Shown in pieces: positions 1 through 64,000 of a DNA stretch of 64,000 nucleotides. The stretch lies in contig CATQHZ020000001.1 in NCBI GenBank assembly GCA_958296135.2, positions 4,768,001-4,832,000 of the forward strand, given 5' to 3'. This stretch comes from an uncultured Poribacteria bacterium. GTDB lineage: Bacteria > Poribacteria > WGA-4E > WGA-3G. The translations under genes were made by a program, and so were the position numbers. The notes beneath the pieces were generated by a model. That model did not search any database and had not been told where the DNA came from. It saw only the letters and a list, made by a program, of their open reading frames with translations. Each line of letters opens with the position of its first letter. Positions within the stretch are counted from its first letter, which is position 1.

Positions 1-1
1 G

Positions 2-307
2 GTTCCGAATATCTTCGGGGAGCCCGATGACAACCAGGTCTGCAGAGTGCGCTTTCTCACAGATCATCTGCCGTGGGTTTCCAGCGACAGCCTCAATGTG
101 GTAATCCAAGAAATCATACAGCGAACATTCCGCTTCCGTTCGCCGGATGACAGTGTCAGCGACTTCGGCACGTCCGCCGTGGGCACTGTCCTGAAAAAAG
201 ACACACGAGAGATGCGTGCCGAGGAGCACGGCGAGTTGCCCGGCGTATTCAAAGGCATTTTTCTCGTAATCCGTGTCGCCTATGGCGACGAGTATGTTTT
301 TTATCAT
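2..307 (-). CDS. Universal stress protein (Usp) family, runs off the window edge
   Basis: Manual translation from ATG at 307 (SD GGAGAGGGAG upstream): MIKNILVAIGDTDYEKNAFEYAGQLA...VAGNPRQMICEKAHSADLVVIG, a typical Usp pattern. Not in the ORF track. Confidence 0.75.
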   Translation of the reverse strand, partial: MIKNILVAIGDTDYEKNAFEYAGQLAVLLGTHLSCVFFQDSAHGGRAEVADTVIRRTEAECSLYDFLDYHIEAVAGNPRQMICEKAHSADLVVIGLPEDIRN

Positions 308-329
308 TGGCTCCCTCTCCCCGCAAACG

Positions 330-683
330 TCACTGTGACGGCTCCAACAAAGCGGTGATAGCTTCGTTTTCGCTCTCATAGTTTCTAAAGACGGTGATTA
401 ATCTCGCCATGACAATGAGGTTTTTGACATGCTTGTTGACATTAATCACCCCGATTTTCCCGCCGCGGGGGTGAATCTCGGCGTAGATTTTCATCAGGGT
501 GCCGAGCCCGGAACTGTCCATTCCGGTGACTTCTTTGAAGTCAAACACCAATTTCGGCGGTTCGGTAAGTTCAGCAAGGGTTTTCTCCAGGACCTCGGTA
601 ACCTCGCTCACTCCCGGTGCTATGATTCTCCCACTGAGTTTACAAATAACAACCCCTTCTTTCTGAGACACGGTGATTGCCAT
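330..683 (-). CDS. STAS-domain anti-sigma factor antagonist
   Basis: MAITVSQ... with phosphorylation motif MDSSGLGTL; SD GGAGG before ATG 683. Confidence 0.9.
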   Translation of the reverse strand: MAITVSQKEGVVICKLSGRIIAPGVSEVTEVLEKTLAELTEPPKLVFDFKEVTGMDSSGLGTLMKIYAEIHPRGGKIGVINVNKHVKNLIVMARLITVFRNYESENEAITALLEPSQ

Positions 684-836
684 AGTTGCCTCCTGTTTCG
701 CTCGCGGCGCGCCGATGCCGATGCGCCCCACAAATGAGCCATCCCCCCCTCAAACAGCTCGGACCCGGGCGAGCCCGAGCTACAGAGAAAGGCGCATCGG
801 ACTTCAGGCGGTGGAAGCGCGTTCCGAAGAAGCGGT

Positions 837-1184
837 TCAACTCTCGTTCGCGAGTGCCGAGACCGCGGCTTCTTCGGAATCGTAATGTTCAAAAATACTG
901 ACGAGCCGGCTGCGGACGATCAGGTTCTTGATGTTTTTGCCGACGTTGATAACGCCAATGCGGCCGTCCAGCCGCTTCGCGGCGACATGCGCGCCCATCA
1001 AAGTGCCGAGCCCGGAACTGTCCATCATCGAGACATTCTCAAAATTGATGAGGAGTCTCGGCGTATCGGTAGCATCAATCTGCGCGGTTATCGCATCACG
1101 AAGCTCCGATACCGCGGTCCCCATGATTTTCCCGCTGGGTTCCAAAATTGTAACGCCATCGCTCTGGCGGATTGTGGTTGCCAT
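837..1184 (-). CDS. STAS-domain anti-sigma factor antagonist (paralog of 330-683)
   Basis: MATTIRQ... with MMDSSGLGTL; SD AAGGAG before ATG 1184. Confidence 0.9.
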   Translation of the reverse strand: MATTIRQSDGVTILEPSGKIMGTAVSELRDAITAQIDATDTPRLLINFENVSMMDSSGLGTLMGAHVAAKRLDGRIGVINVGKNIKNLIVRSRLVSIFEHYDSEEAAVSALANES

Positions 1185-1244
1185 TCTGGCTGCTCCTTTT
1201 TTCAGTTTTTGGCGAATTGAGTGGTTCAACTCACTTTACCTTTT

Positions 1245-1273
1245 ATTTTAATCCTTTTTAATGCATTTGTCAA
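1245..1273 (-). promoter_or_regulatory. Sigma-70 promoter for the STAS-STAS-Usp operon
   Basis: TTGACA-17 bp-TAAAAT on the minus strand. Confidence 0.75.
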
Positions 1274-1290
1274 GTTTAAATTCAAAAAAA

Positions 1291-1509
1291 GAATCAGGAT
1301 TTACAAGATTTACAGGATTCGCAGGATGACAGGCATCGGCGTATCGGAATCCTCATGTATCGCCGACGTTTTCCATCGTTGAAAAACGTCTTTCTCTCCG
1401 TTAGAACACCGCCATGTAAAGGGTTACCCGAGTGTCACGCAACACAGAAATTCCGATGGCACCAAGCCCCTCATCCTATTCATCTTGAAATCCTGCACAT
1501 CCGCAATTC
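1291..1509. repeat. Imperfect inverted-repeat element with 9-bp-periodic AGGAT arms (MITE-like)
   Basis: Left arm GAATCAGGATTTACAAGATTTACAGGATTCGCAGGATGA (1291-1329) is roughly complementary to TCATCCTATTCATCTTGAAATCCTGCACATCCGCAATTC (1471-1509). Confidence 0.55.
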
Positions 1510-1517
1510 AGACAAGA

Positions 1518-4199
1518 TTATGAAGACTTCAAAAAATTCCGAATCACGTAATCCAGAATTCCACCGTGTTTGTAATATGCCACCTCAACCGGGGAATCGA
1601 TTCTGACGCGCACTTCCGTCGACAGTGTCTCGCCGCCGGCGCGGACGATGTCCATCGTCGCCATCTGCCCGGCCTGCAAGTCAGCAGCGAAACCGGTGAC
1701 ACAGATCTGCTCGCTCCCATCAAGGTTGAGCGTCTGCGCGTTTTCGCCCGCTTTGAATTGCAACGGCAAAATGCCCATGCCGATGAGGTTGCTCCGATGA
1801 ATGCGTTCATAACTCTCAACGACGACGGCCCTGACTCCGAGCAGTTTCGGTCCCTTCGCCGCCCAATCGCGGGAGCTGCCCATGCCGTAGTCCTTGCCAG
1901 CAAAGATGACGGTGGGAACGCCGTTTTCCCGGTAATGGCGCGCCGCTTCATAAATCGTCGTCTGTTCGCCTTCGGGATACTGGCGCGTGAATCCGCCTTC
2001 AACATCGGGTGTCATCAAGTTGCGGACGCGGCGATTGGCAAACGTGCCGCGGCTCATCAGCCGGTCATTGCCGCGTCTGGCACCGTAGGTATTGAAATCG
2101 CGCGGGGCCACGCCGTTTTCCTGAAGGTATTCTCCTGCGGGGCTCGCTGCGGCGATGGCACCCGCCGGTGAAATGTGGTCTGTCGTGACAGAGTCGCCGA
2201 AGATGCCGAGGATCCGTGCGTTAACGACATCCGAAATCGGTGCGGGTTCACGCGAAAATCCCTCAAAGAACGGTGGATGCTGCACATACGTGCTTTCTTC
2301 GTCCCATGGATACAGCACGCCGGTTGCACCGGCGAGTGCTTCCCACTCCGGTGCCTGCGCGCCGATTTGTTCATACATCTCACGGAATGTCTGCCTGTCT
2401 ACCGAGGTGCTAATCATCTCTGCGATTTCTTGGCGCGTCGGCCAGATATCGCGCAGATAAACCGCCTCGCCTGCATCGTTGCGGCCGAGGGGTTCCGTGG
2501 CTAAGTCAATGTCAATCCGCCCCGCGAGTCCATACGCGACAACAAGCGGCGGCGACATGAGGAAGTTCGCCTTTATCTCCGGATGCACGCGCGCCTCAAA
2601 ATTGCGGTTGCCGCTCAGCACGCTGGCAGTAACGAGATTGTCTGCATCGATAGCCGCTTGCACCACTTCGTTGAGGGGCCCACTGTTGCCGATGCACGTC
2701 GTGCATCCGTAGCCGACGACATTGTAGCCCAGTTTCTCCATGTAGCGCAACAAGCCGGTGTTCTGCAGGTATGCTGTCACGACGCGCGAACCGGGCGCGA
2801 GGCTGGTTTTGACGTAATCGGGGACGCGCAACCCTTTCTCGACTGCTTTCTTCGCGAGGAGCCCCGCGCCTATCATCACCGACGGGTTGCTGGTGTTAGT
2901 GCAGCTCGTAATAGCGGAGATGACGACAGAACCGTGCGTTATAACAGCGGAGGCGTTTCCGTTCTCGGAAACATCGACACCAAAACCATCTTCGGCAGTG
3001 GGGCGCGTGAGCAGTTCGGCAAAGGTTTGCTTCACATTTGATAAGGCAATCCTGTCTTGGGGCCGTTTCGGTCCGGCGATGCTCGGTTCAATGTGGCTCA
3101 AGTCGATTTCCAGCACATCGGAATACTGCACTTCGCCGAGGCGCGGGATGCCGAAGATGCCTTGCGCTTTGAGATATGCCTCTACCAACGCCACATGTGC
3201 TTCATCGCGTCCGGTGAGCCGTAAGTAGTTTATCGTCTCGGTATCGGGTGGGAAGAATCCGACGGTTGCGCCGTATTCGGGGCACATGTTTGAAAGCGTC
3301 GCCCGGTCTGGGAGGGAGAGTGTCTCCACGCCTTCGCCGAAGAATTCAACGAATTTATCAACAACCTCGGCGGCCCTGAGCCGCTGCGTTACCGTTAACA
3401 CCAGATCCGTGGCAGTGACACCCTCTTGGAGCTCGCCTTTCAGATGCACGCCGAGGACTTCTGGGGTGAGGATGTAAACGGGTTGCCCGAGCATCGCCGC
3501 TTCCGCCTCAATACCGCCGACGCCCCATCCGACAATGCCTAACCCGTTAATCATTGTGGTATGCGAATCGGTGCCGACAACGGTATCCGGATAAGCCAAC
3601 GCCCCTTCCATCATGACTACCTGGGCGAGGTATTCCAGATTCACCTGATGCACGATGCCGATAGACGGCGGGATGATGTTGAATTTTTCAAACGCCTGCT
3701 GCCCCCATTTCAGGAATTCATACCGCTCCTTGTTGCGTTCAAACTCGCGCCGGGTGTTAAATTGAAAAGCGTTTTCTGTGCCATACGCATCAACCTGAAT
3801 GGAATGATCGATTACCAGATCGACAGGGACGAGCGGTTCTATCCGACTCGCATCGCCGCCGAGTGCTGCGACAGCGGCACGCATCGCCGCGATGTCAACG
3901 ACAAGCGGAACGCCGGTGAAATCTTGCGCGACGACGCGCGCCGGTTTGAACGGAATCTCCGCCACCCTCGGCGAACGGGCATCCCAAGCTGCCAAATTGA
4001 CAACGTCCTGCTCCGCGATGTGGTGGCCGTCGTAATTCCGCAATAACGATTCCAGCAGAATGCGCAGGCTGACAGGTAAAGCCGGTATTGAACCGATGCC
4101 GGCTTCTGCTAACGCGGGCAGTGAATAATAGGTGCACGCGAGCCCATCTGTTTCTAGGGTTCGGCGTGAATTGAATAGGTTATGAGAAGGTTGGGACAT
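1518..4199 (-). CDS. acnA: Aconitate hydratase A
   Basis: Motifs [53 protein letters not shown]; start MSQPSH at 4199 with SD GAGGAG. Confidence 0.97.
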
Positions 4200-4236
4200 C
4201 AATTTCTCCTCTAAACATGTCAGACCCCGAGGTCTT

Positions 4237-6510
4237 TCAATTGTGTTGTATTTTCGCCAGTTTATCAAGTTGCTGGCGCGCATAGACGGTAATAACGTCT
4301 TCCGGGTAGTCGGTAATGAGCGTGGTATAGGTGGCAATGGCATTCGCGTAGTCAGTTTGCCGCTGATAAATGGCGGCGATGTGCATCAACGCTTTCACCG
4401 CGAGCGCGCTTTTCGGGACATCGGGACCAGAAGCCCCTCCTACTGATGTGACGATTTGTCGGTACGCCGCCATCGCCGCTGCATCTTTGCCGCCCTCGCG
4501 GTAGATGTCGCCGAGGAAGAGCCATATATCGTCAACGATGAGTGCCTGTGGGTATGCGTCCAGTGTCCGCTCGCACTGCTGCACGGCGGCATCTGTCTGT
4601 CCACGTTGATGTAGCCGCACGGCAGTGGCATATGCTGCCAACGGGATTTTGAGATAATCGGGATGACTCTGAATAAGGACAAGCCGTTCCAGCGCGTCGT
4701 TCGTGAGCCGGTCGGTTTTTGAGATGAGGATTGCCTGTTTGTATGCTTCCTCCGCTTTCTCAAAATCGGCGGCGAAGAAATAGGCATCACCGATGAGTTT
4801 TTGCGCTGTAGCTTGGAACCGGTTCGCGTCTGCCGCAATAGGTGCGAAGCCCTCCTGCGCTTGGGGATACTGTGCCAATAAGAGCTGGCATTCCGCTATG
4901 CCTAATCGCGCTTCTATCAACTGGCTGCCTATCAATCGCCGGGTGAGCAAACGTTGGAAGGTGGCGTAAGCCTCTTCCGGGGTGCGAAGCCCATGCAGTT
5001 GCAGTTGCGCGAGGAGCAGCCGGGTCTCAATCGAATTGGCACCGGGTAGCGCGGCATTTGCCGCCGCGGTTAAAAGTTCAACGGCATCGTGCCATCGCTC
5101 CATTTTATGATAGAGTCTGGCAAGTTTGCGATGCGTTTCTCCCAATCGCGCGCTATCAGAAGAAACTTGCAGCAACGTCTGATAGAAGTCCACCGCCTCA
5201 CGGTTTCCGTTGCGTGCCAGTCTCCTTGCGTATTGCTCAAGCATGATGTCAATGTAGACAGGATACCGCGCGTGGAGTTGCGTGAATGTCTCCAATGCCT
5301 TCTGGGATTGCCCATCGTAAAAGAGGAGTTCCGCCAATGTGAGGGCGAGGTTGACATTCCGCGGTTGACGTTTTGTCGCTTTTTGCGTGTGGGCGATGAG
5401 TTTCGCCATCAAGGGCTTTTGCGATGGATTGTCATAAATGTCCTGCATGGCGAACAGAATCGCCTCGCGTTGGTTATGCGCCATGCCAACGTTTTGCAAC
5501 GCCTGCAGGTATACCATTCCTGCCTCCTCAATGCGGCCTTGGATTTTGTAAGCGGCGGCGAGCTGCGTGTAGAGGTATCCGTTTTGTGGGCTGAACCGAA
5601 TCGCCTGCCGATACGCCGCGATGGCCTCCGAATACATTTTGTGTGAGAGGTAAAGTGCGCCGAGTTCCTGCTGCCGGGCTACGCTATTCGTCTCGCCTGC
5701 TACCAGTTTTTTCCATTCTTCCACGGCTTGTTTAGTCTTGCCGAGTTCAACGTAAAGTGAGCCGAGTTTTTTGCGGATGCTAGTATTTCCCGGATGCTGT
5801 TCCAACGCGCTGCGGTAGAGTTCCAATGCCTTTGGCTGCGCGCCTTGTTGTTGATAGAGCACCGCCAACTTCTCCAAAAGCGTCGTGTCCCCCGGATGCC
5901 GTTTCATCTGCGCCGCAATCAGTTTCTCTGCCGCCGCGTAACGTTTGTTCTCAATGTAGAGTTGAATGAGGCTATTCACCGCCGAAAACCCGTAAGGCGA
6001 ATGAGGAAAGGTGTCAAGGAAATACCGATAACTCTCCATTGCGTCCTCGTGTTGCCCAGCGGTATATTCGGACTGCGCGAGGAGATAGGCAGCGGTGGCA
6101 GCAGCATTCGTGCCGGGATGCTGCTTCAAAATCTGCTTGCAGTGCAAAATCGCCGCTCGGAATTGATACCGCTGCAGATAGAGGTTGCTAAGGCGATGGA
6201 CAGCCTGCGTTGCGTAAGAGCCGCTCGGGTTTTCGTCAATAATTTCTTTAAAGACGCGATGCGCATCGGCATCTTCGCCGAGTTTCGCGTAACTCTGCCC
6301 GAGCATGAGGCGGATGTTGTCTCGCTGGCTCTGTTGAAGTTCGGTTTCAAGCAGCGCGTGATACGCCTGCACGGCTTCCGCATAGCGGCGTTCGTGGAAG
6401 TGCTCATGCGCTGCTTCAATTGCGTCTAAACCGAGTGCAGGCGCAGCGCAGAGTGCCATCATCGTTATGGCGAGGGCTGTCCGCTGCCACAAAGGGAGCG
6501 ATTTGTTCAT
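4237..6510 (-). CDS. Exported tetratricopeptide-repeat protein
   Basis: Signal-peptide-like N-terminus ([16 protein letters not shown]) followed by many TPR-like helical repeats. Confidence 0.85.
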
Positions 6511-6531
6511 GGTATCCTCCGTCCTGATTGA

Positions 6532-7281
6532 TTATCTGAGTTCTACCAATTTTTCAAGGACAAGCGAAAACTTCTCGCTGAGTTCCTTATGCTGCCCGCG
6601 CAACTCAGCGTATACCGCCTTGAGTGCACCATGGTCTTTCTCTATCGAATTTAACCGAACCTCAAGTTCAACGTTTTCCTGCTGGAGCGTAAGGTAGCGT
6701 TGTTCCGCCGCCTTTTTCGCTGCGGCGAGTTCCTGCTGGAGCGCAAGGTAGCGTTGCTCCCCCGCCTGTTGCGTCGTGGTGAGCTCCTGCTGCGTCGCGG
6801 CGAGCTCCTGTTGCGTTGAAATGAGCTCCTGCTGCGCCGTAGAAAACTGCTGTTGCGTCGCGGTGAGCTCCTGCTGCGTTGAAATGAGCTCCTGTTTCGT
6901 TGAGGCGAGTTCCTGTTGCACGGCAGCGAGCTCCTGCTGGAGCGTATGGTGCCGGCTATCGGCGAAGGCTTGGAAAGTTCTGAACTCCTGCCGAAGTGCC
7001 TCGTGTTCCGCCAAAAGCGTTTTGTGTGCCCCCTGGAGAATGCTGTGTTCCTCCTGAAGGGAATCGTATTTCTGCTGAAGGACACCGTTCGATTCTAGCA
7101 GCACATCATATTTCTGCTGAAGGACACCGTTCGATTCCAGCAGCACATCGTATCTCTGCTGAAGGGTGTCCAATCGTTTTTCAACGTCCTTTTTACTCCG
7201 CCAGATGCGAATCAAGGCAAAGATACTGAGCCCGAGCGCGCTGATATCAATTAAACTAAAAGCGGCAACGTTGAAATCCAT
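6532..7281 (-). CDS. Membrane-anchored coiled-coil protein with internal repeats
   Basis: N-terminal hydrophobic helix, a 14-aa duplication (QQ[RK]YDVLLESNGVL) and QQELxxT heptads; SD GGAGG; own promoter. Confidence 0.8.
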   Translation of the reverse strand: MDFNVAAFSLIDISALGLSIFALIRIWRSKKDVEKRLDTLQQRYDVLLESNGVLQQKYDVLLESNGVLQQKYDSLQEEHSILQGAHKTLLAEHEALRQEFRTFQAFADSRHHTLQQELAAVQQELASTKQELISTQQELTATQQQFSTAQQELISTQQELAATQQELTTTQQAGEQRYLALQQELAAAKKAAEQRYLTLQQENVELEVRLNSIEKDHGALKAVYAELRGQHKELSEKFSLVLEKLVELR

Positions 7282-7348
7282 TTTTATCCTCCTTGTTACG
7301 TTATGTCTTACCTCGGTTGTACTGCGGCCAGCGTTTATATGCTATTAA

Positions 7349-7377
7349 AGTATAGCATTTTCTGCGGCGGATGTCAA
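7349..7377 (-). promoter_or_regulatory. Sigma-70 promoter
   Basis: TTGACA-17-TATACT, overlapping the stop codon of the upstream gene. Confidence 0.7.
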
Positions 7378-10300
7378 CCCATTTTCTCGCATAACGCAAT
7401 TATCTCCTCAAGCGGCTGAGTCTCTGCCGCCGATGTGCATCTCTCAACTGTTTCATCGTCAAGATGTTCGTGGAGTTGCGTCATAGCATTCTGCACTGCC
7501 CGCGCGTTTAAGGTATGCGCAGCATCGGTTTCAGCGTAGACGCGCGCGGCGGTAAAAAAGAGCAGTAGACTCCGCTCAAAATGCCCCTCCGCGCGATACA
7601 GCCGCCCGAATTGATAGAGTGAATCGGCGATATCGCGGGAGTATCCGCCTTCCTTCCGAAGTTGCAGGCTTTCAGTGTAGCATCGCCGCGCGTCGTCAAG
7701 GTTCCCCTGCCGCAGCGCGATTTTTCCAAGACTATCCAACAGATAGGGCATATTCGACGTGGCAGTGGCCTGCGCTACCTCCCGCGCAAACTGGAGGCTC
7801 TCGGTATAGTGGCGCGCCGCCGCAGCATCGTCACCTTGCTGATACGCAATCAATCCTAAGTGGCTCAACGAATAGGAGACACCCTGTTTATCGCCCAACT
7901 CGCGCTGAATCGCCAAACTCTCGGTGTGATAACCGATAGCTTCCGCATACGCCATTTGGCGATAGGCAATCAGGCCGAGGTGGTTGAGCGATATCGCAAT
8001 GCCGCGTTTATCGGCGAGCTGCCCCCGGATGTCTAGGCTTTCGGTATGGTAACGCTTCGCTTCCTCATGTGAACCTTGCTGATTCGCCGTTTTCCCGAGA
8101 TTGTTGAGCGAATAGGCGATGCCGCGTTTATCACCCAATTCGCGAGCCAACTGGAGGCTTTCTGTATAAAGCCGTTTCGCCACCTCAAATCGGCGATGGG
8201 TGTATGCCGTAAGCCCAAGGTTATCTAACGCGTAAGCGATGAGCCATTTATCGCCGAGTGCCTTCGCGAGCTGGAGACTCTCCGTGAAATGCGCGTCTGC
8301 TGCCTCGGGCGCGCCTTGATAGCGGGCAATAATGCCGAGCAGGTTTAACCCTGTGGCGACACCGTGGCGATGCCCGGCAGTTCGGAATAGCTGTAACGCT
8401 TCTTCGCACAGCCGCCTCGCCGTCTCGCACTGCTGTTGCGTGTTATAGAATTTTGCGAGGGAGACGAGGACGTGCGCTAAGGTGTCGTCCGGTTCTTCCC
8501 CATTCGCGGGGATTACGCGCTGACAACGCGCGCCTACGGCACCTTCTGGAGGCCGTAAGGCGGTTTCTGCCTGTTGTAACCACGCTACGCCTTCGCCCCA
8601 CAACCCGCGCACATAGAAAAATTGGGTGAGCGCGACCGCGAGCTGGCTGAACGGGTGCCACGCCGCCCCGGCAGCAAGAAACGCCAGCGCAGCACGGAAG
8701 TTATCCAATTCCTGCGCCATCTCTGACAGTGCGTCTGTCTGCGCCGCGCCGCGAAGTTTTTTGTCTAATGCTCGCGCCAATGTCAGATAATACGCCGCAT
8801 GCGCCTCCCGGAACGCGTCCGAAGCCTGCCGCTTCTCTCGCATGTAGAGTTGCAACGGGACAGAAAGGCGATACCGGGCTCCTGTCGTGATGAGCAACGA
8901 TTTGTCGTGTAAACTGAAAATGAGCGCCAGCGTGCTAGCCGCACGACTCTCTGAACGGGGCAAAAACTGCTCTGGTTTCCCTACAGACGAAGAGGCTGAA
9001 GCGGGGTTACAAACTCCGCCTACTGAAGGGGAACAGATGGCTTCGGCAGCCTCTAACGAAAAACCGCCTGAAAAGTGAGATAACTGCCCAAGCAACCGCT
9101 GTTCTTCTGCCGACAACAACTCGAAGGACCAGGACATCACCGCTATCAGCGTTTGGTGGCGTGCCGGCACATCTCGATTCGGCGTTGTTAGGAACGCCAA
9201 CTGCGTTGACAACCGGCTCAAGATGTCTTGCGGTGTCATGCCGCGCACGCGCGCCGCGGCGAGCTCAATCGCAAGCGAGAGCCCATCGAGGGCTCGGCAA
9301 ATTGCACCTACAGCCGCCGCATTCTCTCCCGTTAATTTGAACTGCGGGGAAACCGCCTTCGCACGTGCCAGGAAGAGTTGAACGCTCTCTGATTCCTGAA
9401 GCACTTCACACGTATCATCCGCGGAAGGCACGGATAACGGCGGCACCCTGAACGTTTGTTCTCCCGAAATTTGCAACACGTGACGCGAGGTGACGAGGCA
9501 TTGCACCCTCGGGCAGCCGCGCAGGAGCGTGTTGACATGCATCACGGCTTCCATCAGATGCTCGAAGTTGTCTAACACGAGCAGGAGTTCCTTCTCGGCG
9601 AGATAGGCAACCACCTGCTTCATCACATCGTCGCTCTCTGCCTGTTCGGTTTTGAGCGGAATGGCGAGGGCGGTTGCTATTTCCGTGAGCATAAAGTCTG
9701 GAGAAACCAGAGCGGCGAGGGAGATGAACCACACGCCGTGCCGATAATGCGCCAGCAGTTCCGCCGCGCTCTGGAGCGCGAGCCGCGTTTTGCCGATGCC
9801 CCCGGCACCTGTCAGCGTTAAGAGCCGCGGATTTCCCGCCGTGAGATACCGCACAATCTCGGCAACCTCGGCTTCTCTGCCAATGAAACTTGTCATCGGG
9901 GCCGGCAAGTTATTCGGCAGCGTGTCCATCGTTTTCAACGGCGGAAATGCGTCCGTGTCGGAGACAGAAAACTGAAAGATGCGTTCCGGATGCGACAGAT
10001 TTTTGAGGCGGTGTTCACCCAAATCGCGGAAGCTGCGCCGCGGGAAGTGTGCCTTCACCAATTCATGCGTTGCAGCGGAGAGCAGTATCTGTCCGCCGTG
10101 CCCGGCATCCGTGATGCGTTTGGTGAGGGTGGCGGGCATCCCTTGAATTTCACGGTGCTTACCCTCTTCAAGGAAAAGTAGTTCGCCGGTGTGAATCCCA
10201 ATGCGAACCTTGACATCGCCGACAGCCTTGGGCCAGGGATGCGCCCCAAGTGCCTCTTGCACTTCAATGGCGCACTGGACAGCGGCACTTCCTGTATCAA

Positions 10301-10511
10301 ACAGAAAAGAGAAGGCATCGCCCTCGCTGCCGAGCTCTTGTCCCTCCCACTTTGCCGCGGCCCCCTGCAAAATCGCTTTGTGCGCGGCTAGGACATCCAA
10401 CACGACAACATGCGGATGTCGTTCCCAGAGCAGCGTTGAGCCCTCCATGTCGGTGAACATCAAGGTGCAGGTTCGGCTAGAGAGATGATGAGGCGCATTG
10501 ATTTCTGACAC
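7374..10511 (-). CDS. Class III nucleotide cyclase + STAND (NB-ARC-like) ATPase + TPR protein
   Basis: FTDMEGST, EGDAF and VRIGIHTG (cyclase); GAGGIGKT Walker A; LLVLDNFE Walker B; GLSLAIELAAAR; about 40-aa TPR repeats at the C-terminus. Confidence 0.9.
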   Translation of the reverse strand: MSEINAPHHLSSRTCTLMFTDMEGSTLLWERHPHVVVLDVLAAHKAILQGAAAKWEGQELGSEGDAFSFLFDTGSAAVQCAIEVQEALGAHPWPKAVGDVKVRIGIHTGELLFLEEGKHREIQGMPATLTKRITDAGHGGQILLSAATHELVKAHFPRRSFRDLGEHRLKNLSHPERIFQFSVSDTDAFPPLKTMDTLPNNLPAPMTSFIGREAEVAEIVRYLTAGNPRLLTLTGAGGIGKTRLALQSAAELLAHYRHGVWFISLAALVSPDFMLTEIATALAIPLKTEQAESDDVMKQVVAYLAEKELLLVLDNFEHLMEAVMHVNTLLRGCPRVQCLVTSRHVLQISGEQTFRVPPLSVPSADDTCEVLQESESVQLFLARAKAVSPQFKLTGENAAAVGAICRALDGLSLAIELAAARVRGMTPQDILSRLSTQLAFLTTPNRDVPARHQTLIAVMSWSFELLSAEEQRLLGQLSHFSGGFSLEAAEAICSPSVGGVCNPASASSSVGKPEQFLPRSESRAASTLALIFSLHDKSLLITTGARYRLSVPLQLYMREKRQASDAFREAHAAYYLTLARALDKKLRGAAQTDALSEMAQELDNFRAALAFLAAGAAWHPFSQLAVALTQFFYVRGLWGEGVAWLQQAETALRPPEGAVGARCQRVIPANGEEPDDTLAHVLVSLAKFYNTQQQCETARRLCEEALQLFRTAGHRHGVATGLNLLGIIARYQGAPEAADAHFTESLQLAKALGDKWLIAYALDNLGLTAYTHRRFEVAKRLYTESLQLARELGDKRGIAYSLNNLGKTANQQGSHEEAKRYHTESLDIRGQLADKRGIAISLNHLGLIAYRQMAYAEAIGYHTESLAIQRELGDKQGVSYSLSHLGLIAYQQGDDAAAARHYTESLQFAREVAQATATSNMPYLLDSLGKIALRQGNLDDARRCYTESLQLRKEGGYSRDIADSLYQFGRLYRAEGHFERSLLLFFTAARVYAETDAAHTLNARAVQNAMTQLHEHLDDETVERCTSAAETQPLEEIIALCEKMG

Positions 10512-10515
10512 GAAA

Positions 10516-11706
10516 TTACCCTATCCGCTCCGTTCGCGGAGCAGTAACCAAACTTACTAGCAGTGCCATGCCGTAAACCATGCAGGTTTCATCAATATCA
10601 AACTGCGGATGATGGCACATGTTCACGATGCCTTTCTGTTCATTCCCTGCGCCGAGCATGATGAAACAAGCCGGGATTTCCTGCGAATAGCAGCCGAAAT
10701 CCTCGCCGCCGAGCACGGGGGCCATCGGGAAAACGATGTTCTCTTCTCCAACTAACCGGCGCGCAGCCGAAAGCGCAGCGGTAACGCACGACTCATGATT
10801 GTAAGTCACCGGACAGCCTTCCTGATAGGCAAATGTATATGTTGCATCATAGGCAGCCGCCACGCCTGCAAGGCGGCGCTCTAATGCCGCTTTGATGTGC
10901 GTCTGCACAGTTTTTTCCAACGTGCGCACGGTGCCACCGAGCTCCACGGCGGCAGGAATAACGTTCTTGGCATCGCCGCCGTGGAACTGCGTCACACTGA
11001 CGACAGCGGAGTCTAGCGGATTAACGTTCCGTGCAACGATGGATTGCACCGCCGTCACAAACTGCGCGCCTATCACAACCGCATCTACGGTGAGATGGGG
11101 GAACGCAGCATGTCCGCCTTTGCCGGTGAGAGTTACCTCAAACGTATCCGATTGCGCGAGCATCGGGCCCGTGCACGTAGCATAGTGGCCAACAGGAAAG
11201 AGCGGAAAAACGTGGAGGCCGTATATTTCGTCCACCTCTTCCAGCACGCCGTCGGCCATCATCGCCGTCGCGCCACCGGGGAATACCTCCTCACTGGGTT
11301 GGAAAATGAATCTGACGTGTGCCTGGCGCTGGTTCTTGAAGTGTGAGAGAATTCTCGCTGCGCCGATGAGCATCGCCGTGTGCGCGTCGTGCCCACAGAG
11401 ATGTGCCTTGCCATCAAACTTTGAGCGATACGGACTCTCCGTGAGCTCCTGAATGGGGAGGGCATCCATATCGGCGCGGAGAGCAATCCGTCGCGTTGCA
11501 CCCGGTGCCTCCAAGTCCCCGACAACACCTGTTCTGCCAACCCCGGTTCTCACCGGTATGTTGAGCGCGCGCAGTGCGTCCGCCGCAATACCCGCGGTGC
11601 GTTCCACATCAAAGCCCAATTCAGGGTGCTGATGGATATCGCGCCGGATGGCGACGATGTCATCAAAATGGCGGTGGCACTGTTCAAAAATTACGTTTTT
11701 CATCAT
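10516..11706 (-). CDS. M20D-family amidohydrolase
   Basis: HQHPELGF, LRADMDALP, HLCGHDAH, FQPSEE, GKGGHAA, GGEDF, HHPQF. Confidence 0.93.
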   Translation of the reverse strand: MMKNVIFEQCHRHFDDIVAIRRDIHQHPELGFDVERTAGIAADALRALNIPVRTGVGRTGVVGDLEAPGATRRIALRADMDALPIQELTESPYRSKFDGKAHLCGHDAHTAMLIGAARILSHFKNQRQAHVRFIFQPSEEVFPGGATAMMADGVLEEVDEIYGLHVFPLFPVGHYATCTGPMLAQSDTFEVTLTGKGGHAAFPHLTVDAVVIGAQFVTAVQSIVARNVNPLDSAVVSVTQFHGGDAKNVIPAAVELGGTVRTLEKTVQTHIKAALERRLAGVAAAYDATYTFAYQEGCPVTYNHESCVTAALSAARRLVGEENIVFPMAPVLGGEDFGCYSQEIPACFIMLGAGNEQKGIVNMCHHPQFDIDETCMVYGMALLVSLVTAPRTERIG

Positions 11707-11746
11707 AGCACGACTCTGTCAGGACTTAGCAAATGCCATCATTGGT

Positions 11747-13321
11747 TTAAAAGATGAAGGTTCGTCTCAGAATACTCCGATGCCCCTGTTCATTCTCAAG
11801 CCGATAGATGACGGTATACACCCCCGGCAAGGTGGCAAAGGCGGCACTGTCAAGTGTCGGAGTCAATTCAATTGCCGTTGTGCCATCATCAGGGATATCC
11901 CAATGCGCTGTCATAGGGCCGTAGCACCGCTCGCCGAGGGGATTGAGGACTTTCCACGTCAGCGTTAACCGCTTGGGCCGCGGCGGATTGTTCACATACA
12001 CCGTAATCCTGTCATCCAAATTCCCTTTGGCGGCACCGAGTGTGCCGAGCTGAGATAACATTTTCTCTGTCAATGTCATCGGCGGCACGTATTCTAGGTA
12101 ACCTTTGCCGGGGATGGCGCGCCAGGTACCGCCTGTCGCCAATGCAAGCTGTTTGACAGGCAGATAGTCAAGCCCGATGACATCTACGCGGATGTTCTGT
12201 TGCTGGAGGGTTTCAATTACCTCGTCTAAACTGTAGGCAGAGCGGCCGTCGTAATCCGCGTCGTGAAACGCCGCGTCACTAGCAAAGAGGAAAAGCCGTT
12301 GCGCGCCGCGCCGGAAGGGACGCTGCGTGACAGCTGCCATGAGTGCGTCTAAGCCGGCTTCTGTCAAATCTCCGCCGCCCTCAACGCGTATCTGAAACAG
12401 CCAATTTTTGAAGGTGCCCAGCGCATCGGTAGGGTGGAGATGGAACGCTGTCCGCACCTTATCGCTGAAAGTGACGAGACTGAAGGTGGCATCGTGTCCA
12501 TCGCGTGCCAGCGCGTCAAACAAAAACGCAACATAGGCGCGGATGCCGCGGATATTGTCGCTCATACTCCCGGTCTCATCGAGAATGAAGACGACATCAA
12601 CTTTCTTCGCTGTTGCGGCAGCAGCGAATTCACGGGCGATTTCTTTCATCATCGTGACGTAAACGCCGCCGACATTGGCAGAACCGGTAGCACTACCGCC
12701 GCCACTACCGCCACCGCCGCCCCATGAGTTGCCCATCCCTGATGTGCGGAAAACGTCGCCGCGTGTACCGGCATAATAGACGTTCGGCGCGCCCACCGAG
12801 GGCGAAGCAGCGTTGTTGAGCGTAGAGCCCTCGCTGTTTAACGCGATAGGGTTCGTTTCGCCCCGCGGCTCCACGCGGGCTGTGGTGTGTCTCGGTGGTG
12901 GCGCGACGCGCTCGGGGCGCAGGTTCACTCGGGTAGCACGCGGCGTTTCCTCGGAAATGATATGATGCGATGAAATGTCAGTTCTTCTGCCGACAGAATC
13001 TTCGCGGGCTCGGACTGTGGTGGAGACTTCCTCGTCACGCCATTCGGTGTTCAACCCGGGTATCGGTTTGGGTGGCGCGGGCGGTTTTACGATTGACGGC
13101 TCCGGTTCAACAGGCGCGGGCGGTTTGAACTCGGGTTTTGGCGGTTCCTCTTCAGGCCGATGGACATGGTAGATTGAGAGCTCCTGTCCAAACTGCACAC
13201 GTTCCAGCTGCACACGTTCTGGCACGAGTCGCCACACGCCAATGAGCAACGCGACGTGGATAAGGAGCGAGTAGAGGAGATAGTGACGGGCTGTTTTTCG
13301 GTTTTTCATAATACGATTCAT
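11747..13321 (-). CDS. Membrane-anchored VWA-domain protein with Pro/Gly-rich linker
   Basis: N-terminal TM (SLLIHVALL), Pro-rich region, MIDAS motif DVVFILDETGSM, then GGGD.TE and SDAAFH. Confidence 0.85.
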   Translation of the reverse strand: MNRIMKNRKTARHYLLYSLLIHVALLIGVWRLVPERVQLERVQFGQELSIYHVHRPEEEPPKPEFKPPAPVEPEPSIVKPPAPPKPIPGLNTEWRDEEVSTTVRAREDSVGRRTDISSHHIISEETPRATRVNLRPERVAPPPRHTTARVEPRGETNPIALNSEGSTLNNAASPSVGAPNVYYAGTRGDVFRTSGMGNSWGGGGGSGGGSATGSANVGGVYVTMMKEIAREFAAAATAKKVDVVFILDETGSMSDNIRGIRAYVAFLFDALARDGHDATFSLVTFSDKVRTAFHLHPTDALGTFKNWLFQIRVEGGGDLTEAGLDALMAAVTQRPFRRGAQRLFLFASDAAFHDADYDGRSAYSLDEVIETLQQQNIRVDVIGLDYLPVKQLALATGGTWRAIPGKGYLEYVPPMTLTEKMLSQLGTLGAAKGNLDDRITVYVNNPPRPKRLTLTWKVLNPLGERCYGPMTAHWDIPDDGTTAIELTPTLDSAAFATLPGVYTVIYRLENEQGHRSILRRTFIF

Positions 13322-13332
13322 CCCTCGTGGGA

Positions 13333-13387
13333 ACGTAGCGCGGGGGCCTGTCCGCCGCCGTGCTTACCTTGATGAACTCGCGCTACG
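13333..13387. repeat. Degenerate GTAG-REP pair
   Basis: CGTAGCGCGGGGGCCTGTCC ... CGCGCTACG, same family as the arrays at 19-38 kb. Confidence 0.6.
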
Positions 13388-13409
13388 TAAAGAGAAACTT
13401 GTTAATAAT

Positions 13410-13531
13410 TCACGCCTTTTGTGACACCATGCCCGCAAGAATGCCGAGCAGTTTGTCGCACCGTTCGATGGTGTAGACAGACATCTCTATATGGAGTTCC
13501 TGCCCTATCAATTTGAGAAAGAGCCACTCTA
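13410..13531 (-). pseudogene. 3' fragment of the IS-interrupted PD-(D/E)XK-like gene
   Basis: Translates (V)EWLFLKLIGQELHIEMSVYTIERCDKLLGILAGMVSQKA*, matching the C-terminus of paralog 20066-20671. Confidence 0.9.
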
Positions 13532-13710
13532 CCGCACTACATAACCTATGAGCATCTCGTCAAATGTAGACTTATCTGGAAACCTGTGCAAAGTCTACGA
13601 GTCTCTGAGAGGTCAGCGGTTTCCTGCTTCTTCCGCGCACACGCGGGTTCTGATGCCAGCCTACCAAAGTAGGTGTGACAGCATCTCCACAGGCGTTTAG
13701 ACTCTCGTCC
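13532..13710 (-). ncRNA. Predicted TnpB omegaRNA (reRNA) scaffold overlapping the tnpB 3' end and the element right end
   Basis: Typical GCCTGTGGAG...GAAGCAGGAA pattern; scaffold ends at the right end. Boundaries are approximate. Confidence 0.65.
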
Positions 13711-14801
13711 GTGCTAGACGCGAGTTGTCGAAGGTTTATAGCGGCGTTAACATCCCGATCTTCAACGAATCCACACACACCGCAGTGGTAGTCTCTGTCC
13801 TTGAGCGTCAGTTTGAATTCGCCACGTTTGACGTATCCACAGGAACTGCATCGCTGGGTAGAGGGCCAGAACTTATCTGCTGACACAATACGGATACCCC
13901 GGCGCACCGCTTTGTATTTAAGTTTGACGAGAAAACCACCGAGGCTTGCGTCAGCGAGTGCCTTGCTAAGCTTGCGATTTTTCATCAAACCTTTCACGGT
14001 GAGGCTCTCGATGCCAAGTGCCGAGATGCCTTGCAGGATGCGATGTGTCGCCTGATGATGCGCATCGCTACGGATATTTGCGATACGGGCATGCAGGCGG
14101 GCGAGGCGTTCCTTCGCCTGCCACCAGTTGCGGCTCAGGAACGTCTTGCGGGAGAGTGCCTTATTTGCACGGCGCAGTTTGCGTTCATTGACGCGCAAGG
14201 CACGCGGATTTTCATAGACAGTGCCATCGTCCATCGTGGCGAGGGCAGAGATGCCGACATCACAACCTGCAGGAGGCAGTGCTGACGTGTCGGGCGGTTC
14301 CGGGACATCAACTTCGACGAGGATGCTGATAAACCAGGTGCTTGCCTTTCGCGATACGAAGGCGCGGCGAATCTCGCCGACATAGCGTGGTTTCTCTCGC
14401 AACCTCACATGCCCTATTTTCGGGAGGACAGCAGCGTTGCCATCCTCCGTGATACGGACACTGCCAACCCCGTTGTCAATTTGGAACGATGGCTTTGATT
14501 TATGCGTCTTCCGCTTGGGACGATTGTTCTGTCCGGACTTCCAACGTTGGCGAGCATCCTCAAAGGCGTGGATGGCATTCTTACCGGCGTTCTGCGAGCA
14601 GTCCGCGAATTCGGGGAACACGTCACGTTTGCGAGAGTTGAATGCCTTCTTAATGTCGTAGACAGACATCCAACGCGCTGCGTCACGGGATTCCGAGTGC
14701 GCCGCATTATAGGCGACACGGGCGAAATCCACGTGACGACAGAACATCGCAACTTGTGCCTCGCTAGGTTTGAGTGCTATCTTCTGGGCTCGTAGTGCCA
14801 T
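13572..14801 (-). CDS. tnpB: RNA-guided endonuclease TnpB (IS607-type)
   Basis: RuvC I GCDVGI, RuvC II IESL, Zn finger CSSC...CGVC, RuvC III DRDVNAAINL; N-terminus RAQKIALKP. Alternative GTG start at 14828. Confidence 0.95.
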   Translation of the reverse strand: MALRAQKIALKPSEAQVAMFCRHVDFARVAYNAAHSESRDAARWMSVYDIKKAFNSRKRDVFPEFADCSQNAGKNAIHAFEDARQRWKSGQNNRPKRKTHKSKPSFQIDNGVGSVRITEDGNAAVLPKIGHVRLREKPRYVGEIRRAFVSRKASTWFISILVEVDVPEPPDTSALPPAGCDVGISALATMDDGTVYENPRALRVNERKLRRANKALSRKTFLSRNWWQAKERLARLHARIANIRSDAHHQATHRILQGISALGIESLTVKGLMKNRKLSKALADASLGGFLVKLKYKAVRRGIRIVSADKFWPSTQRCSSCGYVKRGEFKLTLKDRDYHCGVCGFVEDRDVNAAINLRQLASSTDESLNACGDAVTPTLVGWHQNPRVRGRSRKPLTSQRLVDFAQVSR

Positions 14802-14902
14802 AGCGTCACCGTTCCCGTTGGGTGTCACCTGCTGCTAGATAGGTGGGGCGAGAGACACGGCGGGATGCCGCGCCTAGCAGTCTCGCCCCCAACGGTAACT
14901 AC

Positions 14903-14931
14903 ATTCTACCACAAATCCACGCCGATAGCAA
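14903..14931 (-). promoter_or_regulatory. Sigma-70 promoter inside the IS left end driving tnpB
   Basis: TTGCTA-17-TAGAAT with extended -10 TG. Confidence 0.7.
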
Positions 14932-15002
14932 ATAAAAATGCACACTGCTAGATTAGGGCAGGTTATCCTAGTATCTCATAGAGTTCTCGCCACTGCACCG
15001 AG

Positions 15003-15486
15003 CCCCTGTCGTCGTCGCCCCATAAATGCACGGAATGTCGTTTCCTTTCTCCCCATTAAAGCGTTGGGCAGCCAGCATCTCCGCGATGCACTGCCCGAAT
15101 CCTTCCGTCAGATTGTCCCTTTTCGCCTCAACGAGGATGATGGCGGGGGCCTTCAAAGAAAGCTGGTCTGGTGACAGACTGACGAGGAAATCGCACACGC
15201 CAACGAGTCCTTTTTCATCGTCAACGTTAAAGTCAATTCCTGAAAAGAGGCTGATGCGATAGTCAAAGTGCACACAGAGTTCAACGAGCACATCAACGAC
15301 AATGAGTTCGGACTTCGCCTTCTCTGTGCCGATAGCCACGGCGAGGGGCACATTTCGCTTCAGCCCTTCCGTGAGATGGGCACTCGGTGCCACCGGTTCA
15401 ATGTCTGAAAAGATACCGCGCGACAGAACAGTTTCCAATTGAAACGTCTCCCGCACCGAGTCAAACGTAAAGTGGCTATAGGGCAT
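15003..15486 (-). pseudogene. 5' fragment of the IS-interrupted PD-(D/E)XK-like gene
   Basis: MPYSHFT...EKAKSE...GVCDF...VEAK...IYGATTTG, collinear with paralog 20066-20671 up to the insertion point. Confidence 0.9.
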
Positions 15487-15553
15487 GCGAAAAACCTCCT
15501 CTATTATCATTTAGCATAACATGTCTTTCGGCGAATTGCAAGCCATCTCGCAT

Positions 15554-16501
15554 CTACAGATGGAATTCTACCACGTCGCCATCATAAACCACATCGTTGC
15601 GGCTGACAGGTTGCCCGGCGTGCCACTGCGGGCCCCAGATGCGCGCGAATCGGAACTCGGCGAAATCTTTGTGTAAGCCGGTAGCGGCATCTAACACCGT
15701 CGCGCCAACAGGGAGAACAATCGGAGCGTCGCGTTCTATCGGTTTGCCGGGTGCTTTCGGATAGATGCGCACGATGTCTAGCGCGCCGTATAACCTTTTT
15801 AACAGCCGGTCTTTGCCGTCGCCGGTTACGGCAGAAATGGGGTAAAGCTGCACGGATTCTCCATAAAACTCAGCGAGAATCTCCAAGCGTGCCTCTGCAT
15901 CCGCCGCGTCTAATTGGTTCGCAACGACGAAGGGTGTCCCATCGCCGAGCCCCGCCTCGTCAAGCACGGCAAACACCATCTCCAAGTCATCTAACAGTTC
16001 ATCGCTGGCGAGGCTGATGACGATAAGCACCAGATCGGCGTTTCGGGCAAGCGTCAGCACCGTCGGCGAAACGAAATCTGGCACGAGGGAAGGCGTATCG
16101 ATAAGTTGGAATTGGATGTTTTCATAAGGGAGCATCCCGACGAGCGGCGCGGTTGTCGTGTAGGGTGTAGGTGAAACGTCAGGCTTCGCTTTGGTAAAGG
16201 CGGCGAGCAGCCGCGATTTGCCGACGTTCGGTGGCCCGAGCAGCACAATTTGCCCAGCACCCTGCTTCGGGATGTGTTCGCTGTATCCCTTCCGCGTGCC
16301 TTTTTTGCCACCGGCCGCCGACGCGCCCTTTTTGAGTCTGGCGATGCGCCGCCGCAGGTCGGACACAACTTTCTCTGAACCTTTGTGCTTAGGAATGATG
16401 CGCAGCATTTCCTCTAACAGCACCAGTCGTTCCGCATCGGTTTTCGCCGCTTCGTGTTCATGTTTGAGTTTATAGTACGTGGGTGGCAGGTTTGCTGGCA
16501 T
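15554..16501 (-). CDS. DRG/OBG-family GTPase with C-terminal TGS domain
   Basis: IPKHKGSE, GPPNVGKS, PYTT, IDTP, and a TGS-like tail ARIWG...DGDVVEFH. Confidence 0.9.
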   Translation of the reverse strand: MPANLPPTYYKLKHEHEAAKTDAERLVLLEEMLRIIPKHKGSEKVVSDLRRRIARLKKGASAAGGKKGTRKGYSEHIPKQGAGQIVLLGPPNVGKSRLLAAFTKAKPDVSPTPYTTTAPLVGMLPYENIQFQLIDTPSLVPDFVSPTVLTLARNADLVLIVISLASDELLDDLEMVFAVLDEAGLGDGTPFVVANQLDAADAEARLEILAEFYGESVQLYPISAVTGDGKDRLLKRLYGALDIVRIYPKAPGKPIERDAPIVLPVGATVLDAATGLHKDFAEFRFARIWGPQWHAGQPVSRNDVVYDGDVVEFHL

Positions 16502-16521
16502 GGTAGCCCTCCGCAATTCCG

Positions 16522-17058
16522 TTAGAGTTTTTGTTGTTTGAGAGTCTCCAATTCCCGAATCAGCCCATCAATCTGCTTTTGCTGTGCCGCGATTCTCGCG
16601 TCTCGCGCGCGGGCTTCGCGATGCTGCGCTTCAACTTGCTTTTGCTGCGCTTCGATTTTTGCGTTTTGCGAGCGTTCGCCTCGCCGCTGTAAGGTAGCGA
16701 TAATCTGCGGAAGCCCGACAACCACAGCAATGAACGTGAGCAACAAGAGGAAATTCCGGTCTTTCCGTTTATTCGTTTCGTCGACTTGGAGCATCACTTT
16801 CCCCGTTTCTTGGGAGGTGTGTTCCTTGCTTCGCGCCTCGGACGCGGCGATTTCCGTGCGCAGCCGTTCATGCTCCGTGCGCAGCAGTTCCATCTCCGCG
16901 CGCAGCAGTTTTTCCATTGCAGCGTTCTCCGCGCGCATCCGGTCTTCGGATTCCTTAACAATCGCACGGATTTTTTCCAAATCGTCAACATCCAGCGCAC
17001 CGAACGTTGACGTGCTTATGAGCCAGAGCCCGATGACAAAAATCAGTCCGAATTTCAT
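16522..17058 (-). CDS. Signal peptide + coiled-coil + TM hypothetical protein
   Basis: MKFGL...GALDVDDLEKIRAIVKESE; SD AAAGGAGG; paralog of 17125-17526. Confidence 0.8.
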   Translation of the reverse strand: MKFGLIFVIGLWLISTSTFGALDVDDLEKIRAIVKESEDRMRAENAAMEKLLRAEMELLRTEHERLRTEIAASEARSKEHTSQETGKVMLQVDETNKRKDRNFLLLLTFIAVVVGLPQIIATLQRRGERSQNAKIEAQQKQVEAQHREARARDARIAAQQKQIDGLIRELETLKQQKL

Positions 17059-17124
17059 GTGTGCCTCCTTTCGCAGAGCAACGCGAGAACCCGCGGCTAC
17101 CCGCCAGCGCGCGGCGCGCTAGCC

Positions 17125-17526
17125 CTATCGGAAAAGCCCCTGCTGTTTGAGCAGCTCCAACTCGCGGTTCATGCCTTCAAGCTGCTGTTGCAGTGCCTCA
17201 ATCACCCGTTGTTGCTCCTGAAGCTGCTGTTGTTGCTGGTGGAGCTGCGCGTCCCGATCTCGCTCTTTGCGCAACTGGAACGCAACGAGCGTCAGCGGAA
17301 TACCGGTAACTACAGCAACAAACCCAAATAGAGCCACTAGCAGCGTGAAGTTCCGGTCCAACTGCTTATTCATCCGAGCCTCGGACGCAGCGTTCTCCGC
17401 GCGCAACCGGTCTTCGGATTCCTTAACAATCGCACGGATTTTCTCCAAATCGTCGACATCTAGCGCACCGAATGCCAACGGCCCTCCGAACCATATTGAC
17501 ATCAAAAAAAACAACCCAAATTTCAT
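17125..17526 (-). CDS. Signal peptide + coiled-coil + TM hypothetical protein (tandem paralog)
   Basis: Same N-terminal block and RBS as 16522-17058. Confidence 0.8.
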   Translation of the reverse strand: MKFGLFFLMSIWFGGPLAFGALDVDDLEKIRAIVKESEDRLRAENAASEARMNKQLDRNFTLLVALFGFVAVVTGIPLTLVAFQLRKERDRDAQLHQQQQQLQEQQRVIEALQQQLEGMNRELELLKQQGLFR

Positions 17527-17576
17527 GTGTGCCTCCTTTGGAGCGGTGATGATGCCGCTTGCTCAAACTTTACATT

Positions 17577-17661
17577 AGTTTAACATATATTCCCGCGCGT
17601 TGCAAGTTATTTTTGCTGTCTGAAACCTCAGGTTGCAATCTGTTTCAAAATCCTTTACAAT
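17577..17661. promoter_or_regulatory. Divergent sigma-70 promoters
   Basis: Minus strand TTGCAA-17-TAAACT (17605-17577); plus strand TTGCAA-17-TACAAT (17633-17661). Confidence 0.6.
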
Positions 17662-17702
17662 AGAAATGTTTATACACTATAGGATACACCCAACTGGAAC
17701 GT

Positions 17703-19364
17703 ATGCAAATCATCTACGCAATTCTGGGATTCATTTTTATAGCCGCTAGCACGGTGTGGGGTGCGCGAGGAGATGAACTGCTCTCTCTCGTGCAGTCGGC
17801 GGCACTGGAGGCGCATGTCCTCGCATTGCAGGAAAACGTGCGGCTTTTTCCCCATCCACTCGCCTACCGGACGCGCAGCGCACACCATCGTGAGGCAACC
17901 GAAAATGTTGTCCGATACATCAAAAGCCAATTTCGGCGCGCACCAAGGTTAGTGATAAGTGAACAGGTTGTCGGAGGTATCCGGAATGTCGTCGCGGTTC
18001 TGCCGGCAGCGCGCTTACAAAGCGCACCTACGGTAAAAAAAGGAGAACCTACGAACCATCAAGACCGGGAGAGCACCCCTACAGGGAAGCGGGTTTTTCT
18101 TATTTGCGCGCATTATGATACGCAGGCAGACCGGGAACCGGGCTGGAACCCTCTCGCATCTCGCGCACCAGGAGCGAATAAGAATGGCACCGGTATCGCC
18201 GCGCTGTTGGAAATTGCTGATCTGCTGAGTCAATACGAATATGAACACGAGATTCGGTTTATTGCGTTGGGAGGTGAGGAGCTCGGATTTATGGGGAGTC
18301 GGAATTATGTGCGAGCCCGCTTGGAAAGCGAACCCGCGACATCTGAAGACATCACCGCTGTGTTCAACCTTGATATGCTCGGGTTTAACTGGAAACGCGA
18401 CCTGGTGGAAGTAGTCACAAACAAGGACTCGGCGTGGATAAGCCGAGCACTAACGATTGCGAATACGTGGTTTGACATCGAGCTCAAAATTCGCCGAACG
18501 CAAGATGAATTCGTCGATATCTCCTCACATCGCTCATTCTGGGACGCAGGTTACAATGCCGTGACGCTCATCGAGAGCTCCACGCCGTGGCGCGATTCGC
18601 AGCACTACGACGCAAACCCCTTCTATCATACCGCCCGGGATACCGCTGATAAGGTGAACTTCGGGCTGGTGAGAAAAGTGACGCAACTGGTGCTGGTGAC
18701 AGTGGATAGCCTCCTGACTGATATGTTTCAGCCGACGCGGCGGAACCCGAAAATTACGGTTGAGATAGCGCGCGGACAAAGCGCGTTTACCGGGGATGCA
18801 GAAGATGCGCGCGGACAAAGCGCGCCTACCGGGGCTATCGTTACGCAGAGTCCCGTGCAGATTCACGGCACGTTTGAATCCGATTTCCCGATTGACATCG
18901 TTGTGCATCCAAGCCAGGTGACAGCAGAGATAGACAGAGAAGCGCGCACCTATGCCGCAACGATACCCCTGGCACCCGGTGAAAATGTGCTTCGGATAAC
19001 GGCGCGGCATCCGCTCGGGGCGACATCGGTGGCGCAGACTGTCTTTTTCGAGCAGCCGTTCGCGTGGGAGGAAGTCGTGGTATTCCCGAATCCTGCGCGC
19101 AACCAGGGGCTTACCGAATTCCGAGTGCAAGCGAATCTCGCTATGAGTACGATGGACGTTGCCGTCTACGACGCGCACGGCAATCTGATTAAACGGATTG
19201 AGGGCGTCGCCGACCGGCTCGACCGGCGTGTCTGGCGGACATGGTGGAATCAGCAAACATCGTACGGATTGGCGGTGTCGGCGGGGGTGTATATTTGTCA
19301 TATATCGGTTGTTGCGAACGGGGAACGGTATAGGTATGTGGAGAAACTCGCGATTTTGCGGTGA
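17703..19364 (+). CDS. Secreted M28-family peptidase with C-terminal FlgD/Ig-like domain
   Basis: Signal peptide; CAHYDT, APGANKNGTG, GEELG, NLDMLG, YHT..D; C-terminal FPNP...AGVYI. Confidence 0.88.
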   Translation: MQIIYAILGFIFIAASTVWGARGDELLSLVQSAALEAHVLALQENVRLFPHPLAYRTRSAHHREATENVVRYIKSQFRRAPRLVISEQVVGGIRNVVAVLPAARLQSAPTVKKGEPTNHQDRESTPTGKRVFLICAHYDTQADREPGWNPLASRAPGANKNGTGIAALLEIADLLSQYEYEHEIRFIALGGEELGFMGSRNYVRARLESEPATSEDITAVFNLDMLGFNWKRDLVEVVTNKDSAWISRALTIANTWFDIELKIRRTQDEFVDISSHRSFWDAGYNAVTLIESSTPWRDSQHYDANPFYHTARDTADKVNFGLVRKVTQLVLVTVDSLLTDMFQPTRRNPKITVEIARGQSAFTGDAEDARGQSAPTGAIVTQSPVQIHGTFESDFPIDIVVHPSQVTAEIDREARTYAATIPLAPGENVLRITARHPLGATSVAQTVFFEQPFAWEEVVVFPNPARNQGLTEFRVQANLAMSTMDVAVYDAHGNLIKRIEGVADRLDRRVWRTWWNQQTSYGLAVSAGVYICHISVVANGERYRYVEKLAILR

Positions 19365-19375
19365 GCCGCTCCTTC

Positions 19376-19850
19376 CCGTAGCGCGCGGGCCGTCACGGCC
19401 ACGCCTGCAGAGCGCGAGGGAAAACCCGGCGAACACCAATCGCCGAGGGGAACCCTCGCGAGCGTGGACCGAAACAAAAACGCCACCTTCCACCGAAACA
19501 AAAACGGCCCCTTGAACCGTAGCGCGAGGGCCTGTCCCTCGCGATCGTGGGTCGAAGCGAAAACGCCACTACTACCGGCCCTAGCATGGCGCGGCACAGG
19601 ACCGCGCCCTACGGTTCAAGGGGGCCCTTCCCCTCGCGAGCCCACGACCGACACAAAAAACGCCAATACCAACCCCGCGCGCCCCCCTTGATAGACCCAC
19701 GCATGCGAGGCACAGGCCCTCGCCCTACGGACTAAGGACCACCGTCCCGCGCAATCCCCTCGATAGACCCTAGCATGGCGAGGCACAGGCCCTCGCCCTA
19801 CGGACTAAGGGAGCCCTCCCCTCGCGATCCCCCAACCGAAACGAAAACGC
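19376..19850. repeat. REP/REPIN array
   Basis: GTAGCGCGAGGGCCTGTCCCTCGCG on plus and GTAGGGCG(C/A)GG..CTGTGCC(G/T)CGCCATG on minus, with A/C-rich spacers. Confidence 0.9.
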
Positions 19851-20065
19851 CACTTCCACCGTTTTGCGCTGCTTCGCAAAAGCAAACTACTGGCCCACGT
19901 AAACTCCCGCATCAGACGCGTTTAACAATTTGCAATTGCCCCCAAAACATGGCATAATTAAAGAAGACAGCATCCCATTTTTCTATAGGACGCAGAACCG
20001 AGACGAACAACGTAACGGACGCGGTTGAAAACCGCGCCTACCGGAGGGAATAAGGTGATTTCATC

Positions 20066-20671
20066 ATGGCATATAGCAATTGGACCTTAGATGCAGTGCA
20101 GGAAAAGTTTCAATTGGAAGAGATTGATGCCCAGGGCATCTTTGCAGACATTGAACCGGTGGCACCGAGTGCCCATCTGACCGCGGCCTTGGAACGTAAA
20201 GCGGCGTTAGCCATCGCTATCAGCACAGAGAAGGCAAAATCCGAACTCATTGTCGCCGATGTACTCGTGGAACTCCGCGAGCATTTTGAGAGACGCATCA
20301 GTTTTTTCTCCGGGATTGAGTTCAACGTGGATGCCGAAAACGACCTGAACGGCGTATGTGATTTTGTCGTCAGTCTCTCGCCGCGGCAATTTTCTTTGAA
20401 GGCACCTGTCATCGTCCTTGTTGAGGCGAAAAGGGATAACCTGACAGAGGGGCTCGGGCAGTGTGTCGCGGAAATGGTCGCAGCCCAACGTTTTAACGCG
20501 GCAGCCGGGAATGACATTCCGGGTGTCTATGGGGCTACCACATCAGGCACAGAATGGCTATTCCTCAAGTTAGAGGGGCAGAAACTCTGCATTGACATGA
20601 CCGCGTATCACATCGAGCGGTGCGACAGGGTCCTCGGTATCCTTGCAAGTATGGTGGCACAAAAGGCATGA
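20066..20671 (+). CDS. PD-(D/E)XK nuclease-like hypothetical protein (intact paralog of the IS-split gene)
   Basis: EKAKSE, GVCDF, VEAK, GLGQCVAEMVAAQ, YGATTSGTEW. Nuclease fold is inferred from the D...ExK spacing. Confidence 0.8.
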   Translation: MAYSNWTLDAVQEKFQLEEIDAQGIFADIEPVAPSAHLTAALERKAALAIAISTEKAKSELIVADVLVELREHFERRISFFSGIEFNVDAENDLNGVCDFVVSLSPRQFSLKAPVIVLVEAKRDNLTEGLGQCVAEMVAAQRFNAAAGNDIPGVYGATTSGTEWLFLKLEGQKLCIDMTAYHIERCDRVLGILASMVAQKA

Positions 20672-20714
20672 GTGGGCAGAAAAAGAAGAGTGAAGCGATA
20701 GCGCGCGGTTTTCC

Positions 20715-20744
20715 TTGACATCGCTCCGCTGGATAGGGTATCAT
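20715..20744 (+). promoter_or_regulatory. Sigma-70 promoter
   Basis: TTGACA-18-TATCAT. Confidence 0.65.
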
Positions 20745-20811
20745 AAAAATGTTGACAAAAGATAACGGACAAACGGTGCCAGCTCGGCACACTCACACTC
20801 GGAGGAATTTA

Positions 20812-21309
20812 ATGGCAGACACACACAAACCCGCACCAGAACAGCCACCCCCCGCAACGCGTTCAACCGTCTTTACCGTCAAAGACGCAGAAAGAGCCGT
20901 CTACAACTTTCTCGCTCTCACCGTGGTCTACATTCTCGCGGTTTTCGCCTACGAGATTGACACCGCCTGGCACGGTTTCCTCGCGGTAGGGTGGATACTC
21001 TTTATACATTCACCGCAGTTTCTCGCAACTGCAACAATTCTCATCATTTCCCGAGAAGGAGGGGATATCATGTTATTCCGACGTTGGACAGAAGCCCGGC
21101 GACAGCACGCCGCAGCCGTCGCCAAAGCCAAAGACGAAGGCCGGAGCCAAGGCCTCAACCAAGGGCGCGACGAAGGCTTCAACCAAGGCCGCAACGAAGG
21201 GCGCGACGAAGGCCGCAACGAGATGCAGCAGCAGTGGACCGCGTGGAACACACGCCGCCTCGCCGCTGCAGCGAAGGGCGAACCTTTCAACGAACCACCG
21301 CCGCAATAA
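20812..21309 (+). CDS. Membrane protein with EGR/QG repeats and AWN..RR..GEPF.EPPP tail; internal in-frame start at 21070
   Basis: SD GGAGGA before ATG 20812; hydrophobic helices; second SD GAAGGAGGGG 5 nt before in-frame ATG 21070. Confidence 0.8.
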   Translation: MADTHKPAPEQPPPATRSTVFTVKDAERAVYNFLALTVVYILAVFAYEIDTAWHGFLAVGWILFIHSPQFLATATILIISREGGDIMLFRRWTEARRQHAAAVAKAKDEGRSQGLNQGRDEGFNQGRNEGRDEGRNEMQQQWTAWNTRRLAAAAKGEPFNEPPPQ

Positions 21310-21314
21310 ACGGC

Positions 21315-21356
21315 AAAAAAAGCGTGGGCCATTTCCATAAATGGCCCACGCTTCTC
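21315..21356. terminator. Hairpin terminator (copy 1)
   Basis: A7-GCGTGGGCCATTT-CCAT-AAATGGCCCACGC-TT; identical copy at 21926-21969. Confidence 0.7.
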
Positions 21357-21925
21357 GCGTCCAAAAAAACGCCAATACCAACCGAAACGCAAGAAACAGC
21401 ACCTTAAACCGGCCGCGCGAACCCCCCTGATTGACCCTAGCATGGCGCGGCACAGGACCGCGCCCTACGGACTAAGGGGGCCCTTTCCCTCGCGAAGCCC
21501 CGAACGAAACGAAAACGCAAAAACGCTACTTTTACCGTAGCGCGAGGGCCCGGCGATCACTAATCGCCGAGGGTTCCCCTCGCGATCGTGGGTCGAGCCG
21601 AAGAACCTCCCCTCCTACCGTAGCGCGAGGGCCCGGCGAGCGCGAATCGCCGAGGGAAACCCTCGCAATCGTAGGAGACGAAAACGGCCCTTCCACCGGC
21701 CCTCGCGAACCCCTTCGATTGACCCACACATGGCGCAGCACAGGACCGCGCCCTACGGTTCAAGGGGGGGCCTGTCACTCGCGAACCCCCTTGATAGACC
21801 CACGCATGGCGCAGCACAGCACCGCGCCCTACAGACTAAGGACCACCGGCCCGCGCAATCCCCTCAATAGACCCAGGCATGGCGCAGCACAAGACCGCGC
21901 CCTACGGTTCAAGGGGGCCCTCCCC
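21357..21925. repeat. REP/REPIN array
   Basis: Multiple GTAG-REP1 and REP2 units, some carrying a CGGCGA...TCGCCG loop cassette. Confidence 0.9.
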
Positions 21926-21969
21926 TAAAAAAAAGCGTGGGCCATTTCCATAAATGGCCCACGCTTCTC
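21926..21969 (-). terminator. Hairpin terminator (copy 2) downstream of the aspartyl protease
   Basis: Same hairpin followed by a T-run on the minus strand. Confidence 0.75.
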
Positions 21970-21981
21970 GCGCCCAAACCG

Positions 21982-22350
21982 CTAAGGTTCGGTGGAAACT
22001 CGTTCCAACTCAACGGTGCCAGTGACGAAATTAACCTGAAGCCGATAGGCACGCAACAGACGCGTCCCAAGCAGAATGTGACTATCTGCAACGAACGTCG
22101 TCCTTGCCCGAATGACTTGGCCGTCAAAAGGGAATTCAACTAAATAGACATCTTCCTCAATAGTTTGGCCCCCAGCTAACGCAAAAGTGACGGGCCCCAT
22201 ATAATTGACGACGTTCAAAGACGCGCGCAAGGTTTCTGGTAATTCCAAATCGCCGTTGAAACCGGTATCAATGGTAGCCACCCATTCGCGCCCTGCAACC
22301 CACAGGCGAATCGTCGGCACACCCGCTGCCGTGACTTTCCCCTGAATCAC
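21982..22350 (-). CDS. Clan AA (retropepsin-like) aspartyl protease
   Basis: IDTGFNGDL and ILLGTRLL; GTGA start/stop overlap with the upstream gene. Confidence 0.88.
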   Translation of the reverse strand: MIQGKVTAAGVPTIRLWVAGREWVATIDTGFNGDLELPETLRASLNVVNYMGPVTFALAGGQTIEEDVYLVEFPFDGQVIRARTTFVADSHILLGTRLLRAYRLQVNFVTGTVELERVSTEP

Positions 22351-22598
22351 CGACGGCCCCCTTTCAAAAAATAGGTTGCATGCCCAACGCGTTCAAAGAA
22401 AATGGGAGACTTCAAGCCTTCCGCTGCCCGTTGCTCAACGACATCTTCCATTGACTCACCGAACCAGATTCGGCCGCTTTTCGGATCGATGCCCGCTGTC
22501 TGCCCATGCCGCTCCGAGAGGTCATGCGCTTCTTGATACGCCTCCCAAACCTGCCGGCACTTGACTGAATCAGCCGGATCCCATCTTGGATCTCTCAT
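22347..22598 (-). CDS. Small hypothetical protein coupled to the aspartyl protease (antitoxin-like partner)
   Basis: MRDPRW...GQTAGIDPKSGRIWFGES...ERVG; SD GGAGG; 4-bp overlap with the protease. Confidence 0.75.
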   Translation of the reverse strand: MRDPRWDPADSVKCRQVWEAYQEAHDLSERHGQTAGIDPKSGRIWFGESMEDVVEQRAAEGLKSPIFFERVGHATYFLKGGRR

Positions 22599-22684
22599 CC
22601 TGAAATCCTCCTTGATACTAGACAACTTATACAATAAAATACCATCCCTCGCAAGCAAATGTCAACAAAAAACGCCAATACCAC

Positions 22685-23085
22685 GAATAGGCCCCTTGAA
22701 CCGTAGCGCGAGGGCCTGTCCCTCGCGAATCCCCGACCGACACAAAAAACGCCACCTTCCACCCAAACAAAAACGGCCCTTAAACCGTAGCGCGAGGGCC
22801 GTCACGCCGAAACTTTGTCATCTCTGCAGTCCCGCTGCAGAGATGTCCACTGTCCCTCGCGATCCCTCGATCCAAGCGAAAACGCCAATTAAACCGCAGC
22901 GCGAACCCCTTCGATTGACCTAGCATGGCGCAGCACAGGACCGCGCCCTACGGACTAAGGAAGCCCTCCCCTCGCGATCCCTCGATCCAAGCGAAAACGC
23001 CAATTAAACCGCAGCGCGAACCCCCCTTGATAGACCCACGCATGGCGCAGCACAGGACCGCGCCCTACGGTTCAAGGGGGCCCTT
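22685..23085. repeat. REP/REPIN array downstream of RAYT
   Basis: REP1 and REP2 units, with a 50-bp loop cassette at 22801-22850. Confidence 0.9.
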
Positions 23086-23604
23086 TCCTTTCCCTCCACC
23101 ACGGCGAAAATTCTCTGGCACAAGATAGGACCGGTCCAAAACCCACTGCCGCGGATTATTTTCAATATACGCACGAAACGCTCCCAAATCTGACGCATCG
23201 CGGATAACGTGCTCATGGAAACCCGGCTGCCACAACTTTTTACTAAAACGCCGCCAGCCCGCCGATGAAACTCCCCGAATATACGCACGCGTCGTAACAG
23301 ACTTAAAATAATTCACAATCTCCAGCAAGGACACCGCCGGAGAAGACTCCCGCAAAATAAATAAGATACCGTGGAAATGATCCGGCATCGCCTGACAAAA
23401 ATCCATCTGGAGATGTGGATACCGATGCCGCAATGCTGCCCACTGCCTTTCAAGCATGCTCGCAGCATCGTTTAAGATGAGCGCACCATCGCTGAGACCG
23501 CCGAAAAGGCAGGAGCGGTTGCGGGTAGCAAGGGTAACAAGGTACGCCCCCGGCTGGGAATAGTCGTATGCAGTGAGATGCGGATTTTTGCGTGATTTTT
23601 TCAT
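23065..23604 (-). CDS. rayT: REP-associated tyrosine transposase (RAYT/TnpA-REP, Y1 HUH)
   Basis: YDYSQPGAYLVT..T..R, MPDHFHGI (HUH), LWQPGFHEHVIRD, YIENNP (catalytic Tyr); flanked by REP arrays; its stop codon is the TAG of a REP GTAG. Confidence 0.92.
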   Translation of the reverse strand: MKKSRKNPHLTAYDYSQPGAYLVTLATRNRSCLFGGLSDGALILNDAASMLERQWAALRHRYPHLQMDFCQAMPDHFHGILFILRESSPAVSLLEIVNYFKSVTTRAYIRGVSSAGWRRFSKKLWQPGFHEHVIRDASDLGAFRAYIENNPRQWVLDRSYLVPENFRRGGGKGKGPLEP

Positions 23605-23609
23605 AAACA

Positions 23610-24520
23610 AAAACGGCCCCTTAAACCGTACAAAAACGGCCCTTGAACCGTAGCGCGAGGGCCCGGCGATCGCGAATCGCCGAGGGTTCCCCTCGCGATC
23701 GTGGATCGAAACAAAAACGCCCCTTTTACCGTAGCGCGAGGGCCGTTACGCCGAAACTTTGTCATCTCTGCAGCCTCGCTGCAGAGATGTCCACTGTCCC
23801 TCGCGATCGTTGATCGAAACAAAAACGCCCCTTGAACCGTAGCGCGAGGGCCGTCACGCCGAAACTTTGTCATCTCTGCCGCCTCGCTGCAGAGATGTCC
23901 ACTGTCCCTCGCGAACCCTCGACCCAAACAAAAACGGCCCTTCCACCAAAACAAAAACGGCCCCTTTTACCGTAGCGCGAGGGCCGTTACGCCGAAACTT
24001 TGTCATCTCTGCCGCCTCGCTGCAGAGATGTCCACTGTCCCTCGCGATCGTGGGTCGAGCCGAAGAACCTCCCCTCATTCCGTCTTGATAGACCTTAGCA
24101 TGGCGAGGCACAAGACCTCGCCCTACGGACTAAGGGGCCCTTTCCCTCGCGAACCCCATCGATAGACCTTAGCATGGCGAGGCACAAGACCTCGCCCTAC
24201 GGACTAAGGGGCCCTTTCCCTCGCGAACCCCATCGATAGACCTAGCATGGCGCAGCACAGGACCGCGCCCTACGGTTCAAGGGGCCCTTTCCCTCGCGAA
24301 CCCCATCGATTGACCTTAGCATGGCGAGGGACAGGCCCTCGCCCTACGGTTCAAGGGGCCCTTTCCCTCTGGCATGGCGAGGCACAAGACCTCGCCCTAC
24401 GGTTCAAGGGGCCCTTTCCCTCTGGCATGGCGCAGCACAAGACCGCGCCCTACGGTTCAAGGGGGCCCTTTCCCTCTAGCATGGCGCGGCACAGCACCGC
24501 GCCCTACGGACTAAGGGGCC
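23610..24520. repeat. Large REP array upstream of RAYT
   Basis: A run of REP1 units (three with the 50-bp cassette), then seven tandem REP2 units spaced about 73 or about 53 bp. Confidence 0.92.
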
Positions 24521-24526
24521 ACCCCT

Positions 24527-24571
24527 TAAAACAAAAAGCGCGGGCAATTTCATAAGAAATCGCCCGCGCTT
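24527..24571 (-). terminator. Rho-independent terminator of the large surface-protein gene
   Basis: AAGCGCGGGCGATTTC-TTAT-GAAATTGCCCGCGCTT followed by TTTGTTTT on the minus strand. Confidence 0.85.
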
Positions 24572-24600
24572 CGCGTTAGATGAGCTCTCCCTGAGAGAGA

Positions 24601-27600
24601 CTACTCACGATATTTCAATGCACCCCAGGTGGTCGTCGCTTTCCCTGCAGCACCCACATGCCCGTAAAGACGCGTGGTCCGCAAGGTCTGACGATCTCCA
24701 TCCAAGGAGACATCTTCGATTTGATAGAAATACAGAACATTCGGTTTGGCACTGGTGTCCGTCCACGTATACGTGTTCTTCTCACCCGTCGTGCCCGCAC
24801 CCGGAATCAACTGCGAATTGATCTTCGTGAACTCGCCTGTCCGAGACGCGCCACGCAGAATGTTAAACCCTGCATTGTCTAACTCAGACTCCGTCGCCCA
24901 CGTGATGACAACAGCACCCGCATCGTTACGCTTCGAGTAGAAACTCGACAACTGAACAGGCAGCGGACCGCCCGGCGTATAACCCGGTGTGCCGATATCG
25001 TCTTCATCGCCGTAGTAGAGGGTCTCAACACCCACTTCGCCACCATTCGTGTTGACCGCGGAACGCCATGCATCATCTTCCGTGCCATCACCTTCGGTGC
25101 CACTCACGCGGACCATGGAACTACGGCCGCCCTCTTCAAGGTTACCACCCTTCAAGGGCCAATTCGGTGCGGCGTTGCGCTTGTCGTCAAGGTTACCCAC
25201 CTCATCTACCATCACCTTATCAGGATCGGAGAGGCTGATGTAGAACCCAATGGTACTCAGCACGGCATCCCGACGACTTGTCATTTCTGCCGTATCGCGG
25301 AGACTCCGGGTCGACCAGATGCTGATAATCCGATCTCTCGGGAACCGCTTGTCGTCGTTGGAATCACCAGACGCACTCACAACCAGAACGGTCTGATTCG
25401 GCTGGATCCGCACGTCAGGCAGTCTCAACTCATAGTCAAACTTGACATTCAGGTCCTCCGAAGCATCGCTGACGTTCCGGACATTCAGTCTCCAACCATT
25501 TAACTTGACAGCCTGCGTCTTGGAGGGGTTATACAGCTCGATCCACTGCGGCACGCGGCCATTACCTGTGCCGAACATAATCTCGCTGATAACAACAGGA
25601 TCGGAGGCCGTGAGATCTTTGACTTTATCCTTCACGGCACCGTTGTCGTAACCCGGTGTACCGCTATTCATCGTAGTCGCAGCCCGGTCTATCCCGAGAC
25701 CCGTCACGCCGCCATCATGCTTCCAAGCATCGGCGTGGTCAAGGTTCTTGCCCTTGTCACGAACCCAGGTGTTGCCATTGCTCTCATTGAGATCGTTGGT
25801 TTGAATCGCCTCCCAGACTTTCAGCGGCCAGACTTTGGTACCCCGAGCATCATCGCTGAGGTTCAGATTCCCGATATGCCCAGCGATGTCAACAATCTTC
25901 TCATCTGATCCGAGCTTTTTCTCCGTCCGAAGGACGAGGAGGTAATTCTCTTTCGGAATATTCAGACCGCTGTCAATATAGAATTGCGTCGGCAAACCGT
26001 TCGCATTGCTACTCGGATTGTCAACGTTCTCACCCGCGGAGAGTGAAGTCTCGGACGGATCTTCATTGACAACCATCAGGAAGCCTTTCGCGGGAACCAT
26101 AATGTTCTCATCGCTCTCAAACGTAAACAGTTCGACGTCTTTATCATTACCAACACCGGTAACTTTGCTCAACACCCAGCCGTTGATTTTGACATCGGCA
26201 CTGCCAGGGTTGTAAAGTTCAAGCCAGTCGTCTTTCTCGCTGCTGCGGTTAGCAACCTCGTTGAAAACAACCGACTTGCTGATGCTCGTCTTGGTAATCT
26301 GCACCACCGCGCTTGTGCCCGGTGTGCCGAGACGAAGACCGCTCATGTTACGGCGGGGAGCCTTAGAAGCCTGCCAACTGCCGGATCTCGCACCGTCAGG
26401 AACCGCCCCTAATTGCTTATTCCGATTCTTAGCCGCGTCATTGGCATCATGTACCTTAGCGACATCAACGTAATTGATCTTACGCTCCATCGAAACGAGT
26501 TGACGTGCAGATACAACCACCGTCGCCTCTGTACGCCCACCTTGCCCGTAGGCACCACCGGCTACGTCGGAAACCTGCCAATAATTTTCGCCTAATCCCC
26601 AGTTAGTCAATTTATCAACCACTGGCGCAGCGGTAGTCGTGGCAGGGCCCGCTTTATCTGCGGGAACCGCAAGCATCGTAGCACCATTACCACCGTCTGT
26701 AAACTCAACTGTAAGCATGCCGGTGATAGCACTCGCTGTGGTATTATAGATTTCAATCCACTGGCTGTTCGTTGAAGGATTCTTCGAGGCATCGTTACCC
26801 CACATCAACTCACTGATAACGAGATCTTTCACATTCGCCCCAGTGAATTTCAGATCTATAGCACCACCACTGCCGGTCGCAAGGAAGTCACTCAGATCGA
26901 CCCAAGCTTCGTCTGCAACGTCCACGGGTGTGAGACCCGTAATACCGGAATCGTTAGGAGACTTCGCAAGCACCGTCCAATCATTAGCCGGAACTGTGAC
27001 CTGGACACTAAATCCTTTTCTTCCTGTCGGAAGCGACGTGCCAATTCCAGTCGGTGTCGTGGTAACAGGCACTGTAGTAACGGTAACTGTAAACGGCTTT
27101 GAGATCGCGGCATTACCGAGACCCGCTGACATCACACCATCTGCCTTCACTGTGACTGTCACAGGAGACTTCCGATCAGCCGCGTCCGGCAGCACAACCA
27201 TCGCAGTGTAGATAGCTTTCACGTCAGCCGTAGGAGGCATCGTTAGATCTCTGCTCAGACTACCTTCTTCAAGCGAACCGTTAGTAACGGTAATATCTGT
27301 CGCCTGTAAGCCATCGTTGGCACCGGCTCCCGGTTCCGCTGAAAGTTCAAACGTTACAGGAAATTTAAGCGTCATCGCATCAATCGGCACCGTAACCGTA
27401 GAATTAATGGTCACCGTCGGACGAGGGTTAATCGTGACATCCTCCGTCATCGCAGGATCGAGCTTGTTCCCGTTCACATCAGCGACAGCATCCTTCTTCA
27501 CCCCGACTGTCACCTTCGTGGCACCGTCAGCCGGATTGATGACAACAATAAACGTAGGTGTGCCCGCTGCAGCACCAGGTTTTGCCCACGAACCTACAAC

Positions 27601-28359
27601 TTCTGAAGGATCATCAGCACCTGAGGCAGGCGCAGGCGTGGTTGCAATGCTAACATCATCAGCATGAGCAAACCCAGCAGCTCCAGTCCCGAGGGGCTCG
27701 GAAAACTCAAACTCTAACTGAAAGATATCGTCAACACCCATGCCACCAGTAACGCTAATCGCCGACGCAGTACCTCCCGTGTTTGCTCCTCCGGTTATTG
27801 TTACCGTCGGTTTCAGCGTATCAAGGCTATCGTAAGCAATCGTCGCCACCACGCCAGTAGCGTCATACGTGTTAGTAGGAGCGGCATCTTCTTCAAACTC
27901 TACGCTGCCAGTAACAAAGGCTCTAAGACCAATGATGAGATTGCCCTTCTCATTGGTGGGAACTGCTACAGTCACTGTAAACGTCGTTCCTAATCCCGCT
28001 GTCGGCGTGCTATCCGTTTTCGCGAGCTCAGAACTTGTAGGCCGACGACTCTCACTGCTACCGTCTTCCTTATTAAAAGTGACTATAATATCTTCGACAC
28101 CAAATCCATCCACAGTAGTAACAGCAGCAGTCTCACCTGCCTTAGTCTCACCTGCCACCTTCACTGCTGCAGTGAAGGTGATTGTGGCTACAACATTGCC
28201 GCTCATAGCGGTCGCCCCCGCCGCGGGCGTTGTCTGTACTACCGTCGGTGTGCCTCCCAGGGCGGCATGCACGTCCACCACTGGAGCCGCGAGGAAGGTA
28301 ATTCCTGCGATCAGCAGTAAGACAAAGAAACTCGGTAAGGAAAGTAATTTCCTTTCCAT
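24601..28359 (-). CDS. Large secreted protein with Ig-like and three lamin-tail (LTD) domains; Poribacteria-type C-terminal domain
   Basis: Signal peptide; Thr/Val-rich Ig-like repeats; LVISELM..QWIEIYN, VVFNEV..DWLELYN, VVISEIM..QWIELYN; PLPVQLSSF...ATTWGALK. Confidence 0.88.
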   Translation of the reverse strand: MERKLLSLPSFFVLLLIAGITFLAAPVVDVHAALGGTPTVVQTTPAAGATAMSGNVVATITFTAAVKVAGETKAGETAAVTTVDGFGVEDIIVTFNKEDGSSESRRPTSSELAKTDSTPTAGLGTTFTVTVAVPTNEKGNLIIGLRAFVTGSVEFEEDAAPTNTYDATGVVATIAYDSLDTLKPTVTITGGANTGGTASAISVTGGMGVDDIFQLEFEFSEPLGTGAAGFAHADDVSIATTPAPASGADDPSEVVGSWAKPGAAAGTPTFIVVINPADGATKVTVGVKKDAVADVNGNKLDPAMTEDVTINPRPTVTINSTVTVPIDAMTLKFPVTFELSAEPGAGANDGLQATDITVTNGSLEEGSLSRDLTMPPTADVKAIYTAMVVLPDAADRKSPVTVTVKADGVMSAGLGNAAISKPFTVTVTTVPVTTTPTGIGTSLPTGRKGFSVQVTVPANDWTVLAKSPNDSGITGLTPVDVADEAWVDLSDFLATGSGGAIDLKFTGANVKDLVISELMWGNDASKNPSTNSQWIEIYNTTASAITGMLTVEFTDGGNGATMLAVPADKAGPATTTAAPVVDKLTNWGLGENYWQVSDVAGGAYGQGGRTEATVVVSARQLVSMERKINYVDVAKVHDANDAAKNRNKQLGAVPDGARSGSWQASKAPRRNMSGLRLGTPGTSAVVQITKTSISKSVVFNEVANRSSEKDDWLELYNPGSADVKINGWVLSKVTGVGNDKDVELFTFESDENIMVPAKGFLMVVNEDPSETSLSAGENVDNPSSNANGLPTQFYIDSGLNIPKENYLLVLRTEKKLGSDEKIVDIAGHIGNLNLSDDARGTKVWPLKVWEAIQTNDLNESNGNTWVRDKGKNLDHADAWKHDGGVTGLGIDRAATTMNSGTPGYDNGAVKDKVKDLTASDPVVISEIMFGTGNGRVPQWIELYNPSKTQAVKLNGWRLNVRNVSDASEDLNVKFDYELRLPDVRIQPNQTVLVVSASGDSNDDKRFPRDRIISIWSTRSLRDTAEMTSRRDAVLSTIGFYISLSDPDKVMVDEVGNLDDKRNAAPNWPLKGGNLEEGGRSSMVRVSGTEGDGTEDDAWRSAVNTNGGEVGVETLYYGDEDDIGTPGYTPGGPLPVQLSSFYSKRNDAGAVVITWATESELDNAGFNILRGASRTGEFTKINSQLIPGAGTTGEKNTYTWTDTSAKPNVLYFYQIEDVSLDGDRQTLRTTRLYGHVGAAGKATTTWGALKYRE

Positions 28360-28915
28360 TTAATTTACCTCCGTAAAGAGTATAAAAACTAGAATTAATC
28401 ATTATTATTGGGTTCAGCCGGCTTCTAACGCGTGAGCTCGGTGTCGCCCAATAATCCTCAGGGATTTAGAAGATTCGCTCATGTCGGCTTTCGCCGTGTT
28501 GAGGTTTCTTCATCGTCAACTAGAGAGCCAATCTCTCTAGCGTCATCTAACAAAGTTCTCCAATTCTCCGTATTGCGGTTGCGCTCAGTCGATTGCAACC
28601 TACGGGGTCTTGGGTATATGGTTTTTCGGGTTTAGTCTTGCGCGTTCGTGTGTCCGTTGCTTACGATTTATGCGTAGCCGTTGACACGGGTTAGTTCCGC
28701 GCGGTCTGCCCTATTTGGGCGGTCCAGTTGCGGCGATTTTATGCGCGATGCCAAACCTTAGACACATTCTCTACAATCTCTAAAACGTGAGTTGTGAAAA
28801 ATCGGTTACAAAAAAACACACAAAAAATGTGGATTTCCGATTTTCTGCTCGATTTCAGAGGTTGGGTGGATTTTGCGCGTCAATCCTCTCGCGTTTTCCA
28901 CCGTAATTATGGTTA

Positions 28916-28944
28916 ATTATACCACAAAAGTGGGTAGATGTCAA
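28916..28944 (-). promoter_or_regulatory. Consensus sigma-70 promoter P1 of the surface-protein gene
   Basis: TTGACA-17-TATAAT with extended TG. Confidence 0.85.
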
Positions 28945-29096
28945 ATTTTTTTAGAAAAAATCTGCATCGTTAGTTAATGTATCACATTTTGCGGTTTTTT
29001 GTCAACAATTTTCCGTTGGGCGGGAGTTCGTATTCAGGACAGATTGCTATAGTTGTCCGTTGCTCGCGCGTGCCGGCATGGAAAACTGATACGTTA

Positions 29097-29125
29097 ATTA
29101 TACCTAGAAAACGGTTTGATGTCAA
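29097..29125 (-). promoter_or_regulatory. Consensus sigma-70 promoter P2 (part of a duplicated ~95-bp block)
   Basis: TTGACA-17-TATAAT. Confidence 0.85.
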
Positions 29126-29373
29126 ATTTTTTTAGAAAAAATCCACATCATTTAAGATTGTATCACAATTTAAGTGATTTTATCAAGCAAATTCATCAAA
29201 AAAAGTGATATGGAGTCAAAAATCCGTTAGATTTCCCTTAAAAAGTTGTCATCGTCGCCTATTTTCGCATTTTTTACAATTTTTGTCAAGAAAAAAAGCG
29301 AAAAAAGCGAAAAAAGATGCGAGGGTCATTTTTCCAAGAAAGTGTATCATGAAAAAAGCCATCATCATTTATG

Positions 29374-29402
29374 ATTCTATCATTTTCCCGCGTTTTCGTC
29401 AA
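29374..29402 (-). promoter_or_regulatory. Sigma-70 promoter P3
   Basis: TTGACG-17-TAGAAT. Confidence 0.65.
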
Positions 29403-29454
29403 GAAAAAAATTGTGTGGCGCGGATACGTTCAAAAACCGCCCCTAACGCAAGAA

Positions 29455-29662
29455 ACGGCCCCTTGAACCGTAGCGCGAGGGCCCGGCGATCGCTAATCGC
29501 CGAGGGTTCCCCTCGCGATCCCCCGACCGTCTCAAAAACGTCAATTAAACCACAGCGCAAAAGCCCATCCCTCGCAGCCCCTTCGATAGACCTAGCATGG
29601 CGGAGGAAACCCTCGGCGATTAGCGATCGCCGGGCCCCCGCCCTACGGACTAAGGGGCCCTT
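29455..29662. repeat. REP/REPIN array
   Basis: REP1 and REP2, both carrying the CGGCGA...TCGCCG cassette. Confidence 0.9.
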
Positions 29663-29669
29663 GCGCTCA

Positions 29670-30035
29670 TTACGAACTCTCAACACCGTTCGGCGGCGGC
29701 TCGTCAAACGGTTCACCCTTCTCAGCCGCAGCGATGCGCCGTTCATACCACGCGTTAGCGGCCGCCTGTTCCTCCTGCAGCTGCGCGACAACACCGGGGT
29801 CTGTCCCATTAGGCATCGGTTCGTCAAACGGCGCGCCAATTTGCTCAGCGTGGAGACGGCGTTTGTTCCAAGCCTGCAGCGCCTCGCGTTCTTCCTGTAA
29901 CCGCGCAATGGTCTCGGCAGCACGGCGGTTCTCTTCAGCAGCCGTGCGTATCGCCGCTTCCGCAGCAAGTCGGCCTTCGCGCTCCTCGCGAATCCTACCA
30001 TCGCGCCATTCACGATACCGGTCATGAAGCATCAT
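29670..30035 (-). CDS. Small soluble protein with two AW..RR..G.PFDEP.P modules (copy 1)
   Basis: SD AAGGAG 8 nt before ATG 30035; homologous to 32009-32347 and 32874-33212. Confidence 0.8.
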   Translation of the reverse strand: MMLHDRYREWRDGRIREEREGRLAAEAAIRTAAEENRRAAETIARLQEEREALQAWNKRRLHAEQIGAPFDEPMPNGTDPGVVAQLQEEQAAANAWYERRIAAAEKGEPFDEPPPNGVESS

Positions 30036-30051
30036 CAGAAACACTCCTTAG

Positions 30052-30668
30052 CCCGTAGCGCGAGGGCCTGTCCCTCGCGATCGTTCATCGAAACGAAAAC
30101 GGCCCCCTTCCACCATCGCGCGAGGGCCGTTACGGTCACGTCTACAGTTGTCCCTCGCGAGCGTTCATCGAAACGAAAACGGCCCCCTTCCACCGTCGCG
30201 CAAGAGCCTCTCCCGCGCCGCCCATCGATAGACCTAGCATGGCGGAGGACAGGCCCCCGCCCTACGGACTTAGGGGGCCCCTTGAACCGTAGCGCGAGGG
30301 CCTGTCCCTCGCGATCGCTAGACCGAAACAAAAACGCACCGCCTACCGGCGCGCAAGAGCCTGTCCCGCGCGAGCCCCTTGATAGACCTAGCACGGCGGG
30401 GGACAGGCCCCCGCCCTACGGACTTAGGGGTCCCTTCGCACCGTAGCGCGAGGGCCCGGCGAGCGCGAATCGCCGAGGGGAACCCTCGCGAGCGTTCATC
30501 GAAACGAAAACGGCCCCCTTCCACCGTCGCGCAAGAGCCTCTCCCGCGCCGCCCATCGATAGACCTAGCATGGCGGAGGACAGGCCCCCGCCCTACGGAC
30601 TAAGGGGCCCTTAAACCGTAGCGCGAGGGCCCGGCGAGCGCGAATCGCCGAGGGGAACCCTCGCGAGC
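30052..30668. repeat. REP/REPIN array
   Basis: Multiple REP1 and REP2 units; 20-bp loop cassette at 30129-30148. Confidence 0.9.
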
Positions 30669-30694
30669 ACTCGATCCAAACAAATTTGTGTTAC

Positions 30695-30723
30695 AGTTTA
30701 CGTTATTTGCGGCGAAAAATCAA
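30695..30723 (-). promoter_or_regulatory. Sigma-70 promoter reading into the REP array
   Basis: TTGATT-17-TAAACT; near-identical copy at 33686-33714. Confidence 0.6.
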
Positions 30724-30768
30724 GGGACATTCGCACCGGCACGGAACAAAACGGGCCTGCTAGCGCGC

Positions 30769-31233
30769 CTATCCCCCAACTTCCTGTAGCCATGTGTATG
30801 GATTTTCGACGCGCACGCGAAGATGCTCGTGGGACCGTTTCGCCCTCTTAAGCAATCCATCGTCCGTTGTGAGCAAGACATCCGCGCCGCCGCTCTCTGC
30901 ACACGCAATATGCAAGGCATCAAACCACGGGAATCCTAGCCATTCCAGTTGGACGGCCCGGGCGGTTTCCATCTCACCAACGCGAACCGTTTGATGCGCC
31001 GTATTCAGTTTGGTATTGATGGTATTACGCTGTGTCACATTAGGATTCTGGGCAACTTCATTTGCCAAAGCATCACTCACAATCCAATGTAAGTGCCCCG
31101 TGGAGAAATAAGCATTGAGTCGCTGAAATGCCTCGGTCTCTTGGCGCACCCGATCTTGCGTCTGATCGTCAAAGGGCCGCCCCAAGCAGCACGTATCCAG
31201 ATAGATGTTCTGGTGGTGGAACTGACTTTGCAC
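30769..31233 (-). CDS. PIN-domain (VapC-like) toxin
   Basis: IYLDTCCL.RPFDDQ, DALHIACAE, LLTTDD, VENP. Confidence 0.9.
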   Translation of the reverse strand: MQSQFHHQNIYLDTCCLGRPFDDQTQDRVRQETEAFQRLNAYFSTGHLHWIVSDALANEVAQNPNVTQRNTINTKLNTAHQTVRVGEMETARAVQLEWLGFPWFDALHIACAESGGADVLLTTDDGLLKRAKRSHEHLRVRVENPYTWLQEVGG

Positions 31234-31241
31234 GAGTCTGC

Positions 31242-31826
31242 CTATTCCTTTCCGCTGCGCTGCTTCGCCTTGCGTGCCTCAAAAATTTGCGCGAGGAATT
31301 CTTCCTTACTGATCTGACTCAGCCATTTGCGCCGTTCTAAGGTGTAGTTGCCGGTGCCCGGGGTGCACAGCAGAGACAACCGAAACAGGCCCGGGAGCCC
31401 CAGTTCTTTTGAAACCGCATCAAGCCCGAGTTGATGCACCTCACAATCTGTCAACTGACTAATGTCTTTCGGAGGTTCATTGACAGCGCGGCTTGCATGG
31501 CATTCGCGCAAGGAATCCACTGAATCCCTCTTTTCGTCGCTCGTGCAGGAAGCATGTTCCACGACATCAACCCCCTCTTGCAGGGGGTTTCCGCCTTGCA
31601 CCGTCGGTAACAACTGTTCGCGTTGACAAAGGGAAGCCTGCATCCCACGCATCAGCGTTGCCTTCTCCAACTCATCTACCCATTCACGGCGTTTCGCCGC
31701 CTTGTCGCCCATACCGGCTTTAGCAAACGCCAGAAACCGCTTTAGCCCAAAGGGGCCTAAGGTCTCCAAAAGTGTATCAAGTATCAGTTGATACCACTCC
31801 GGATCTGTCATTTCAAGTCTATTCAT
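31242..31826 (-). CDS. Putative antitoxin with an internally duplicated domain
   Basis: Two copies of (M/L)TD.E..QL.LD....LG..GL.R.......G.G...RR.W; lies directly upstream of the PIN gene; TTGACA-18-TAAAAT at 31878-31849. Confidence 0.75.
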   Translation of the reverse strand: MNRLEMTDPEWYQLILDTLLETLGPFGLKRFLAFAKAGMGDKAAKRREWVDELEKATLMRGMQASLCQREQLLPTVQGGNPLQEGVDVVEHASCTSDEKRDSVDSLRECHASRAVNEPPKDISQLTDCEVHQLGLDAVSKELGLPGLFRLSLLCTPGTGNYTLERRKWLSQISKEEFLAQIFEARKAKQRSGKE

Positions 31827-32008
31827 CCTCAATTACCTCCTATTAATTATTTTACTTTAAGTTGCCACCGAATGTCAAACAGCCGAAAGCGTGGGGCCAC
31901 GGGCAGGGAGAGGCCGGTTTTCTTCACCGTAGGGCGGAGGCCGTTACGCCTTCAGTCTGTCATCTCCGCCGGTTTTCCTGCAGACATGTCCACTGTCCCT
32001 CACGAGCA

Positions 32009-32347
32009 TTACGAACTCTCAACACCGTTCGGCGGCGGCTCATCAAACGGTTCACCCTTCTCAGCCGCAGCGATGCGCCGTTCATACCACGCGTTGGCAG
32101 CCGCTTGTTCTTCCTGCAACTGCTCAAGAACAGGAGAACCCGTCCCATTAGGCATCGGTTCGTCAAACGGCGCGCCATTTTCTTGCGCCCGGAGACGGCG
32201 TTCGTTCCAAGCCTGCTGAGCACCGCGTTCTTCCTGTAACTGTGCGACAGCCGCGCGCGCCGTTTCCTCCGCAGCGTGGAGCCGCGCTTCCAGCTCGCGC
32301 CGACGTGCCGCCAATTTTTCGCGATACCACTCATGTAACATCATCAT
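32009..32347 (-). CDS. Small soluble AW..RR..EP.P-module protein (copy 2)
   Basis: SD AGGAG; near-identical to 32874-33212. Confidence 0.8.
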   Translation of the reverse strand: MMMLHEWYREKLAARRRELEARLHAAEETARAAVAQLQEERGAQQAWNERRLRAQENGAPFDEPMPNGTGSPVLEQLQEEQAAANAWYERRIAAAEKGEPFDEPPPNGVESS

Positions 32348-32379
32348 TAAAACTCCTGTGGAGAAGGAGCCGTTTTTTC

Positions 32380-32866
32380 CACCGTAGCGCGAGGGCCTGT
32401 CCCTCGCGATCGTCGATCAAGCCGAAAACCTCCCCTTCCACCGTCGCGCGAGGGCCGTTACGGTCACGTCTACAGTTGTCCCTCGCGAGCGTTCATCGAA
32501 ACGAAAACGGCCCCCTTCCACCGTCGCGCAAGAGCCTCTCCCGCGCCGCCCTTCGATAGACCTAGCATGGCGGAGGACAGGCCCCCGCCCTACGGACTAA
32601 GGGGCCCTTCCACCATCGCGCAAGAGCCTGTCCCGCGTGATCGTTCATCCAAACAAAAACGGCCACTTCCACCAACGAAAAACGCCACTTTCACCGTAGC
32701 GCGAGGGCCCGGCGATCACTAATCGCCGAGGGTTCCCCTCGCGATCCCCCGACCGTCTCAAAAACGTCAATTAAACCGTAGCGCGAGGGCTTGTCCCTCG
32801 CGAGCCCCTTGATAGACCTAGCATGGCGGAGGACAGGCCCCCGCCCTACGGACTTAGGGGCCCTTT
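32380..32866. repeat. REP/REPIN array
   Basis: REP units; part of an 865-bp tandem duplication. Confidence 0.9.
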
Positions 32867-32873
32867 GCGCTCA

Positions 32874-33212
32874 TTACGAACTCTCAACACCGCTCGGCGG
32901 TGGCTCGTCAAACGGTTCACCCTGCTCAGCCGCAGCGATGCGCCGTTCATACCACGCGTTGGCAGCCGCCTGTTCCTCCTGCAACTGCGCGACAACACCG
33001 GGGTCTGTCCCATTAGGCATCGGTTCGTCAAACGGCGCGCCGTTTTCTTGCGCCCGGAGACGGCGTTCGTTCCAAGCCTGCTGAGCACCGCGTTCTTCCT
33101 GTAACTGTGCGACAGCCGCGCGCGCCGTTTCCTCCGCGGCGTGGAGCCGCGCTTCCAGCTCGCGCCGACGTGCCGCCAATTTTTCGCGATACCACTCATG
33201 TAACATCATCAT
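32874..33212 (-). CDS. Small soluble AW..RR..EP.P-module protein (copy 3)
   Basis: Offset 865 bp from copy 2; a mosaic of copies 1 and 2. Confidence 0.8.
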   Translation of the reverse strand: MMMLHEWYREKLAARRRELEARLHAAEETARAAVAQLQEERGAQQAWNERRLRAQENGAPFDEPMPNGTDPGVVAQLQEEQAAANAWYERRIAAAEQGEPFDEPPPSGVESS

Positions 33213-33244
33213 TAAAACTCCTGTGGAGAAGGAGCCGTTTTTTC

Positions 33245-33648
33245 CACCGTAGCGCGAGGGCCTGTCCCTCGCGATCGTCGATCAAGCCGAAAACCTCCCC
33301 TTCCACCGTCGCGCGAGGGCCGTTACGGTCACGTCTACAGTTGTCCCTCGCGAGCGTTCATCGAAACGAAAACGGCCCCCTTCCACCGTCGCGCAAGAGC
33401 CTCTCCCGCGCCGCCCATCGATAGACCTAGCATGGCGGAGGACAGGCCCCCGCCCTACGGACTTAGGGGGCCCCTTGAACCGTAGCGCGAGGGCCGTTAC
33501 GCCGAAACTTTGTCATCTCTGCAGCCTCGCTGCAGAGATGTCCACTGTCCCTCGCGATCGTCGATCGAGATATAGACCCAGCATGGCGGAGGAAACCCTC
33601 GGCGATTCGCTATCGCCGGGCCCCCGCCCTACGGACTAAGGGGCCCTT
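33245..33648. repeat. REP/REPIN array
   Basis: REP units carrying the 20-bp, 50-bp and palindromic cassettes. Confidence 0.9.
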
Positions 33649-33685
33649 CACGCTTCTTCAAAGCAGCTCCTTCTATTTCTGTTAC

Positions 33686-33714
33686 AGTTTACGCTATTTG
33701 CGGCGAAAAGTCAA
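33686..33714 (-). promoter_or_regulatory. Sigma-70 promoter reading into the REP array
   Basis: TTGACT-17-TAAACT. Confidence 0.65.
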
Positions 33715-33738
33715 GGGACATTTGCACACCAGCGGCAC

Positions 33739-35481
33739 TTAGGCATCACATGCCCCACATTTCCTGCAAACCGCCGTATCGCACTCACTCGTCATGAAGC
33801 CTTTTTCATGCTTGTGGAACTCTAACCGCAGGAATTGCGGTTTCACGTTCAGATCGAGGTGGGCCCAAGGGGATATTTCATGGAGGGGACGTTGACGGAG
33901 GGCATAAAAATCGGGGGCTAACCCGTGTTGACGGAACGCTTGATTCCACGCTGCGCCGCGCGCGAGGGCTAAAATCACCTTGCCGAGCCGCCGGTCGCCG
34001 CGCGCGAAGACTGCTTCCTGATGCGCCAGCCGCGCACTTGCAGAACCAACCTTGATGCTACCGAGCCGGTTAATCTCGCGCTTGAGAAAATCAAGTTTCC
34101 GAGCGATAGTCTTCGGCGGTTCCATCGCTACCCACTGGAACGGCGTGTGCGGCTTCGGCACCATCGGCGAGATAGTGAAACTGATGCGGCCCATTCTCCC
34201 AGTCCGCTTCGCATGCGGGAGAAGAATGCTGCGCATCTCTCTCGCCATATCGGCGATAGCCTGCACATCTGCCGGTGTCTCGTCCGGCACACCGATGAGG
34301 AAATAGAGACGCAAATTGAGGATGTCGCGCTTCAACGCCTCTTCAAAGATATAATAGAGACGTTCACGCGGGATGGCCTTGTTGACGACTTTCTGCAGAT
34401 GCTCGGTGGCAACCTCGGGGGCAATGGTAATGGTGCCTTGTTCGCTGTCGGCGAGGGCATCAAGGAGCGGCGCGCGCACCGTCTCCGCACGGAGCGAAGC
34501 ACAGGAGATGCGGAAGCCACGCGCCACTAAGCCGGCAGCAATCTCGTCGATTTGCGGATGGTCAGAAATCGAAGCACCGACTAAGCCAATTCTGTCCGTG
34601 ATGCCGCGGGCGCGCTCAGCAAGAGCAAGCGTGTTTTCAACAGAGCGATGCCTCGGCCAGCGGCGCGCGTAATCCGCAACGCAGAACCGACACTGCCGGC
34701 CACAACCCCGCACAATTTCAATCAGGTGCGCATTGGAAAATTCGGTATGCGGCGTATGAAGCTGCGTGCAGGTCTGGACATCATCAAGCTTCGGCACAGC
34801 AGCGGCGTGAATCGGAAGAGACGCGCCGGAACCGCACCGCGGCTGCACATGCTGGACAGTGCCATCATCGTGATAGGTAACGTCATAGAAACATGGCACA
34901 TAGAGCCCAGGAACCATCGCGAGCGTTTCAAGCAACTCGGTCTTCGGCGCGCCGCTCTGTTTCCACGCATCAAAGCGCGCCATCAATTCGTGGATAACCA
35001 ACTCCGCCTCTCCGACAACGAAAACGTCAACGAAATCCGCGATAGGTTCCGGATTATAGGAGATGTTAATGCCACCGGCGATGACGAGCGGATCCCAGTC
35101 AGAACGTTCTTCAGCGAGGGGCGGGATATTGGCGAACTCCAGCACGCGCGGGATGTTCACGTAATCGGACTCAAAGGAGACAGAGAACCCAATGATGTCG
35201 AATTGGTTAAGCGGCGTTTGCGTCTCAAATGAGAAGAGCGGTGTTTTCTGAGCGATGAGCTGCCGCAGATAACTGGCTTCGGGCACGAAGGCACGCTCGC
35301 AAGAGGTATCCGCACGCGCGTTAAGCGTGGCATAGATAACCTGAACGCCGAGACTGGACATGCCGAGCTCATAAGTGCTCGGATAGACAAGAGCAAATCG
35401 GTTACGTTTTCGGAACTGCGAGAACTGCTGGTTTTCGTGCTCTTGCTCGAGTAAGTGTTGGTAGTGTTTTCGTAGATTCAA
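33739..35481 (-). CDS. Radical SAM protein (TIGR03960-like, B12-binding-like N-terminus)
   Basis: YPSTYELGMSSLG, NPEP, EIVRGCGRQCRFC (CxxxCxxC), PKPHTPFQW. Confidence 0.9.
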   Translation of the reverse strand: MNLRKHYQHLLEQEHENQQFSQFRKRNRFALVYPSTYELGMSSLGVQVIYATLNARADTSCERAFVPEASYLRQLIAQKTPLFSFETQTPLNQFDIIGFSVSFESDYVNIPRVLEFANIPPLAEERSDWDPLVIAGGINISYNPEPIADFVDVFVVGEAELVIHELMARFDAWKQSGAPKTELLETLAMVPGLYVPCFYDVTYHDDGTVQHVQPRCGSGASLPIHAAAVPKLDDVQTCTQLHTPHTEFSNAHLIEIVRGCGRQCRFCVADYARRWPRHRSVENTLALAERARGITDRIGLVGASISDHPQIDEIAAGLVARGFRISCASLRAETVRAPLLDALADSEQGTITIAPEVATEHLQKVVNKAIPRERLYYIFEEALKRDILNLRLYFLIGVPDETPADVQAIADMAREMRSILLPHAKRTGRMGRISFTISPMVPKPHTPFQWVAMEPPKTIARKLDFLKREINRLGSIKVGSASARLAHQEAVFARGDRRLGKVILALARGAAWNQAFRQHGLAPDFYALRQRPLHEISPWAHLDLNVKPQFLRLEFHKHEKGFMTSECDTAVCRKCGACDA

Positions 35482-35498
35482 TATGCTGCTCCAGTGGC

Positions 35499-35912
35499 TC
35501 AGAGTTGGTATTCCGTGCGTTCGCCGCCATGTGCCGGATTATGGATAAGCCCCTCTCTCACATTCACATCCAGATCTAACAGTTCCATCACCATATGCCC
35601 AACAAGCGCAGGAACGTTGTCCGGCAAACTGCTTACCTCTATGATGCCTTTCCGCGATAGCACGGTAAACTGGACAGGCGAATAAAGCGTCCGAGTCACA
35701 ATGCCGTTTGTCGTGTGGACCAGGGTGGTATCGGTAGGTGTCAAACCGAGACTGTCAATTATCGATTGCGGCAAAGAGAGCCGCGTCGCACCGGTATCAA
35801 CAATCGCGCCTTTGATAGTCACCTGCCGAACCTCTTCAGAACCAATAATGCCAACTTCAGCCAAAACCAGATCTTTCTGATTTGCGACGTGGATGGTGGT
35901 CCTGTGTTGCAT
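35499..35912 (-). CDS. Clan AA aspartyl protease (tandem copy 2)
   Basis: IVDTGATRLSLP, ALVGH; SD GGAGGAG. Confidence 0.88.
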   Translation of the reverse strand: MQHRTTIHVANQKDLVLAEVGIIGSEEVRQVTIKGAIVDTGATRLSLPQSIIDSLGLTPTDTTLVHTTNGIVTRTLYSPVQFTVLSRKGIIEVSSLPDNVPALVGHMVMELLDLDVNVREGLIHNPAHGGERTEYQL

Positions 35913-35937
35913 CGTTTTATCTCCTCCAAAGATGTCA

Positions 35938-36354
35938 TCAGAGTTGGTATTCCGTGCGTTCGCCGCCATGCGCGGGATTATGGATAAGCCCCTCTCTCAC
36001 ATTCACATCCAGATCTAACAGTTCCATCACCATGTGTCCCACAAGCGCAGGAACGTTGTCCGGCAAACTGCTTACCTCTATGATGCCTTTCCGCGATAGC
36101 ACGGTAAACTGGACAGGCGAATAAAGCGTCCGAGTCACAATGCCGTTTGTCGTGTGGACCAGGGTGGTATCAGTAGGTGTCAAACCGAGACTGTCAATTA
36201 TCGATTGCGGCAAAGAGAGCCGCGTCGCACCGGTATCGACAATCGCGCCTTTGATAGTCACCTGCCGAACCTCTTCAGAGCCAATAATGCCGAGTTCTAC
36301 CGCAACCAGATCTTTCTGATTTGCGACGTGGATGGTGGTTCTATGTTGCATCAT
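35938..36354 (-). CDS. Clan AA aspartyl protease (tandem copy 1)
   Basis: Near-identical to 35499-35912, 439-bp offset. Confidence 0.88.
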   Translation of the reverse strand: MMQHRTTIHVANQKDLVAVELGIIGSEEVRQVTIKGAIVDTGATRLSLPQSIIDSLGLTPTDTTLVHTTNGIVTRTLYSPVQFTVLSRKGIIEVSSLPDNVPALVGHMVMELLDLDVNVREGLIHNPAHGGERTEYQL

Positions 36355-36557
36355 TTTATCTCCTTTCAAACGGATAAGAGTCCGGCGCGCTGCCATCACC
36401 GTCCCGGACTCACGTAGTAACGAGGAGCTGTCCCTCGCAATGCCGAGGTAGAGCCCGTCAGAATGTTCATCTGAGCCCTACCTCGCCTCGTTTGAACGCA
36501 ACCGAACGGAAACGACAGCGCGAGAAACAAAACGGTTCCGCCGGGCAGACTGCGCGC

Positions 36558-37907
36558 CTATTTCCCAGACTTCCCGCCTCGCTTCTGCACGCGCAGGAAG
36601 GCCGGAATATCCCAGTCCGTCTCGCCACGTCCGCTGCTAGTCCCGGTGGCGGCAGGTTGCTGCGCGGGTGCCGGTCTCCGTGCCTGTCTCGCAGGTGGTT
36701 TTTCCGCCGGTGGCTGCTGCGCCGGCGCGGCAGGCGCGCCGGCGGCAGGGAACCCAGCTGCAGAACGGCCCGGGCGCGTTCGGCCCTGGGGTGCCGCGCT
36801 CGTACGGGAACCACCCAGATGCTGCCCAGGCAGCGGTGCCCGGCGTTCCGGGTAAGCCTCCTGTTCATTGTACTGCCTCGGTGCCACCCGCGGATCGACC
36901 CCGGATGCGCGCAAATCCTCTGTATCAAACCCTGTCGCAATGACGGTGACAAGCACCTCATCGCCGAGCTCCAAACTGTCTTTGTAGACAAGCCCGAAGA
37001 TAATCTGCGCATCGGTAGCCGCATCTTGGATTACCTGCATCGCCTCATCCAATTCGTGCATCATGAAATCGGGCGGTGAGGTGATGTTGACAATCATGCC
37101 ATAGGCACCGTTGATGTCAGTTTCCTCAAGAAGCGGCGAAGAAATTGCCTGTTGGGCAGCGGCTTGCGCACGGTTATCGCCCGTGGCGCGCCCCATGCCC
37201 ATCAGCGCACTGCCTGCTTCACGCATGATAGACTCCACATCGGCGAAGTCAACGTTAATCTCACCCGCCTCCGTAATAATATCCGAGATACTCTGAACGC
37301 CGTGGAGCAAAATCTCGTCTCCAACGCGGAGCGCCTCCTGAATCGGCAGTTTTCTGTCCATCGCATCCATCAAGCGTTGGTTCGGAACGACGATGACAGA
37401 ATCGGCGGATGCACGAAGCTCCTCAAGACCGGTTTCGGCTGCCTCGGCGCGCCGCATCCCCTCAAAATTGAAAGGACGGGTAACAACACCGATAGTGAGT
37501 GCCCCGCGTTCGCGCGCAAGCGATGCAATGAGCGGCGCTGCCCCGGTGCCAGTACCGCCGCCCATGCCAGCGGTGACGAACACCATGTTCGCATCCTCAA
37601 CAATCTTTTGCAGATGCTCCCGGTCTTCTTCCGCCGCTTTTCGGCCAACTTCGGGATTCGCACCGGCACCAAGGCCGTTAGTGGTGTTAATCCCAATCTG
37701 GAGTTGTGTCGCGCCATGGCACGTTTTCAACGCTTGATGGTCGGTGTTCACCGCGTAGAATTCGATGCCGGCTAATCCTGCTTCAATCATCCGTTTGACA
37801 GCGTTGCCACCAGCACCGCCGACACCGATGACCTTAATTTTCGCCCGCAGATCTCCAAATTCTTCTTGTTCAAATTCAATCATGTCTGGTTTCGGTTGCG
37901 CTTGCAC
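36558..37907 (-). CDS. ftsZ: Cell division protein FtsZ
   Basis: GVGGAGGNAV, GGGTGTG, NVDFAD, C-terminal DIPAFLR. Start uncertain (37946, 37907 or 37883). Confidence 0.97.
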   Translation of the reverse strand: MQAQPKPDMIEFEQEEFGDLRAKIKVIGVGGAGGNAVKRMIEAGLAGIEFYAVNTDHQALKTCHGATQLQIGINTTNGLGAGANPEVGRKAAEEDREHLQKIVEDANMVFVTAGMGGGTGTGAAPLIASLARERGALTIGVVTRPFNFEGMRRAEAAETGLEELRASADSVIVVPNQRLMDAMDRKLPIQEALRVGDEILLHGVQSISDIITEAGEINVDFADVESIMREAGSALMGMGRATGDNRAQAAAQQAISSPLLEETDINGAYGMIVNITSPPDFMMHELDEAMQVIQDAATDAQIIFGLVYKDSLELGDEVLVTVIATGFDTEDLRASGVDPRVAPRQYNEQEAYPERRAPLPGQHLGGSRTSAAPQGRTRPGRSAAGFPAAGAPAAPAQQPPAEKPPARQARRPAPAQQPAATGTSSGRGETDWDIPAFLRVQKRGGKSGK

Positions 37908-38094
37908 TACAACCTCATTCCTCCTATTTTTTCCCGATGATACCAAATCAATTCACGCTAATTCAGGCTCGTCCGAACCCGAAAGGTCAAAATCAGGGAA
38001 TCTGGTTTCCCTACAGAGATGAGACAAATCAACGTTATTTGGTATTATAGACTCGATTTGACTGCACCTATTGGACATCATAACACTGCATTGC

Positions 38095-38385
38095 GATCGA
38101 AACAAAAACGGCCCATTCAACCGTAGCGCGAGGGCCGTCACGGTCACGCCTACAGAAAACGTGCGTGTGTCGCCCCGCGTAAACACGGTCACGTCTACAG
38201 AAAATGTGCGTGTGTCGCCCCGCGTAAACACGCTACCTTACTTACTTTAACTTTGTCCTCTCTGCAGCCTCGCTGCAGAGATGCCCACTGTCCCTCGCGA
38301 ATCGCTAACAAAAACGGCCCATTCAACCGTAGCGCGAGGGCCCGGCGATCGCGAATCGCCGAGGGTTCCCCTCGCGATCGCTCGA
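38095..38385. repeat. REP array with a 152-bp composite loop cassette
   Basis: Insert 38137-38288 contains a 45-bp tandem duplication. Confidence 0.9.
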
Positions 38386-38393
38386 CCGACATC

Positions 38394-38576
38394 TTACAGC
38401 GCGCTGTTACGTTTCTCGGCAGGGTTGGGTTCGGTGAAGTCTTCGCCGGCGGCTTCCGCTGCCTTCCGACGTGCTTCCCACTCAACCCACTCGCGGTTCG
38501 CAAGCTCTCTGCCGAGGGCCTCGCGCATCCGCTGACGCTTCTCAATCCCCTCGCGGACTAAATTATACAAAATCAT
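38394..38576 (-). CDS. Short EW..RR..GEDFTEPNP protein (tandem copy 3)
   Basis: GGAGGTTCCC-ATG at 38576; 60 aa. Confidence 0.7.
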   Translation of the reverse strand: MILYNLVREGIEKRQRMREALGRELANREWVEWEARRKAAEAAGEDFTEPNPAEKRNSAL

Positions 38577-38632
38577 GGGAACCTCCACTACTGCAAAGAA
38601 AAGATAGGGAGCGCGATGCGGTGCCGTGCACC

Positions 38633-38824
38633 TCATGCGTCTTGTGACGTACCATTGCGTTTCTCGGCAGGGTTGGGTTCGGTGAAGTCTTCGCCGGCGG
38701 CTTCCGCTGCCTTCCGACGTGCTTCCCACTCAACCCACTCACGCCGCTCAAGCTCTCTGCCGAGGGCCTCGCGCATCCGCTGACGCTTCTCAATCTGCTC
38801 TTGGACTAAACCATACAAAATCAT
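38633..38824 (-). CDS. Short EW..RR..GEDFTEPNP protein (tandem copy 2)
   Basis: GGAGGTTCCC-ATG at 38824; 63 aa. Confidence 0.7.
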   Translation of the reverse strand: MILYGLVQEQIEKRQRMREALGRELERREWVEWEARRKAAEAAGEDFTEPNPAEKRNGTSQDA

Positions 38825-38880
38825 GGGAACCTCCACTACTGCAAAGAAAAGATAGGGAGCGCGATGCGGTGCCGTGCACC

Positions 38881-39339
38881 TCATGCGTCTTGTGACGTGC
38901 CATTGCGTTTCTCGGCAGGGTTGGGTTCAGTGAAGTCTTCGCCGGCGGCTTCCGCTGCCTTCCGACGTGCTTCCCACTCAACCCACTCGCGGTTCGCAAG
39001 CTCTCTGCCGAGGGCCTCGCCGCGCGCCTCGCGCATCCGCTGACGCTTCTCAATCCCCTCGCGGACTAAATTATACAAAATCATGGGAACCTCCACTCCT
39101 AAAAATAAAATCAGAACGGGAATAGTTATCGCCGTCGGAATACACCCCGTGGTATCAACGACAATTGCACGCACCGTCTCATAACCAGCCCAGCCTTTTG
39201 ACAGATGATAGGCAATTGCCATACCACCATAAACCAAGACAAGGACACAAAAGATGAGTAGCGCGATACCTACCCACCCCTGTCGGACACCTAGAAATTG
39301 CACCCGATCTCTCTCTTTCTGCTGTTCATCTTTCTTCAT
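38881..39339 (-). CDS. Two-TM membrane protein with EW..RR..EPNP tail; internal in-frame start at 39084
   Basis: MKKDEQQ..., two hydrophobic helices, internal AGGAGTGGAGGTTCCC-ATG. Confidence 0.78.
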   Translation of the reverse strand: MKKDEQQKERDRVQFLGVRQGWVGIALLIFCVLVLVYGGMAIAYHLSKGWAGYETVRAIVVDTTGCIPTAITIPVLILFLGVEVPMILYNLVREGIEKRQRMREARGEALGRELANREWVEWEARRKAAEAAGEDFTEPNPAEKRNGTSQDA

Positions 39340-39376
39340 GCGCCGCTTCCTTCCCCCCAAATGGAGACACAATTGC

Positions 39377-39405
39377 ATTTTAACACACATCGGCATGGAT
39401 GTCAA
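39377..39405 (-). promoter_or_regulatory. Sigma-70 promoter between ftsA and the inserted cassette
   Basis: TTGACA-17-TAAAAT with extended TG. Confidence 0.8.
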
Positions 39406-39462
39406 GTTTTTTTCAGAATGGGGAGGCGCGCGGTGACAACGCGAAACTCCTGGGCAGCGCGC

Positions 39463-40692
39463 CTAATAGCCGAACCACTCTTTGAATCGCTGCATCAGCG
39501 CACCAAGGCCACTCGGCCGGTGCCGTGAGGACTCTTCAAGTTCCTGAAGGCGGAGCGCGCTACCGTAAAGTACCAGGCCAATACCGGTTGCATACATGGG
39601 ATGATTCACCCGATCGGTCAGCCCCTTCAGTTCCTTCGGGTAGCCTACCTGCACGCGGAGCGGGATAATCTGTTCAGCGAGCTCGGTTAAGCCATCCATT
39701 AGCGATGTACCGCCGGTCAGCATCAACCCGGCGGGGAGTTGCATATCGCCAAGTTCGTAGGCGAGTGCCTCTAAAATTTCTACCATCCGATACTCAATGA
39801 TTTGCGCCAGATCGACTTTATCGATGAACCGCGGCCGATTCGCACCTACCACAGTCGGAATCGGCTCCGAATTCTCCGGGCCAACCAACGCTGTCCATGC
39901 GCAGCCGCGGTGCAGTTTGAGTTCCTCTGCTTCGGGGAGCGTCACCTTTAAATACTGCGCGATATCGTTGGTGACATGCTGCCCGCCCACCGGCAAGACA
40001 GCGGTGTGTTGAATGGCATCCTCTTTGTAAACGATGATTTCGGTGGTGCCGTCCCCGATATCGGCCAGAGCAATCCCTACCTCGCGTTCGTCTTGTGATA
40101 TGACTGCTTCTGTCGATGCCAATGGTGAAGCAACCAGTGTCTCCACATGTGTCAACCCTGCCTTCTCAATGCTGTTCAGCAAGTTCTGTGTTGCCGTTAC
40201 GCCCCCCGTGATGATATAGGCGTAAGCCTCCAGCCGCGCGCCCGACATGCCAACAGGCTCTTTGATGCGATTCTGCGTATCTACGACAAAATTCTGCTCA
40301 ATGACATGCAGAATGTCGCGGCCAGCAGGGATGGAAACGGCGCGCGCGGCCGTCATCGCACGTGCCACATCTGCCTGCGAAATCTCCGGCACACTCGCCA
40401 CGGCGACAACACCGTGCGAGGTTTGCCCAACAAGATGGTCTCCCGAGATGCCGACACACGCGGACTCTATCTTTACGCCTGCCATCAGTTCAGCATCCGA
40501 GATGGCCTTGCGGATAGCTTCCGCCGTTTGAGAGATGTCAACGACACTCCCGCGGCGCACGCCTTCGGAGCGCGCATGGCCAACGCCGATAATCTCAACA
40601 CCTTCCCGCTGCCCCTGCCATGCGTTTCCGACGACGACAGAAATTTTGCTTGAGCCGATATCTAGGCCCGCGATAATACTTTCCTTAGCCAT
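39463..40692 (-). CDS. ftsA: Cell division protein FtsA
   Basis: GLDIGSSKI, EPVGMSG, DIGDGTT, LTGGTS, YATGIGL. Confidence 0.96.
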   Translation of the reverse strand: MAKESIIAGLDIGSSKISVVVGNAWQGQREGVEIIGVGHARSEGVRRGSVVDISQTAEAIRKAISDAELMAGVKIESACVGISGDHLVGQTSHGVVAVASVPEISQADVARAMTAARAVSIPAGRDILHVIEQNFVVDTQNRIKEPVGMSGARLEAYAYIITGGVTATQNLLNSIEKAGLTHVETLVASPLASTEAVISQDEREVGIALADIGDGTTEIIVYKEDAIQHTAVLPVGGQHVTNDIAQYLKVTLPEAEELKLHRGCAWTALVGPENSEPIPTVVGANRPRFIDKVDLAQIIEYRMVEILEALAYELGDMQLPAGLMLTGGTSLMDGLTELAEQIIPLRVQVGYPKELKGLTDRVNHPMYATGIGLVLYGSALRLQELEESSRHRPSGLGALMQRFKEWFGY

Positions 40693-41667
40693 TTACCTAT
40701 TTTCACTCCCCAAATAGATTGCGTCCTCAAACCTTGCATCCAAATAAGTGTGTGTCTCTTGTTCGGTAGGCATCCTCCTTGAGCCATCCGCCTGCGCTCC
40801 ACTGCCGGTGGAAAGCCGGGAGCGCTGTCTCCCCCCGTTCTCCCGGTCTGCCCAGCCCGATTCCCTCTTCAAGAAGAGTTCAATGTAATGAAGTCCCCTC
40901 GCAATCGTGTCTGCTGCAATCCATGCCTGCATGCCGCCGCGCCGCGCTGAAGTCCCCACGATGTGCAGCCGAATCTTCTGTGCATCGCGCGCGTCCACAG
41001 CCTCCAACCGCTTCGCAAACGTCCACCCTCCCCGCAGCACCGCCTCCAAAACGTGGAGCCCCAACACCACCGCCGGCGTTTGCACTACCGTTCCAACGGC
41101 TGGAAATGCATCACCTTCTGCCTGGAGCATCACCGCATCAAAGGAGGAGCGCTCATCCAAAATAGATTCTAACACATACCCCTCTCTATCTAATAGAAAA
41201 AATTGTGTGTCAACACGATTCTGGCGCGGCGCAGTGAATTGGAGCCGCGCGAACGGCTCGCGTTCTGTCACCTCAATGGACAGCACTCGTTTCATCAAAC
41301 GTTTCGATATCCGCGCGTCTTTGATGTAACTCAGGTTCTCCTTCAGATACCGCGCAGCCTGCTCCTCCGACTCGGTGACGATATTGTCCAGATTCGCGCC
41401 TAAGACATCGTAAATCGCGCGCTCGGTATAGTGAACGTTGCCCGAGACTTCCAGTGTGACATGCTCAACGCGAAAAAAGTCGAGCAGCGTTTTCCCCACG
41501 AACGCCAACGTTACAACCAACGCGATGAAAAAGATGAGCCGCCGCCACGCGTAAACCTTCGTGCTACGGTGCGGGGTGCCCAACTGCCGCGCAGCCGGTG
41601 AGAGGGCACTCACCGGCACTCGACGAGAATTTCTCTGAGGTTGAGAGGATGGCTTCATCTTTTTCAT
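40693..41667 (-). CDS. ftsQ: Divergent FtsQ/DivIB-type protein
   Basis: Single TM, POTRA-like VSGN...IEVTEREP, C-terminal YLDARF; lies between murC and ftsA. Confidence 0.8.
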   Translation of the reverse strand: MKKMKPSSQPQRNSRRVPVSALSPAARQLGTPHRSTKVYAWRRLIFFIALVVTLAFVGKTLLDFFRVEHVTLEVSGNVHYTERAIYDVLGANLDNIVTESEEQAARYLKENLSYIKDARISKRLMKRVLSIEVTEREPFARLQFTAPRQNRVDTQFFLLDREGYVLESILDERSSFDAVMLQAEGDAFPAVGTVVQTPAVVLGLHVLEAVLRGGWTFAKRLEAVDARDAQKIRLHIVGTSARRGGMQAWIAADTIARGLHYIELFLKRESGWADRENGGRQRSRLSTGSGAQADGSRRMPTEQETHTYLDARFEDAIYLGSENR

Positions 41668-41677
41668 CGCTCGCGTC

Positions 41678-43102
41678 TCATCTCGTCTGTCTGCGCGCCA
41701 AGAATTCATGCCCAACTTTATTGATGTCGCCCGCACCCAGCGTCATCACCATATCGCCCGGACGGGTGACTTCCATGAGGCAATCCGTAACGTCACCCAT
41801 CTCGGGAACGTAGATGACGTGCCGATGCCCGTGCACCCGAATCGCCGCCGCCAGCTTCTCGCCTGTCACGTTCTCTATCTCTGCCTCACCCGCGCCGTAG
41901 ATGGAAGTAACGATAAGCACATCTGCTTGATAGAAAGAGCGGCAGAATTCGTCAGCCAGATCTCGCACCCGCTGATGGCGATGCGGTTGAAAGACACCAA
42001 CGATACGGCGTTTGTAACCCTCGCGCGCACCGTTCAACGCAGCTTTCAACTTCGCCGGATTGTGCGCGTAATCGTCCACAACGACAATGTCATCAGCTTC
42101 ACCGAGCACCTCAAACCGGCGATGCACACCTTGGAACGATGCCAGACTCTCCCGAATCTGCTCAAACGGGATGTCTAATTCAAGGCCAACAGCGATAGCC
42201 GCTAACGAATTCGCGATGTTATGACGGCCCGGCATTTTGAGATGAACCTCGCCGAGTATCTCGCCCGAGACCGAAGAACGAGCGGGGCAGCCCTGCGCGC
42301 TACGGAGGAGACGCGCGACATCGTGCGAGGCGCGAACGCGATAACGAGACGTAGGGCCCTCCACGCGAATCGCCTCCGCCACCAAATCCGCACGCGTTTC
42401 AAGCCCATAAGTCACATACCGCTTCTCCACCCGCGGGATGAACTTCTGAACGTTCTCACTATCCAGACACAGCACCGCCGTGCCATAGAAAGGCACTTTG
42501 TTAATGAATTTGAGGAACGTCTCGCCTATCTCATCAACGCTCTTGTAATAGTCAAGATGGTCTGCATCAACCGAGGTGACTACGGCAACCGTCGGATAGA
42601 ACATCTCAATTGAACCATACGCTTCATCCGCCTCAACTACCATCACCTCGCCATCGCCGCTGTGTGCATGACTGCCGTTGACGAGCTTCCCACCGACGAC
42701 TACCGTCGGATCGAGGCTTCGCAGCACCGCCGCTGTCATCGCCGTTGTGGTAGTCTTGCCGTGCGTGCCGCTGACAGCGACACTGTAGCGCATCCGCGTA
42801 ATCTCGTTGAGCATCTCCGCGCCCCGGACAATAGGGATTTTCTGTGTCCTCGCGGCGAGCAGCTCCGGGTTATCCAGCGGAATCGCGGGCGATTTGACGA
42901 CGACATCTGCGCCGTTGAGGTTCGCCGCGGCGTGCCCATAGTGGACAGTCGCACCGCGCGCGCGCAACTGCTCTGTCGTCTCTGAGCGTCGGATATCAGA
43001 ACCGGTGACGTTAAAACCCAAGTCGAGGAGGATTTCCGTAATCCCACTTAACCCAGCACCGCCGATACCGATAACATGGATGTGTTGTGTCTTTCCAAAC
43101 AT
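41678..43102 (-). CDS. murC: UDP-N-acetylmuramate--L-alanine ligase
   Basis: GIGGAG, GTHGKTTT, EADE, DDYAH, FQPHR. Confidence 0.96.
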   Translation of the reverse strand: MFGKTQHIHVIGIGGAGLSGITEILLDLGFNVTGSDIRRSETTEQLRARGATVHYGHAAANLNGADVVVKSPAIPLDNPELLAARTQKIPIVRGAEMLNEITRMRYSVAVSGTHGKTTTTAMTAAVLRSLDPTVVVGGKLVNGSHAHSGDGEVMVVEADEAYGSIEMFYPTVAVVTSVDADHLDYYKSVDEIGETFLKFINKVPFYGTAVLCLDSENVQKFIPRVEKRYVTYGLETRADLVAEAIRVEGPTSRYRVRASHDVARLLRSAQGCPARSSVSGEILGEVHLKMPGRHNIANSLAAIAVGLELDIPFEQIRESLASFQGVHRRFEVLGEADDIVVVDDYAHNPAKLKAALNGAREGYKRRIVGVFQPHRHQRVRDLADEFCRSFYQADVLIVTSIYGAGEAEIENVTGEKLAAAIRVHGHRHVIYVPEMGDVTDCLMEVTRPGDMVMTLGAGDINKVGHEFLARRQTR

Positions 43103-43125
43103 TTTATATGTTGCCCTTTCTCATA

Positions 43126-44256
43126 TTAAGTTGAATCGGGTGATTGCCGCGGCCGGGCCGGTAATGAAAGAATAGCCTTCGCAATCTCATCACTTGCATT
43201 CGGGCTGCCGATAGCGCGGCTCGCCGTTACCATCTGCTGATGCACCTGCTCATCCATCGTGATGCGGGTGAGGTGTTTCACCAGTTCATCAATAGTAAAC
43301 GCGCCTTGTTCCAACACGATGGCTGCGCCTGCATCGGCGACAGTGCGCGCGTTCAACACCTGATTATTGCCGGTTTGCGCGGGCAGCGGGATAAAAATCG
43401 CCGGGATACCGCACGCTGTCACTTCCGAGACTGTCATGCCGCCGGCGCGGCACACCATCACATCGGCGATGCTGTAAACTTCTTCTACGGTGTCAAAGAA
43501 AGGTTGGACGCAGTGGCTAAGGGCTGCTGCCTCATAAGCCGCCATGACTGCCGCAGCGTCTGCCTCCCCGGTCTGATGCACGACTTGGATGTGCGCGCGC
43601 AGTTGCGTTAACAGCGGTAGCGCGTCCATCAGTGCCGCGTTAATTGCGTGCGCGCCTTGACTGCCGCCCATGACAAACACCGTTTTCCGTCCTGAACGCA
43701 AGCCGTATTTTTGATAGGTGGCTTCCGAGCGTTCATAAGCGGTAATTGCAGGACGAATCGGGTTGCCCGTTACCTTCACAATGTCTGCCGGGAACTTGGC
43801 AGCCGCCGGTGCCAATGCGAGATAGGCGGCTTTCGCCCAGCGCGCCAAAATCCCGTTCGTCAAGCCGACAGAAGCGTTCTGTTCCTGTATCACAATCGGA
43901 ATGTTGCGCAGCACGCTGGCGAAAAGCACGGGCCCCGACACATAACCGCCCGTGCCAACCACGACATCCGGGTTCAGTTTCTTGATGTGGCGCAGCGAGT
44001 GGAGCACCCCCCGAAACGCTTTCCAAAGCACCAGCCCCCACTGCAAGGTGAGTCTGCGCGGAAACCCCGCCACCGTAATCGGCAGGAAAGAAAACCCGTG
44101 CTGTGGCACAAGTTTCGCCTCCAGCCGGTTTTCACCGCCGATGAAGATAATGTCGATACCCGGGTCCAAGCGTTTCAGGGCTTGGGCGATACCAATGGCG
44201 GGATAGATATGTCCGCCGGTGCCGCCGCCAGAGATAACGATGCTTCTTTTCTTCAT
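43126..44256 (-). CDS. murG: Lipid II GlcNAc transferase MurG
   Basis: GGGTGGHIYP, GGYVS, EQN, GNPIR, GGSQGA. Confidence 0.96.
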   Translation of the reverse strand: MKKRSIVISGGGTGGHIYPAIGIAQALKRLDPGIDIIFIGGENRLEAKLVPQHGFSFLPITVAGFPRRLTLQWGLVLWKAFRGVLHSLRHIKKLNPDVVVGTGGYVSGPVLFASVLRNIPIVIQEQNASVGLTNGILARWAKAAYLALAPAAAKFPADIVKVTGNPIRPAITAYERSEATYQKYGLRSGRKTVFVMGGSQGAHAINAALMDALPLLTQLRAHIQVVHQTGEADAAAVMAAYEAAALSHCVQPFFDTVEEVYSIADVMVCRAGGMTVSEVTACGIPAIFIPLPAQTGNNQVLNARTVADAGAAIVLEQGAFTIDELVKHLTRITMDEQVHQQMVTASRAIGSPNASDEIAKAILSLPARPRQSPDST

Positions 44257-44263
44257 AGTTTCC

Positions 44264-45568
44264 TCACCTGAAGGCATTTGTGGCTGGCTCGCGATGCACG
44301 CGGGAGACATTCAACAGGATGCCCACACTGACGAGACTCAGCACAATCGATGAACCGCCGTAGCTGATAAACGGCAACGTAATCCCTTTCGTCGGTAAGA
44401 GCCCGGTGACAACGCCGATATTGATGAACGCCTGCAAGCCGATGAGGGTTGTCATGCCGATGGCTAGCAGGCCGCCAAACCTATCATCGGCGTGGCGCGC
44501 GATGTGCAACCCACGCCAGATAAATAGCATGAAAAGGAGCGCGATACTCGCCGTGCCGAGGAACCCGAATTCTTCGCCTAATACCGAAAAGATGAAATCG
44601 GTGTGTGGGTAGGGCAGCTTGACAATCTTGAGCGCGCTGTTATCAATGCCAACACCGAGGAGGCCGCCTGAGCTGAGCGCGTCAAGCGAATGCGCTAGTT
44701 GATAGTTCGCCGCATCCGGCGATTTCCACAATGCGATGTAATCGATAAACCGCTGCAACCGGTACGGGTCGCGAATAATCAGCACAGCGAGCATTGCGGC
44801 TCCTGCGCCGGCAAGCATCAGCGTATGCGCGATACGGATACCGCCCACAAAGAGCACGATGCACACCGTCGCCGCGAGCAGCAACGCCGAACCAAAGTCC
44901 GGCTGCGCCGCTACCAGCCCGAACGCCGCACCTAAAACCAGCATATTCGGCACAATGCCGTTAAAGAAACTTTTCACTTTCTCCGGGTTCCGGCTCAGGA
45001 ACGTAGCAACATGGATGACGAGCGCAATTTTGGCGAATTCAACGGGTTGAAAGTTCACCGGCAGCGGGCCAAGCCGAATCCATCGGTTAAACCTGCCGCC
45101 TTCTGCGCCTTGCACGCTGGAACTCAACTGCGGCACGAAGACTAAGGCCAAGCCGATAAACGCGCAGACCAGAATCTTCGTCGCATGCCGCGCATAAAAG
45201 CGGTAGGGGATATAGGAGACAACGGACATGCCGACTAACCCAACAACGCAAGCGATAACGTGTATCTGCAGATACCGATAACTGTAGCCATCATAGAGAC
45301 GTGAGGAGAGGAGGTGGCTTGCGCTATACACCATCAAAATCCCGCCCGCAAGGAGAAGGCATGTCAGCGCACTCAGCCCCTTGTCCATTTTCTCGATGCC
45401 GCCCGGATGCTGCGTTCGCGCCGAATCGGCATTTGTCTCCCTGTCTGCACCTATCTCCCGTTTACGGGAGAGTAAAATGCCTTTGGAAGATTCAGGTGTC
45501 CGAAAGGAGAAAGACGGCGCGCGGAAACCTGCGTGTGGAGTCACTTGTCGCTTACGAAGGAATGTCAT
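44264..45568 (-). CDS. ftsW: Peptidoglycan polymerase FtsW
   Basis: RWI..G, FQPVEFAK, QPDFGS, HTDFIF, LPFISYGGSS. Start uncertain. Confidence 0.94.
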   Translation of the reverse strand: MTFLRKRQVTPHAGFRAPSFSFRTPESSKGILLSRKREIGADRETNADSARTQHPGGIEKMDKGLSALTCLLLAGGILMVYSASHLLSSRLYDGYSYRYLQIHVIACVVGLVGMSVVSYIPYRFYARHATKILVCAFIGLALVFVPQLSSSVQGAEGGRFNRWIRLGPLPVNFQPVEFAKIALVIHVATFLSRNPEKVKSFFNGIVPNMLVLGAAFGLVAAQPDFGSALLLAATVCIVLFVGGIRIAHTLMLAGAGAAMLAVLIIRDPYRLQRFIDYIALWKSPDAANYQLAHSLDALSSGGLLGVGIDNSALKIVKLPYPHTDFIFSVLGEEFGFLGTASIALLFMLFIWRGLHIARHADDRFGGLLAIGMTTLIGLQAFINIGVVTGLLPTKGITLPFISYGGSSIVLSLVSVGILLNVSRVHREPATNAFR

Positions 45569-46922
45569 GGACTGCCTCTCTGAACGCGTCGCCGCGCGCT
45601 TTATAGTCAGCATACCTATCAAAACTGGCATTCGCCGGTGAAAGTAACACCACATCGCCCGGTGCAGCGTGTGTGTACCCTATCTGCACCGCTTCCGCCA
45701 TCGTCGCCGCGTGAAATATCTCTGTCACCCCAGTGAAACTCGCTTCAAGGCGTTCCACATGGCTGCCCAACAGTATCGCGCCTTTCACCTGCCGCCGAAC
45801 GAGGGCCGTCAGCGGCGTATAGTCGTTGCCTTTATCAACGCCGCCCATAATGAGCCAAACGTTTTTTGTCTCGGCCGAGAGAGGGCGAGGGACAGGCACG
45901 CACCCTACCGAACAAGGACGAAGGGATGCAAGGGCCGCTTTAACCGCCGCCACATTCGTCGCCTTCGAGTCATTGATGAATTGAACCCCGTTGACTGTCT
46001 TCACCAGCTCAAACGCATGCGCGAACGCCGGGTGTCCCCGGTCGAAGTTTTCAAGCGCACGCCGAACCTGTTCAGGCGTTACGCCGAAAATCTTCGCCAC
46101 GCTCAGCGCCGCGAGGGCGTTCTGCACGTTATGCACACCCGGCAGCGGAAACCCAGACGCAGCCCAACTTTCAGGCGGTTCACTGTCTGTCCAATAGATA
46201 GCCTGTGCCGCCGTGCAGGCTGCAAAACGCGCACTGTCATCGTGCCGATTCAACACTATCCAATCCGCCGCGGTCTGGTTCGTGCAGACCAGCTGTTTCG
46301 CCGCGGCATAAGCTGCCATCGTGCCGTGCCTATCCAAATGGTCTGGGGAAATATTGAGGATAACGCTCACCTTCGGATGAAACGTAAGCGTGCTCTCCAA
46401 CTGAAAACTGCTCGCCTCTAGCACAACAATATCGCGGCGTGTTAGGCACTGCACCTCCGCTGCAAGCGGGATACCGATATTCCCTGCAACACAGACCTTC
46501 TCAAACAGGCCGCCCGCTTCAAGGAGCGCGGCCGTCAAAAGCGTCGTCGTCGACTTGCCTTTTGTCCCCGTAATCGCCACGATGGGCGCAGGACAGACGC
46601 GGGACGAGACTTCTAACTCGCCCCAAATCGGGATGTCCCTGGCGCGAGCCTCGCACAAAATGGGGATATCCAGCGGCACACCGGGCGAGACAACTATCAA
46701 CTCAGCGTTCGCGATGCACGCCGCAGGATGCCCGCCGAGATACAACCGCCCGTTCGGGGCAAACCCTTGAAAGCGCGCAATCTCCGCGGATAACGCAACC
46801 GCCGGGCGCGTATCCGTCACTGCCACTGACGCGCCAAGTGAGACAAGCAATTCTGCGACAGCGAGCCCACTGCGGTTTAATCCAAAGACTGTTATCTGTT
46901 TCCCTGAAAATAGACTTGGCAT
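45552..46922 (-). CDS. murD: UDP-MurNAc-L-Ala--D-glutamate ligase
   Basis: VSPGVP, GTKGKSTT, EASSFQL, DHLDRH, NDSKATN, LLSPA.ASFD. Confidence 0.95.
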   Translation of the reverse strand: MPSLFSGKQITVFGLNRSGLAVAELLVSLGASVAVTDTRPAVALSAEIARFQGFAPNGRLYLGGHPAACIANAELIVVSPGVPLDIPILCEARARDIPIWGELEVSSRVCPAPIVAITGTKGKSTTTLLTAALLEAGGLFEKVCVAGNIGIPLAAEVQCLTRRDIVVLEASSFQLESTLTFHPKVSVILNISPDHLDRHGTMAAYAAAKQLVCTNQTAADWIVLNRHDDSARFAACTAAQAIYWTDSEPPESWAASGFPLPGVHNVQNALAALSVAKIFGVTPEQVRRALENFDRGHPAFAHAFELVKTVNGVQFINDSKATNVAAVKAALASLRPCSVGCVPVPRPLSAETKNVWLIMGGVDKGNDYTPLTALVRRQVKGAILLGSHVERLEASFTGVTEIFHAATMAEAVQIGYTHAAPGDVVLLSPANASFDRYADYKARGDAFREAVHDIPS

Positions 46923-46925
46923 CGC

Positions 46926-48041
46926 TTACCGGACCTTCAGCGTGCTTAACGCTATCAACACCAAAATTAACCCCATAATCCAAAAACGGATAACCACTTT
47001 CGATTCCTTCCATCCAGACAGCAGAAAGTGGTAGTGGATAGGCGACATCTTGAAAACCCGCTTCCCTAACGTGCGGAAGGACCAGACTTGGATGATAACC
47101 GATAGTGCCTCTACGACAAAAATCGCACCGACAATCACCAGCAAAAATTCCTGTTTGATAAGCAATGCGACAGTGCCAAGCGTCGCCCCTAGCGTGAGCG
47201 AACCGGTATCGCCCATAAACACTTGCGCCGGATGCGAGTTATACCACAAAAACCCTAACCCCGCTCCGACTAACGCTGCGCAAAAAATCGCTGTCACCTC
47301 GCCGCTCACGGGGAGATGAAAAATGTTGAGATACGCCGCAATCTGGTGATGGCTTGTCATGTAGCCCAACACCCCTAAAGTGCCGGCAACAAACAGCGTG
47401 CATCCGATTGCCAATCCATCCATGCCATCCGTCAGGTTTACGGCATTTGACGTGCCGACGATGACAAGCGTTGCAAACGGAATAAACAAAATCCCCAGCT
47501 CTGGCTGCACCGCTTTGAAAAACGGAAAACTTAGCGCGGTGCGCGTCGTAACATCATCGCCCGCGACCGGCCCCCAGCCATAGAGATAGACAGCGATTGC
47601 CACTGCCCCCAACGTCTGCAGCCCTATCTTGTGCCAGCCGCGGAGCCCTAAGGATTGCTGTTTGACGAGTTTGCTGTAATCGTCTAGGAAGCCGAGCCCG
47701 CCGAACCACAGCGTCGTCAAAATCATCATGAAAATGTAAGGCTGGTCCCACCGACTCCAGAAAAGGACAGATACCAGCACCGAGACGATGATGAGGATGC
47801 CGCCCATTGTCGGCGTGCCTGCCTTGTCCTCCCACTCGGTGGATTTCGCCTTCGGGCCGTCTTCAAGGATATGTTCACCGATGCGGAGTTGCTTCAGCCG
47901 CCGTATCATGAACGGCCCTAACACCAGTGAGATGATGAGTGCCGTCGCTGTCGCGTAAATGGCCCGAAAACTGATATAGCGGAAAATGTTGAACGGCGAA
48001 AACGCCTCCACCAGATTTGCATAAAACAGATGATAGAACAT
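46926..48041 (-). CDS. mraY: Phospho-MurNAc-pentapeptide transferase
   Basis: KAGTPTMGG, DDY, NAVNLTDGMDG, VFMGDTGS. Confidence 0.97.
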   Translation of the reverse strand: MFYHLFYANLVEAFSPFNIFRYISFRAIYATATALIISLVLGPFMIRRLKQLRIGEHILEDGPKAKSTEWEDKAGTPTMGGILIIVSVLVSVLFWSRWDQPYIFMMILTTLWFGGLGFLDDYSKLVKQQSLGLRGWHKIGLQTLGAVAIAVYLYGWGPVAGDDVTTRTALSFPFFKAVQPELGILFIPFATLVIVGTSNAVNLTDGMDGLAIGCTLFVAGTLGVLGYMTSHHQIAAYLNIFHLPVSGEVTAIFCAALVGAGLGFLWYNSHPAQVFMGDTGSLTLGATLGTVALLIKQEFLLVIVGAIFVVEALSVIIQVWSFRTLGKRVFKMSPIHYHFLLSGWKESKVVIRFWIMGLILVLIALSTLKVR

Positions 48042-48046
48042 TTTTC

Positions 48047-49294
48047 CTACGCTGTGCCCCCAAACTTTTCGCCCTTCTTCAATTTCGCGAAACTGGCACC
48101 GGCATGGCTGAGCAGGTTCGTGTTGTACGAATAGACGAGGCTGTTTTTCGCCGCATGCACGGAAAACGCCACGTCAATGAGTTGTGAAACGAGCTGCGGA
48201 AATCCAACGCCATCGTGCTCCCACAGGTAAAAACTGAACGAGCCGGGGATAGTATTGATTTCATTGACGTAGACGTGTTCATCGGCATCCATCAGGAAAT
48301 CGATGCGTGCGACACCGGCGCAGTCTAACACCTGAAACGTCTGTCTGGCGAGCTCCTGAATATGTAACGTCAATTCTTCCGAAAGGGGTGCAGGAATTTT
48401 CCGTTCCGCGCCAGCCATCGCCGAGGGCGTGCTTCGCCCCTCTGTTGCCGATGCGTTCACCCGGGTCTCATGGATGTATTTATCGTCAAAGGTAAGGAAC
48501 GCCGCGTCCGTCATCGGCTGCTCACAGACAGAAGCGGTTACCTGCTGCGCGCCCATCACAGCGCAGTTGATTTCACACGGATTTTGCACCGCCTGTTCAA
48601 CAAGAATTCGGTGGCAGTAGTGCCCGGCGAGTTCCACGGCGGCGGCGAGTTCCTCGCTATTTTTGACGTGGCTCACGCCGATGCTGGAGCCGCTGACGGC
48701 AGGCTTCACGAAAACCGGGTAGCCCAGCATCGCCGCCACATTTTCTAAGAGCGCCGCGCTGTCGGTGTTCCACTGGTGCTGCGCCCACCAAAGATATGGG
48801 ACAATCGGGAGTTGATTCTCGCTGAGAATCGCCTTCATCATGATTTTATCCATGCCGACAGCCGAACCGACGACTCCCGAACCGACATACGGCAGGTTCA
48901 TGAGTTCCAGCACGCCTTGGAGCGTGCCATCTTCGCCGTGTGCTCCATGTATCGCCGGGAACACGACATCTACCGGGAGTGCTGTTTTCTGCGCCGCCCG
49001 AAACCAGCCGGCGCGTTTGGGATGGACGACAAACGTGCCACAGCCGGGGGGCGTATCTTCAAATTCAACGGTAACAAGGGCAAACTCGGCGGCGGTTGGC
49101 AAACTTCCATCCGTGAACGTATCCAATTCGCGAAGCCCATCGCCCGTTAACCACGCGCCATCCTTCGTGATGTAAATGGGGATAACGTTATGGTTCTCCG
49201 CCAAAGCGGCGCAGACCTGGTGTGCTGTGACGATGGAGACTTCGTGCTCCGGGGAGCGTCCACCAAAAATGAGGGCCACATTCTGTCGCTGCAT
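48047..49294 (-). CDS. ddl: D-alanine--D-alanine ligase
   Basis: GGRSPEHEVS, HGAHGEDG, VKP..SGSSIG, DKY, ARIDF, EINTIPG. Confidence 0.95.
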   Translation of the reverse strand: MQRQNVALIFGGRSPEHEVSIVTAHQVCAALAENHNVIPIYITKDGAWLTGDGLRELDTFTDGSLPTAAEFALVTVEFEDTPPGCGTFVVHPKRAGWFRAAQKTALPVDVVFPAIHGAHGEDGTLQGVLELMNLPYVGSGVVGSAVGMDKIMMKAILSENQLPIVPYLWWAQHQWNTDSAALLENVAAMLGYPVFVKPAVSGSSIGVSHVKNSEELAAAVELAGHYCHRILVEQAVQNPCEINCAVMGAQQVTASVCEQPMTDAAFLTFDDKYIHETRVNASATEGRSTPSAMAGAERKIPAPLSEELTLHIQELARQTFQVLDCAGVARIDFLMDADEHVYVNEINTIPGSFSFYLWEHDGVGFPQLVSQLIDVAFSVHAAKNSLVYSYNTNLLSHAGASFAKLKKGEKFGGTA

Positions 49295-49296
49295 CC

Positions 49297-50955
49297 CTAA
49301 CTCTCCTCGTTGTAGTTGTCCGGAAGATCATTCTCGAAAAGGACGACATCGCCGGGTTTCAAGAGTTTCGCCAGATAGGTTTTGACTTCAGCGAGGTTCA
49401 CAGCGATGCTCACGTGCTCGCTTGGGTAATTCGCGATTTTCAACCCATCCAGAATCGGCGTGGTTCTGTTAGGCCCGACGAGGATAACCCTGTCGCACAC
49501 TTGGGCGGCACGTTCCCCGAAGCGTCGGTTCTCTTCGTATTCCTGCTCGCCGAGTTCTACCATGCCGGGTGTCACCAGCACCTTCTTCCCACCGGTTGGG
49601 CCGCCCCCGAAATCGTCAAGCACTTCCAGGGCAGCCTTCGCGCCAACAGGGTTCGCGTTGAAACTGTCATCAATAATCGTGACACCGCCCGCGCCCGCGC
49701 TGAGCTGCAAGCGATGCGGCACGGGCACCACCTTCGCAACGGCATCGCGGATTTCGTCAAGTGCCATGCCGCACGCCAACGCGACGCTCGTCGCGGCGAG
49801 AATGTTGGAGACGTTATGCCTGCCAAGCAGTTGCGTCCGCATCTCGGCACGCAGCACGGAAGCCTGTCCCCCGCGACTGGCCCCTTGTACCGGTGTCTGA
49901 CTCTGCACGGTAAATGCCACTCCTGCATCCGTGTGCCGAATGTCTGAAGCAGTAAGTTCCACATTTTCTGCGTCTACGGCGTATCGGACAACGCGTTTCG
50001 CATCGGTTTTATCCGCGAGTTCGGCACAGATAGCGTTGTCACAGTTGAAAACAGCGAGCCCCTCCGGTGGCAGCGATTCAATCAGTTCATATTTCGTCTT
50101 GGCGATATTCTCAAGGCTCTTAAACCGCTCAAGATGCTGCGGGCCGACAGCGGTGAGGATACCGATTTCTGGCGATGCCAATTCGCACAACTCGCGGATA
50201 TCGCCGCGCCGATACGCCCCCATCTCAACGATAAACACCTCGTGCGTCGCTGTCAACTCACCACGGATAACTTTGGTGATACCCATCGGCGTGTTGTAAC
50301 TATCAGGTGTCATCAACGTGTTGAATTTTTGTGAGAGAATCTGGTGCAAAATATACTTGGTGCTGGTTTTGCCGTAACTCCCGGTAATGCCGATGACTTT
50401 AGGCCGGAACGTTTTTATCCGCTTTTTCGCCGACCGGAGATACGCGCCGTTGATGGTGCGTTCTAACGGATAGATGAGTAGGTTCGCCACGGTGAGATTT
50501 ATCACCGTCACCTCACCGAAAAGGAAGGCAGCAACGCGCCAGAGGTTTTCTGTCCCCGTAGACGCGCTTCGGAAACTTAGAACAACAGCGAGCCCGACGA
50601 GAAGAAAAACGGCAAGCCCAAACACCCGTTTGGCACGCGCGGTGTAGACAAGCGGCTTTTTCGCATCAACCTTCTTGCGCCAAATGAACTGAGAACCTTG
50701 GAACACACTCCACGCAACGCAAAGCACCGGAAAGAGCCACGCCGCCGGATAGACAGCCGTTAGCAGCACGAGGCCAGCAACGATAAGCATCTCCGGCACC
50801 TCAAAGCAGTCCCCGAGGTGCTGGCGTATCCACCGCACGTATCGCGTGGTTTTATACCCATCAAGTTGCAGGATATGGAGCCCGCTCGTCGTTCTCACGA
50901 TTGCCCGGGCGAGGCAGGCGGCTATTGTAACGTAAAAAAGCAGATTAGCAATCAT
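49297..50955 (-). CDS. murF: MurF ligase with N-terminal multi-TM extension
   Basis: ITGSYGKTSTK, SYNT..G, VEMGA, IDDSFNANP, PGMVELG, ENDLPD; about 170-aa hydrophobic N-terminus. Confidence 0.92.
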   Translation of the reverse strand: MIANLLFYVTIAACLARAIVRTTSGLHILQLDGYKTTRYVRWIRQHLGDCFEVPEMLIVAGLVLLTAVYPAAWLFPVLCVAWSVFQGSQFIWRKKVDAKKPLVYTARAKRVFGLAVFLLVGLAVVLSFRSASTGTENLWRVAAFLFGEVTVINLTVANLLIYPLERTINGAYLRSAKKRIKTFRPKVIGITGSYGKTSTKYILHQILSQKFNTLMTPDSYNTPMGITKVIRGELTATHEVFIVEMGAYRRGDIRELCELASPEIGILTAVGPQHLERFKSLENIAKTKYELIESLPPEGLAVFNCDNAICAELADKTDAKRVVRYAVDAENVELTASDIRHTDAGVAFTVQSQTPVQGASRGGQASVLRAEMRTQLLGRHNVSNILAATSVALACGMALDEIRDAVAKVVPVPHRLQLSAGAGGVTIIDDSFNANPVGAKAALEVLDDFGGGPTGGKKVLVTPGMVELGEQEYEENRRFGERAAQVCDRVILVGPNRTTPILDGLKIANYPSEHVSIAVNLAEVKTYLAKLLKPGDVVLFENDLPDNYNEES

Positions 50956-51746
50956 TGACTCCCACCGTAGGCACGGTTCTCAACCGCGCTTCCTTCCTGA
51001 ATGCCAAAGAAACTCGCGACAATTTGGCAAAACTGCGGGAACTTGTCAAGGTACGAGAAGTGCCCCGCCTCTTGGAGGACAACAAGCCCCGCGTCCGGTA
51101 TCTCCCGCTCCATAATCTTGCCGTAAGCCACAGGCGTATCTTTATCGTCTGCACCCCAGATGAGCAACGCCGGCGCGGCGATACGGGAGAGGAGTGGACG
51201 CAAGTCTTCGTTGACAACCTTCACCAGCGTCGCGCGCATCGCACCCGCGTTCTGATAATCCGTCGAACCGACGCATCGGGACATCGCATTGGCGAGCCGA
51301 GTGCCGGAAGTACCATAGCGGCGGAGCAGTTTCCCCAGCTTTGCAAGGCTGACGCGGAGGTAGTATTTCGCAGCGCGTCGCGGTTTAATGCCGGCACTAT
51401 CAACGAGGATGAGCTTCGCCACCTTTTCAGGATGCTCCGCGCCGAGGATGATAGAAATCCGCCCGCCAAACGAGTGCCCAATGAGATGCGCCTTCGCGAT
51501 ACCAAGTTTCTCAAAAAACGCCGTAACGAACCGCGCGTAATCGGGGGTGCTCCAAGCAGTAGGCGGTATCTCGCTCTGACCGAATCCCGGAAGATCGAGC
51601 GCGTAGACCTGGTGTGTCTGGGAAAGCCACTCAAAAACGGGTTTGAAACTGTCCGCCTCGCCGCCCCAGCCGTGCAGGAGGACGACAACGTCCCCTTCCC
51701 CCGCGACCTGGTATGCAACGTTGAGATTGTTAATTGTTATGAACAT
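50952..51746 (-). CDS. Alpha/beta hydrolase translationally coupled to murF
   Basis: LHGWGG, DLPGFG, GHSFGG, WG..D, AGH; ATGA overlap with murF. Confidence 0.92.
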   Translation of the reverse strand: MFITINNLNVAYQVAGEGDVVVLLHGWGGEADSFKPVFEWLSQTHQVYALDLPGFGQSEIPPTAWSTPDYARFVTAFFEKLGIAKAHLIGHSFGGRISIILGAEHPEKVAKLILVDSAGIKPRRAAKYYLRVSLAKLGKLLRRYGTSGTRLANAMSRCVGSTDYQNAGAMRATLVKVVNEDLRPLLSRIAAPALLIWGADDKDTPVAYGKIMEREIPDAGLVVLQEAGHFSYLDKFPQFCQIVASFFGIQEGSAVENRAYGGSQ

Positions 51747-51823
51747 TTTTTATTTGCGATAGGCGCGCTTTACAGAAGGCGCGCTTCCATGAAACTCAAA
51801 GAAATAATCGGATCAAAGCGCGT

Positions 51824-53296
51824 CTACGGGGCAGGGTTGAGGGTATCTAACGCCTGCGCGGCTACCTTCCTGTCATCAAACGGGAATCTTTCACCGTGAA
51901 TTTCCTGATAATCCTCGTGTCCCTTGCCAGCGATGACAACGACATCGCCCGGTTTCGCCACTGAAACCGCGTGCTGGATTGCCTCACGTCTCTGCTGAAT
52001 AGACACATAGTGGGTACCATGTGGTAAATTTGACACAATCTGCGCGATGATTTTGGCGGGCTCTTCCGTGCGCGGATTGTCAGAAGTGATGACGCTATAA
52101 TCCGCAAGCACCGCCGAAATGCGTCCCATTTGCGGCCGTTTGCCGGCATCCCTGTCACCGCCGCAGCCGAATACAGAGATGAGCGCGCGGTTCGTAATGC
52201 CTTTTGCCGCCCGCAAGACGTTTGCCAGTCCATCAGGCGTATGCGCGTAATCAACGATAACGGCGAAATCCTGTCCCCTATCCACGAGCTCAAACCGCCC
52301 CGGCACGACGGTGGCGGCCAGGCCTTCCTGAATGGCGGGGATGGCGCAGTCGTAACGGAGTCCCACACCTATCGCGGCGAGTGCATTGTAGAGGTTATAT
52401 TCGCCGAGCAGGCGCAACTTCGCCGGCATTGCACCCTGCTGCGTAACCGCCGTAAATGCCAACTGATTCAATGAACGTTCAACGTCCTTACCGCGCAAAT
52501 CCGCGCTTTTCCGGAGCGCATACGTCCACACTCGGCGTGCCCCGACAGCCTTTGTAATTTGTGCCGAAGCAGGCGCGTCGCCGTTGAGAATTGCAACGCC
52601 CGCCTCGGCGAGCTGCGCGAACAGCATTAACTTCGCCGCAAGATACGCCTTCATCGTGCCGTGGTAATCAAGATGGTCTTGCGTTAAATTCGTAAACACG
52701 GCGGTATCAAATGTCAGTCCCGCCAACCGATGCTGTGCAAGTCCTTGCGAGGAAGTCTCCATCACGACATATTCTATCCCCGAATCAGCGAATTGTTTGA
52801 AGAGCGCGTGGAGCTCAAACGCATCGGGGGTTGTGAGCGCAGCCGGGACAAACACGTCGCCGTAATGGTGCCCCACCGTGCCGAGCAATGCCGATTTTCG
52901 TCCACTCGCCGTGAGAATAGCATGGATGAGATGCGCCGTGGAAGTCTTGCCGTTCGTGCCAGTAATCCCGATGAGTTTCAACCGTCTCGCAGGGTTGCCG
53001 TGCCAATTCGCCGCGAGGAGGGAGAGCGCGCGCCGTCCGTTCGGCACCTGCACGTACGTAACGTTGGCCCCTATTTCAACCTCGGTGGGCGGCTTTTCGC
53101 CGATGACAGCCGCCGCGCCGTTTTCAATCGCTGCGGCGATAAACTGGTGTCCGTCCACTGCGATACCTTGATAACAGACGAAGACGTTCCCGGGCGCGCT
53201 CTTTCTATTGTCGCTAGCGATGCCCGTTATCTCACAAGTGAGAGAGCCTGTCTGCGCAGTCACCTCCAGCCCACGAAGCAGGTGTTTGAGTTGCAT
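51824..53296 (-). CDS. murE: MurE ligase (meso-DAP type)
   Basis: GTNGKTS, LTTPD, DHLDYH, DYAHTPD, FGCGGDRD, DNPR, GKGHE. Confidence 0.96.
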   Translation of the reverse strand: MQLKHLLRGLEVTAQTGSLTCEITGIASDNRKSAPGNVFVCYQGIAVDGHQFIAAAIENGAAAVIGEKPPTEVEIGANVTYVQVPNGRRALSLLAANWHGNPARRLKLIGITGTNGKTSTAHLIHAILTASGRKSALLGTVGHHYGDVFVPAALTTPDAFELHALFKQFADSGIEYVVMETSSQGLAQHRLAGLTFDTAVFTNLTQDHLDYHGTMKAYLAAKLMLFAQLAEAGVAILNGDAPASAQITKAVGARRVWTYALRKSADLRGKDVERSLNQLAFTAVTQQGAMPAKLRLLGEYNLYNALAAIGVGLRYDCAIPAIQEGLAATVVPGRFELVDRGQDFAVIVDYAHTPDGLANVLRAAKGITNRALISVFGCGGDRDAGKRPQMGRISAVLADYSVITSDNPRTEEPAKIIAQIVSNLPHGTHYVSIQQRREAIQHAVSVAKPGDVVVIAGKGHEDYQEIHGERFPFDDRKVAAQALDTLNPAP

Positions 53297-53348
53297 CGGT
53301 TTCTCCTTGCTGTCTTCAATCCGCCCATGTCCTTTGCGAAATTGGGTA

Positions 53349-55118
53349 TTATTCTGCCACAGTCGGCGCGGATGCCTCATGTGCCGGCGGTGTGCCAAAG
53401 AATTCTGTCTGTCTGAAGTATTGCATCGTCTGCGTGGCAACGGCTTTGAAAAGCGGCCCTGCTGTCTGGCCACTGAAGCGCGCGCCTGTCGGTTCATCAA
53501 GCATCACAATGATGGAGACCTCGGGGTTCTCAGCGGGGAGGAATCCCATGAAAGACATAATCTCCTTGCCGCTGGCGTAGCCTATGCCTTTTTCCGCTTT
53601 TTGGGCGGTGCCGGTTTTCCCAGCGACGCGATAGCCTTCGACTTGCGCGCGGCGCCCGCTGCCGCCTTCCACCACCCCGACGAGTATTTCTGTCATTAAT
53701 CGCGCGACTTCTGGTTTCAGCACACGGCGCACCGGAATCGGGTATACCTTCTTAACAACCTTTCCAGTGCTATCCCGAATTTCGCGCGTGATATAGGGGC
53801 GCATCAACTCGCCGCCCTTCGCGATGACATTCAACGCGCTCACCATCTGGAGCGGTGTGACGAGGATGCCTTGTCCAAAAGGCACAGAGCCGAGCGAATT
53901 GGTGTCCCAGTTCCTCACGGCGTAAAGGCTGCCGCTGTGTTCATACGGCAAATCAATACCGGTTACCTTGCCGAACCCATATTTTTCGATGTAGGCACCG
54001 AAGTTGTCGTGCCCGAGCGCCTTCACAATCTTAATCATCCCGATATTGCTGGACTTGTGGAGGACTTCCTCCAGCGTTAACCACCCCTTCGGGCTGACAT
54101 CCTTGATAACTCTGCCTCTGCCCACCCGAAACCGGCCGTGTTCACAAAAAACACGCGTTTCGCGCGTCATGATGCCTTCGTTTAGCGCGGCGGAAGAGGC
54201 AACGATTTTGAAGACGGAGCCGGGCTCATACGCAAACCACACGCCCATATTCCGCTTCGCCGCCTCGCTAGCGTCCCCATAGGCGTTCAGTTCGTATGAA
54301 GGATAACTGGCGAGTGCCAATATCTCCGCCGTTTGCGATGCCAAGACAATGACAGTGCCTCTCGGCGCGTTCCACTGTTGACACGCCGCCGCGAGCTCCT
54401 TCTCGGCGACGTATTGAACGTACTCGTCAATCGTGAGGACGACACTGTGTCCGTAATCCGCCGCGGTGTTCTTGAGCAAACGGCGCATGGGTTCATCCGC
54501 ATCGGCGTATGTCTCAAGCAAGGAGCGCGATTCACGCGATACCGCTCTCGTCAGATACTCGTTATACTGGTATTCAATCCCTTCACCCCTATTCTCGGTG
54601 TTGACATTCCCGATAACCTGCGCCGCAAGCGAACCTTTCGGATAAGTGCGTCCCTGCTCCACGGTGTACTTTAAACCGCGAATCTTCTTCTGAAGAGCCC
54701 GAATTTCATCAAGTGCCTCGTAATCGACATCCCTTTTAAGTGAGACGAACCGTTTGTCCTTCCGGCTGAGCTGCGCGAGCAACTCAGCCTCTGTGCCACC
54801 TAAGATGGGCGCGAGCTCACGCGCTACTTCCCTCGGGGCAGCGCGCATATACTTCGGATCGGCGGAGACATGGAGGCGGTGGCGGCTCAAGCCTAAGATG
54901 GTGCCGTGCCTGTCCAGAATCTTACCGCGTTTGACTTTCGCCGCGCGCCGGGAAAGCCGCTCGTAATCTCCAGCATCCCGCCCCGCCGTGCCATCAACAA
55001 CCTGAACCCGATACAACTTGACGACTAACAACAGAAAGCCTGCCTGTAGCACAAGAAGAATCAAAACCAGGCGGCGAATGGATAAATGGGGGTGATGTGT
55101 CGTGGTTTTCCGTATCAT
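53349..55118 (-). CDS. ftsI: Class B penicillin-binding protein (FtsI/PBP3)
   Basis: RGKILDR, EPGSVFK (SxxK), SSN, GKTGTAQK. Confidence 0.94.
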   Translation of the reverse strand: MIRKTTTHHPHLSIRRLVLILLVLQAGFLLLVVKLYRVQVVDGTAGRDAGDYERLSRRAAKVKRGKILDRHGTILGLSRHRLHVSADPKYMRAAPREVARELAPILGGTEAELLAQLSRKDKRFVSLKRDVDYEALDEIRALQKKIRGLKYTVEQGRTYPKGSLAAQVIGNVNTENRGEGIEYQYNEYLTRAVSRESRSLLETYADADEPMRRLLKNTAADYGHSVVLTIDEYVQYVAEKELAAACQQWNAPRGTVIVLASQTAEILALASYPSYELNAYGDASEAAKRNMGVWFAYEPGSVFKIVASSAALNEGIMTRETRVFCEHGRFRVGRGRVIKDVSPKGWLTLEEVLHKSSNIGMIKIVKALGHDNFGAYIEKYGFGKVTGIDLPYEHSGSLYAVRNWDTNSLGSVPFGQGILVTPLQMVSALNVIAKGGELMRPYITREIRDSTGKVVKKVYPIPVRRVLKPEVARLMTEILVGVVEGGSGRRAQVEGYRVAGKTGTAQKAEKGIGYASGKEIMSFMGFLPAENPEVSIIVMLDEPTGARFSGQTAGPLFKAVATQTMQYFRQTEFFGTPPAHEASAPTVAE

Positions 55119-55459
55119 CGGTGTATTCCGTGTGAAAGCGGCGCGTTGAGAACTCGCGCTGCCTCGGTAGGGGCTACCATGCCGAGTTCATCGGCGATGC
55201 GCCGGATGCGTTCAACCGCCGTTAACGTGGCCTCCTCCAATTCCAATCGATGGATTTCATCTTGGATGAGGTGCATCTGCCTCTCATAAACAGGTCTTCG
55301 TTGCAATGCCACCTTCTTCGCGTACGACGAGAACCAGACGCTCCCGGCAAAGATGCAGAAGCAGAGCCCTAGCACCAAATAGACAAACGGAAACGCCCGT
55401 TTCGGTTTCGGCGCCGCGGCTCTCGGTGTGCGTGTTGAATAACGATGTGAATTCTGCAT
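55115..55459 (-). CDS. ftsL: FtsL-like cell division protein
   Basis: Single TM plus coiled coil, ERI..IA..LGM..P; lies between rsmH and ftsI. Confidence 0.8.
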   Translation of the reverse strand: MQNSHRYSTRTPRAAAPKPKRAFPFVYLVLGLCFCIFAGSVWFSSYAKKVALQRRPVYERQMHLIQDEIHRLELEEATLTAVERIRRIADELGMVAPTEAARVLNAPLSHGIHR

Positions 55460-55552
55460 AGGACGCGCCTCGTTCTCGCATGCGGATGTTCGTATCCGTA
55501 CGCCTTCCTTTTTTAATCTATACGTTGAATATGGCGTTTAAGATACACGTTT

Positions 55553-56497
55553 TTACGTTTCTGGCGCGATTTTGCGTGCAGCGCGTAACTTCGCACTCCG
55601 CGCACGAGGGTTGCGATGCACCTCCGCCGCCGATGGCAACACAGGCTTCCTTGTCAACAGCCGCAAAGAGGGACGATGCCTACAGATGCAGACAGGCGTT
55701 TTCGGCGGACAGATACAGGCTCGCGCGCTCATCTGAAATCGCCGCTTCACTATTCTATCCTCAAGCGAATGGAACGCTATAACACAGAGACAGCCGCCCG
55801 GTTTCAGCAGCGATAGGGCCGCAGCTAACCCGAGGGCAAGGTTCTCCAATTCGGCATTGACATAAATCCGCAGGGCCTGAAACACGCGCGTCGCCGGATG
55901 GATGCGGGATGCTCTGTGTGATGGGACTGCAGCCGCGACAATCTCGGCGAGATGTGCCGTTGTTGTAATCTTGCCTGTCTGCCTCGCCTGAACAATGCGA
56001 CGCGCGACGCGCCTCGCGAACCGTTCTTCGCCATACCGCTTGAAAATATCCGCCAGTGTCTCAGCAGCACTCTCATTGACGACGTGCATCGCCGAAAGCG
56101 ACTGGCGCGCGTCCATCCGCATATCCAGCGGACCGGGGTGGTTAAAACTAAACCCTCTCTCCGGGGTATCCAACTGTAATGAGGACACGCCTAAATCCAG
56201 CAGTATCCCATCTATAGCATCAACAGCGTGACTTGCCAGCAACGTATCCATCTGTGCAAAGTTGCCGTGGATTAAGCGGTGCCGGGCTGGGAAGGCGTTC
56301 AGCCGCGTTTGGGCAATTGCCAATGCCGCCGCGTCCGCATCAATGCCGATGACGCGGCCGCTCGGCGCGGCGTTCTCTAATATTGCGAGGCTATGTCCCC
56401 CTAACCCCACCGTGGCATCTACGTAAACGCCATCGGGTTTCGGTTTAAGGAAGTCAAGCACCTCGTCGCGTAAAACCGGGATGTGCTGCGTATCCAT
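55553..56497 (-). CDS. rsmH: 16S rRNA m4C1402 methyltransferase
   Basis: HIPVL, DATVGLGGHS, DLGVSS.QLD..ERGFSF, FHSLEDR, NPRARSAKLR. Confidence 0.97.
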   Translation of the reverse strand: MDTQHIPVLRDEVLDFLKPKPDGVYVDATVGLGGHSLAILENAAPSGRVIGIDADAAALAIAQTRLNAFPARHRLIHGNFAQMDTLLASHAVDAIDGILLDLGVSSLQLDTPERGFSFNHPGPLDMRMDARQSLSAMHVVNESAAETLADIFKRYGEERFARRVARRIVQARQTGKITTTAHLAEIVAAAVPSHRASRIHPATRVFQALRIYVNAELENLALGLAAALSLLKPGGCLCVIAFHSLEDRIVKRRFQMSARACICPPKTPVCICRHRPSLRLLTRKPVLPSAAEVHRNPRARSAKLRAARKIAPET

Positions 56498-56508
56498 ATA
56501 AATGTATT

Positions 56509-56524
56509 AGCAAGAATCGTGCCA
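56509..56524 (-). promoter_or_regulatory. Sigma-54 (-24/-12) promoter heading the dcw cluster
   Basis: TGGCACGATTCTTGCT on the minus strand; predicted +1 falls at about the rsmH ATG. Confidence 0.7.
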
Positions 56525-56526
56525 AC

Positions 56527-57495
56527 TTATTCACTATCTATCCGATTTTGGTAAATGGCTTGGACGAGCGCCATCGTTTTCACCGCATCCGCGAAACAGG
56601 TGAGCGGCTGCCGGCCTTGCTGAATACAATCGACAAAATGGCGACTCTCACCGTAGAATCCGTATGCCTTGTGGAGGGAATCGGAACCAGCGGCTGCCTC
56701 TGGCTCGATTTCAGTTATACCTTCGGGGGTATGTAGCGTCGCGCGGCCGCCAGCATCGGGATTGATATAGGCGGAAATTCCCCGCGCGTGCATTTCAAAT
56801 GTGTGAATGCGGCCGCCGACTGCCCAATTGGTGCAGAGATACCCGGACGCGCCGCTCGTAAACTTGACAATCGCGTTGAAACTGTTCTCGCGCGCCGAAT
56901 CGAAGCGGTTAATGTCGCTCGCGACCGCTTTTACCTCGCCGCCGCCGAGCCAACGAAGCGTGTCTACCGCGTGAATCGCATCGCACGTCAGCACATCAAT
57001 GATGCCATCGTAATAAAGCGCGCTCGGGCTATTTTTATGGAAGGTGGCCATGCACTGGATAATCGGGCCGCTCTCTTCAACGCGCGCCTTCACCTTTTGC
57101 AAGAGTGGGATAAAGCGGCGGTTGAAACCTACCATCGTTTTGCAGCCATGCTCCTCGGCCGCGCGTGCCATCTCTTTCGTTTGATGGAGCGTTACACCCG
57201 GCGGTTTCTCAATAAAGACATGGTGCCCCCGCGAGAGACTCTGAATAACAAGTGGAAACAGGTGTTGCGGGGGCATTAAAATATAGACAGCATCGGGGCT
57301 CGTCTTCTCCAGCATCTCCCGATAGTCCGTGAAGGTGTGCTCTATCTCAAACCGCTCCGCCGTAGCGTGAAGTTTTGACGGCACCAACTCGCACAGGCCG
57401 ACAAGGTTTACATCGTCACATGCTGCAAGCGAGGGGTAATGGACGCTATTCGCCATGCCTCCCGCGCCGATTAAAGCGATAGTGACAGTTTGCAT
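56527..57495 (-). CDS. Gfo/Idh/MocA-family oxidoreductase
   Basis: IGAGGMA, HVFIEKP, GFNRRF, D.IH.VD. Confidence 0.92.
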   Translation of the reverse strand: MQTVTIALIGAGGMANSVHYPSLAACDDVNLVGLCELVPSKLHATAERFEIEHTFTDYREMLEKTSPDAVYILMPPQHLFPLVIQSLSRGHHVFIEKPPGVTLHQTKEMARAAEEHGCKTMVGFNRRFIPLLQKVKARVEESGPIIQCMATFHKNSPSALYYDGIIDVLTCDAIHAVDTLRWLGGGEVKAVASDINRFDSARENSFNAIVKFTSGASGYLCTNWAVGGRIHTFEMHARGISAYINPDAGGRATLHTPEGITEIEPEAAAGSDSLHKAYGFYGESRHFVDCIQQGRQPLTCFADAVKTMALVQAIYQNRIDSE

Positions 57496-57522
57496 GCGTT
57501 TCTCTCCAAGCAATCAGTTTTC

Positions 57523-57551
57523 TTGCATTTTATACGACAATCTGTTACAAT
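57523..57551 (+). promoter_or_regulatory. Sigma-70 promoter
   Basis: TTGCAT-17-TACAAT with extended TG. Confidence 0.6.
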
Positions 57552-57653
57552 GCAACTACAGTTTAACCTGTTCGCCCGCGCCTTTATAGGGCGGGGACGC
57601 ATGAAATGAAAAACTAAATCGTTCTCGGCAGCATACCACTAACGAGGCTATAA

Positions 57654-59315
57654 ATGAACTTCAATGCCATCAAATTAGAACTTTACAAAAACATGCTCAC
57701 CTCCATCGCAGAAGAAATGGGCGTGACGCTCCAACGCACCGCTTTCTCGCCTAATATCAAAGAACGGCTCGATTTCTCATGCGCCGTTTTTGATGCCACC
57801 GGACAGATGGTAGCGCAAGCCGCGCACATCCCCGCGCACCTCGGCTCCATGCCGCTCTCCGTACTCGCCGCAATCGAACACACTCACATGGAACCGGGCG
57901 ACATGATTGCACTAAATGACCCGTATTGTGGCGGCACTCACCTGCCGGACATTACACTTGTCGCACCGATTTTTGTCGAACAAAACGGAACGGACAACTA
58001 TAGAAATCTGTCCTTACCCGCTGTCAAAGCAACGCACGAATATAGCAATCCAGCTGTCCGCTCGCGAGGGCCTGAGTCGCCTACGTTTTTTGTGGCGAAC
58101 AGGGCACACCATGCCGATGTCGGCGGGATGACACCCGGCTCCATGCCCCTCGCAACGAGTGTCATCCAAGAAGGCATCCGCATCCCACCCATCAAACTCA
58201 TCCGAGGCGGGCAACTTAGCACAGCGTTGTGGGAACTCATCCTCGCCAATGTGCGTACACCGACAGAACGACGCGGCGATTTGGAGGCCCAACTCGCCGC
58301 CAACCGCATCGGCGAACGCCGACTGCAGGAGATGGCGGATAAATATGGCATCGCGGAGATGGAGGCATCCATGCAGGAATTGTGCGCCTATGCCAGCCGA
58401 ATGGTGCGCAACTGCCTCCAAGAAATCCCTGACGGCCGCTATACCAACGCCGATTTCTTAGACAATGACGGCATTACCGATGAACCGGTTGAAATCCGCG
58501 TCGCTATTGAAATTAAAGGAGATGAGGCAGTCGTCGATTTCAGTGGCACGGCGGGACAGGTACGCGGCTCCGTCAATGCGATTTACGCTATCACTTTGTC
58601 GGCTGTCTTCTACACGTTCCGATGCATCGCGGGGGTAGACGTGCCATCGAATGCCGGGTGCATGGAGCCGCTCCGGGTTATCGCGCCGGAAGGGAGTGTC
58701 GTTAACGCGAAATTCCCAGCGGCGGTTGCCGGTGGGAACGTCGAGACTTCGCAGCGTATCGTTGATGTGCTACTCGGAGCACTAGCGCAGGCGTGCCCAG
58801 AACGCATTCCCGCGGCGAGTTGCGGCTCCATGAACAATCTGACAGTAGGCGGCCACGACGCTGCGCGAGAGAGAGATTTCACCTACTACGAGACTATCGC
58901 TGGCGGCATGGGCGCGCGCCCCGACAGAAACGGCATCGATGCCATCCACACGCACATGACAAATACGATGAACACGCCGATAGAAGCAATTGAGACGACG
59001 TATCCGATGCAGGTTGAACGGTATGCAATCCGACGTGGGACAGGGGGTGCCGGCAAGTTTCGCGGCGGCGATGGCGTTGTGCGCTCCCTGCAGCTCCTTA
59101 CCGACGCGGAAGTGACTATCCTCTCAGAACGCCGAACGCGAGGCCCTTACGGCTTGCAAGGTGGCGAGGCGGGACAACCGGGGCGCAACGTCATGCGCCG
59201 TGATGGCGAAGAGCAGCCGTTAGCCGGAAAGGCGAGCATATCCGCGCGCAAAGGCGACATCGTGCAGATTGAAACCCCCGGCGGCGGTGGATATGGCATT
59301 GAAAAGAGCCCCTGA
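57654..59315 (+). CDS. Hydantoinase B / oxoprolinase-family protein
   Basis: SPNIKERLDFSCA, NDPY.GGTHLPD, HHADVGG, YETIAGG.GA, TPGGGGYG. Confidence 0.93.
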   Translation: MNFNAIKLELYKNMLTSIAEEMGVTLQRTAFSPNIKERLDFSCAVFDATGQMVAQAAHIPAHLGSMPLSVLAAIEHTHMEPGDMIALNDPYCGGTHLPDITLVAPIFVEQNGTDNYRNLSLPAVKATHEYSNPAVRSRGPESPTFFVANRAHHADVGGMTPGSMPLATSVIQEGIRIPPIKLIRGGQLSTALWELILANVRTPTERRGDLEAQLAANRIGERRLQEMADKYGIAEMEASMQELCAYASRMVRNCLQEIPDGRYTNADFLDNDGITDEPVEIRVAIEIKGDEAVVDFSGTAGQVRGSVNAIYAITLSAVFYTFRCIAGVDVPSNAGCMEPLRVIAPEGSVVNAKFPAAVAGGNVETSQRIVDVLLGALAQACPERIPAASCGSMNNLTVGGHDAARERDFTYYETIAGGMGARPDRNGIDAIHTHMTNTMNTPIEAIETTYPMQVERYAIRRGTGGAGKFRGGDGVVRSLQLLTDAEVTILSERRTRGPYGLQGGEAGQPGRNVMRRDGEEQPLAGKASISARKGDIVQIETPGGGGYGIEKSP

Positions 59316-59327
59316 GCGCGAAAAAGG

Positions 59328-59767
59328 CTTGAGTTGAGAATAAGCCGGATTCTGTATGCGATGATCATTCATCTCGGATGAATGTTACCATTCACCTCTA
59401 GCGGTTACCCGGGGACGAGGCGGGCACACCCTTGAATGTTCCCCGTTTTACCTTGCTCCAGATGGGGTTTACCGAGCTCCATAAGTCACCTTATGGACTG
59501 GTGCGCTTTTACCGCACCGTTTCACCTGTACACCGTCCGAGTTCTCCCTGCAGGCGCGCTTTGTGAACGCGCCTACCAGGAGAGCGAACGATGTAGTCTA
59601 CTTTCTGTTGCACTTTCCATAGCGTCGCCGCTCCTGGGGGTTACCCAGCACCCTGCCCTGCGGAGTCCGGACTTTCCTCATCCCGTCTCGCGATGCGGTG
59701 TGCGCGGTTTGCAACCGCGACTCCCGGCACCAAACGGATTGGGACGCGACCATCTACTCAACTCAAG
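59328..59767 (-). ncRNA. rnpB: RNase P RNA (bacterial type A)
   Basis: GAGGAAAGTCCGG, CAACAGAAA, GGTGAAACGGTGCGGTAAAAGCGCACC, GGTAAACCCC..CTGGAGCAAG, ACAGAATCCGGCTTAT; terminal P1 helix. Confidence 0.97.
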
Positions 59768-59810
59768 CCTCTCAATAGGATACCATAAGATGGGGATTCA
59801 GCGCAACCGC

Positions 59811-62800
59811 TTATGAACATCCGCTCGTCGAACCGCAATTGGTGCAGCGGTAGCAGACACCACTGCGCATCATCAGCGCGCCACACTCCAAGCACGGCGG
59901 GGCATCGGCGTGCTGCAACGCCACCTGCTTCTCCCGCTCTACCCACGACTCCGTGTCGCCGTTGCTGCCGTGGCCGAACGGATGCAGCTCTTCCGGCGGC
60001 ACCAGTTGTTCATCGTAATCTGTAGCGTCATCGGCCTCCTGCACGTCTTCGGGAAGGAATTCTTTGCCGAGCCACCGGTAGACATAATCCATAATCGATT
60101 TCGCCATCGGGATTTCAGGATTGTTCGTGAAACCGGATGGCTCAAACCGCACATGGCTGAATTTATTGACAAGCGATTCTAACGGCACGCCATATTGCAA
60201 CGCCACCGAGGTTAGAATCGCCACCGCATCCATCAGCCCAGAGATAACCGAACCTTCCTTGTTCATGCGGAGGAAGACTTCCCCCGGCTGGCCATCATCG
60301 TAGAGGCCGACGTGGATGTAACCCTCATGTCCACCGATGCTGAATTTGTGCGCAATAGCATTTCGTTTGTCGGGCAGACGCTTCCGAATCGGACGCTCAG
60401 CAAGCACATTGACAACTTCACTCTCAATGAGCTCAGCAGTTTCACCCTCAGCCGCATCCTGTTGACTCCGAGTAGAAAGGGGTTGGCTGCCTTTGCTGCC
60501 ATCGCGATAAACGGCGAGGCACTTCACGCCACGCTTCCACGCCTCAACGTATAACATCTTAATGTCGTCCACGGTCGCGTCGTTCGGGATATTCACCGTT
60601 TTGGAAATCGCCCCGGAGATGAACGGCTGCACAGCCGCCATCAGCTGCAGGGGTGCCATGTGATTGATATACCGAGTGCCATGTTTGCCAGATTGAACAG
60701 CGCAATCGAACACCGGATAGTGCGCGGGCGACAGATGCGGCGCGCCCTCAACAGTACCCGTGCCACAGATAATTTCCTCAGCCGCCGCAATTTCATTCGG
60801 GCTGTAGCCAATCGCCTTGAGCATGCTAAAGTTGGGCGCTGATGCCGCTTCTGCGCTGATTTCAAGTCGCTCTAAGCACTCTTCGCCAAGGAACCCGGGC
60901 GCGAAAGCAAGATTCAAGTCAAAGGAGCTCGGCAACCTCGCCTCCACCCGCGCAATGTCTTCGTTTGTGAAACCCCTGCGCCGCAGGGACTCCGGATTGA
61001 TATAGGGTGTGCCTTCAAACGTGCCTGTTCCGATGAGATGCGTGATAATCGCCTCGGTCTGCTGCAGCGAATAGCCCAATTTCTCCAATGCCTTTCGGAC
61101 ACTCTGGTTGACAATTTTCATGTAGCCGCCGCCCGCCAACTTTTTAAACTTGACGAGTGCGAATTCGGGCTCAATCCCTGTCGTATCGCAATCCATCAAA
61201 AGCGCGATAGTGCCGGTAGGCGCGATAACGCTGATCTGGGCGTTCCGATACCCCCACGCTTCGCCTATCTCAAGGCATCCGTCCCAGCCGGCCTGCGCCG
61301 CTTCCAAAAGCGCCACCGGACACGCCGCCGCGTCAATCTGATACGCGGCTTCACGGTGCATACCGATGACGGCTAACATCGATTCCCGATTTTCAGCGTA
61401 GCCCGCGAAAGGCCCGATGCTCTTGGCGATTTCCGCGCTGGTATGATAGCCGTGCCCACTCAGAATGGCGGAGATTGCACCGGCGTACGCGCGCGCCTCG
61501 GCACTATCGTAAGAGATGCCCAAGCGCATCAGGAGCGCGCCGAGATTCGCGAACCCAAGGCCGAGTGGACGATATTCGTGCGAACGCCGCGCGATGCTCT
61601 CGGTAGGATAGGCAGAAAAATCGACGATAATCTCCATGGCGGTGGCAAAAACGCGCACGGCGGCACGGAGGCCTGCAACGTCAAATGTGTCCGCTTCATC
61701 AAGAAATTTGACGAGGTTGATGCTGGCCAGGTTGCAAGCGGAATCATCAAGAAATAAATATTCACTGCACGGATTGCTGGCGTTAATCCGTCCGGTCTGC
61801 TTGCAGGTGTGCCACTTCTGAATCGTATCGTCAAACTGCACACCCGGGTCGGCGCATCCCCAGGCGGCGTGTGCGATTTTATCCATCAGCGCTCTGGCAT
61901 CATATTCGGCGGCGACTTCGCCACTAGTGCGATACGTCGTCTTCCACGAATCACCCTGGAGATAGGCGTTCATGAATATATCCGGAATTCGGACAGAATT
62001 GTTGCTGTTCTGCCCGCTGATAGTGCCGTATGCCTCGCCGTTGAAGTCTGCAGGGTATCCGGCGGCGATGAGTGCCTTCGCCTTCTGTTCCTCCTTGAAT
62101 TTCCAGTCAATATAGTCAACAATCTCCGGATGCTCCATGTCAAGGATAACCATTTTCGCGGCGCGGCGCGTTGTGCCACCCGATTTGATGCTCCCTGCCC
62201 ACCGGTCGAATCCCTCTAAGAAGGAGAGCACCCCGGAACTCTCACCGCCGCTGGAGAGATGTTCGCCTTTGGCGCGCACTTTGCTGAAATTCGAGCCGGT
62301 GCCGCTGCCGTATTTAAAGAGCCGCACCTCCGATTTTTGGAGCTCCAGCATAGAATCCAAGGAGTCGTCAACGCTCTGAATGAAACACGCCGAATTTTGC
62401 GGATGTTGATACGCGTTGGTGGAAACTGCCACTTTCTGCGCAGTGGTATCCCAATAATAATTCCCGCCGCCGCCCTCAATGCCATATTCATGCCAGAGGC
62501 CACAGTTGAACCACACAGGCGAGTTAAAGGCACCGCGCTGTGTCACGAGGAGATGGGTAAGCTCCATCTCAAACGTCTCGGCATCTTCGCGTGTGGCGAA
62601 GTAGCCGCCGAATTCTTCACCGCTGCGGCGAAGCGTGCGAGCGACGCGCGTGACTAACTGACGGACGCTGTTCTCCGAGCCGGTACCAGGAACACCCGCC
62701 TTGCGAAAATATTTAGACGCAGCAATATCCGTTGCGAGTTGGCTCCACGGTTTCGGCACTTCCACCTGCCCCATCTGAAAGATGGCTTCGCCTTTCTCGT

Positions 62801-62915
62801 TGTAGATGGCAGCATCACGCTTTTCCCATTCAACCTGCTCGTACGGATGAACGCCGGGCGTTGTAAAGTAGCGTGTGAAGGTGAGGCCATCCCCGTCGCC
62901 CACCTGATTTCTCAT
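59811..62915 (-). CDS. nrdJ: Vitamin B12-dependent (class II) ribonucleotide reductase
   Basis: FNSPVWFN, SACFI, GGTTRRAAKM, NPCSE, IAPTGT, GAISKTVN, YRDGSK; C-terminal TSCPD-like and Cys ribbon region. Confidence 0.95.
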   Translation of the reverse strand: MRNQVGDGDGLTFTRYFTTPGVHPYEQVEWEKRDAAIYNEKGEAIFQMGQVEVPKPWSQLATDIAASKYFRKAGVPGTGSENSVRQLVTRVARTLRRSGEEFGGYFATREDAETFEMELTHLLVTQRGAFNSPVWFNCGLWHEYGIEGGGGNYYWDTTAQKVAVSTNAYQHPQNSACFIQSVDDSLDSMLELQKSEVRLFKYGSGTGSNFSKVRAKGEHLSSGGESSGVLSFLEGFDRWAGSIKSGGTTRRAAKMVILDMEHPEIVDYIDWKFKEEQKAKALIAAGYPADFNGEAYGTISGQNSNNSVRIPDIFMNAYLQGDSWKTTYRTSGEVAAEYDARALMDKIAHAAWGCADPGVQFDDTIQKWHTCKQTGRINASNPCSEYLFLDDSACNLASINLVKFLDEADTFDVAGLRAAVRVFATAMEIIVDFSAYPTESIARRSHEYRPLGLGFANLGALLMRLGISYDSAEARAYAGAISAILSGHGYHTSAEIAKSIGPFAGYAENRESMLAVIGMHREAAYQIDAAACPVALLEAAQAGWDGCLEIGEAWGYRNAQISVIAPTGTIALLMDCDTTGIEPEFALVKFKKLAGGGYMKIVNQSVRKALEKLGYSLQQTEAIITHLIGTGTFEGTPYINPESLRRRGFTNEDIARVEARLPSSFDLNLAFAPGFLGEECLERLEISAEAASAPNFSMLKAIGYSPNEIAAAEEIICGTGTVEGAPHLSPAHYPVFDCAVQSGKHGTRYINHMAPLQLMAAVQPFISGAISKTVNIPNDATVDDIKMLYVEAWKRGVKCLAVYRDGSKGSQPLSTRSQQDAAEGETAELIESEVVNVLAERPIRKRLPDKRNAIAHKFSIGGHEGYIHVGLYDDGQPGEVFLRMNKEGSVISGLMDAVAILTSVALQYGVPLESLVNKFSHVRFEPSGFTNNPEIPMAKSIMDYVYRWLGKEFLPEDVQEADDATDYDEQLVPPEELHPFGHGSNGDTESWVEREKQVALQHADAPPCLECGALMMRSGVCYRCTNCGSTSGCS

Positions 62916-63074
62916 AAGTTTTCCCCTCTCATCAATTGTTTTCGATTGTCTCAAAAAAACATAGTAACGTCATATCGGATACTATGATACCAAAAAAAGC
63001 AGATTATTGCAAGAGGAATTTTGCCCACATATTTTTTCTTGACATCGCAATGTCAATTCTGTTATGATAACAAC

Positions 63075-63395
63075 ATGCGACAATTAAGCCTCAACCGCAA
63101 CAGCAAGCCGGTCCGAGAATACTACGCCACGCTGCAACAATACGATGCCTCGGCGCACGCGCTGACTTTTGGTGCCTGGCCACGGATGTTATCCCGAACA
63201 ACTGCCTCATTACAACCGATCCAAATCACTGCTTCCCCTTCTACATTTACGATGAAGACAGCACCAACCGCGGCGAGAACATCACCGACTGGGCAGTGGA
63301 GCGGCATTGTTGAGTTGCTCGGGCGCATTATCACCGTCAGCATAGAGACAGTGCGGCTGGTTGAGAGTTTGTCGGCACTCCATTCGCCGTTATAG
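63075..63395 (+). pseudogene. Collapsed relic of a Type ISP restriction-modification gene
   Basis: N-terminal patch KPVREYYATLQQY; out-of-frame patch HCFPFYIYDEDSTNRGENITDWA; C-terminal patch IVELLGRIITVSIETVRLV. Confidence 0.7.
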
Positions 63396-63473
63396 TTCCG
63401 CAGGCGGAACATCCTTCAAGCAATCAAGACCGGGGGGGTTTCTCCTACAAGGAGACATTATTCAAACAAAAAC

Positions 63474-64000
63474 ATGAAAAACGCCCGGGGCGATCTAACA
63501 CAAGGCAATCTCCTAAAACACCTCTTGCGGCTCGCGGTGCCGTTAACGCTGAGCAATATCCTGCAAGATGCCTTTAACATCGTGGATATGATTTTCGTTG
63601 GGAGATTAGGCCCCGCGTCCATCGCCGCGGTCGGCGTGAGTGGCAATTTGCTGCGGCTTGTCAGCGTTATCTCACTCGGCATCTCCACGGGGAGTGGGGT
63701 AATGGTGGCGCAGTATCTCGGCGCGAAGAACCGTGCGCAGGCGGAGCATGTCGCGATGCAGGCGATTCTACTCTCCATCTTCTTCTCCATCGGCATCGCG
63801 CTCATCGGCTATCCACTCGCGGAGCAAGGGTTACTCACCGTCCGCATGACAGACCCGGAGGTGTTACGCCTCGGCACAACCTACATGCATATCATTCTCA
63901 TCGGGAGCAGCGCGATGTTTTTGTCAATGACACTCGGTTCTATCTTTCGCGCCGGTGGCGACGCGGTCACGCCGATGGTGGTGCTGATTTTCTCAACAGT
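63474..64000 (+). CDS. MATE-family efflux transporter (partial, runs off the window)
   Basis: Manual translation: MKNARGDLTQGNLLKHLLRLAVP...NIVDMIFVGRLGPASIAAVG...VAQYLGA...FRAGGDAVTPM. Confidence 0.92.
   Translation, partial: MKNARGDLTQGNLLKHLLRLAVPLTLSNILQDAFNIVDMIFVGRLGPASIAAVGVSGNLLRLVSVISLGISTGSGVMVAQYLGAKNRAQAEHVAMQAILLSIFFSIGIALIGYPLAEQGLLTVRMTDPEVLRLGTTYMHIILIGSSAMFLSMTLGSIFRAGGDAVTPMVVLIFST

What the first reader, a model, noticed from the sequence alone, without database searches (positions are those of the whole stretch)
20812..39339. Gene-within-gene family: membrane-anchored long form plus an internally initiated short W..RR..EP.P form that is separately amplified
Seen: seven ORFs share a C-terminal motif (A/E)W..RR..A...G..F.EP.P. 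The two long members (20812-21309 plus, 38881-39339 minus) are dissimilar in their TM regions. Yet each has a strong SD and in-frame ATG right after the last TM helix (GAAGGAGGGG-ATATC-ATG at 21070; AGGAGTGGAGG-TTCCC-ATG at 39084). The other five members consist only of the post-ATG part with their own SD. One long member has EGR/QG repeats resembling Rpn tails. Known: Rpn proteins are toxin/antitoxin genes-within-genes whose small C-terminal product is translated from an internal RBS. Inference: an analogous undescribed system, in which a membrane effector is controlled by a soluble short isoform and orphan short copies add dosage or specificity.
Basis: partly seen in the sequence, partly recalled or inferred. 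Interest (0 to 1): 0.75.

Follow-up and report, generated by a model that had tools for sequence, protein, structure and literature searches.

The report
Membrane gene with inner short gene
A large unnamed family of small membrane proteins in Poribacteria appears to make a second, soluble protein from a start signal inside the gene and from extra copies placed downstream, the same layout as the Rpn toxin-antitoxin genes of E. coli but on an unrelated protein.

Summary
They belong to an undescribed family found in 134 of 176 genomes of the phylum (Candidatus Poribacteria), with up to 24 matches per genome. Long forms have two TM helices. The second helix runs on as a long cytoplasmic helix carrying four-residue (xxxG) repeats, followed by the tail.

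- 63 of 65 long forms have Met at the TM/cytoplasm junction.
- 60 of 65 have GGAG or GAGG 4-13 nt upstream, against a 5.4% background.
- The Gly codon that forms this motif is GGA in 31 of 31 cases, against 17.6% elsewhere in the same genes.

Short copies start at this Met, lie directly downstream on the same strand, and keep an SD or overlap the preceding stop codon. They look constrained (pN/pS 0.33). They differ from the long form by multiples of four residues. These features match the published Rpn architecture, but the N-terminal domain and the tail are unrelated to Rpn.

Untested: translation from the internal start, long/short binding, toxicity and any defence role.

The parts
20812..21309 (+). 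Long form A (165 aa): N-terminal region, two hydrophobic segments, junction Met, EGR/QG four-residue repeats, tail WNTRRLAAAAKGEPFNEPPP
21055..21072 (+). Internal SD GAAGGAGGGG (GGAGG at 21058-21062), a 7-nt spacer and the in-frame ATG at 21070
21133..21221 (+). 12-nt (four-residue) tandem repeat inside long form A: TRF period 12, 7.3 copies
29670..30035 (-). Orphan short form with two tail motifs. GGAG lies 8 nt before the ATG pair. No TM part
32009..32347 (-). Orphan short form with two tail motifs (112 aa). GGAG lies upstream of ATGATGATG
32874..33212 (-). Orphan short form with two tail motifs (112 aa), a near copy of 32009-32347
38881..39339 (-). Long form B (152 aa), lying between ftsA and ftsZ: TM1, loop helix, then TM2 continuous with the cytoplasmic repeat helix, then the tail
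39082..39100 (-). Internal SD AGGAGTGGAGG (GGAGG at 39094-39090), a 5-nt spacer and the in-frame ATG at 39084
38633..38824 (-). Downstream short copy 1 (63 aa from the SD-ATG at 38824). An ATGA overlap with the stop of the long gene would instead give an 83-aa reading from 38884
38394..38576 (-). Downstream short copy 2 (60 aa from the SD-ATG at 38576)
39377..39405 (-). Sigma-70-like promoter TTGACA-17-TAAAAT (11 of 12, with TG) upstream of long form B
   Evidence: a consensus match only
38314..38330 (-). Terminator-like hairpin with a T run after the last short copy. It lies inside a REP-like repeat

Best explanation
This is an undescribed Poribacteria-wide family of small inner-membrane proteins. 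The predicted topology is N-in, two TM helices, C-in. The cytoplasmic C-terminal module is a long helix with a variable number of four-residue xxxG repeats, capped by the W..W..RR..A.A.G.PF.EP.P tail.

The module is made in two ways. It is the end of the long protein. It is also made as a free short protein, from a Shine-Dalgarno plus ATG (rarely GTG) embedded at the end of the last TM helix, and from extra short genes duplicated directly downstream in the same operon.

Inferred mechanism, by analogy with RpnL/RpnS: the free short form pairs with the identical repeat helix of the long form. This controls the self-association or activity of the membrane part, and helix length (repeat number) sets which short form fits which long form.

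Shown: the family, its architecture, conservation of the start signals at nucleotide level, recurrent and constrained downstream short genes, and repeat-number variation.

Inferred: translation from the internal start, long/short pairing, and that the membrane part is an effector kept in check.
For: Family and architecture
- 134 of 176 genomes of the phylum have a match. 1367 representative proteins score E<=1e-3.
- The AF2 model has pLDDT 89.6: TM1 is H20-47, and one continuous helix H67-131 runs from TM2 through the repeats to the W..RR part.
- K+R counts are N-terminus 2-6, loop 0-3, and first 25 residues after TM2 5-9.

Internal start
- 63 of 65 long ORFs have Met at the junction. The other two are truncated copies.
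- 60 of 65 have GGAG or GAGG 4-13 nt upstream, and 37 of 65 have GGAGG. Background is 5.4% and 0.75%.
- The 63 long forms fall into 15 clusters at 50% identity. In 12 clusters every member has the motif. It sits in two codon registers, encoding Gly-Gly, Gly-Val, x-Glu-x or Trp-Glu.
- The Gly codon that forms the motif is GGA in 31 of 31 cases. Elsewhere in the same ORFs GGA is 91 of 517 Gly codons, and 4 of 40 Gly codons before G/V. Genome-wide it is 17.2%, or 8.9% before G/V.
- In a broad protein sample 194 of 216 long forms have Met within 4 residues of that position, against a mean of 13% (maximum 34%) at other positions.
- Where Met is replaced in two close orthologs, the codon is GTG and GGAGG is kept.

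Short genes
- Gene callers elsewhere predicted short proteins that start at this Met in several subfamilies.
- Of 29 short ORFs, 24 keep the Met and 18 keep the SD. Of the 6 with Met but no SD, 3 overlap the preceding stop as ATGA and 2 start 12-13 nt after it.
- Several duplication junctions lie just upstream of the SD.
- Pooled pN/pS for the long C-terminus against the downstream short copy is 0.33 over 13 pairs (98 synonymous and 110 non-synonymous differences).

Repeats
- 27 of 27 full-length relatives of long form B have lengths of 148+4k residues, from 148 to 176. The differences lie in the EAxG/RAIG units.
- The long form and its adjacent downstream short copy differ in Met-to-W distance in 12 of 12 pairs, always by a multiple of four.

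Published Rpn traits, from passages read
- An internal translation start with an RBS.
- Four-residue repeats in the first helix of RpnS, which forms the dimer interface.
- Only an RpnS with the matching repeat number blocks RpnL.
- Small copies encoded downstream arose independently from their own upstream gene.
Against: - There are no expression, ribosome or protein data. No RNA run was listed.
- The residues before the Met form a loose protein motif (G-[GV]-x-[DE], or E-x-G-G), so part of the G-richness is coded at protein level. Only the GGA codon choice and the register shifts argue for nucleotide-level selection.
- In two clusters (15 long forms) GGAG lies 14 nt (GGAGG 13 nt) from the ATG. 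That is at the edge of the range enriched at likely true starts in this genome, which peaks at 5-11 nt.
- Three singleton clusters lack the motif (L028, L029, L038).
- 22 of 216 long forms lack the Met.
- The AT-rich, weakly folded window around the ATG is confounded by hydrophobic codons.
- The loci are related, and they were chosen as best matches or as visible arrays, so the counts overstate independence.
- Nothing indicates toxicity or defence. There are no PADLOC hits and no conserved neighbour. One paralog group sits stably between ftsA and ftsZ in three genomes, which fits a housekeeping role as well.
- Downstream short copies never match the repeat number of their long gene. Under the Rpn rule they would therefore not be the cognate partners.
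Confidence: 0.45

Rival explanations
1. There is no gene-within-gene. The junction Met and the GGAG upstream are kept for reasons inside the long protein or its synthesis, such as a structural Gly/acid motif at the membrane boundary or an SD-like translational pause after the TM hairpin. The free short protein comes only from the separately encoded downstream and orphan genes.
For: - The residues before the Met form a loose conserved motif.
- The spacing is 13-14 nt in two large clusters.
- Many loci have their own short genes with their own start signals.
- Some long forms lack the Met (22 of 216).
Against: - GGA is used in 31 of 31 cases at the site, against 17.6% elsewhere in the same ORFs. 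No protein-level reason requires this.
- The motif shifts codon register between clusters while keeping its distance to the ATG.
- A pause needs no ATG, yet Met is the best-kept residue of the N-terminal two thirds: 75% exact and 90% within 4 residues.
- Most long genes (for example 20812-21309, L002, L005, L006) have no downstream short gene in the stretch examined.
Confidence: 0.25
2. This is a tether-and-competitor system rather than a toxin-antitoxin pair. The tail W..RR..A...G.PF.EP.P is a docking peptide for a third, unknown cytoplasmic partner. Long forms hold that partner at the membrane, and free short forms (one to three motifs per chain) compete for it. The internal start may still be used.
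For: - The tail is the most conserved part of the family and behaves as a repeatable unit, with 1, 2 or 3 copies per protein.
- The double-motif model shows no confident self-packing (pTM 0.37).
- Orphan short forms exist without a cognate long form in this genome.
- One paralog group is fixed between ftsA and ftsZ in three genomes.
Against: - No partner is known and no conserved neighbour gene was found.
- Hypervariable helix length and recurrent tandem copies are easier to explain by length-matched pairing, as in Rpn, than by simple competition.
Confidence: 0.2
3. The short ORFs are inert debris of replication slippage or unequal crossing-over in a repeat-rich genome. They are neither translated nor functional.
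For: - The region is full of REP-like repeats and tandem duplications.
- Some copies are degenerate or truncated: in L028, L043, L051, and 5 of 29 short ORFs lack the Met.
Against: - Pooled pN/pS is 0.33, and several pairs show synonymous changes only (L001 and L011: 3 synonymous, 0 non-synonymous).
- 23 of 24 Met-bearing short ORFs keep an SD or a stop-start overlap or near-abutment.
- Short forms recur in many subfamilies and genomes.
Confidence: 0.07

Closest known systems
Rpn (YhgA-like) toxin with intragenic antitoxin RpnS (Zhong et al. 2023, PMC10400941; passages read; commentary PMC10400984)
   Same: - An in-frame internal RBS and start that would give a free C-terminal module.
- Four-residue repeats (one hydrophobic residue plus charged residues or Gly) in the long helix that follows the internal Met. 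Their number varies between close relatives.
- Small copies encoded downstream that derive from their own upstream gene.
- Several copies per genome and tandem duplication.
   Different: - The N-terminal part is a two-TM membrane hairpin, not a PD-(D/E)XK nuclease. TIGR01784 finds nothing in this genome, although the same search finds Rpn in its control genomes.
- The module ends in the W..RR..G.PF.EP.P tail, not a DUF4351 three-helix bundle.
- In the nine long forms of this genome the repeats begin 21-25 residues after the Met where a G-x-x-x-G pair is found (8 of 9), against 8-20 in Rpn.
- No expression, binding, toxicity or phage data exist.
GxxxG glycine repeats of FliH/YscL (Trost and Moore 2009, PMC2674601; abstract seen in the listing)
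   Same: The repeat segment scores against four FliH models of NCBIfam, on the repeat region only. The repeat number is likewise variable.
   Different: The scores are far below the cut-offs (30.7 bits against 180 for the window member; 58.2 against 293 at best). No other FliH region matches, and there is no flagellar or type III context.
Yae1_N (PF09811) GX3 motif
   Same: There is a weak Pfam hit on the repeats (16.6 bits). Some relatives carry the precomputed PF09811 label.
   Different: The hit is below the gathering score of 27.5. It reflects a shared low-complexity helix motif, not homology of the proteins.
Holin/antiholin dual-start genes of phages (recalled from general knowledge; no call)
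   Same: A small two-TM protein with a charged cytoplasmic C-terminus, and two products from one gene.
   Different: - Here the second start lies after the last TM helix, so the short form has no membrane part.
- No true relative was found in one viral-contig scan.
- No lysis-gene neighbour stood out.

Membership tests
Rpn (YhgA-like) toxin / intragenic antitoxin | N-terminal PD-(D/E)XK nuclease domain (TIGR01784 / Transposase_31) | tested here: not met
   Pfam and NCBIfam scans of the members give no such hit. The N-terminal part is two TM helices. TIGR01784 finds nothing in the whole genome, although its controls respond.
Rpn (YhgA-like) toxin / intragenic antitoxin | Internal translation start with an RBS that yields the free C-terminal protein | tested here: inconclusive
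   The sequence signals are present and conserved: Met in 63 of 65, GGAG or GAGG in 60 of 65, GGA codon in 31 of 31. Translation could not be tested, and no RNA run was listed.
Rpn (YhgA-like) toxin / intragenic antitoxin | Hypervariable four-residue repeats in the helix after the internal Met | tested here: met
   Lengths are 148+4k in 27 of 27 relatives. The units are visible. The helix is seen. Eight of the nine long forms of this genome have a first G-x-x-x-G pair 21-25 residues after the Met, and one has none. Long and short copies differ by multiples of four in 12 of 12 pairs.
Rpn (YhgA-like) toxin / intragenic antitoxin | Small homologs encoded downstream, derived from their own upstream gene | tested here: met
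   Short ORFs lie directly downstream on the same strand. For 13 of 24 short modules the best-matching long module is in the same locus.
Rpn (YhgA-like) toxin / intragenic antitoxin | The short protein is a DUF4351 (PF14261) three-helix bundle | tested here: not met
   No PF14261 hit appears even at E<=1. The model shows one long helix followed by an extended tail. The short-form profile finds no PDB relative.
Rpn (YhgA-like) toxin / intragenic antitoxin | The short form binds the long form and blocks its toxicity; the system defends against phage | not testable with these tools
   The complex prediction job was never accepted. Bench work is needed.
FliH / YscL | Whole-protein match, including the C-terminal ATPase-binding region | tested here: not met
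   Only the repeat segment matches, at 30.7-58.2 bits against cut-offs of 180-293.
Phage holin with dual start | Both products keep the TM helices, and the gene sits in a lysis cassette | tested here: not met
   The internal start follows the last TM helix. No conserved neighbour family was found. One viral scan gave only low-complexity hits.

The most novel reading that the evidence does not exclude
The set 'internal start + length-variable four-residue-repeat helix + spare short copies downstream' is a portable control cassette that bacteria have attached to unrelated effectors: a nuclease in Rpn, and a two-TM membrane hairpin here. In Poribacteria it forms a large family of membrane-acting abortive-infection toxins. 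Each is held off by its own intragenic antitoxin, with helix length acting as a pairing code. Downstream and orphan short genes would act as a reserve of other code values, either for cross-protection or as donors for gene conversion.
Probability: 0.2. Interest if true: 0.85.

Novelty: new variant of a known kind. Interest (0 to 1): 0.68.

Why it matters
The Rpn study closed by asking whether intragenic regulators are the tip of an iceberg (commentary passage). This is a second family, unrelated in sequence, that shows the whole set of traits: an internal start, hypervariable four-residue repeats, and small copies downstream. It sits on a membrane protein rather than a nuclease. That would make the layout a general design rather than a peculiarity of Rpn.

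It also offers a clean test of whether repeat number is a pairing code. It points to hundreds of overlooked small proteins in an uncultured phylum. It gives annotation pipelines a codon-level signature for internal starts, namely synonymous selection for GGAG before a conserved Met.

Tried and rejected
- Complex prediction (long form A4 with short form A6). No result exists, so long/short pairing stays untested.
- RNA evidence. No RNA holder was listed. The four DNA runs, all from one sample, only showed that short-read contigs collapse the 248-bp unit into a 278-nt circular contig at about twice the flanking depth in runs X1, X2 and X4 and about 1.6 times in X3.
- Diversity-generating retroelement idea for the near-identical 3' copies. 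Rejected: the differences are clustered multi-base changes, not adenine-specific.
- Known-family searches. Pfam, NCBIfam, PADLOC, PHROGs (only phrog_4785, of unknown function, on the repeats), PDB by sequence, Foldseek against PDB (nothing at E<=0.001) and VIA wide (best Z 7.5, generic helical hairpins such as MscS and the ATP synthase c subunit).
- Fused forms. The 'longer' search (385-2000 aa) found none, which is weak evidence.
- Conserved neighbours. There are none across subfamilies. The PD-DExK gene upstream of 20812 belongs to its own 46-match family and is not linked to this one.
- Viral contigs. One scan with one member gave only (KAEG)n low-complexity hits.
- Fold of the double-motif short form. 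Two helices with no confident packing.
- Range outside the phylum. The Atlas lists two nearest clusters whose commonest phylum is Chloroflexota. This is a lead that I could not test.
- Earlier notes of this scan. Nothing was found.
- Literature. Searches found no paper on this family.
Full report
**What is in the window**

Aligned together they share an invariant tail: W, RR, A, A, G, F, E, P, P (A1). The two long ORFs are 20812-21309 (+) and 38881-39339 (-). Each has an in-frame ATG just after the last hydrophobic segment, preceded by a strong Shine-Dalgarno sequence:
- GAAGGAGGGG, 5 nt (GGAGG to the ATG: 7 nt), ATG at 21070.
- AGGAGTGGAGG, 5 nt, ATG at 39084.

The short ORFs at 38633 and 38394 are two further copies of a 248-bp tandem unit, 92-96% identical. 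The unit repeats the 3' part of the long gene, and likeness starts at GTGGAGG, the SD itself. The three short ORFs at 29670, 32009 and 32874 carry two tail motifs each.

A near-consensus sigma-70-type promoter lies at 39405-39377 and a terminator-like hairpin at 38330-38314. Together they bracket the long gene and its two short copies. These are consensus matches only.

**The family**

The window is G000:C1:4768001-4832000. A regex finds 20 tail motifs in 17 ORFs of this genome. Nine of these are long forms of one architecture (A2). A profile of the nine finds 24 matches in this genome.

Across the phylum the profile finds matches in 134 of 176 genomes:
- family f1: 109 of 111;
- family f2: 10 of 11;
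- family f3: 14 of 29;
- the other eight families: 0 of 24.

The only names attached to relatives are 'hypothetical protein [Candidatus Poribacteria bacterium]'. Against 1.84 billion representative proteins the profile finds 1367 at E<=1e-3 and 338 at E<=1e-10.

No curated family fits:
- Pfam gives nothing above threshold.
- NCBIfam gives only sub-threshold FliH hits on the repeat segment.
- PADLOC and PHROGs give nothing meaningful.
- No PDB relative appears by sequence or by fold.

Three literature searches found no description of the family.

**Structure**

With a 77-sequence alignment, AlphaFold2 gives a confident model of long form B (pLDDT 89.6). TM1 is H20-47, a short loop helix is H53-64, and one unbroken helix H67-131 begins as TM2. 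That helix continues through the four-residue repeats to the W..W..RR..A.A segment, followed by the G.DF.EP.P tail. The junction Met (residue 86) lies inside this helix.

Hydropathy shows two hydrophobic regions in all nine paralogs. K+R counts are 2-6 in the N-terminus, 0-3 in the loop and 5-9 in the first 25 residues after TM2. These fit N-in/C-in topology by the positive-inside rule (inference). The free short form and the long form's tail would then share the cytoplasm.

**Is the internal start conserved?**

I examined three sets of loci:
- the best locus from each of 30 genomes;
- two orthologous loci;
- 14 further stretches that I picked because the match list showed adjacent partial matches.

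Three duplicate loci were dropped (L009, L025, L052). Results:
- 63 of 65 long ORFs have Met at the aligned junction position. The other two are truncated copies in L043.
- 60 of 65 have GGAG or GAGG 4-13 nt upstream, and 37 of 65 have GGAGG.
- The background at internal in-frame ATGs of long ORFs in this genome is 5.4% and 0.75%.

Relatives are not independent, so I clustered the 63 long forms. They fall into 15 clusters at 50% identity of the TM part. In 12 clusters every member has the motif. Three singletons lack it (L028, L029, L038).

The residues before the Met are loosely conserved (GG.D, GVD, EIGG, VEV, WEF, KEAVD). Protein-level constraint could therefore explain some of the G-richness. 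Two results argue for selection on the nucleotides themselves:
- The motif sits in different codon registers in different clusters (GGA-Gnn, or nnG-GAG) while keeping a start-like distance to the ATG.
- Where it is coded by Gly followed by Gly or Val, the Gly codon is GGA in 31 of 31 cases. Elsewhere in the same ORFs GGA is 91 of 517 Gly codons (17.6%), and 4 of 40 Gly codons before Gly or Val. Genome-wide it is 17.2%, or 8.9% before Gly or Val.

In a wider protein-only sample, 194 of 216 long forms have Met within four residues of the position, and 75% have it exactly there. At other positions the mean is 13% and the maximum 34%. The 22 exceptions mostly have Val at the aligned residue. In the one such subfamily whose DNA I fetched, two close orthologs have GTG where four others have ATG, and all six keep GGAGG 10 nt upstream. 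ATG to GTG is the only one-step route to Val, so this result is compatible with the hypothesis rather than independent evidence for it.

**Weak points of the internal-start case**

- In two clusters (15 long forms) GGAG lies 14 nt from the ATG. That is the edge of the range enriched at likely true starts in this genome, which peaks at 5-11 nt.
- The AT-rich, weakly folding window centred on the ATG has GC 0.34-0.36 and about -4 kcal/mol, against -6.5 to -8 elsewhere in the genes. This is what a start site looks like, but hydrophobic codons produce the same effect.
- No RNA run was listed.

**The short genes**

Gene callers of other projects predicted proteins that begin exactly at the junction Met in several subfamilies, with N-termini MILY.., MLFRRW.., MIKY.., MYLTN.., MSLYH.. 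and MLLSD...

In my loci the short ORFs lie directly downstream of a long gene on the same strand. Of 29 short ORFs:
- 24 keep the Met and 18 keep the SD.
- Of the 6 with Met but no SD, 3 start with an ATGA overlap of the preceding stop (L007 twice, L008).
- 2 start 12-13 nt after the preceding stop (L011, L043).
- 1 has neither an SD nor a nearby stop (L028).

Several duplication junctions lie immediately upstream of the SD: the window copies, L004, L044 and L043.

Pooled over 13 long/short pairs, pN/pS is 0.33 (98 synonymous and 110 non-synonymous differences). Some pairs have synonymous changes only. A dead copy paired with a constrained one should give a higher ratio (inference), so the short genes look constrained. 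Individual pairs carry few changes, however.

For 13 of 24 short modules the most similar long module is the gene next door. Short copies occur in several subfamilies, so they arose repeatedly.

This genome holds the double-motif subfamily only as three short genes. A long TM form of that subfamily exists elsewhere (P0093).

**Repeat number**

All 27 full-length relatives of long form B (64-100% identity) have lengths of 148+4k residues, from 148 to 176. The differences are whole EAxG/RAIG units.

Each of the 12 adjacent long/downstream-short pairs differs in Met-to-W distance, by 4 to 28 residues and always by a multiple of four. One of these pairs joins different subfamilies. The two window short copies equal each other.

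The repeats match the FliH glycine-repeat segment at sub-threshold scores (PMC2674601, abstract seen in the listing).

**Comparison with Rpn**

I read passages of Zhong et al. 2023 (PMC10400941) and of the commentary (PMC10400984). According to these passages:
- rpn genes have an internal start with an RBS that yields RpnS.
- RpnS carries four-residue repeats 8-20 residues after its Met, in a long helix that forms the dimer interface.
- The repeat number varies among strains, and only a matched RpnS blocks RpnL.
- Small copies (RpnSs) are encoded downstream of some rpn genes and derive from their own upstream gene.

The Poribacteria family shows every one of these sequence-level traits. Its N-terminal part, however, is a two-TM hairpin instead of a PD-(D/E)XK nuclease, and its module ends in a different tail. 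It works like Rpn on paper, but it is not a member of Rpn.

**Function**

Nothing here shows toxicity, defence or binding. No neighbour family is conserved across subfamilies. One paralog group, which includes long form B, sits between ftsA and ftsZ in three genomes. One viral scan found no true relatives. The complex prediction job was never accepted.

I therefore commit to the Rpn-like reading, in which the free short form pairs with the repeat helix of the long form and controls the membrane part, at 0.45. The rivals are:
- conserved signals but no internal translation (0.25);
- a tether-and-competitor system for an unknown partner of the tail (0.2);
- inert duplication debris (0.07).

**Verdict**

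The finding is a new variant of a known kind and is worth a bench test.

Noticed in passing
window 19468-24520, 30345-30668, 32649-32695, 38101-38342: Dense arrays of REP/BIME-like intergenic repeats with periods of 22-175 nt. An IS200-like Y1 transposase (RAYT-like) gene lies among them at 23065-23610(-) (Pfam Y1_Tnp, 7e-7).
   Followed up: partly
window 20066-20671 (+): A PD-DExK nuclease gene (PADLOC PDLC01472, 5e-50) lies just upstream of long form A. It belongs to a family with 46 matches in this genome, several of them in tandem arrays (for example C1:2355202-2359918). It is not linked to the family studied here.
   Followed up: partly
window 35499-36399 (-): A 439-bp tandem duplication (96% identical) gives two retropepsin-like aspartyl protease genes. 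A third, similar small gene lies at 21982-22350.
   Followed up: no
window 36558-40692; L007, L008: ftsA and ftsZ are separated by about 1.5 kb that holds the long gene and its short copies. The same ftsQ-ftsA-X-ftsZ order is found in two other Poribacteria genomes.
   Followed up: partly
L001:244-1338 (-) (G000:C1:42243-43337): A 364-aa protein with EGRE-type four-residue repeats and, by eye (recalled resemblance), an Rpn-like N-terminal region and a DUF4351-like end. Pfam gives only a weak Yae1_N hit, and TIGR01784 finds nothing in the genome.
   Followed up: partly
window 30769-31832 (-): A PIN-domain gene (30769-31233, Pfam PIN 5.5e-7) is preceded by a 196-aa ORF with no family match. This may be a toxin-antitoxin pair.
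   Followed up: no
window 24601-28359 (-): A 1252-aa secreted-looking protein with two Lamin Tail Domain stretches (Pfam LTD, 6e-27).
   Followed up: no
G000:C1:3664253-3664678: A further long-form-like match (26% identity to P0093) that the tail regex missed. The copy count in this genome is therefore a lower bound.
   Followed up: no
genome-wide (G000): GGA is rarer among Gly codons that precede Gly or Val (8.9%) than among Gly codons overall (17.2%). This fits general avoidance of SD-like GGAG inside genes.
   Followed up: no

Follow-up and report, generated by a model that had tools for sequence, protein, structure and literature searches.

Among the described systems closest to the locus analysed here is that of the REP hairpins and BIMEs of E. 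coli with their transposase TnpA-REP. This enzyme needs C^T, with GGCC^TACA as a strong and GACC^TACA as a weak site (PMC3333891; PMC3479197), and it catalyses strand transfer in vitro; a proposed nick-extend-rejoin model would account for BIME diversification (Ton-Hoang 2012, PMC3333891). Cleavage in E. coli takes place next to the hairpins, at inverted REPs or linkers, rather than in the loop, and nested cassettes are not described there. Associations of REPs with other small elements were noted by Di Nocera, De Gregorio and Rocco (2013, PMC3733652), who found the GTAG-23 REPs of T. roseum inside small palindromes that also occur empty in hundreds of copies, and short loops alongside self-complementary ones that reach 27 bp in the GTAG-3 and GTAG-14 families; the passages concerned run to a few sentences and do not analyse site, polarity or timing. 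Insertion at a fixed REP position is known for elements of five IS families (PMC1525189), and the small, non-coding ssr9 module spreads into REPs by means of the ISPpu9 transposase, which acts in trans (PMC12288879).

We analysed a stretch of 64 kb, hereafter the window, together with the genome to which it belongs, in which about 1 in 5 REP copies contains another small hairpin element, always at one fixed position in the loop. These guests are 50-290 bp long, the longer ones with a variable count of 45-bp units. Pneumococcal BOX elements and the long and short forms of Correia or ERIC elements likewise have length classes set apart by whole internal modules; they are free-standing, whereas the guests described here occupy a fixed hairpin-loop point of another repeat. 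Compared with the palindromes of 2013, the host is here the REP itself, and there is evidence of recent gain or loss. An earlier note on this DNA, made from the window alone, held that nothing of the kind had been described, which was too strong in view of the REP-hosting palindromes with empty copies and the long alternative loops already reported (PMC3733652).

REP hairpins and the elements in their loops

The hosts are GC-rich imperfect palindromes with a 5' GTAG tag and more than 100 copies per genome, the properties by which REPs are recognised, and like the E. coli REPs they have a Y1/HUH gene within their arrays. The REP head was found 38 times in the window against 0.71 expected, a number that none of 100 shuffles reached, and genome-wide the head GTAGCGCGAGGG occurs 1,369 times with at most one mismatch. 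The pattern GTAG, 8 nt, CCTGT, 8 nt has 985 copies, and these are the only REP loops among the 8,932 occurrences of CCTGT in the genome. We classified 1,272 GTAG REPs, of which 843 are empty, with the 5-nt loop CCTGT; a further 71 are empty and carry AAAA. The empty REP and the three inserts called B, C and D lie exactly where the earlier note had placed them. The empty form reads GTAGCGCGAGGGCC^TGTCCCTCGCG, where ^ is the point of cassette insertion, as at 22703-22727 (plus strand), with a GTAG tag, the 8-bp stem CGCGAGGG/CCCTCGCG and the loop CC^TGT (single-stranded DNA fold -10.8 kcal/mol, z -4.4).

Cassette B occupies 120 of the 1,272 classified REPs and, with the longer D forms, about 170 of about 1,270, always between GGCC and TGT. 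The cassettes begin with GTYACG and end with GATGTCCAC. The following examples from the window are on the plus strand. At 22787-22861 a 50-bp insert (22801-22850) places the 11-bp B hairpin within the REP stem (-21 kcal/mol, z -5.7, single-stranded DNA fold). An array of three REPs at 23731-24046 has B in each (23745-23794, 23853-23902 and 23986-24035), and B-filled REPs also occur in arrays of 3-5. The REP at 33482-33556 (insert 33496-33545) has an empty paralogous counterpart at 30289-30313, and that at 31929-32004, with stem GGCGGAGG, contains a diverged 51-bp B of a long-loop subtype (31943-31993). Paralogue pairs within tandem arrays are separated by 217-250 bp.

The D cassette at 38137-38288 (152 bp), in the plus-strand REP 38123-38299, consists of a head, two 45-bp units, a TTAC microrepeat and a B-type hairpin tail; its tandem repeat (38139-38232) has a 45-bp period, 2.1 copies and 95% matches. 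Among the classified REPs, 29, 12, 6 and 2 have a D with one, two, three and four extra 45-bp units, respectively. The length classes come from these tandem units and the TTAC microrepeat, and not from the serial nesting of cassettes that had been suggested. On the minus strand, an imperfect hairpin comes after C^T-GTAG in each 45-bp unit, and the 11-bp hairpin of B after GTGG-A, GTGG being among the known variants of the tag (PMC3733652). We take B and D to be small, non-autonomous, hairpin-forming DNAs that resemble REPs when read on the opposite strand.

The four insert types of the earlier note do not form one docking family. The 20-bp C corresponds to the first 20 nt of D and has three copies in the genome, all in the window, in one local triplication with identical flanks (plus-strand REPs 30115-30159, 32443-32487 and 33308-33352, with inserts 30129-30148, 32457-32476 and 33322-33341); it is a single truncated D, multiplied threefold by local duplication. 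Type A, found in 142 classified REPs without AAAA and 45 with it, is a self-complementary loop of 28 nt with an inner stem of 7 bp, which shows the compensatory variants CGGCGAT/ATCGCCG and CGGCAGT/ACTGCCG. In the window it lies on the plus strand in two REPs within 21537-21667 (21537-21584 and 21620-21667), at 23650-23697 (28 nt and self-complementary), in two REPs within 30443-30665 (30443-30490 and 30618-30665) and at 29470-29517, 32696-32743 and 38329-38376. On the minus strand it lies in two REPs of a different stem family, GGCGGGGG (29599-29646 and 33585-33632). The replacement of the loop in two REP types, as the note had it, is real, although it is not a clean insertion, TGT being swapped for 26 nt that end in TTC, TTT or GAA. 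At least 5 stem families have the A loop, one copy is present in the sister species G001, and single stem families hold both short and self-complementary long loops. Type A stands apart from B and D and is older; it is an alternative loop of an already published kind (PMC3733652). A further composite, noted at 19392-19452, is indeed present (19378-19460, plus strand); it is made of a REP left arm and a truncated D-like head that abuts another REP, in which both AAAA and an A loop are present.

Insertion point and history of the cassettes

The docking point and polarity proposed for B and D hold throughout the genome. In 220 cases the REP left arm (...GGGCC) leads into a cassette head, and no inverted cassette was found; of 240 cassette tails detected with nhmmer, TGT comes next in 219 and TGTCCC in 189. 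From the empty site GGCC^TGT, insertion gives the right junction CAC^TGT and the left junction C^G (GGCC^GTYACG), and target duplications were found at none of the cassette junctions, as the note had said. Cassettes were far from equally common elsewhere, since more than 95% lie in REP loops and about 10 outside REPs. An unrelated palindromic repeat, CTGTAGGGAAACCAGCTCGCC...GGCGAGCCCGAACTACAG, whose empty copies read ...cttgaCC TGTTgg..., has three copies with a B-like cassette at the exact C^TGT point (site GACC^TGTT), and a few further B-like cassettes occupy other non-REP sites. The sequence 5' of the cassette is GGCC in REPs and GACC, GAAC or GACT in this second host. B and D thus lie 3' of a fixed short target, in one orientation and without target duplication, which are properties of miniature elements derived from IS200/IS605.

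B and D are confined to this lineage, in comparison with two sister species of which one, G001, is only 86% complete. Empty REPs number 361 in this genome in the cross-genome comparison, 542 in G001 and 3,581 in G002, and the cassette-head pattern has 178, 1 and 0 matches, respectively. The B tail motif (2 mismatches) gave 13 matches in G001 and G002 together, and all 12 that were inspected are unrelated sequence. The stem families CGCGAGGG (84 B, 17 D), GGCGAGGG (22 B, 18 D) and CGCGGGGG (12 B, 5 D) are all present in G001 too; being found in sister species without B and D, they are older than the cassettes. At least 9 B haplotypes are common to two or more stem families. The comparison of empty and filled alleles, made here on paralogues, yielded three recent pairs of an empty and a B-filled REP that differ in the 50-bp cassette alone, with near-identical flanks, the best with 1 and 2 mismatches per 100 bp on the two sides, as well as one pair of D1 versus B and one of B versus A. 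Taken with the second host, these observations argue for real insertions of B and D rather than for one ancestral variant co-amplified with its REP, although part of the copy number of filled REPs surely comes from such co-amplification and from tandem duplication of arrays.

The REPs do not share equally in these insertions. Neither B nor D was found in any of the 116 REPs that bear AAAA, whose arms do not differ from the filled ones, nor in any of the 225 REPs classified as GGT-CCTGT-GCC, yet in three chimeric copies B stands between a left arm of REP1 type (GGGCC) and a right arm of this other type. Lineage rather than choice of target could account for both absences.

Could the cassettes have spread with no enzyme of their own, by template switching or by gene conversion over short tracts between REP copies, with a filled copy as the template for an empty one during replication or repair? 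The REP arms, of 8-14 nt, would supply the homology, and the cassette would always come to lie at the same place. The B haplotypes are reticulate, with all 8 of the 8 combinations of three common variable sites present, a pattern that has to be counted against insertion by a REP-associated tyrosine transposase (RAYT) and fits gene conversion equally well. Stem family, AAAA and A combine in every way, chimeric copies exist, and there are paralogue pairs in tandem arrays at short distances, where switching would be easiest. However, homologous recombination usually needs homology far longer than the REP arms, and the absence of B and D from AAAA-bearing REPs, in spite of their identical arms, is not what conversion would predict. 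Nor can arm homology account for the non-REP cassettes, because the second host repeat shares just CC^TGT with the REP. We consider this explanation of the cassettes unlikely.

RAYT1 and a possible route into the loop

Between REP arrays, at 23065-23610 on the minus strand, lies a gene for a divergent RAYT of the HUH/Y1 type (181 aa), here called RAYT1. It scores 29.8 bits with Pfam Y1_Tnp (cut-off 23) and 57.3 bits with NCBIfam REP_Tyr_transpos, under the cut-off of 80; its HFH (HUH) motif is kept, as is the catalytic tyrosine, the counterpart in the alignment to Y115 of the E. coli enzyme TnpA-REP. Four B-filled REPs are its neighbours, and it lies between inverted REPs, with a partner-type REP 3' of it on the minus strand and GTAG REPs 5' of it on the plus strand. 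With RAYT1 as query, no counterpart was found in G001 or G002, which share the REP, unlike what holds for a single-copy, vertically inherited RAYT common to relatives with one REP; the RAYT at the syntenic position of G002 is another one, with 26% identity and other REPs around it. The nearest relative of RAYT1 is in genome G019, between REPs with a CCCTGT loop. RAYT1 must be dispensable for REP maintenance, because G002 has its 3,581 copies with no detectable RAYT1, and its association with the cassettes is that of a single genome.

The fixed REP position recalls the REP-targeting ISs and ssr9, and the cassettes might be miniature derivatives or footprints of such an element, of IS110, IS3 or IS200/IS605 type, with its transposase lost or acting in trans. 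The genome has 34 TnpB genes of the IS200/IS605 type, and single-strand transposition would agree with the fixed orientation and the lack of target duplication. However, the ends of the TnpB elements bear no resemblance to B or D, and the only Y1 genes in the genome are two RAYT-like ones. The IS110 DEDD transposase (PF01548), one of the enzymes on which those known cases rely, had no match in this genome, whereas the positive control matched in 6 of 14 genomes; the search for Y2 transposases was empty here and in the control genomes alike. Long elements with the cassette ends and a transposase, such as the earlier note had envisaged, were not found among 29 orphan tails and long cases, and the cassettes are far smaller and more numerous than the known elements. 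The one 3-kb case carries a methylase-Mrr gene and no transposase, and for a miniature (PATE) of IS200/IS605 origin we found no autonomous relative with the same ends and TnpA/TnpB. An origin from an IS therefore seems improbable. Still less probable, and already disfavoured, is the absence of any independent insertion, each filled type being one mutation amplified with its REP while the stems changed later: filled REPs surely move and duplicate as units, as their arrays indicate, the three copies of C fit precisely, and the nearest neighbours of B/D REPs by flanks have B or D slightly more often than the background (24.7% vs 16.6%), but the cassettes lie in at least three older stem families with shared haplotypes, are the sole difference between paralogues and have entered a second host element.

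The best explanation, in our view, is nicking and strand transfer of RAYT type, because GGCC^T matches the strong in-vitro site of the E. coli enzyme and because RAYT1 lies among filled REPs and was not found in the sister species. That a RAYT-type HUH/Y1 enzyme put B and D into the single-stranded loop of resident GTAG REPs is a proposition for which we judge the chances evenly balanced, and we infer both the enzyme and all the chemical steps of cassette insertion from sequence. The RAYT option raised in the earlier note agrees with published cleavage data, the REP loop GGCC^T corresponding to the strong E. coli site and GACC^T of the second host to the weak one. The REP would first be extruded or single-stranded, for example on the lagging-strand template. 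The enzyme, held via the GTAG tag and hairpin, would then nick the loop at GGCC^TGT, becoming linked to the 5' T and leaving a 3'-OH on GGCC. The cassette could be joined as excised single-stranded DNA or, with a cassette as template, copied by extension of this 3'-OH. Renewed cutting, now at the ...CAC^T end of the cassette, would provide the 3'-OH that resolves the tyrosine link and restores C^TGT at the right side. The same chemistry at C^T sites 45 bp apart may lead to gain or loss of D units, and tandem unit gain is what the E. coli nick-extend-rejoin model predicts (PMC3333891). Filled REPs would subsequently also spread as units. The left junction departs from the E. coli system, as does RAYT1 itself, which is about 26% identical to typical RAYTs and scores under the NCBIfam cut-off. 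Two cuts with E. coli-like specificity cannot give simple circle integration with a C^G left junction, and a primer-extension route or a different enzyme specificity must be assumed.

More specifically, and only tentatively, B and D may be an unrecognised kind of guest, REP-like hairpins integrated by a horizontally acquired RAYT1 at GGCC^T in the loops of older REPs. If this is true, one REP family would parasitise another, and the genome would hold the first natural record of RAYT-catalysed integration, as far as we have found, with exact junctions, polarity and growth unit by unit. Since the insertion point in the loop matches the sequence cut by the E. coli enzyme, this genome may record how such repeats move.

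Host REPs and the cassettes in their loops

The window is densely packed with GTAG-tagged hairpins, the commonest of which is the REP GTAG-CGCGAGGG-CCTGT-CCCTCGCG, and it contains 38 matches to the REP head where 0.71 would be expected by chance. Throughout the genome, which is assembled in four contigs including the 5.01-Mb contig around the window (C1, 54% G+C), we found 1,369 heads (GTAGCGCGAGGG, at most one mismatch), and the spacing from head to right arm falls into sharp classes of 5 nt (534), 9 nt (78), 28 nt (129) and 32 nt (51), with longer classes of 55 nt (123), 104 nt (19) and 153 or 157 nt (7). A genome-wide scan broadened to all GC-rich stems classified the loops as empty (843), empty with AAAA (71), the alternative loop A (142), A with AAAA (45), filled with the 50-bp cassette B (120), or filled with the longer cassette D carrying one, two, three or four extra units (29, 12, 6 and 2, respectively). 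The stems form many families with compensatory changes (for example CGCGAGGG, GGCGAGGG, CGCGGGGG, GGCGGGGG, GTTGAGGG and GGCGCGGT), all of which keep the CCTGT loop, and the hosts of the cassettes are ordinary GTAG REPs. The smaller contig C2 (143,886 bases), with 37% G+C against 54% in the main contig, has none of the 1,369 main-family heads (GTAGCGCGAGGG, same threshold) and could be contamination or a foreign plasmid.

B consists of GTYACGCCGAAAC-KTTGT, an 11-bp hairpin and TCCAC, and D shares its first six bases and hairpin tail with one or more 45-bp units between them; at 38139-38232 of the window, Tandem Repeats Finder describes the D repeat as 2.1 copies of period 45 with 95% matches. 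Because these units combine with a small TTAC microrepeat also found in D, the two cassettes form a length series of 50, 99-103, 148-152, 197, 234-242 and 285-287 bp. The coordinates of the earlier note were all correct on re-check, and its list of cassette families becomes shorter. In the 20-bp unit C, the initial 20 nt of D run straight into TGT, and since the three copies of C in the genome all lie in the window, within a local triplication with identical flanks, they represent one event rather than a family. Nor is A an insert of the same kind, as had been supposed: here 26 nt take the place of TGT and pair into an inner hairpin of 7 bp, which has compensatory variants, and alternative long self-complementary loops inside one REP stem family are described in the published literature (PMC3733652). 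As a single strand, B folds into a hairpin nested inside the REP stem (z -5.7). Its minus strand starts with GTGG-A, followed by the hairpin, GTGG being a known tag variant (PMC3733652), and the minus strand of each D unit reads TTTTC^T-GTAG before an imperfect hairpin; judged by these motifs, the guests look like REPs placed in the opposite direction.

Two other features of the window can be mentioned. A small ORF rich in E, R and A (112-124 aa), with no Pfam match, occurs in three copies within 3.5 kb, all on the minus strand (29670-30044, 32009-32347 and 32874-33212); the same REP array follows each copy, and DNA matching the ORF is present at the syntenic place in the sister species G002. 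The class A RNase P RNA gene (59326-59765, minus strand) may carry an extra insertion, because the match spans 440 nt against a model of 367 positions.

Insertion at CC^TGT versus amplification of filled variants

The earlier note had proposed that the REP loop is filled in a fixed orientation and with no target duplication, and both properties hold in the genome as a whole. A cassette head follows the REP left arm 220 times and an inverted cassette never does, and among the 240 B tails found with an nhmmer profile, TGT comes next in 219 and TGTCCC in 189. Target duplication is absent at the cassette junctions, which are ambiguous by one C only. Of the 8,932 CCTGT sequences in the genome 985 are REP loops, and about ten cassettes genome-wide lie outside REPs, compared with the 220 heads that follow a REP left arm. 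Most of these ten or so sit in a second abundant palindromic repeat, CTGTAGGGAAACCAGCTCGCC...GGCGAGCCCGAACTACAG, with empty copies that read ...cttgaCC TGTTgg... and three copies that have a B-like cassette precisely at the C^TGT junction. Rfam gave no match for the contexts of the non-REP cassettes or for the window region of the REP cassettes. The full form of the second host repeat, ...CTGTAGGGAAACCAGCTCGCC-variable centre-GGCGAGCCCGAACTACAG-aggtgaattgggtat, is abundant genome-wide (e.g., as minus-strand copies in C1) and is often found directly upstream of genes. Its centre is made of interchangeable small hairpin modules such as cccgatgtcactaacatcgg. With up to four mismatches allowed, its right-end motif matches 236 times, and not every match is a real copy.

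Filled loops could have arisen by insertion, or each filled type could be a single variant that was amplified together with its REP. Two sister species of the same genus, G001 and G002, have syntenic genes about 80% identical to those of this genome (70-87% nucleotide identity over matched stretches, as in the synteny to G002:C1:3143678-3166464). Counting four stem types, there are 361 empty REPs here, 542 in G001 and 3,581 in G002, and neither B nor D was found in either sister, where the 12 inspected of 13 weak tail matches were all unrelated sequence; the cassette-head pattern has 178 matches in this genome, none in G002 and one in G001, which is a remnant within the second host repeat. A is older than B and D, since G001 holds one A copy. 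Within this genome, no fewer than three stem families older than these cassettes contain B and D, and at least nine B haplotypes are common to several stem families. The closest pair of paralogues with an empty and a B-filled loop shows 1 and 2 mismatches per 100 bp on either side, and further recent pairs differing only in the loop comprise two empty and B, one D with a single extra unit and B, and one B and A. Because the sister species share the REP without B or D, because the cassettes and their common haplotypes are spread over several older stem families, because recent paralogues differ only in the loop, and because the second host repeat and the REP have only CC^TGT in common, these observations argue for insertion of B and D rather than for amplification of one variant with its REP.

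Insertion alone is nevertheless too simple a picture, because B haplotypes are reticulate, filled REPs have spread together, some REP types lack the cassettes and chimeras occur. Gene conversion also fits the reticulate haplotypes, and filled REPs have clearly spread as units and through tandem duplication as well. B and D are absent from all 116 AAAA-bearing REPs and from all 225 REPs classified as the GGT-CCTGT-GCC type, and each absence may be due either to target choice or to lineage. In three chimeric copies, a left arm ending in GGGCC and B are joined to the right arm of another REP type; such copies would be expected from one strand exchange at the right junction. A comparison of lineages by their flanks was uninformative, since REP flanks are mostly unrelated, and in the one orthologous intergenic region compared, upstream of ftsZ, this genome and the sister species have quite different repeats. 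The region is covered by only four sequencing runs (X1-X4), all from the same sample, with short-read contigs that break at REPs, and the B patterns had no match in a metagenome collection that may omit records very near this genome.

Candidate enzymes and other mobile elements

Two Y1/HUH genes were found in the genome, and we infer the enzyme and all chemical steps of cassette insertion. RAYT1 (window 23065-23610, minus strand) lies among four B-filled REPs. Its best NCBIfam family is REP_Tyr_transpos, with a score of 57.3 that falls below the cut-off of 80; the HFH motif is kept, and in the alignment the counterpart of Y115 in E. coli TnpA-REP is also a Tyr. RAYT2 and the RAYT in the syntenic position of G002 each share about 26% identity with RAYT1, which was found neither in G002 nor in G001, whose genome is 86% complete. 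The nearest relatives of RAYT1 belong to another family of the order and have GTAG REPs with a CCCTGT loop on their flanks; in G019, the genome with the RAYT1-like gene, the associated REP has 7 copies only, and no cassettes were found. RAYT2 (C1:3734400-3734858, locus L001 1898-2695, minus strand) is a typical RAYT (125 bits, NCBIfam cut-off 80); a different repeat, of the GGTAGGAGAGACCTCC type, lies around it in tandem copies. The G002 gene syntenic to RAYT1 is related to RAYT2 and has GTAG-TTCGGGAGC REPs on its flanks. Across its whole genome, G002 has one intact detected Y1 gene, and the empty 25-nt REP is present there in 3,581 exact copies, about ten times as many as in the genome studied here.

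The genome has no IS110 transposase and no detected IS200-type TnpA, its Y1 genes being only the two RAYT-like ones, and a search for an IS91-type Y2 transposase gave no match, as did its control search. TnpB genes (RNA-guided nucleases of the IS200/IS605 type) number 34, one in the window (13572-14828, minus strand) and 33 elsewhere in C1. These elements were rejected as the origin of the cassette ends because their own ends are unlike those of B and D, the apparent CCCTCGCC at their 3' ends being coding sequence. None of the long elements with cassette ends was found to encode a transposase, and the single 3-kb case, which has a methylase-Mrr gene instead, was rejected as a long insert of this kind. 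At this site (C1:578855-581834, locus L002 356-3335), about 3 kb of DNA interrupts a REP of stem GGCGAGGG; a D head forms the left border of this insert, and its right border consists of the final 14-16 nt of the cassette tail. The insert encodes a 564-aa DNA methylase fused to a weak Mrr-like domain (below the Pfam cut-off) as well as a protein of 172 aa that bears a lipoprotein-like signal, and it looks like a restriction-modification-like gene that landed within a cassette. An integron attC-like reading was dropped, as the cassette start GTYACG fits poorly with the GTTRRRY core.

Relation to RAYT chemistry and significance

E. coli TnpA-REP cuts between C and T, at a strong GGCC^TACA and a weak GACC^TACA site (PMC3333891), and bases A3 and G4 of the tag GTAG presumably recognise C^T (PMC3479197). 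The docking sites found here are comparable: REP loops offer GGCC^TGT, and the second host repeat offers GACC^TGTT. The right junction of the cassettes is C^T, the dinucleotide cut by TnpA-REP, and the minus-strand D units are likewise bounded by C^T-GTAG, whereas the left junction is C^G, unlike the E. coli cut. Strand transfer by TnpA-REP was shown in vitro, and in one published model a polymerase extends the 3'-OH and a second cut resolves the tyrosine link, adding a unit (PMC3333891). Going by the junction sequence, C^G would be compatible with this extension route or with a different specificity, and not with two cuts of the E. coli type. Insertion at a fixed position in REPs is already known for full insertion sequences (PMC1525189) and for the small ssr9 module of ISPpu9 (PMC12288879), and the nesting of REPs within palindromes, which occur empty as well, has been mentioned briefly (PMC3733652). 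In the article texts searched, we did not come across REP-like cassettes whose unit number varies and which occupy the loop cut site in a different REP family.

On the movement of REPs and REPINs, the texts consulted describe cleavage and strand transfer for a single enzyme, from E. coli, and solely in vitro (PMC3333891, PMC3479197); their record of excision is limited to rare sequencing reads (PMC3116915). This genome supplies about 230 junctions at a sequence matching the strong in vitro cleavage site, together with recent paralogues that differ by the cassette alone, while the sister species have thousands of empty targets without a cassette and the candidate enzyme was found, among the three genomes (G001 86% complete), only in the one that bears cassettes. 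The empty REP, the filled REP and the cassette alone, each strand separately, are therefore defined substrates for testing RAYT integration. If such integration is true, repeat families would be able to colonise each other's hairpin loops, and this colonisation would bear on the origin of mosaic intergenic repeat arrays.
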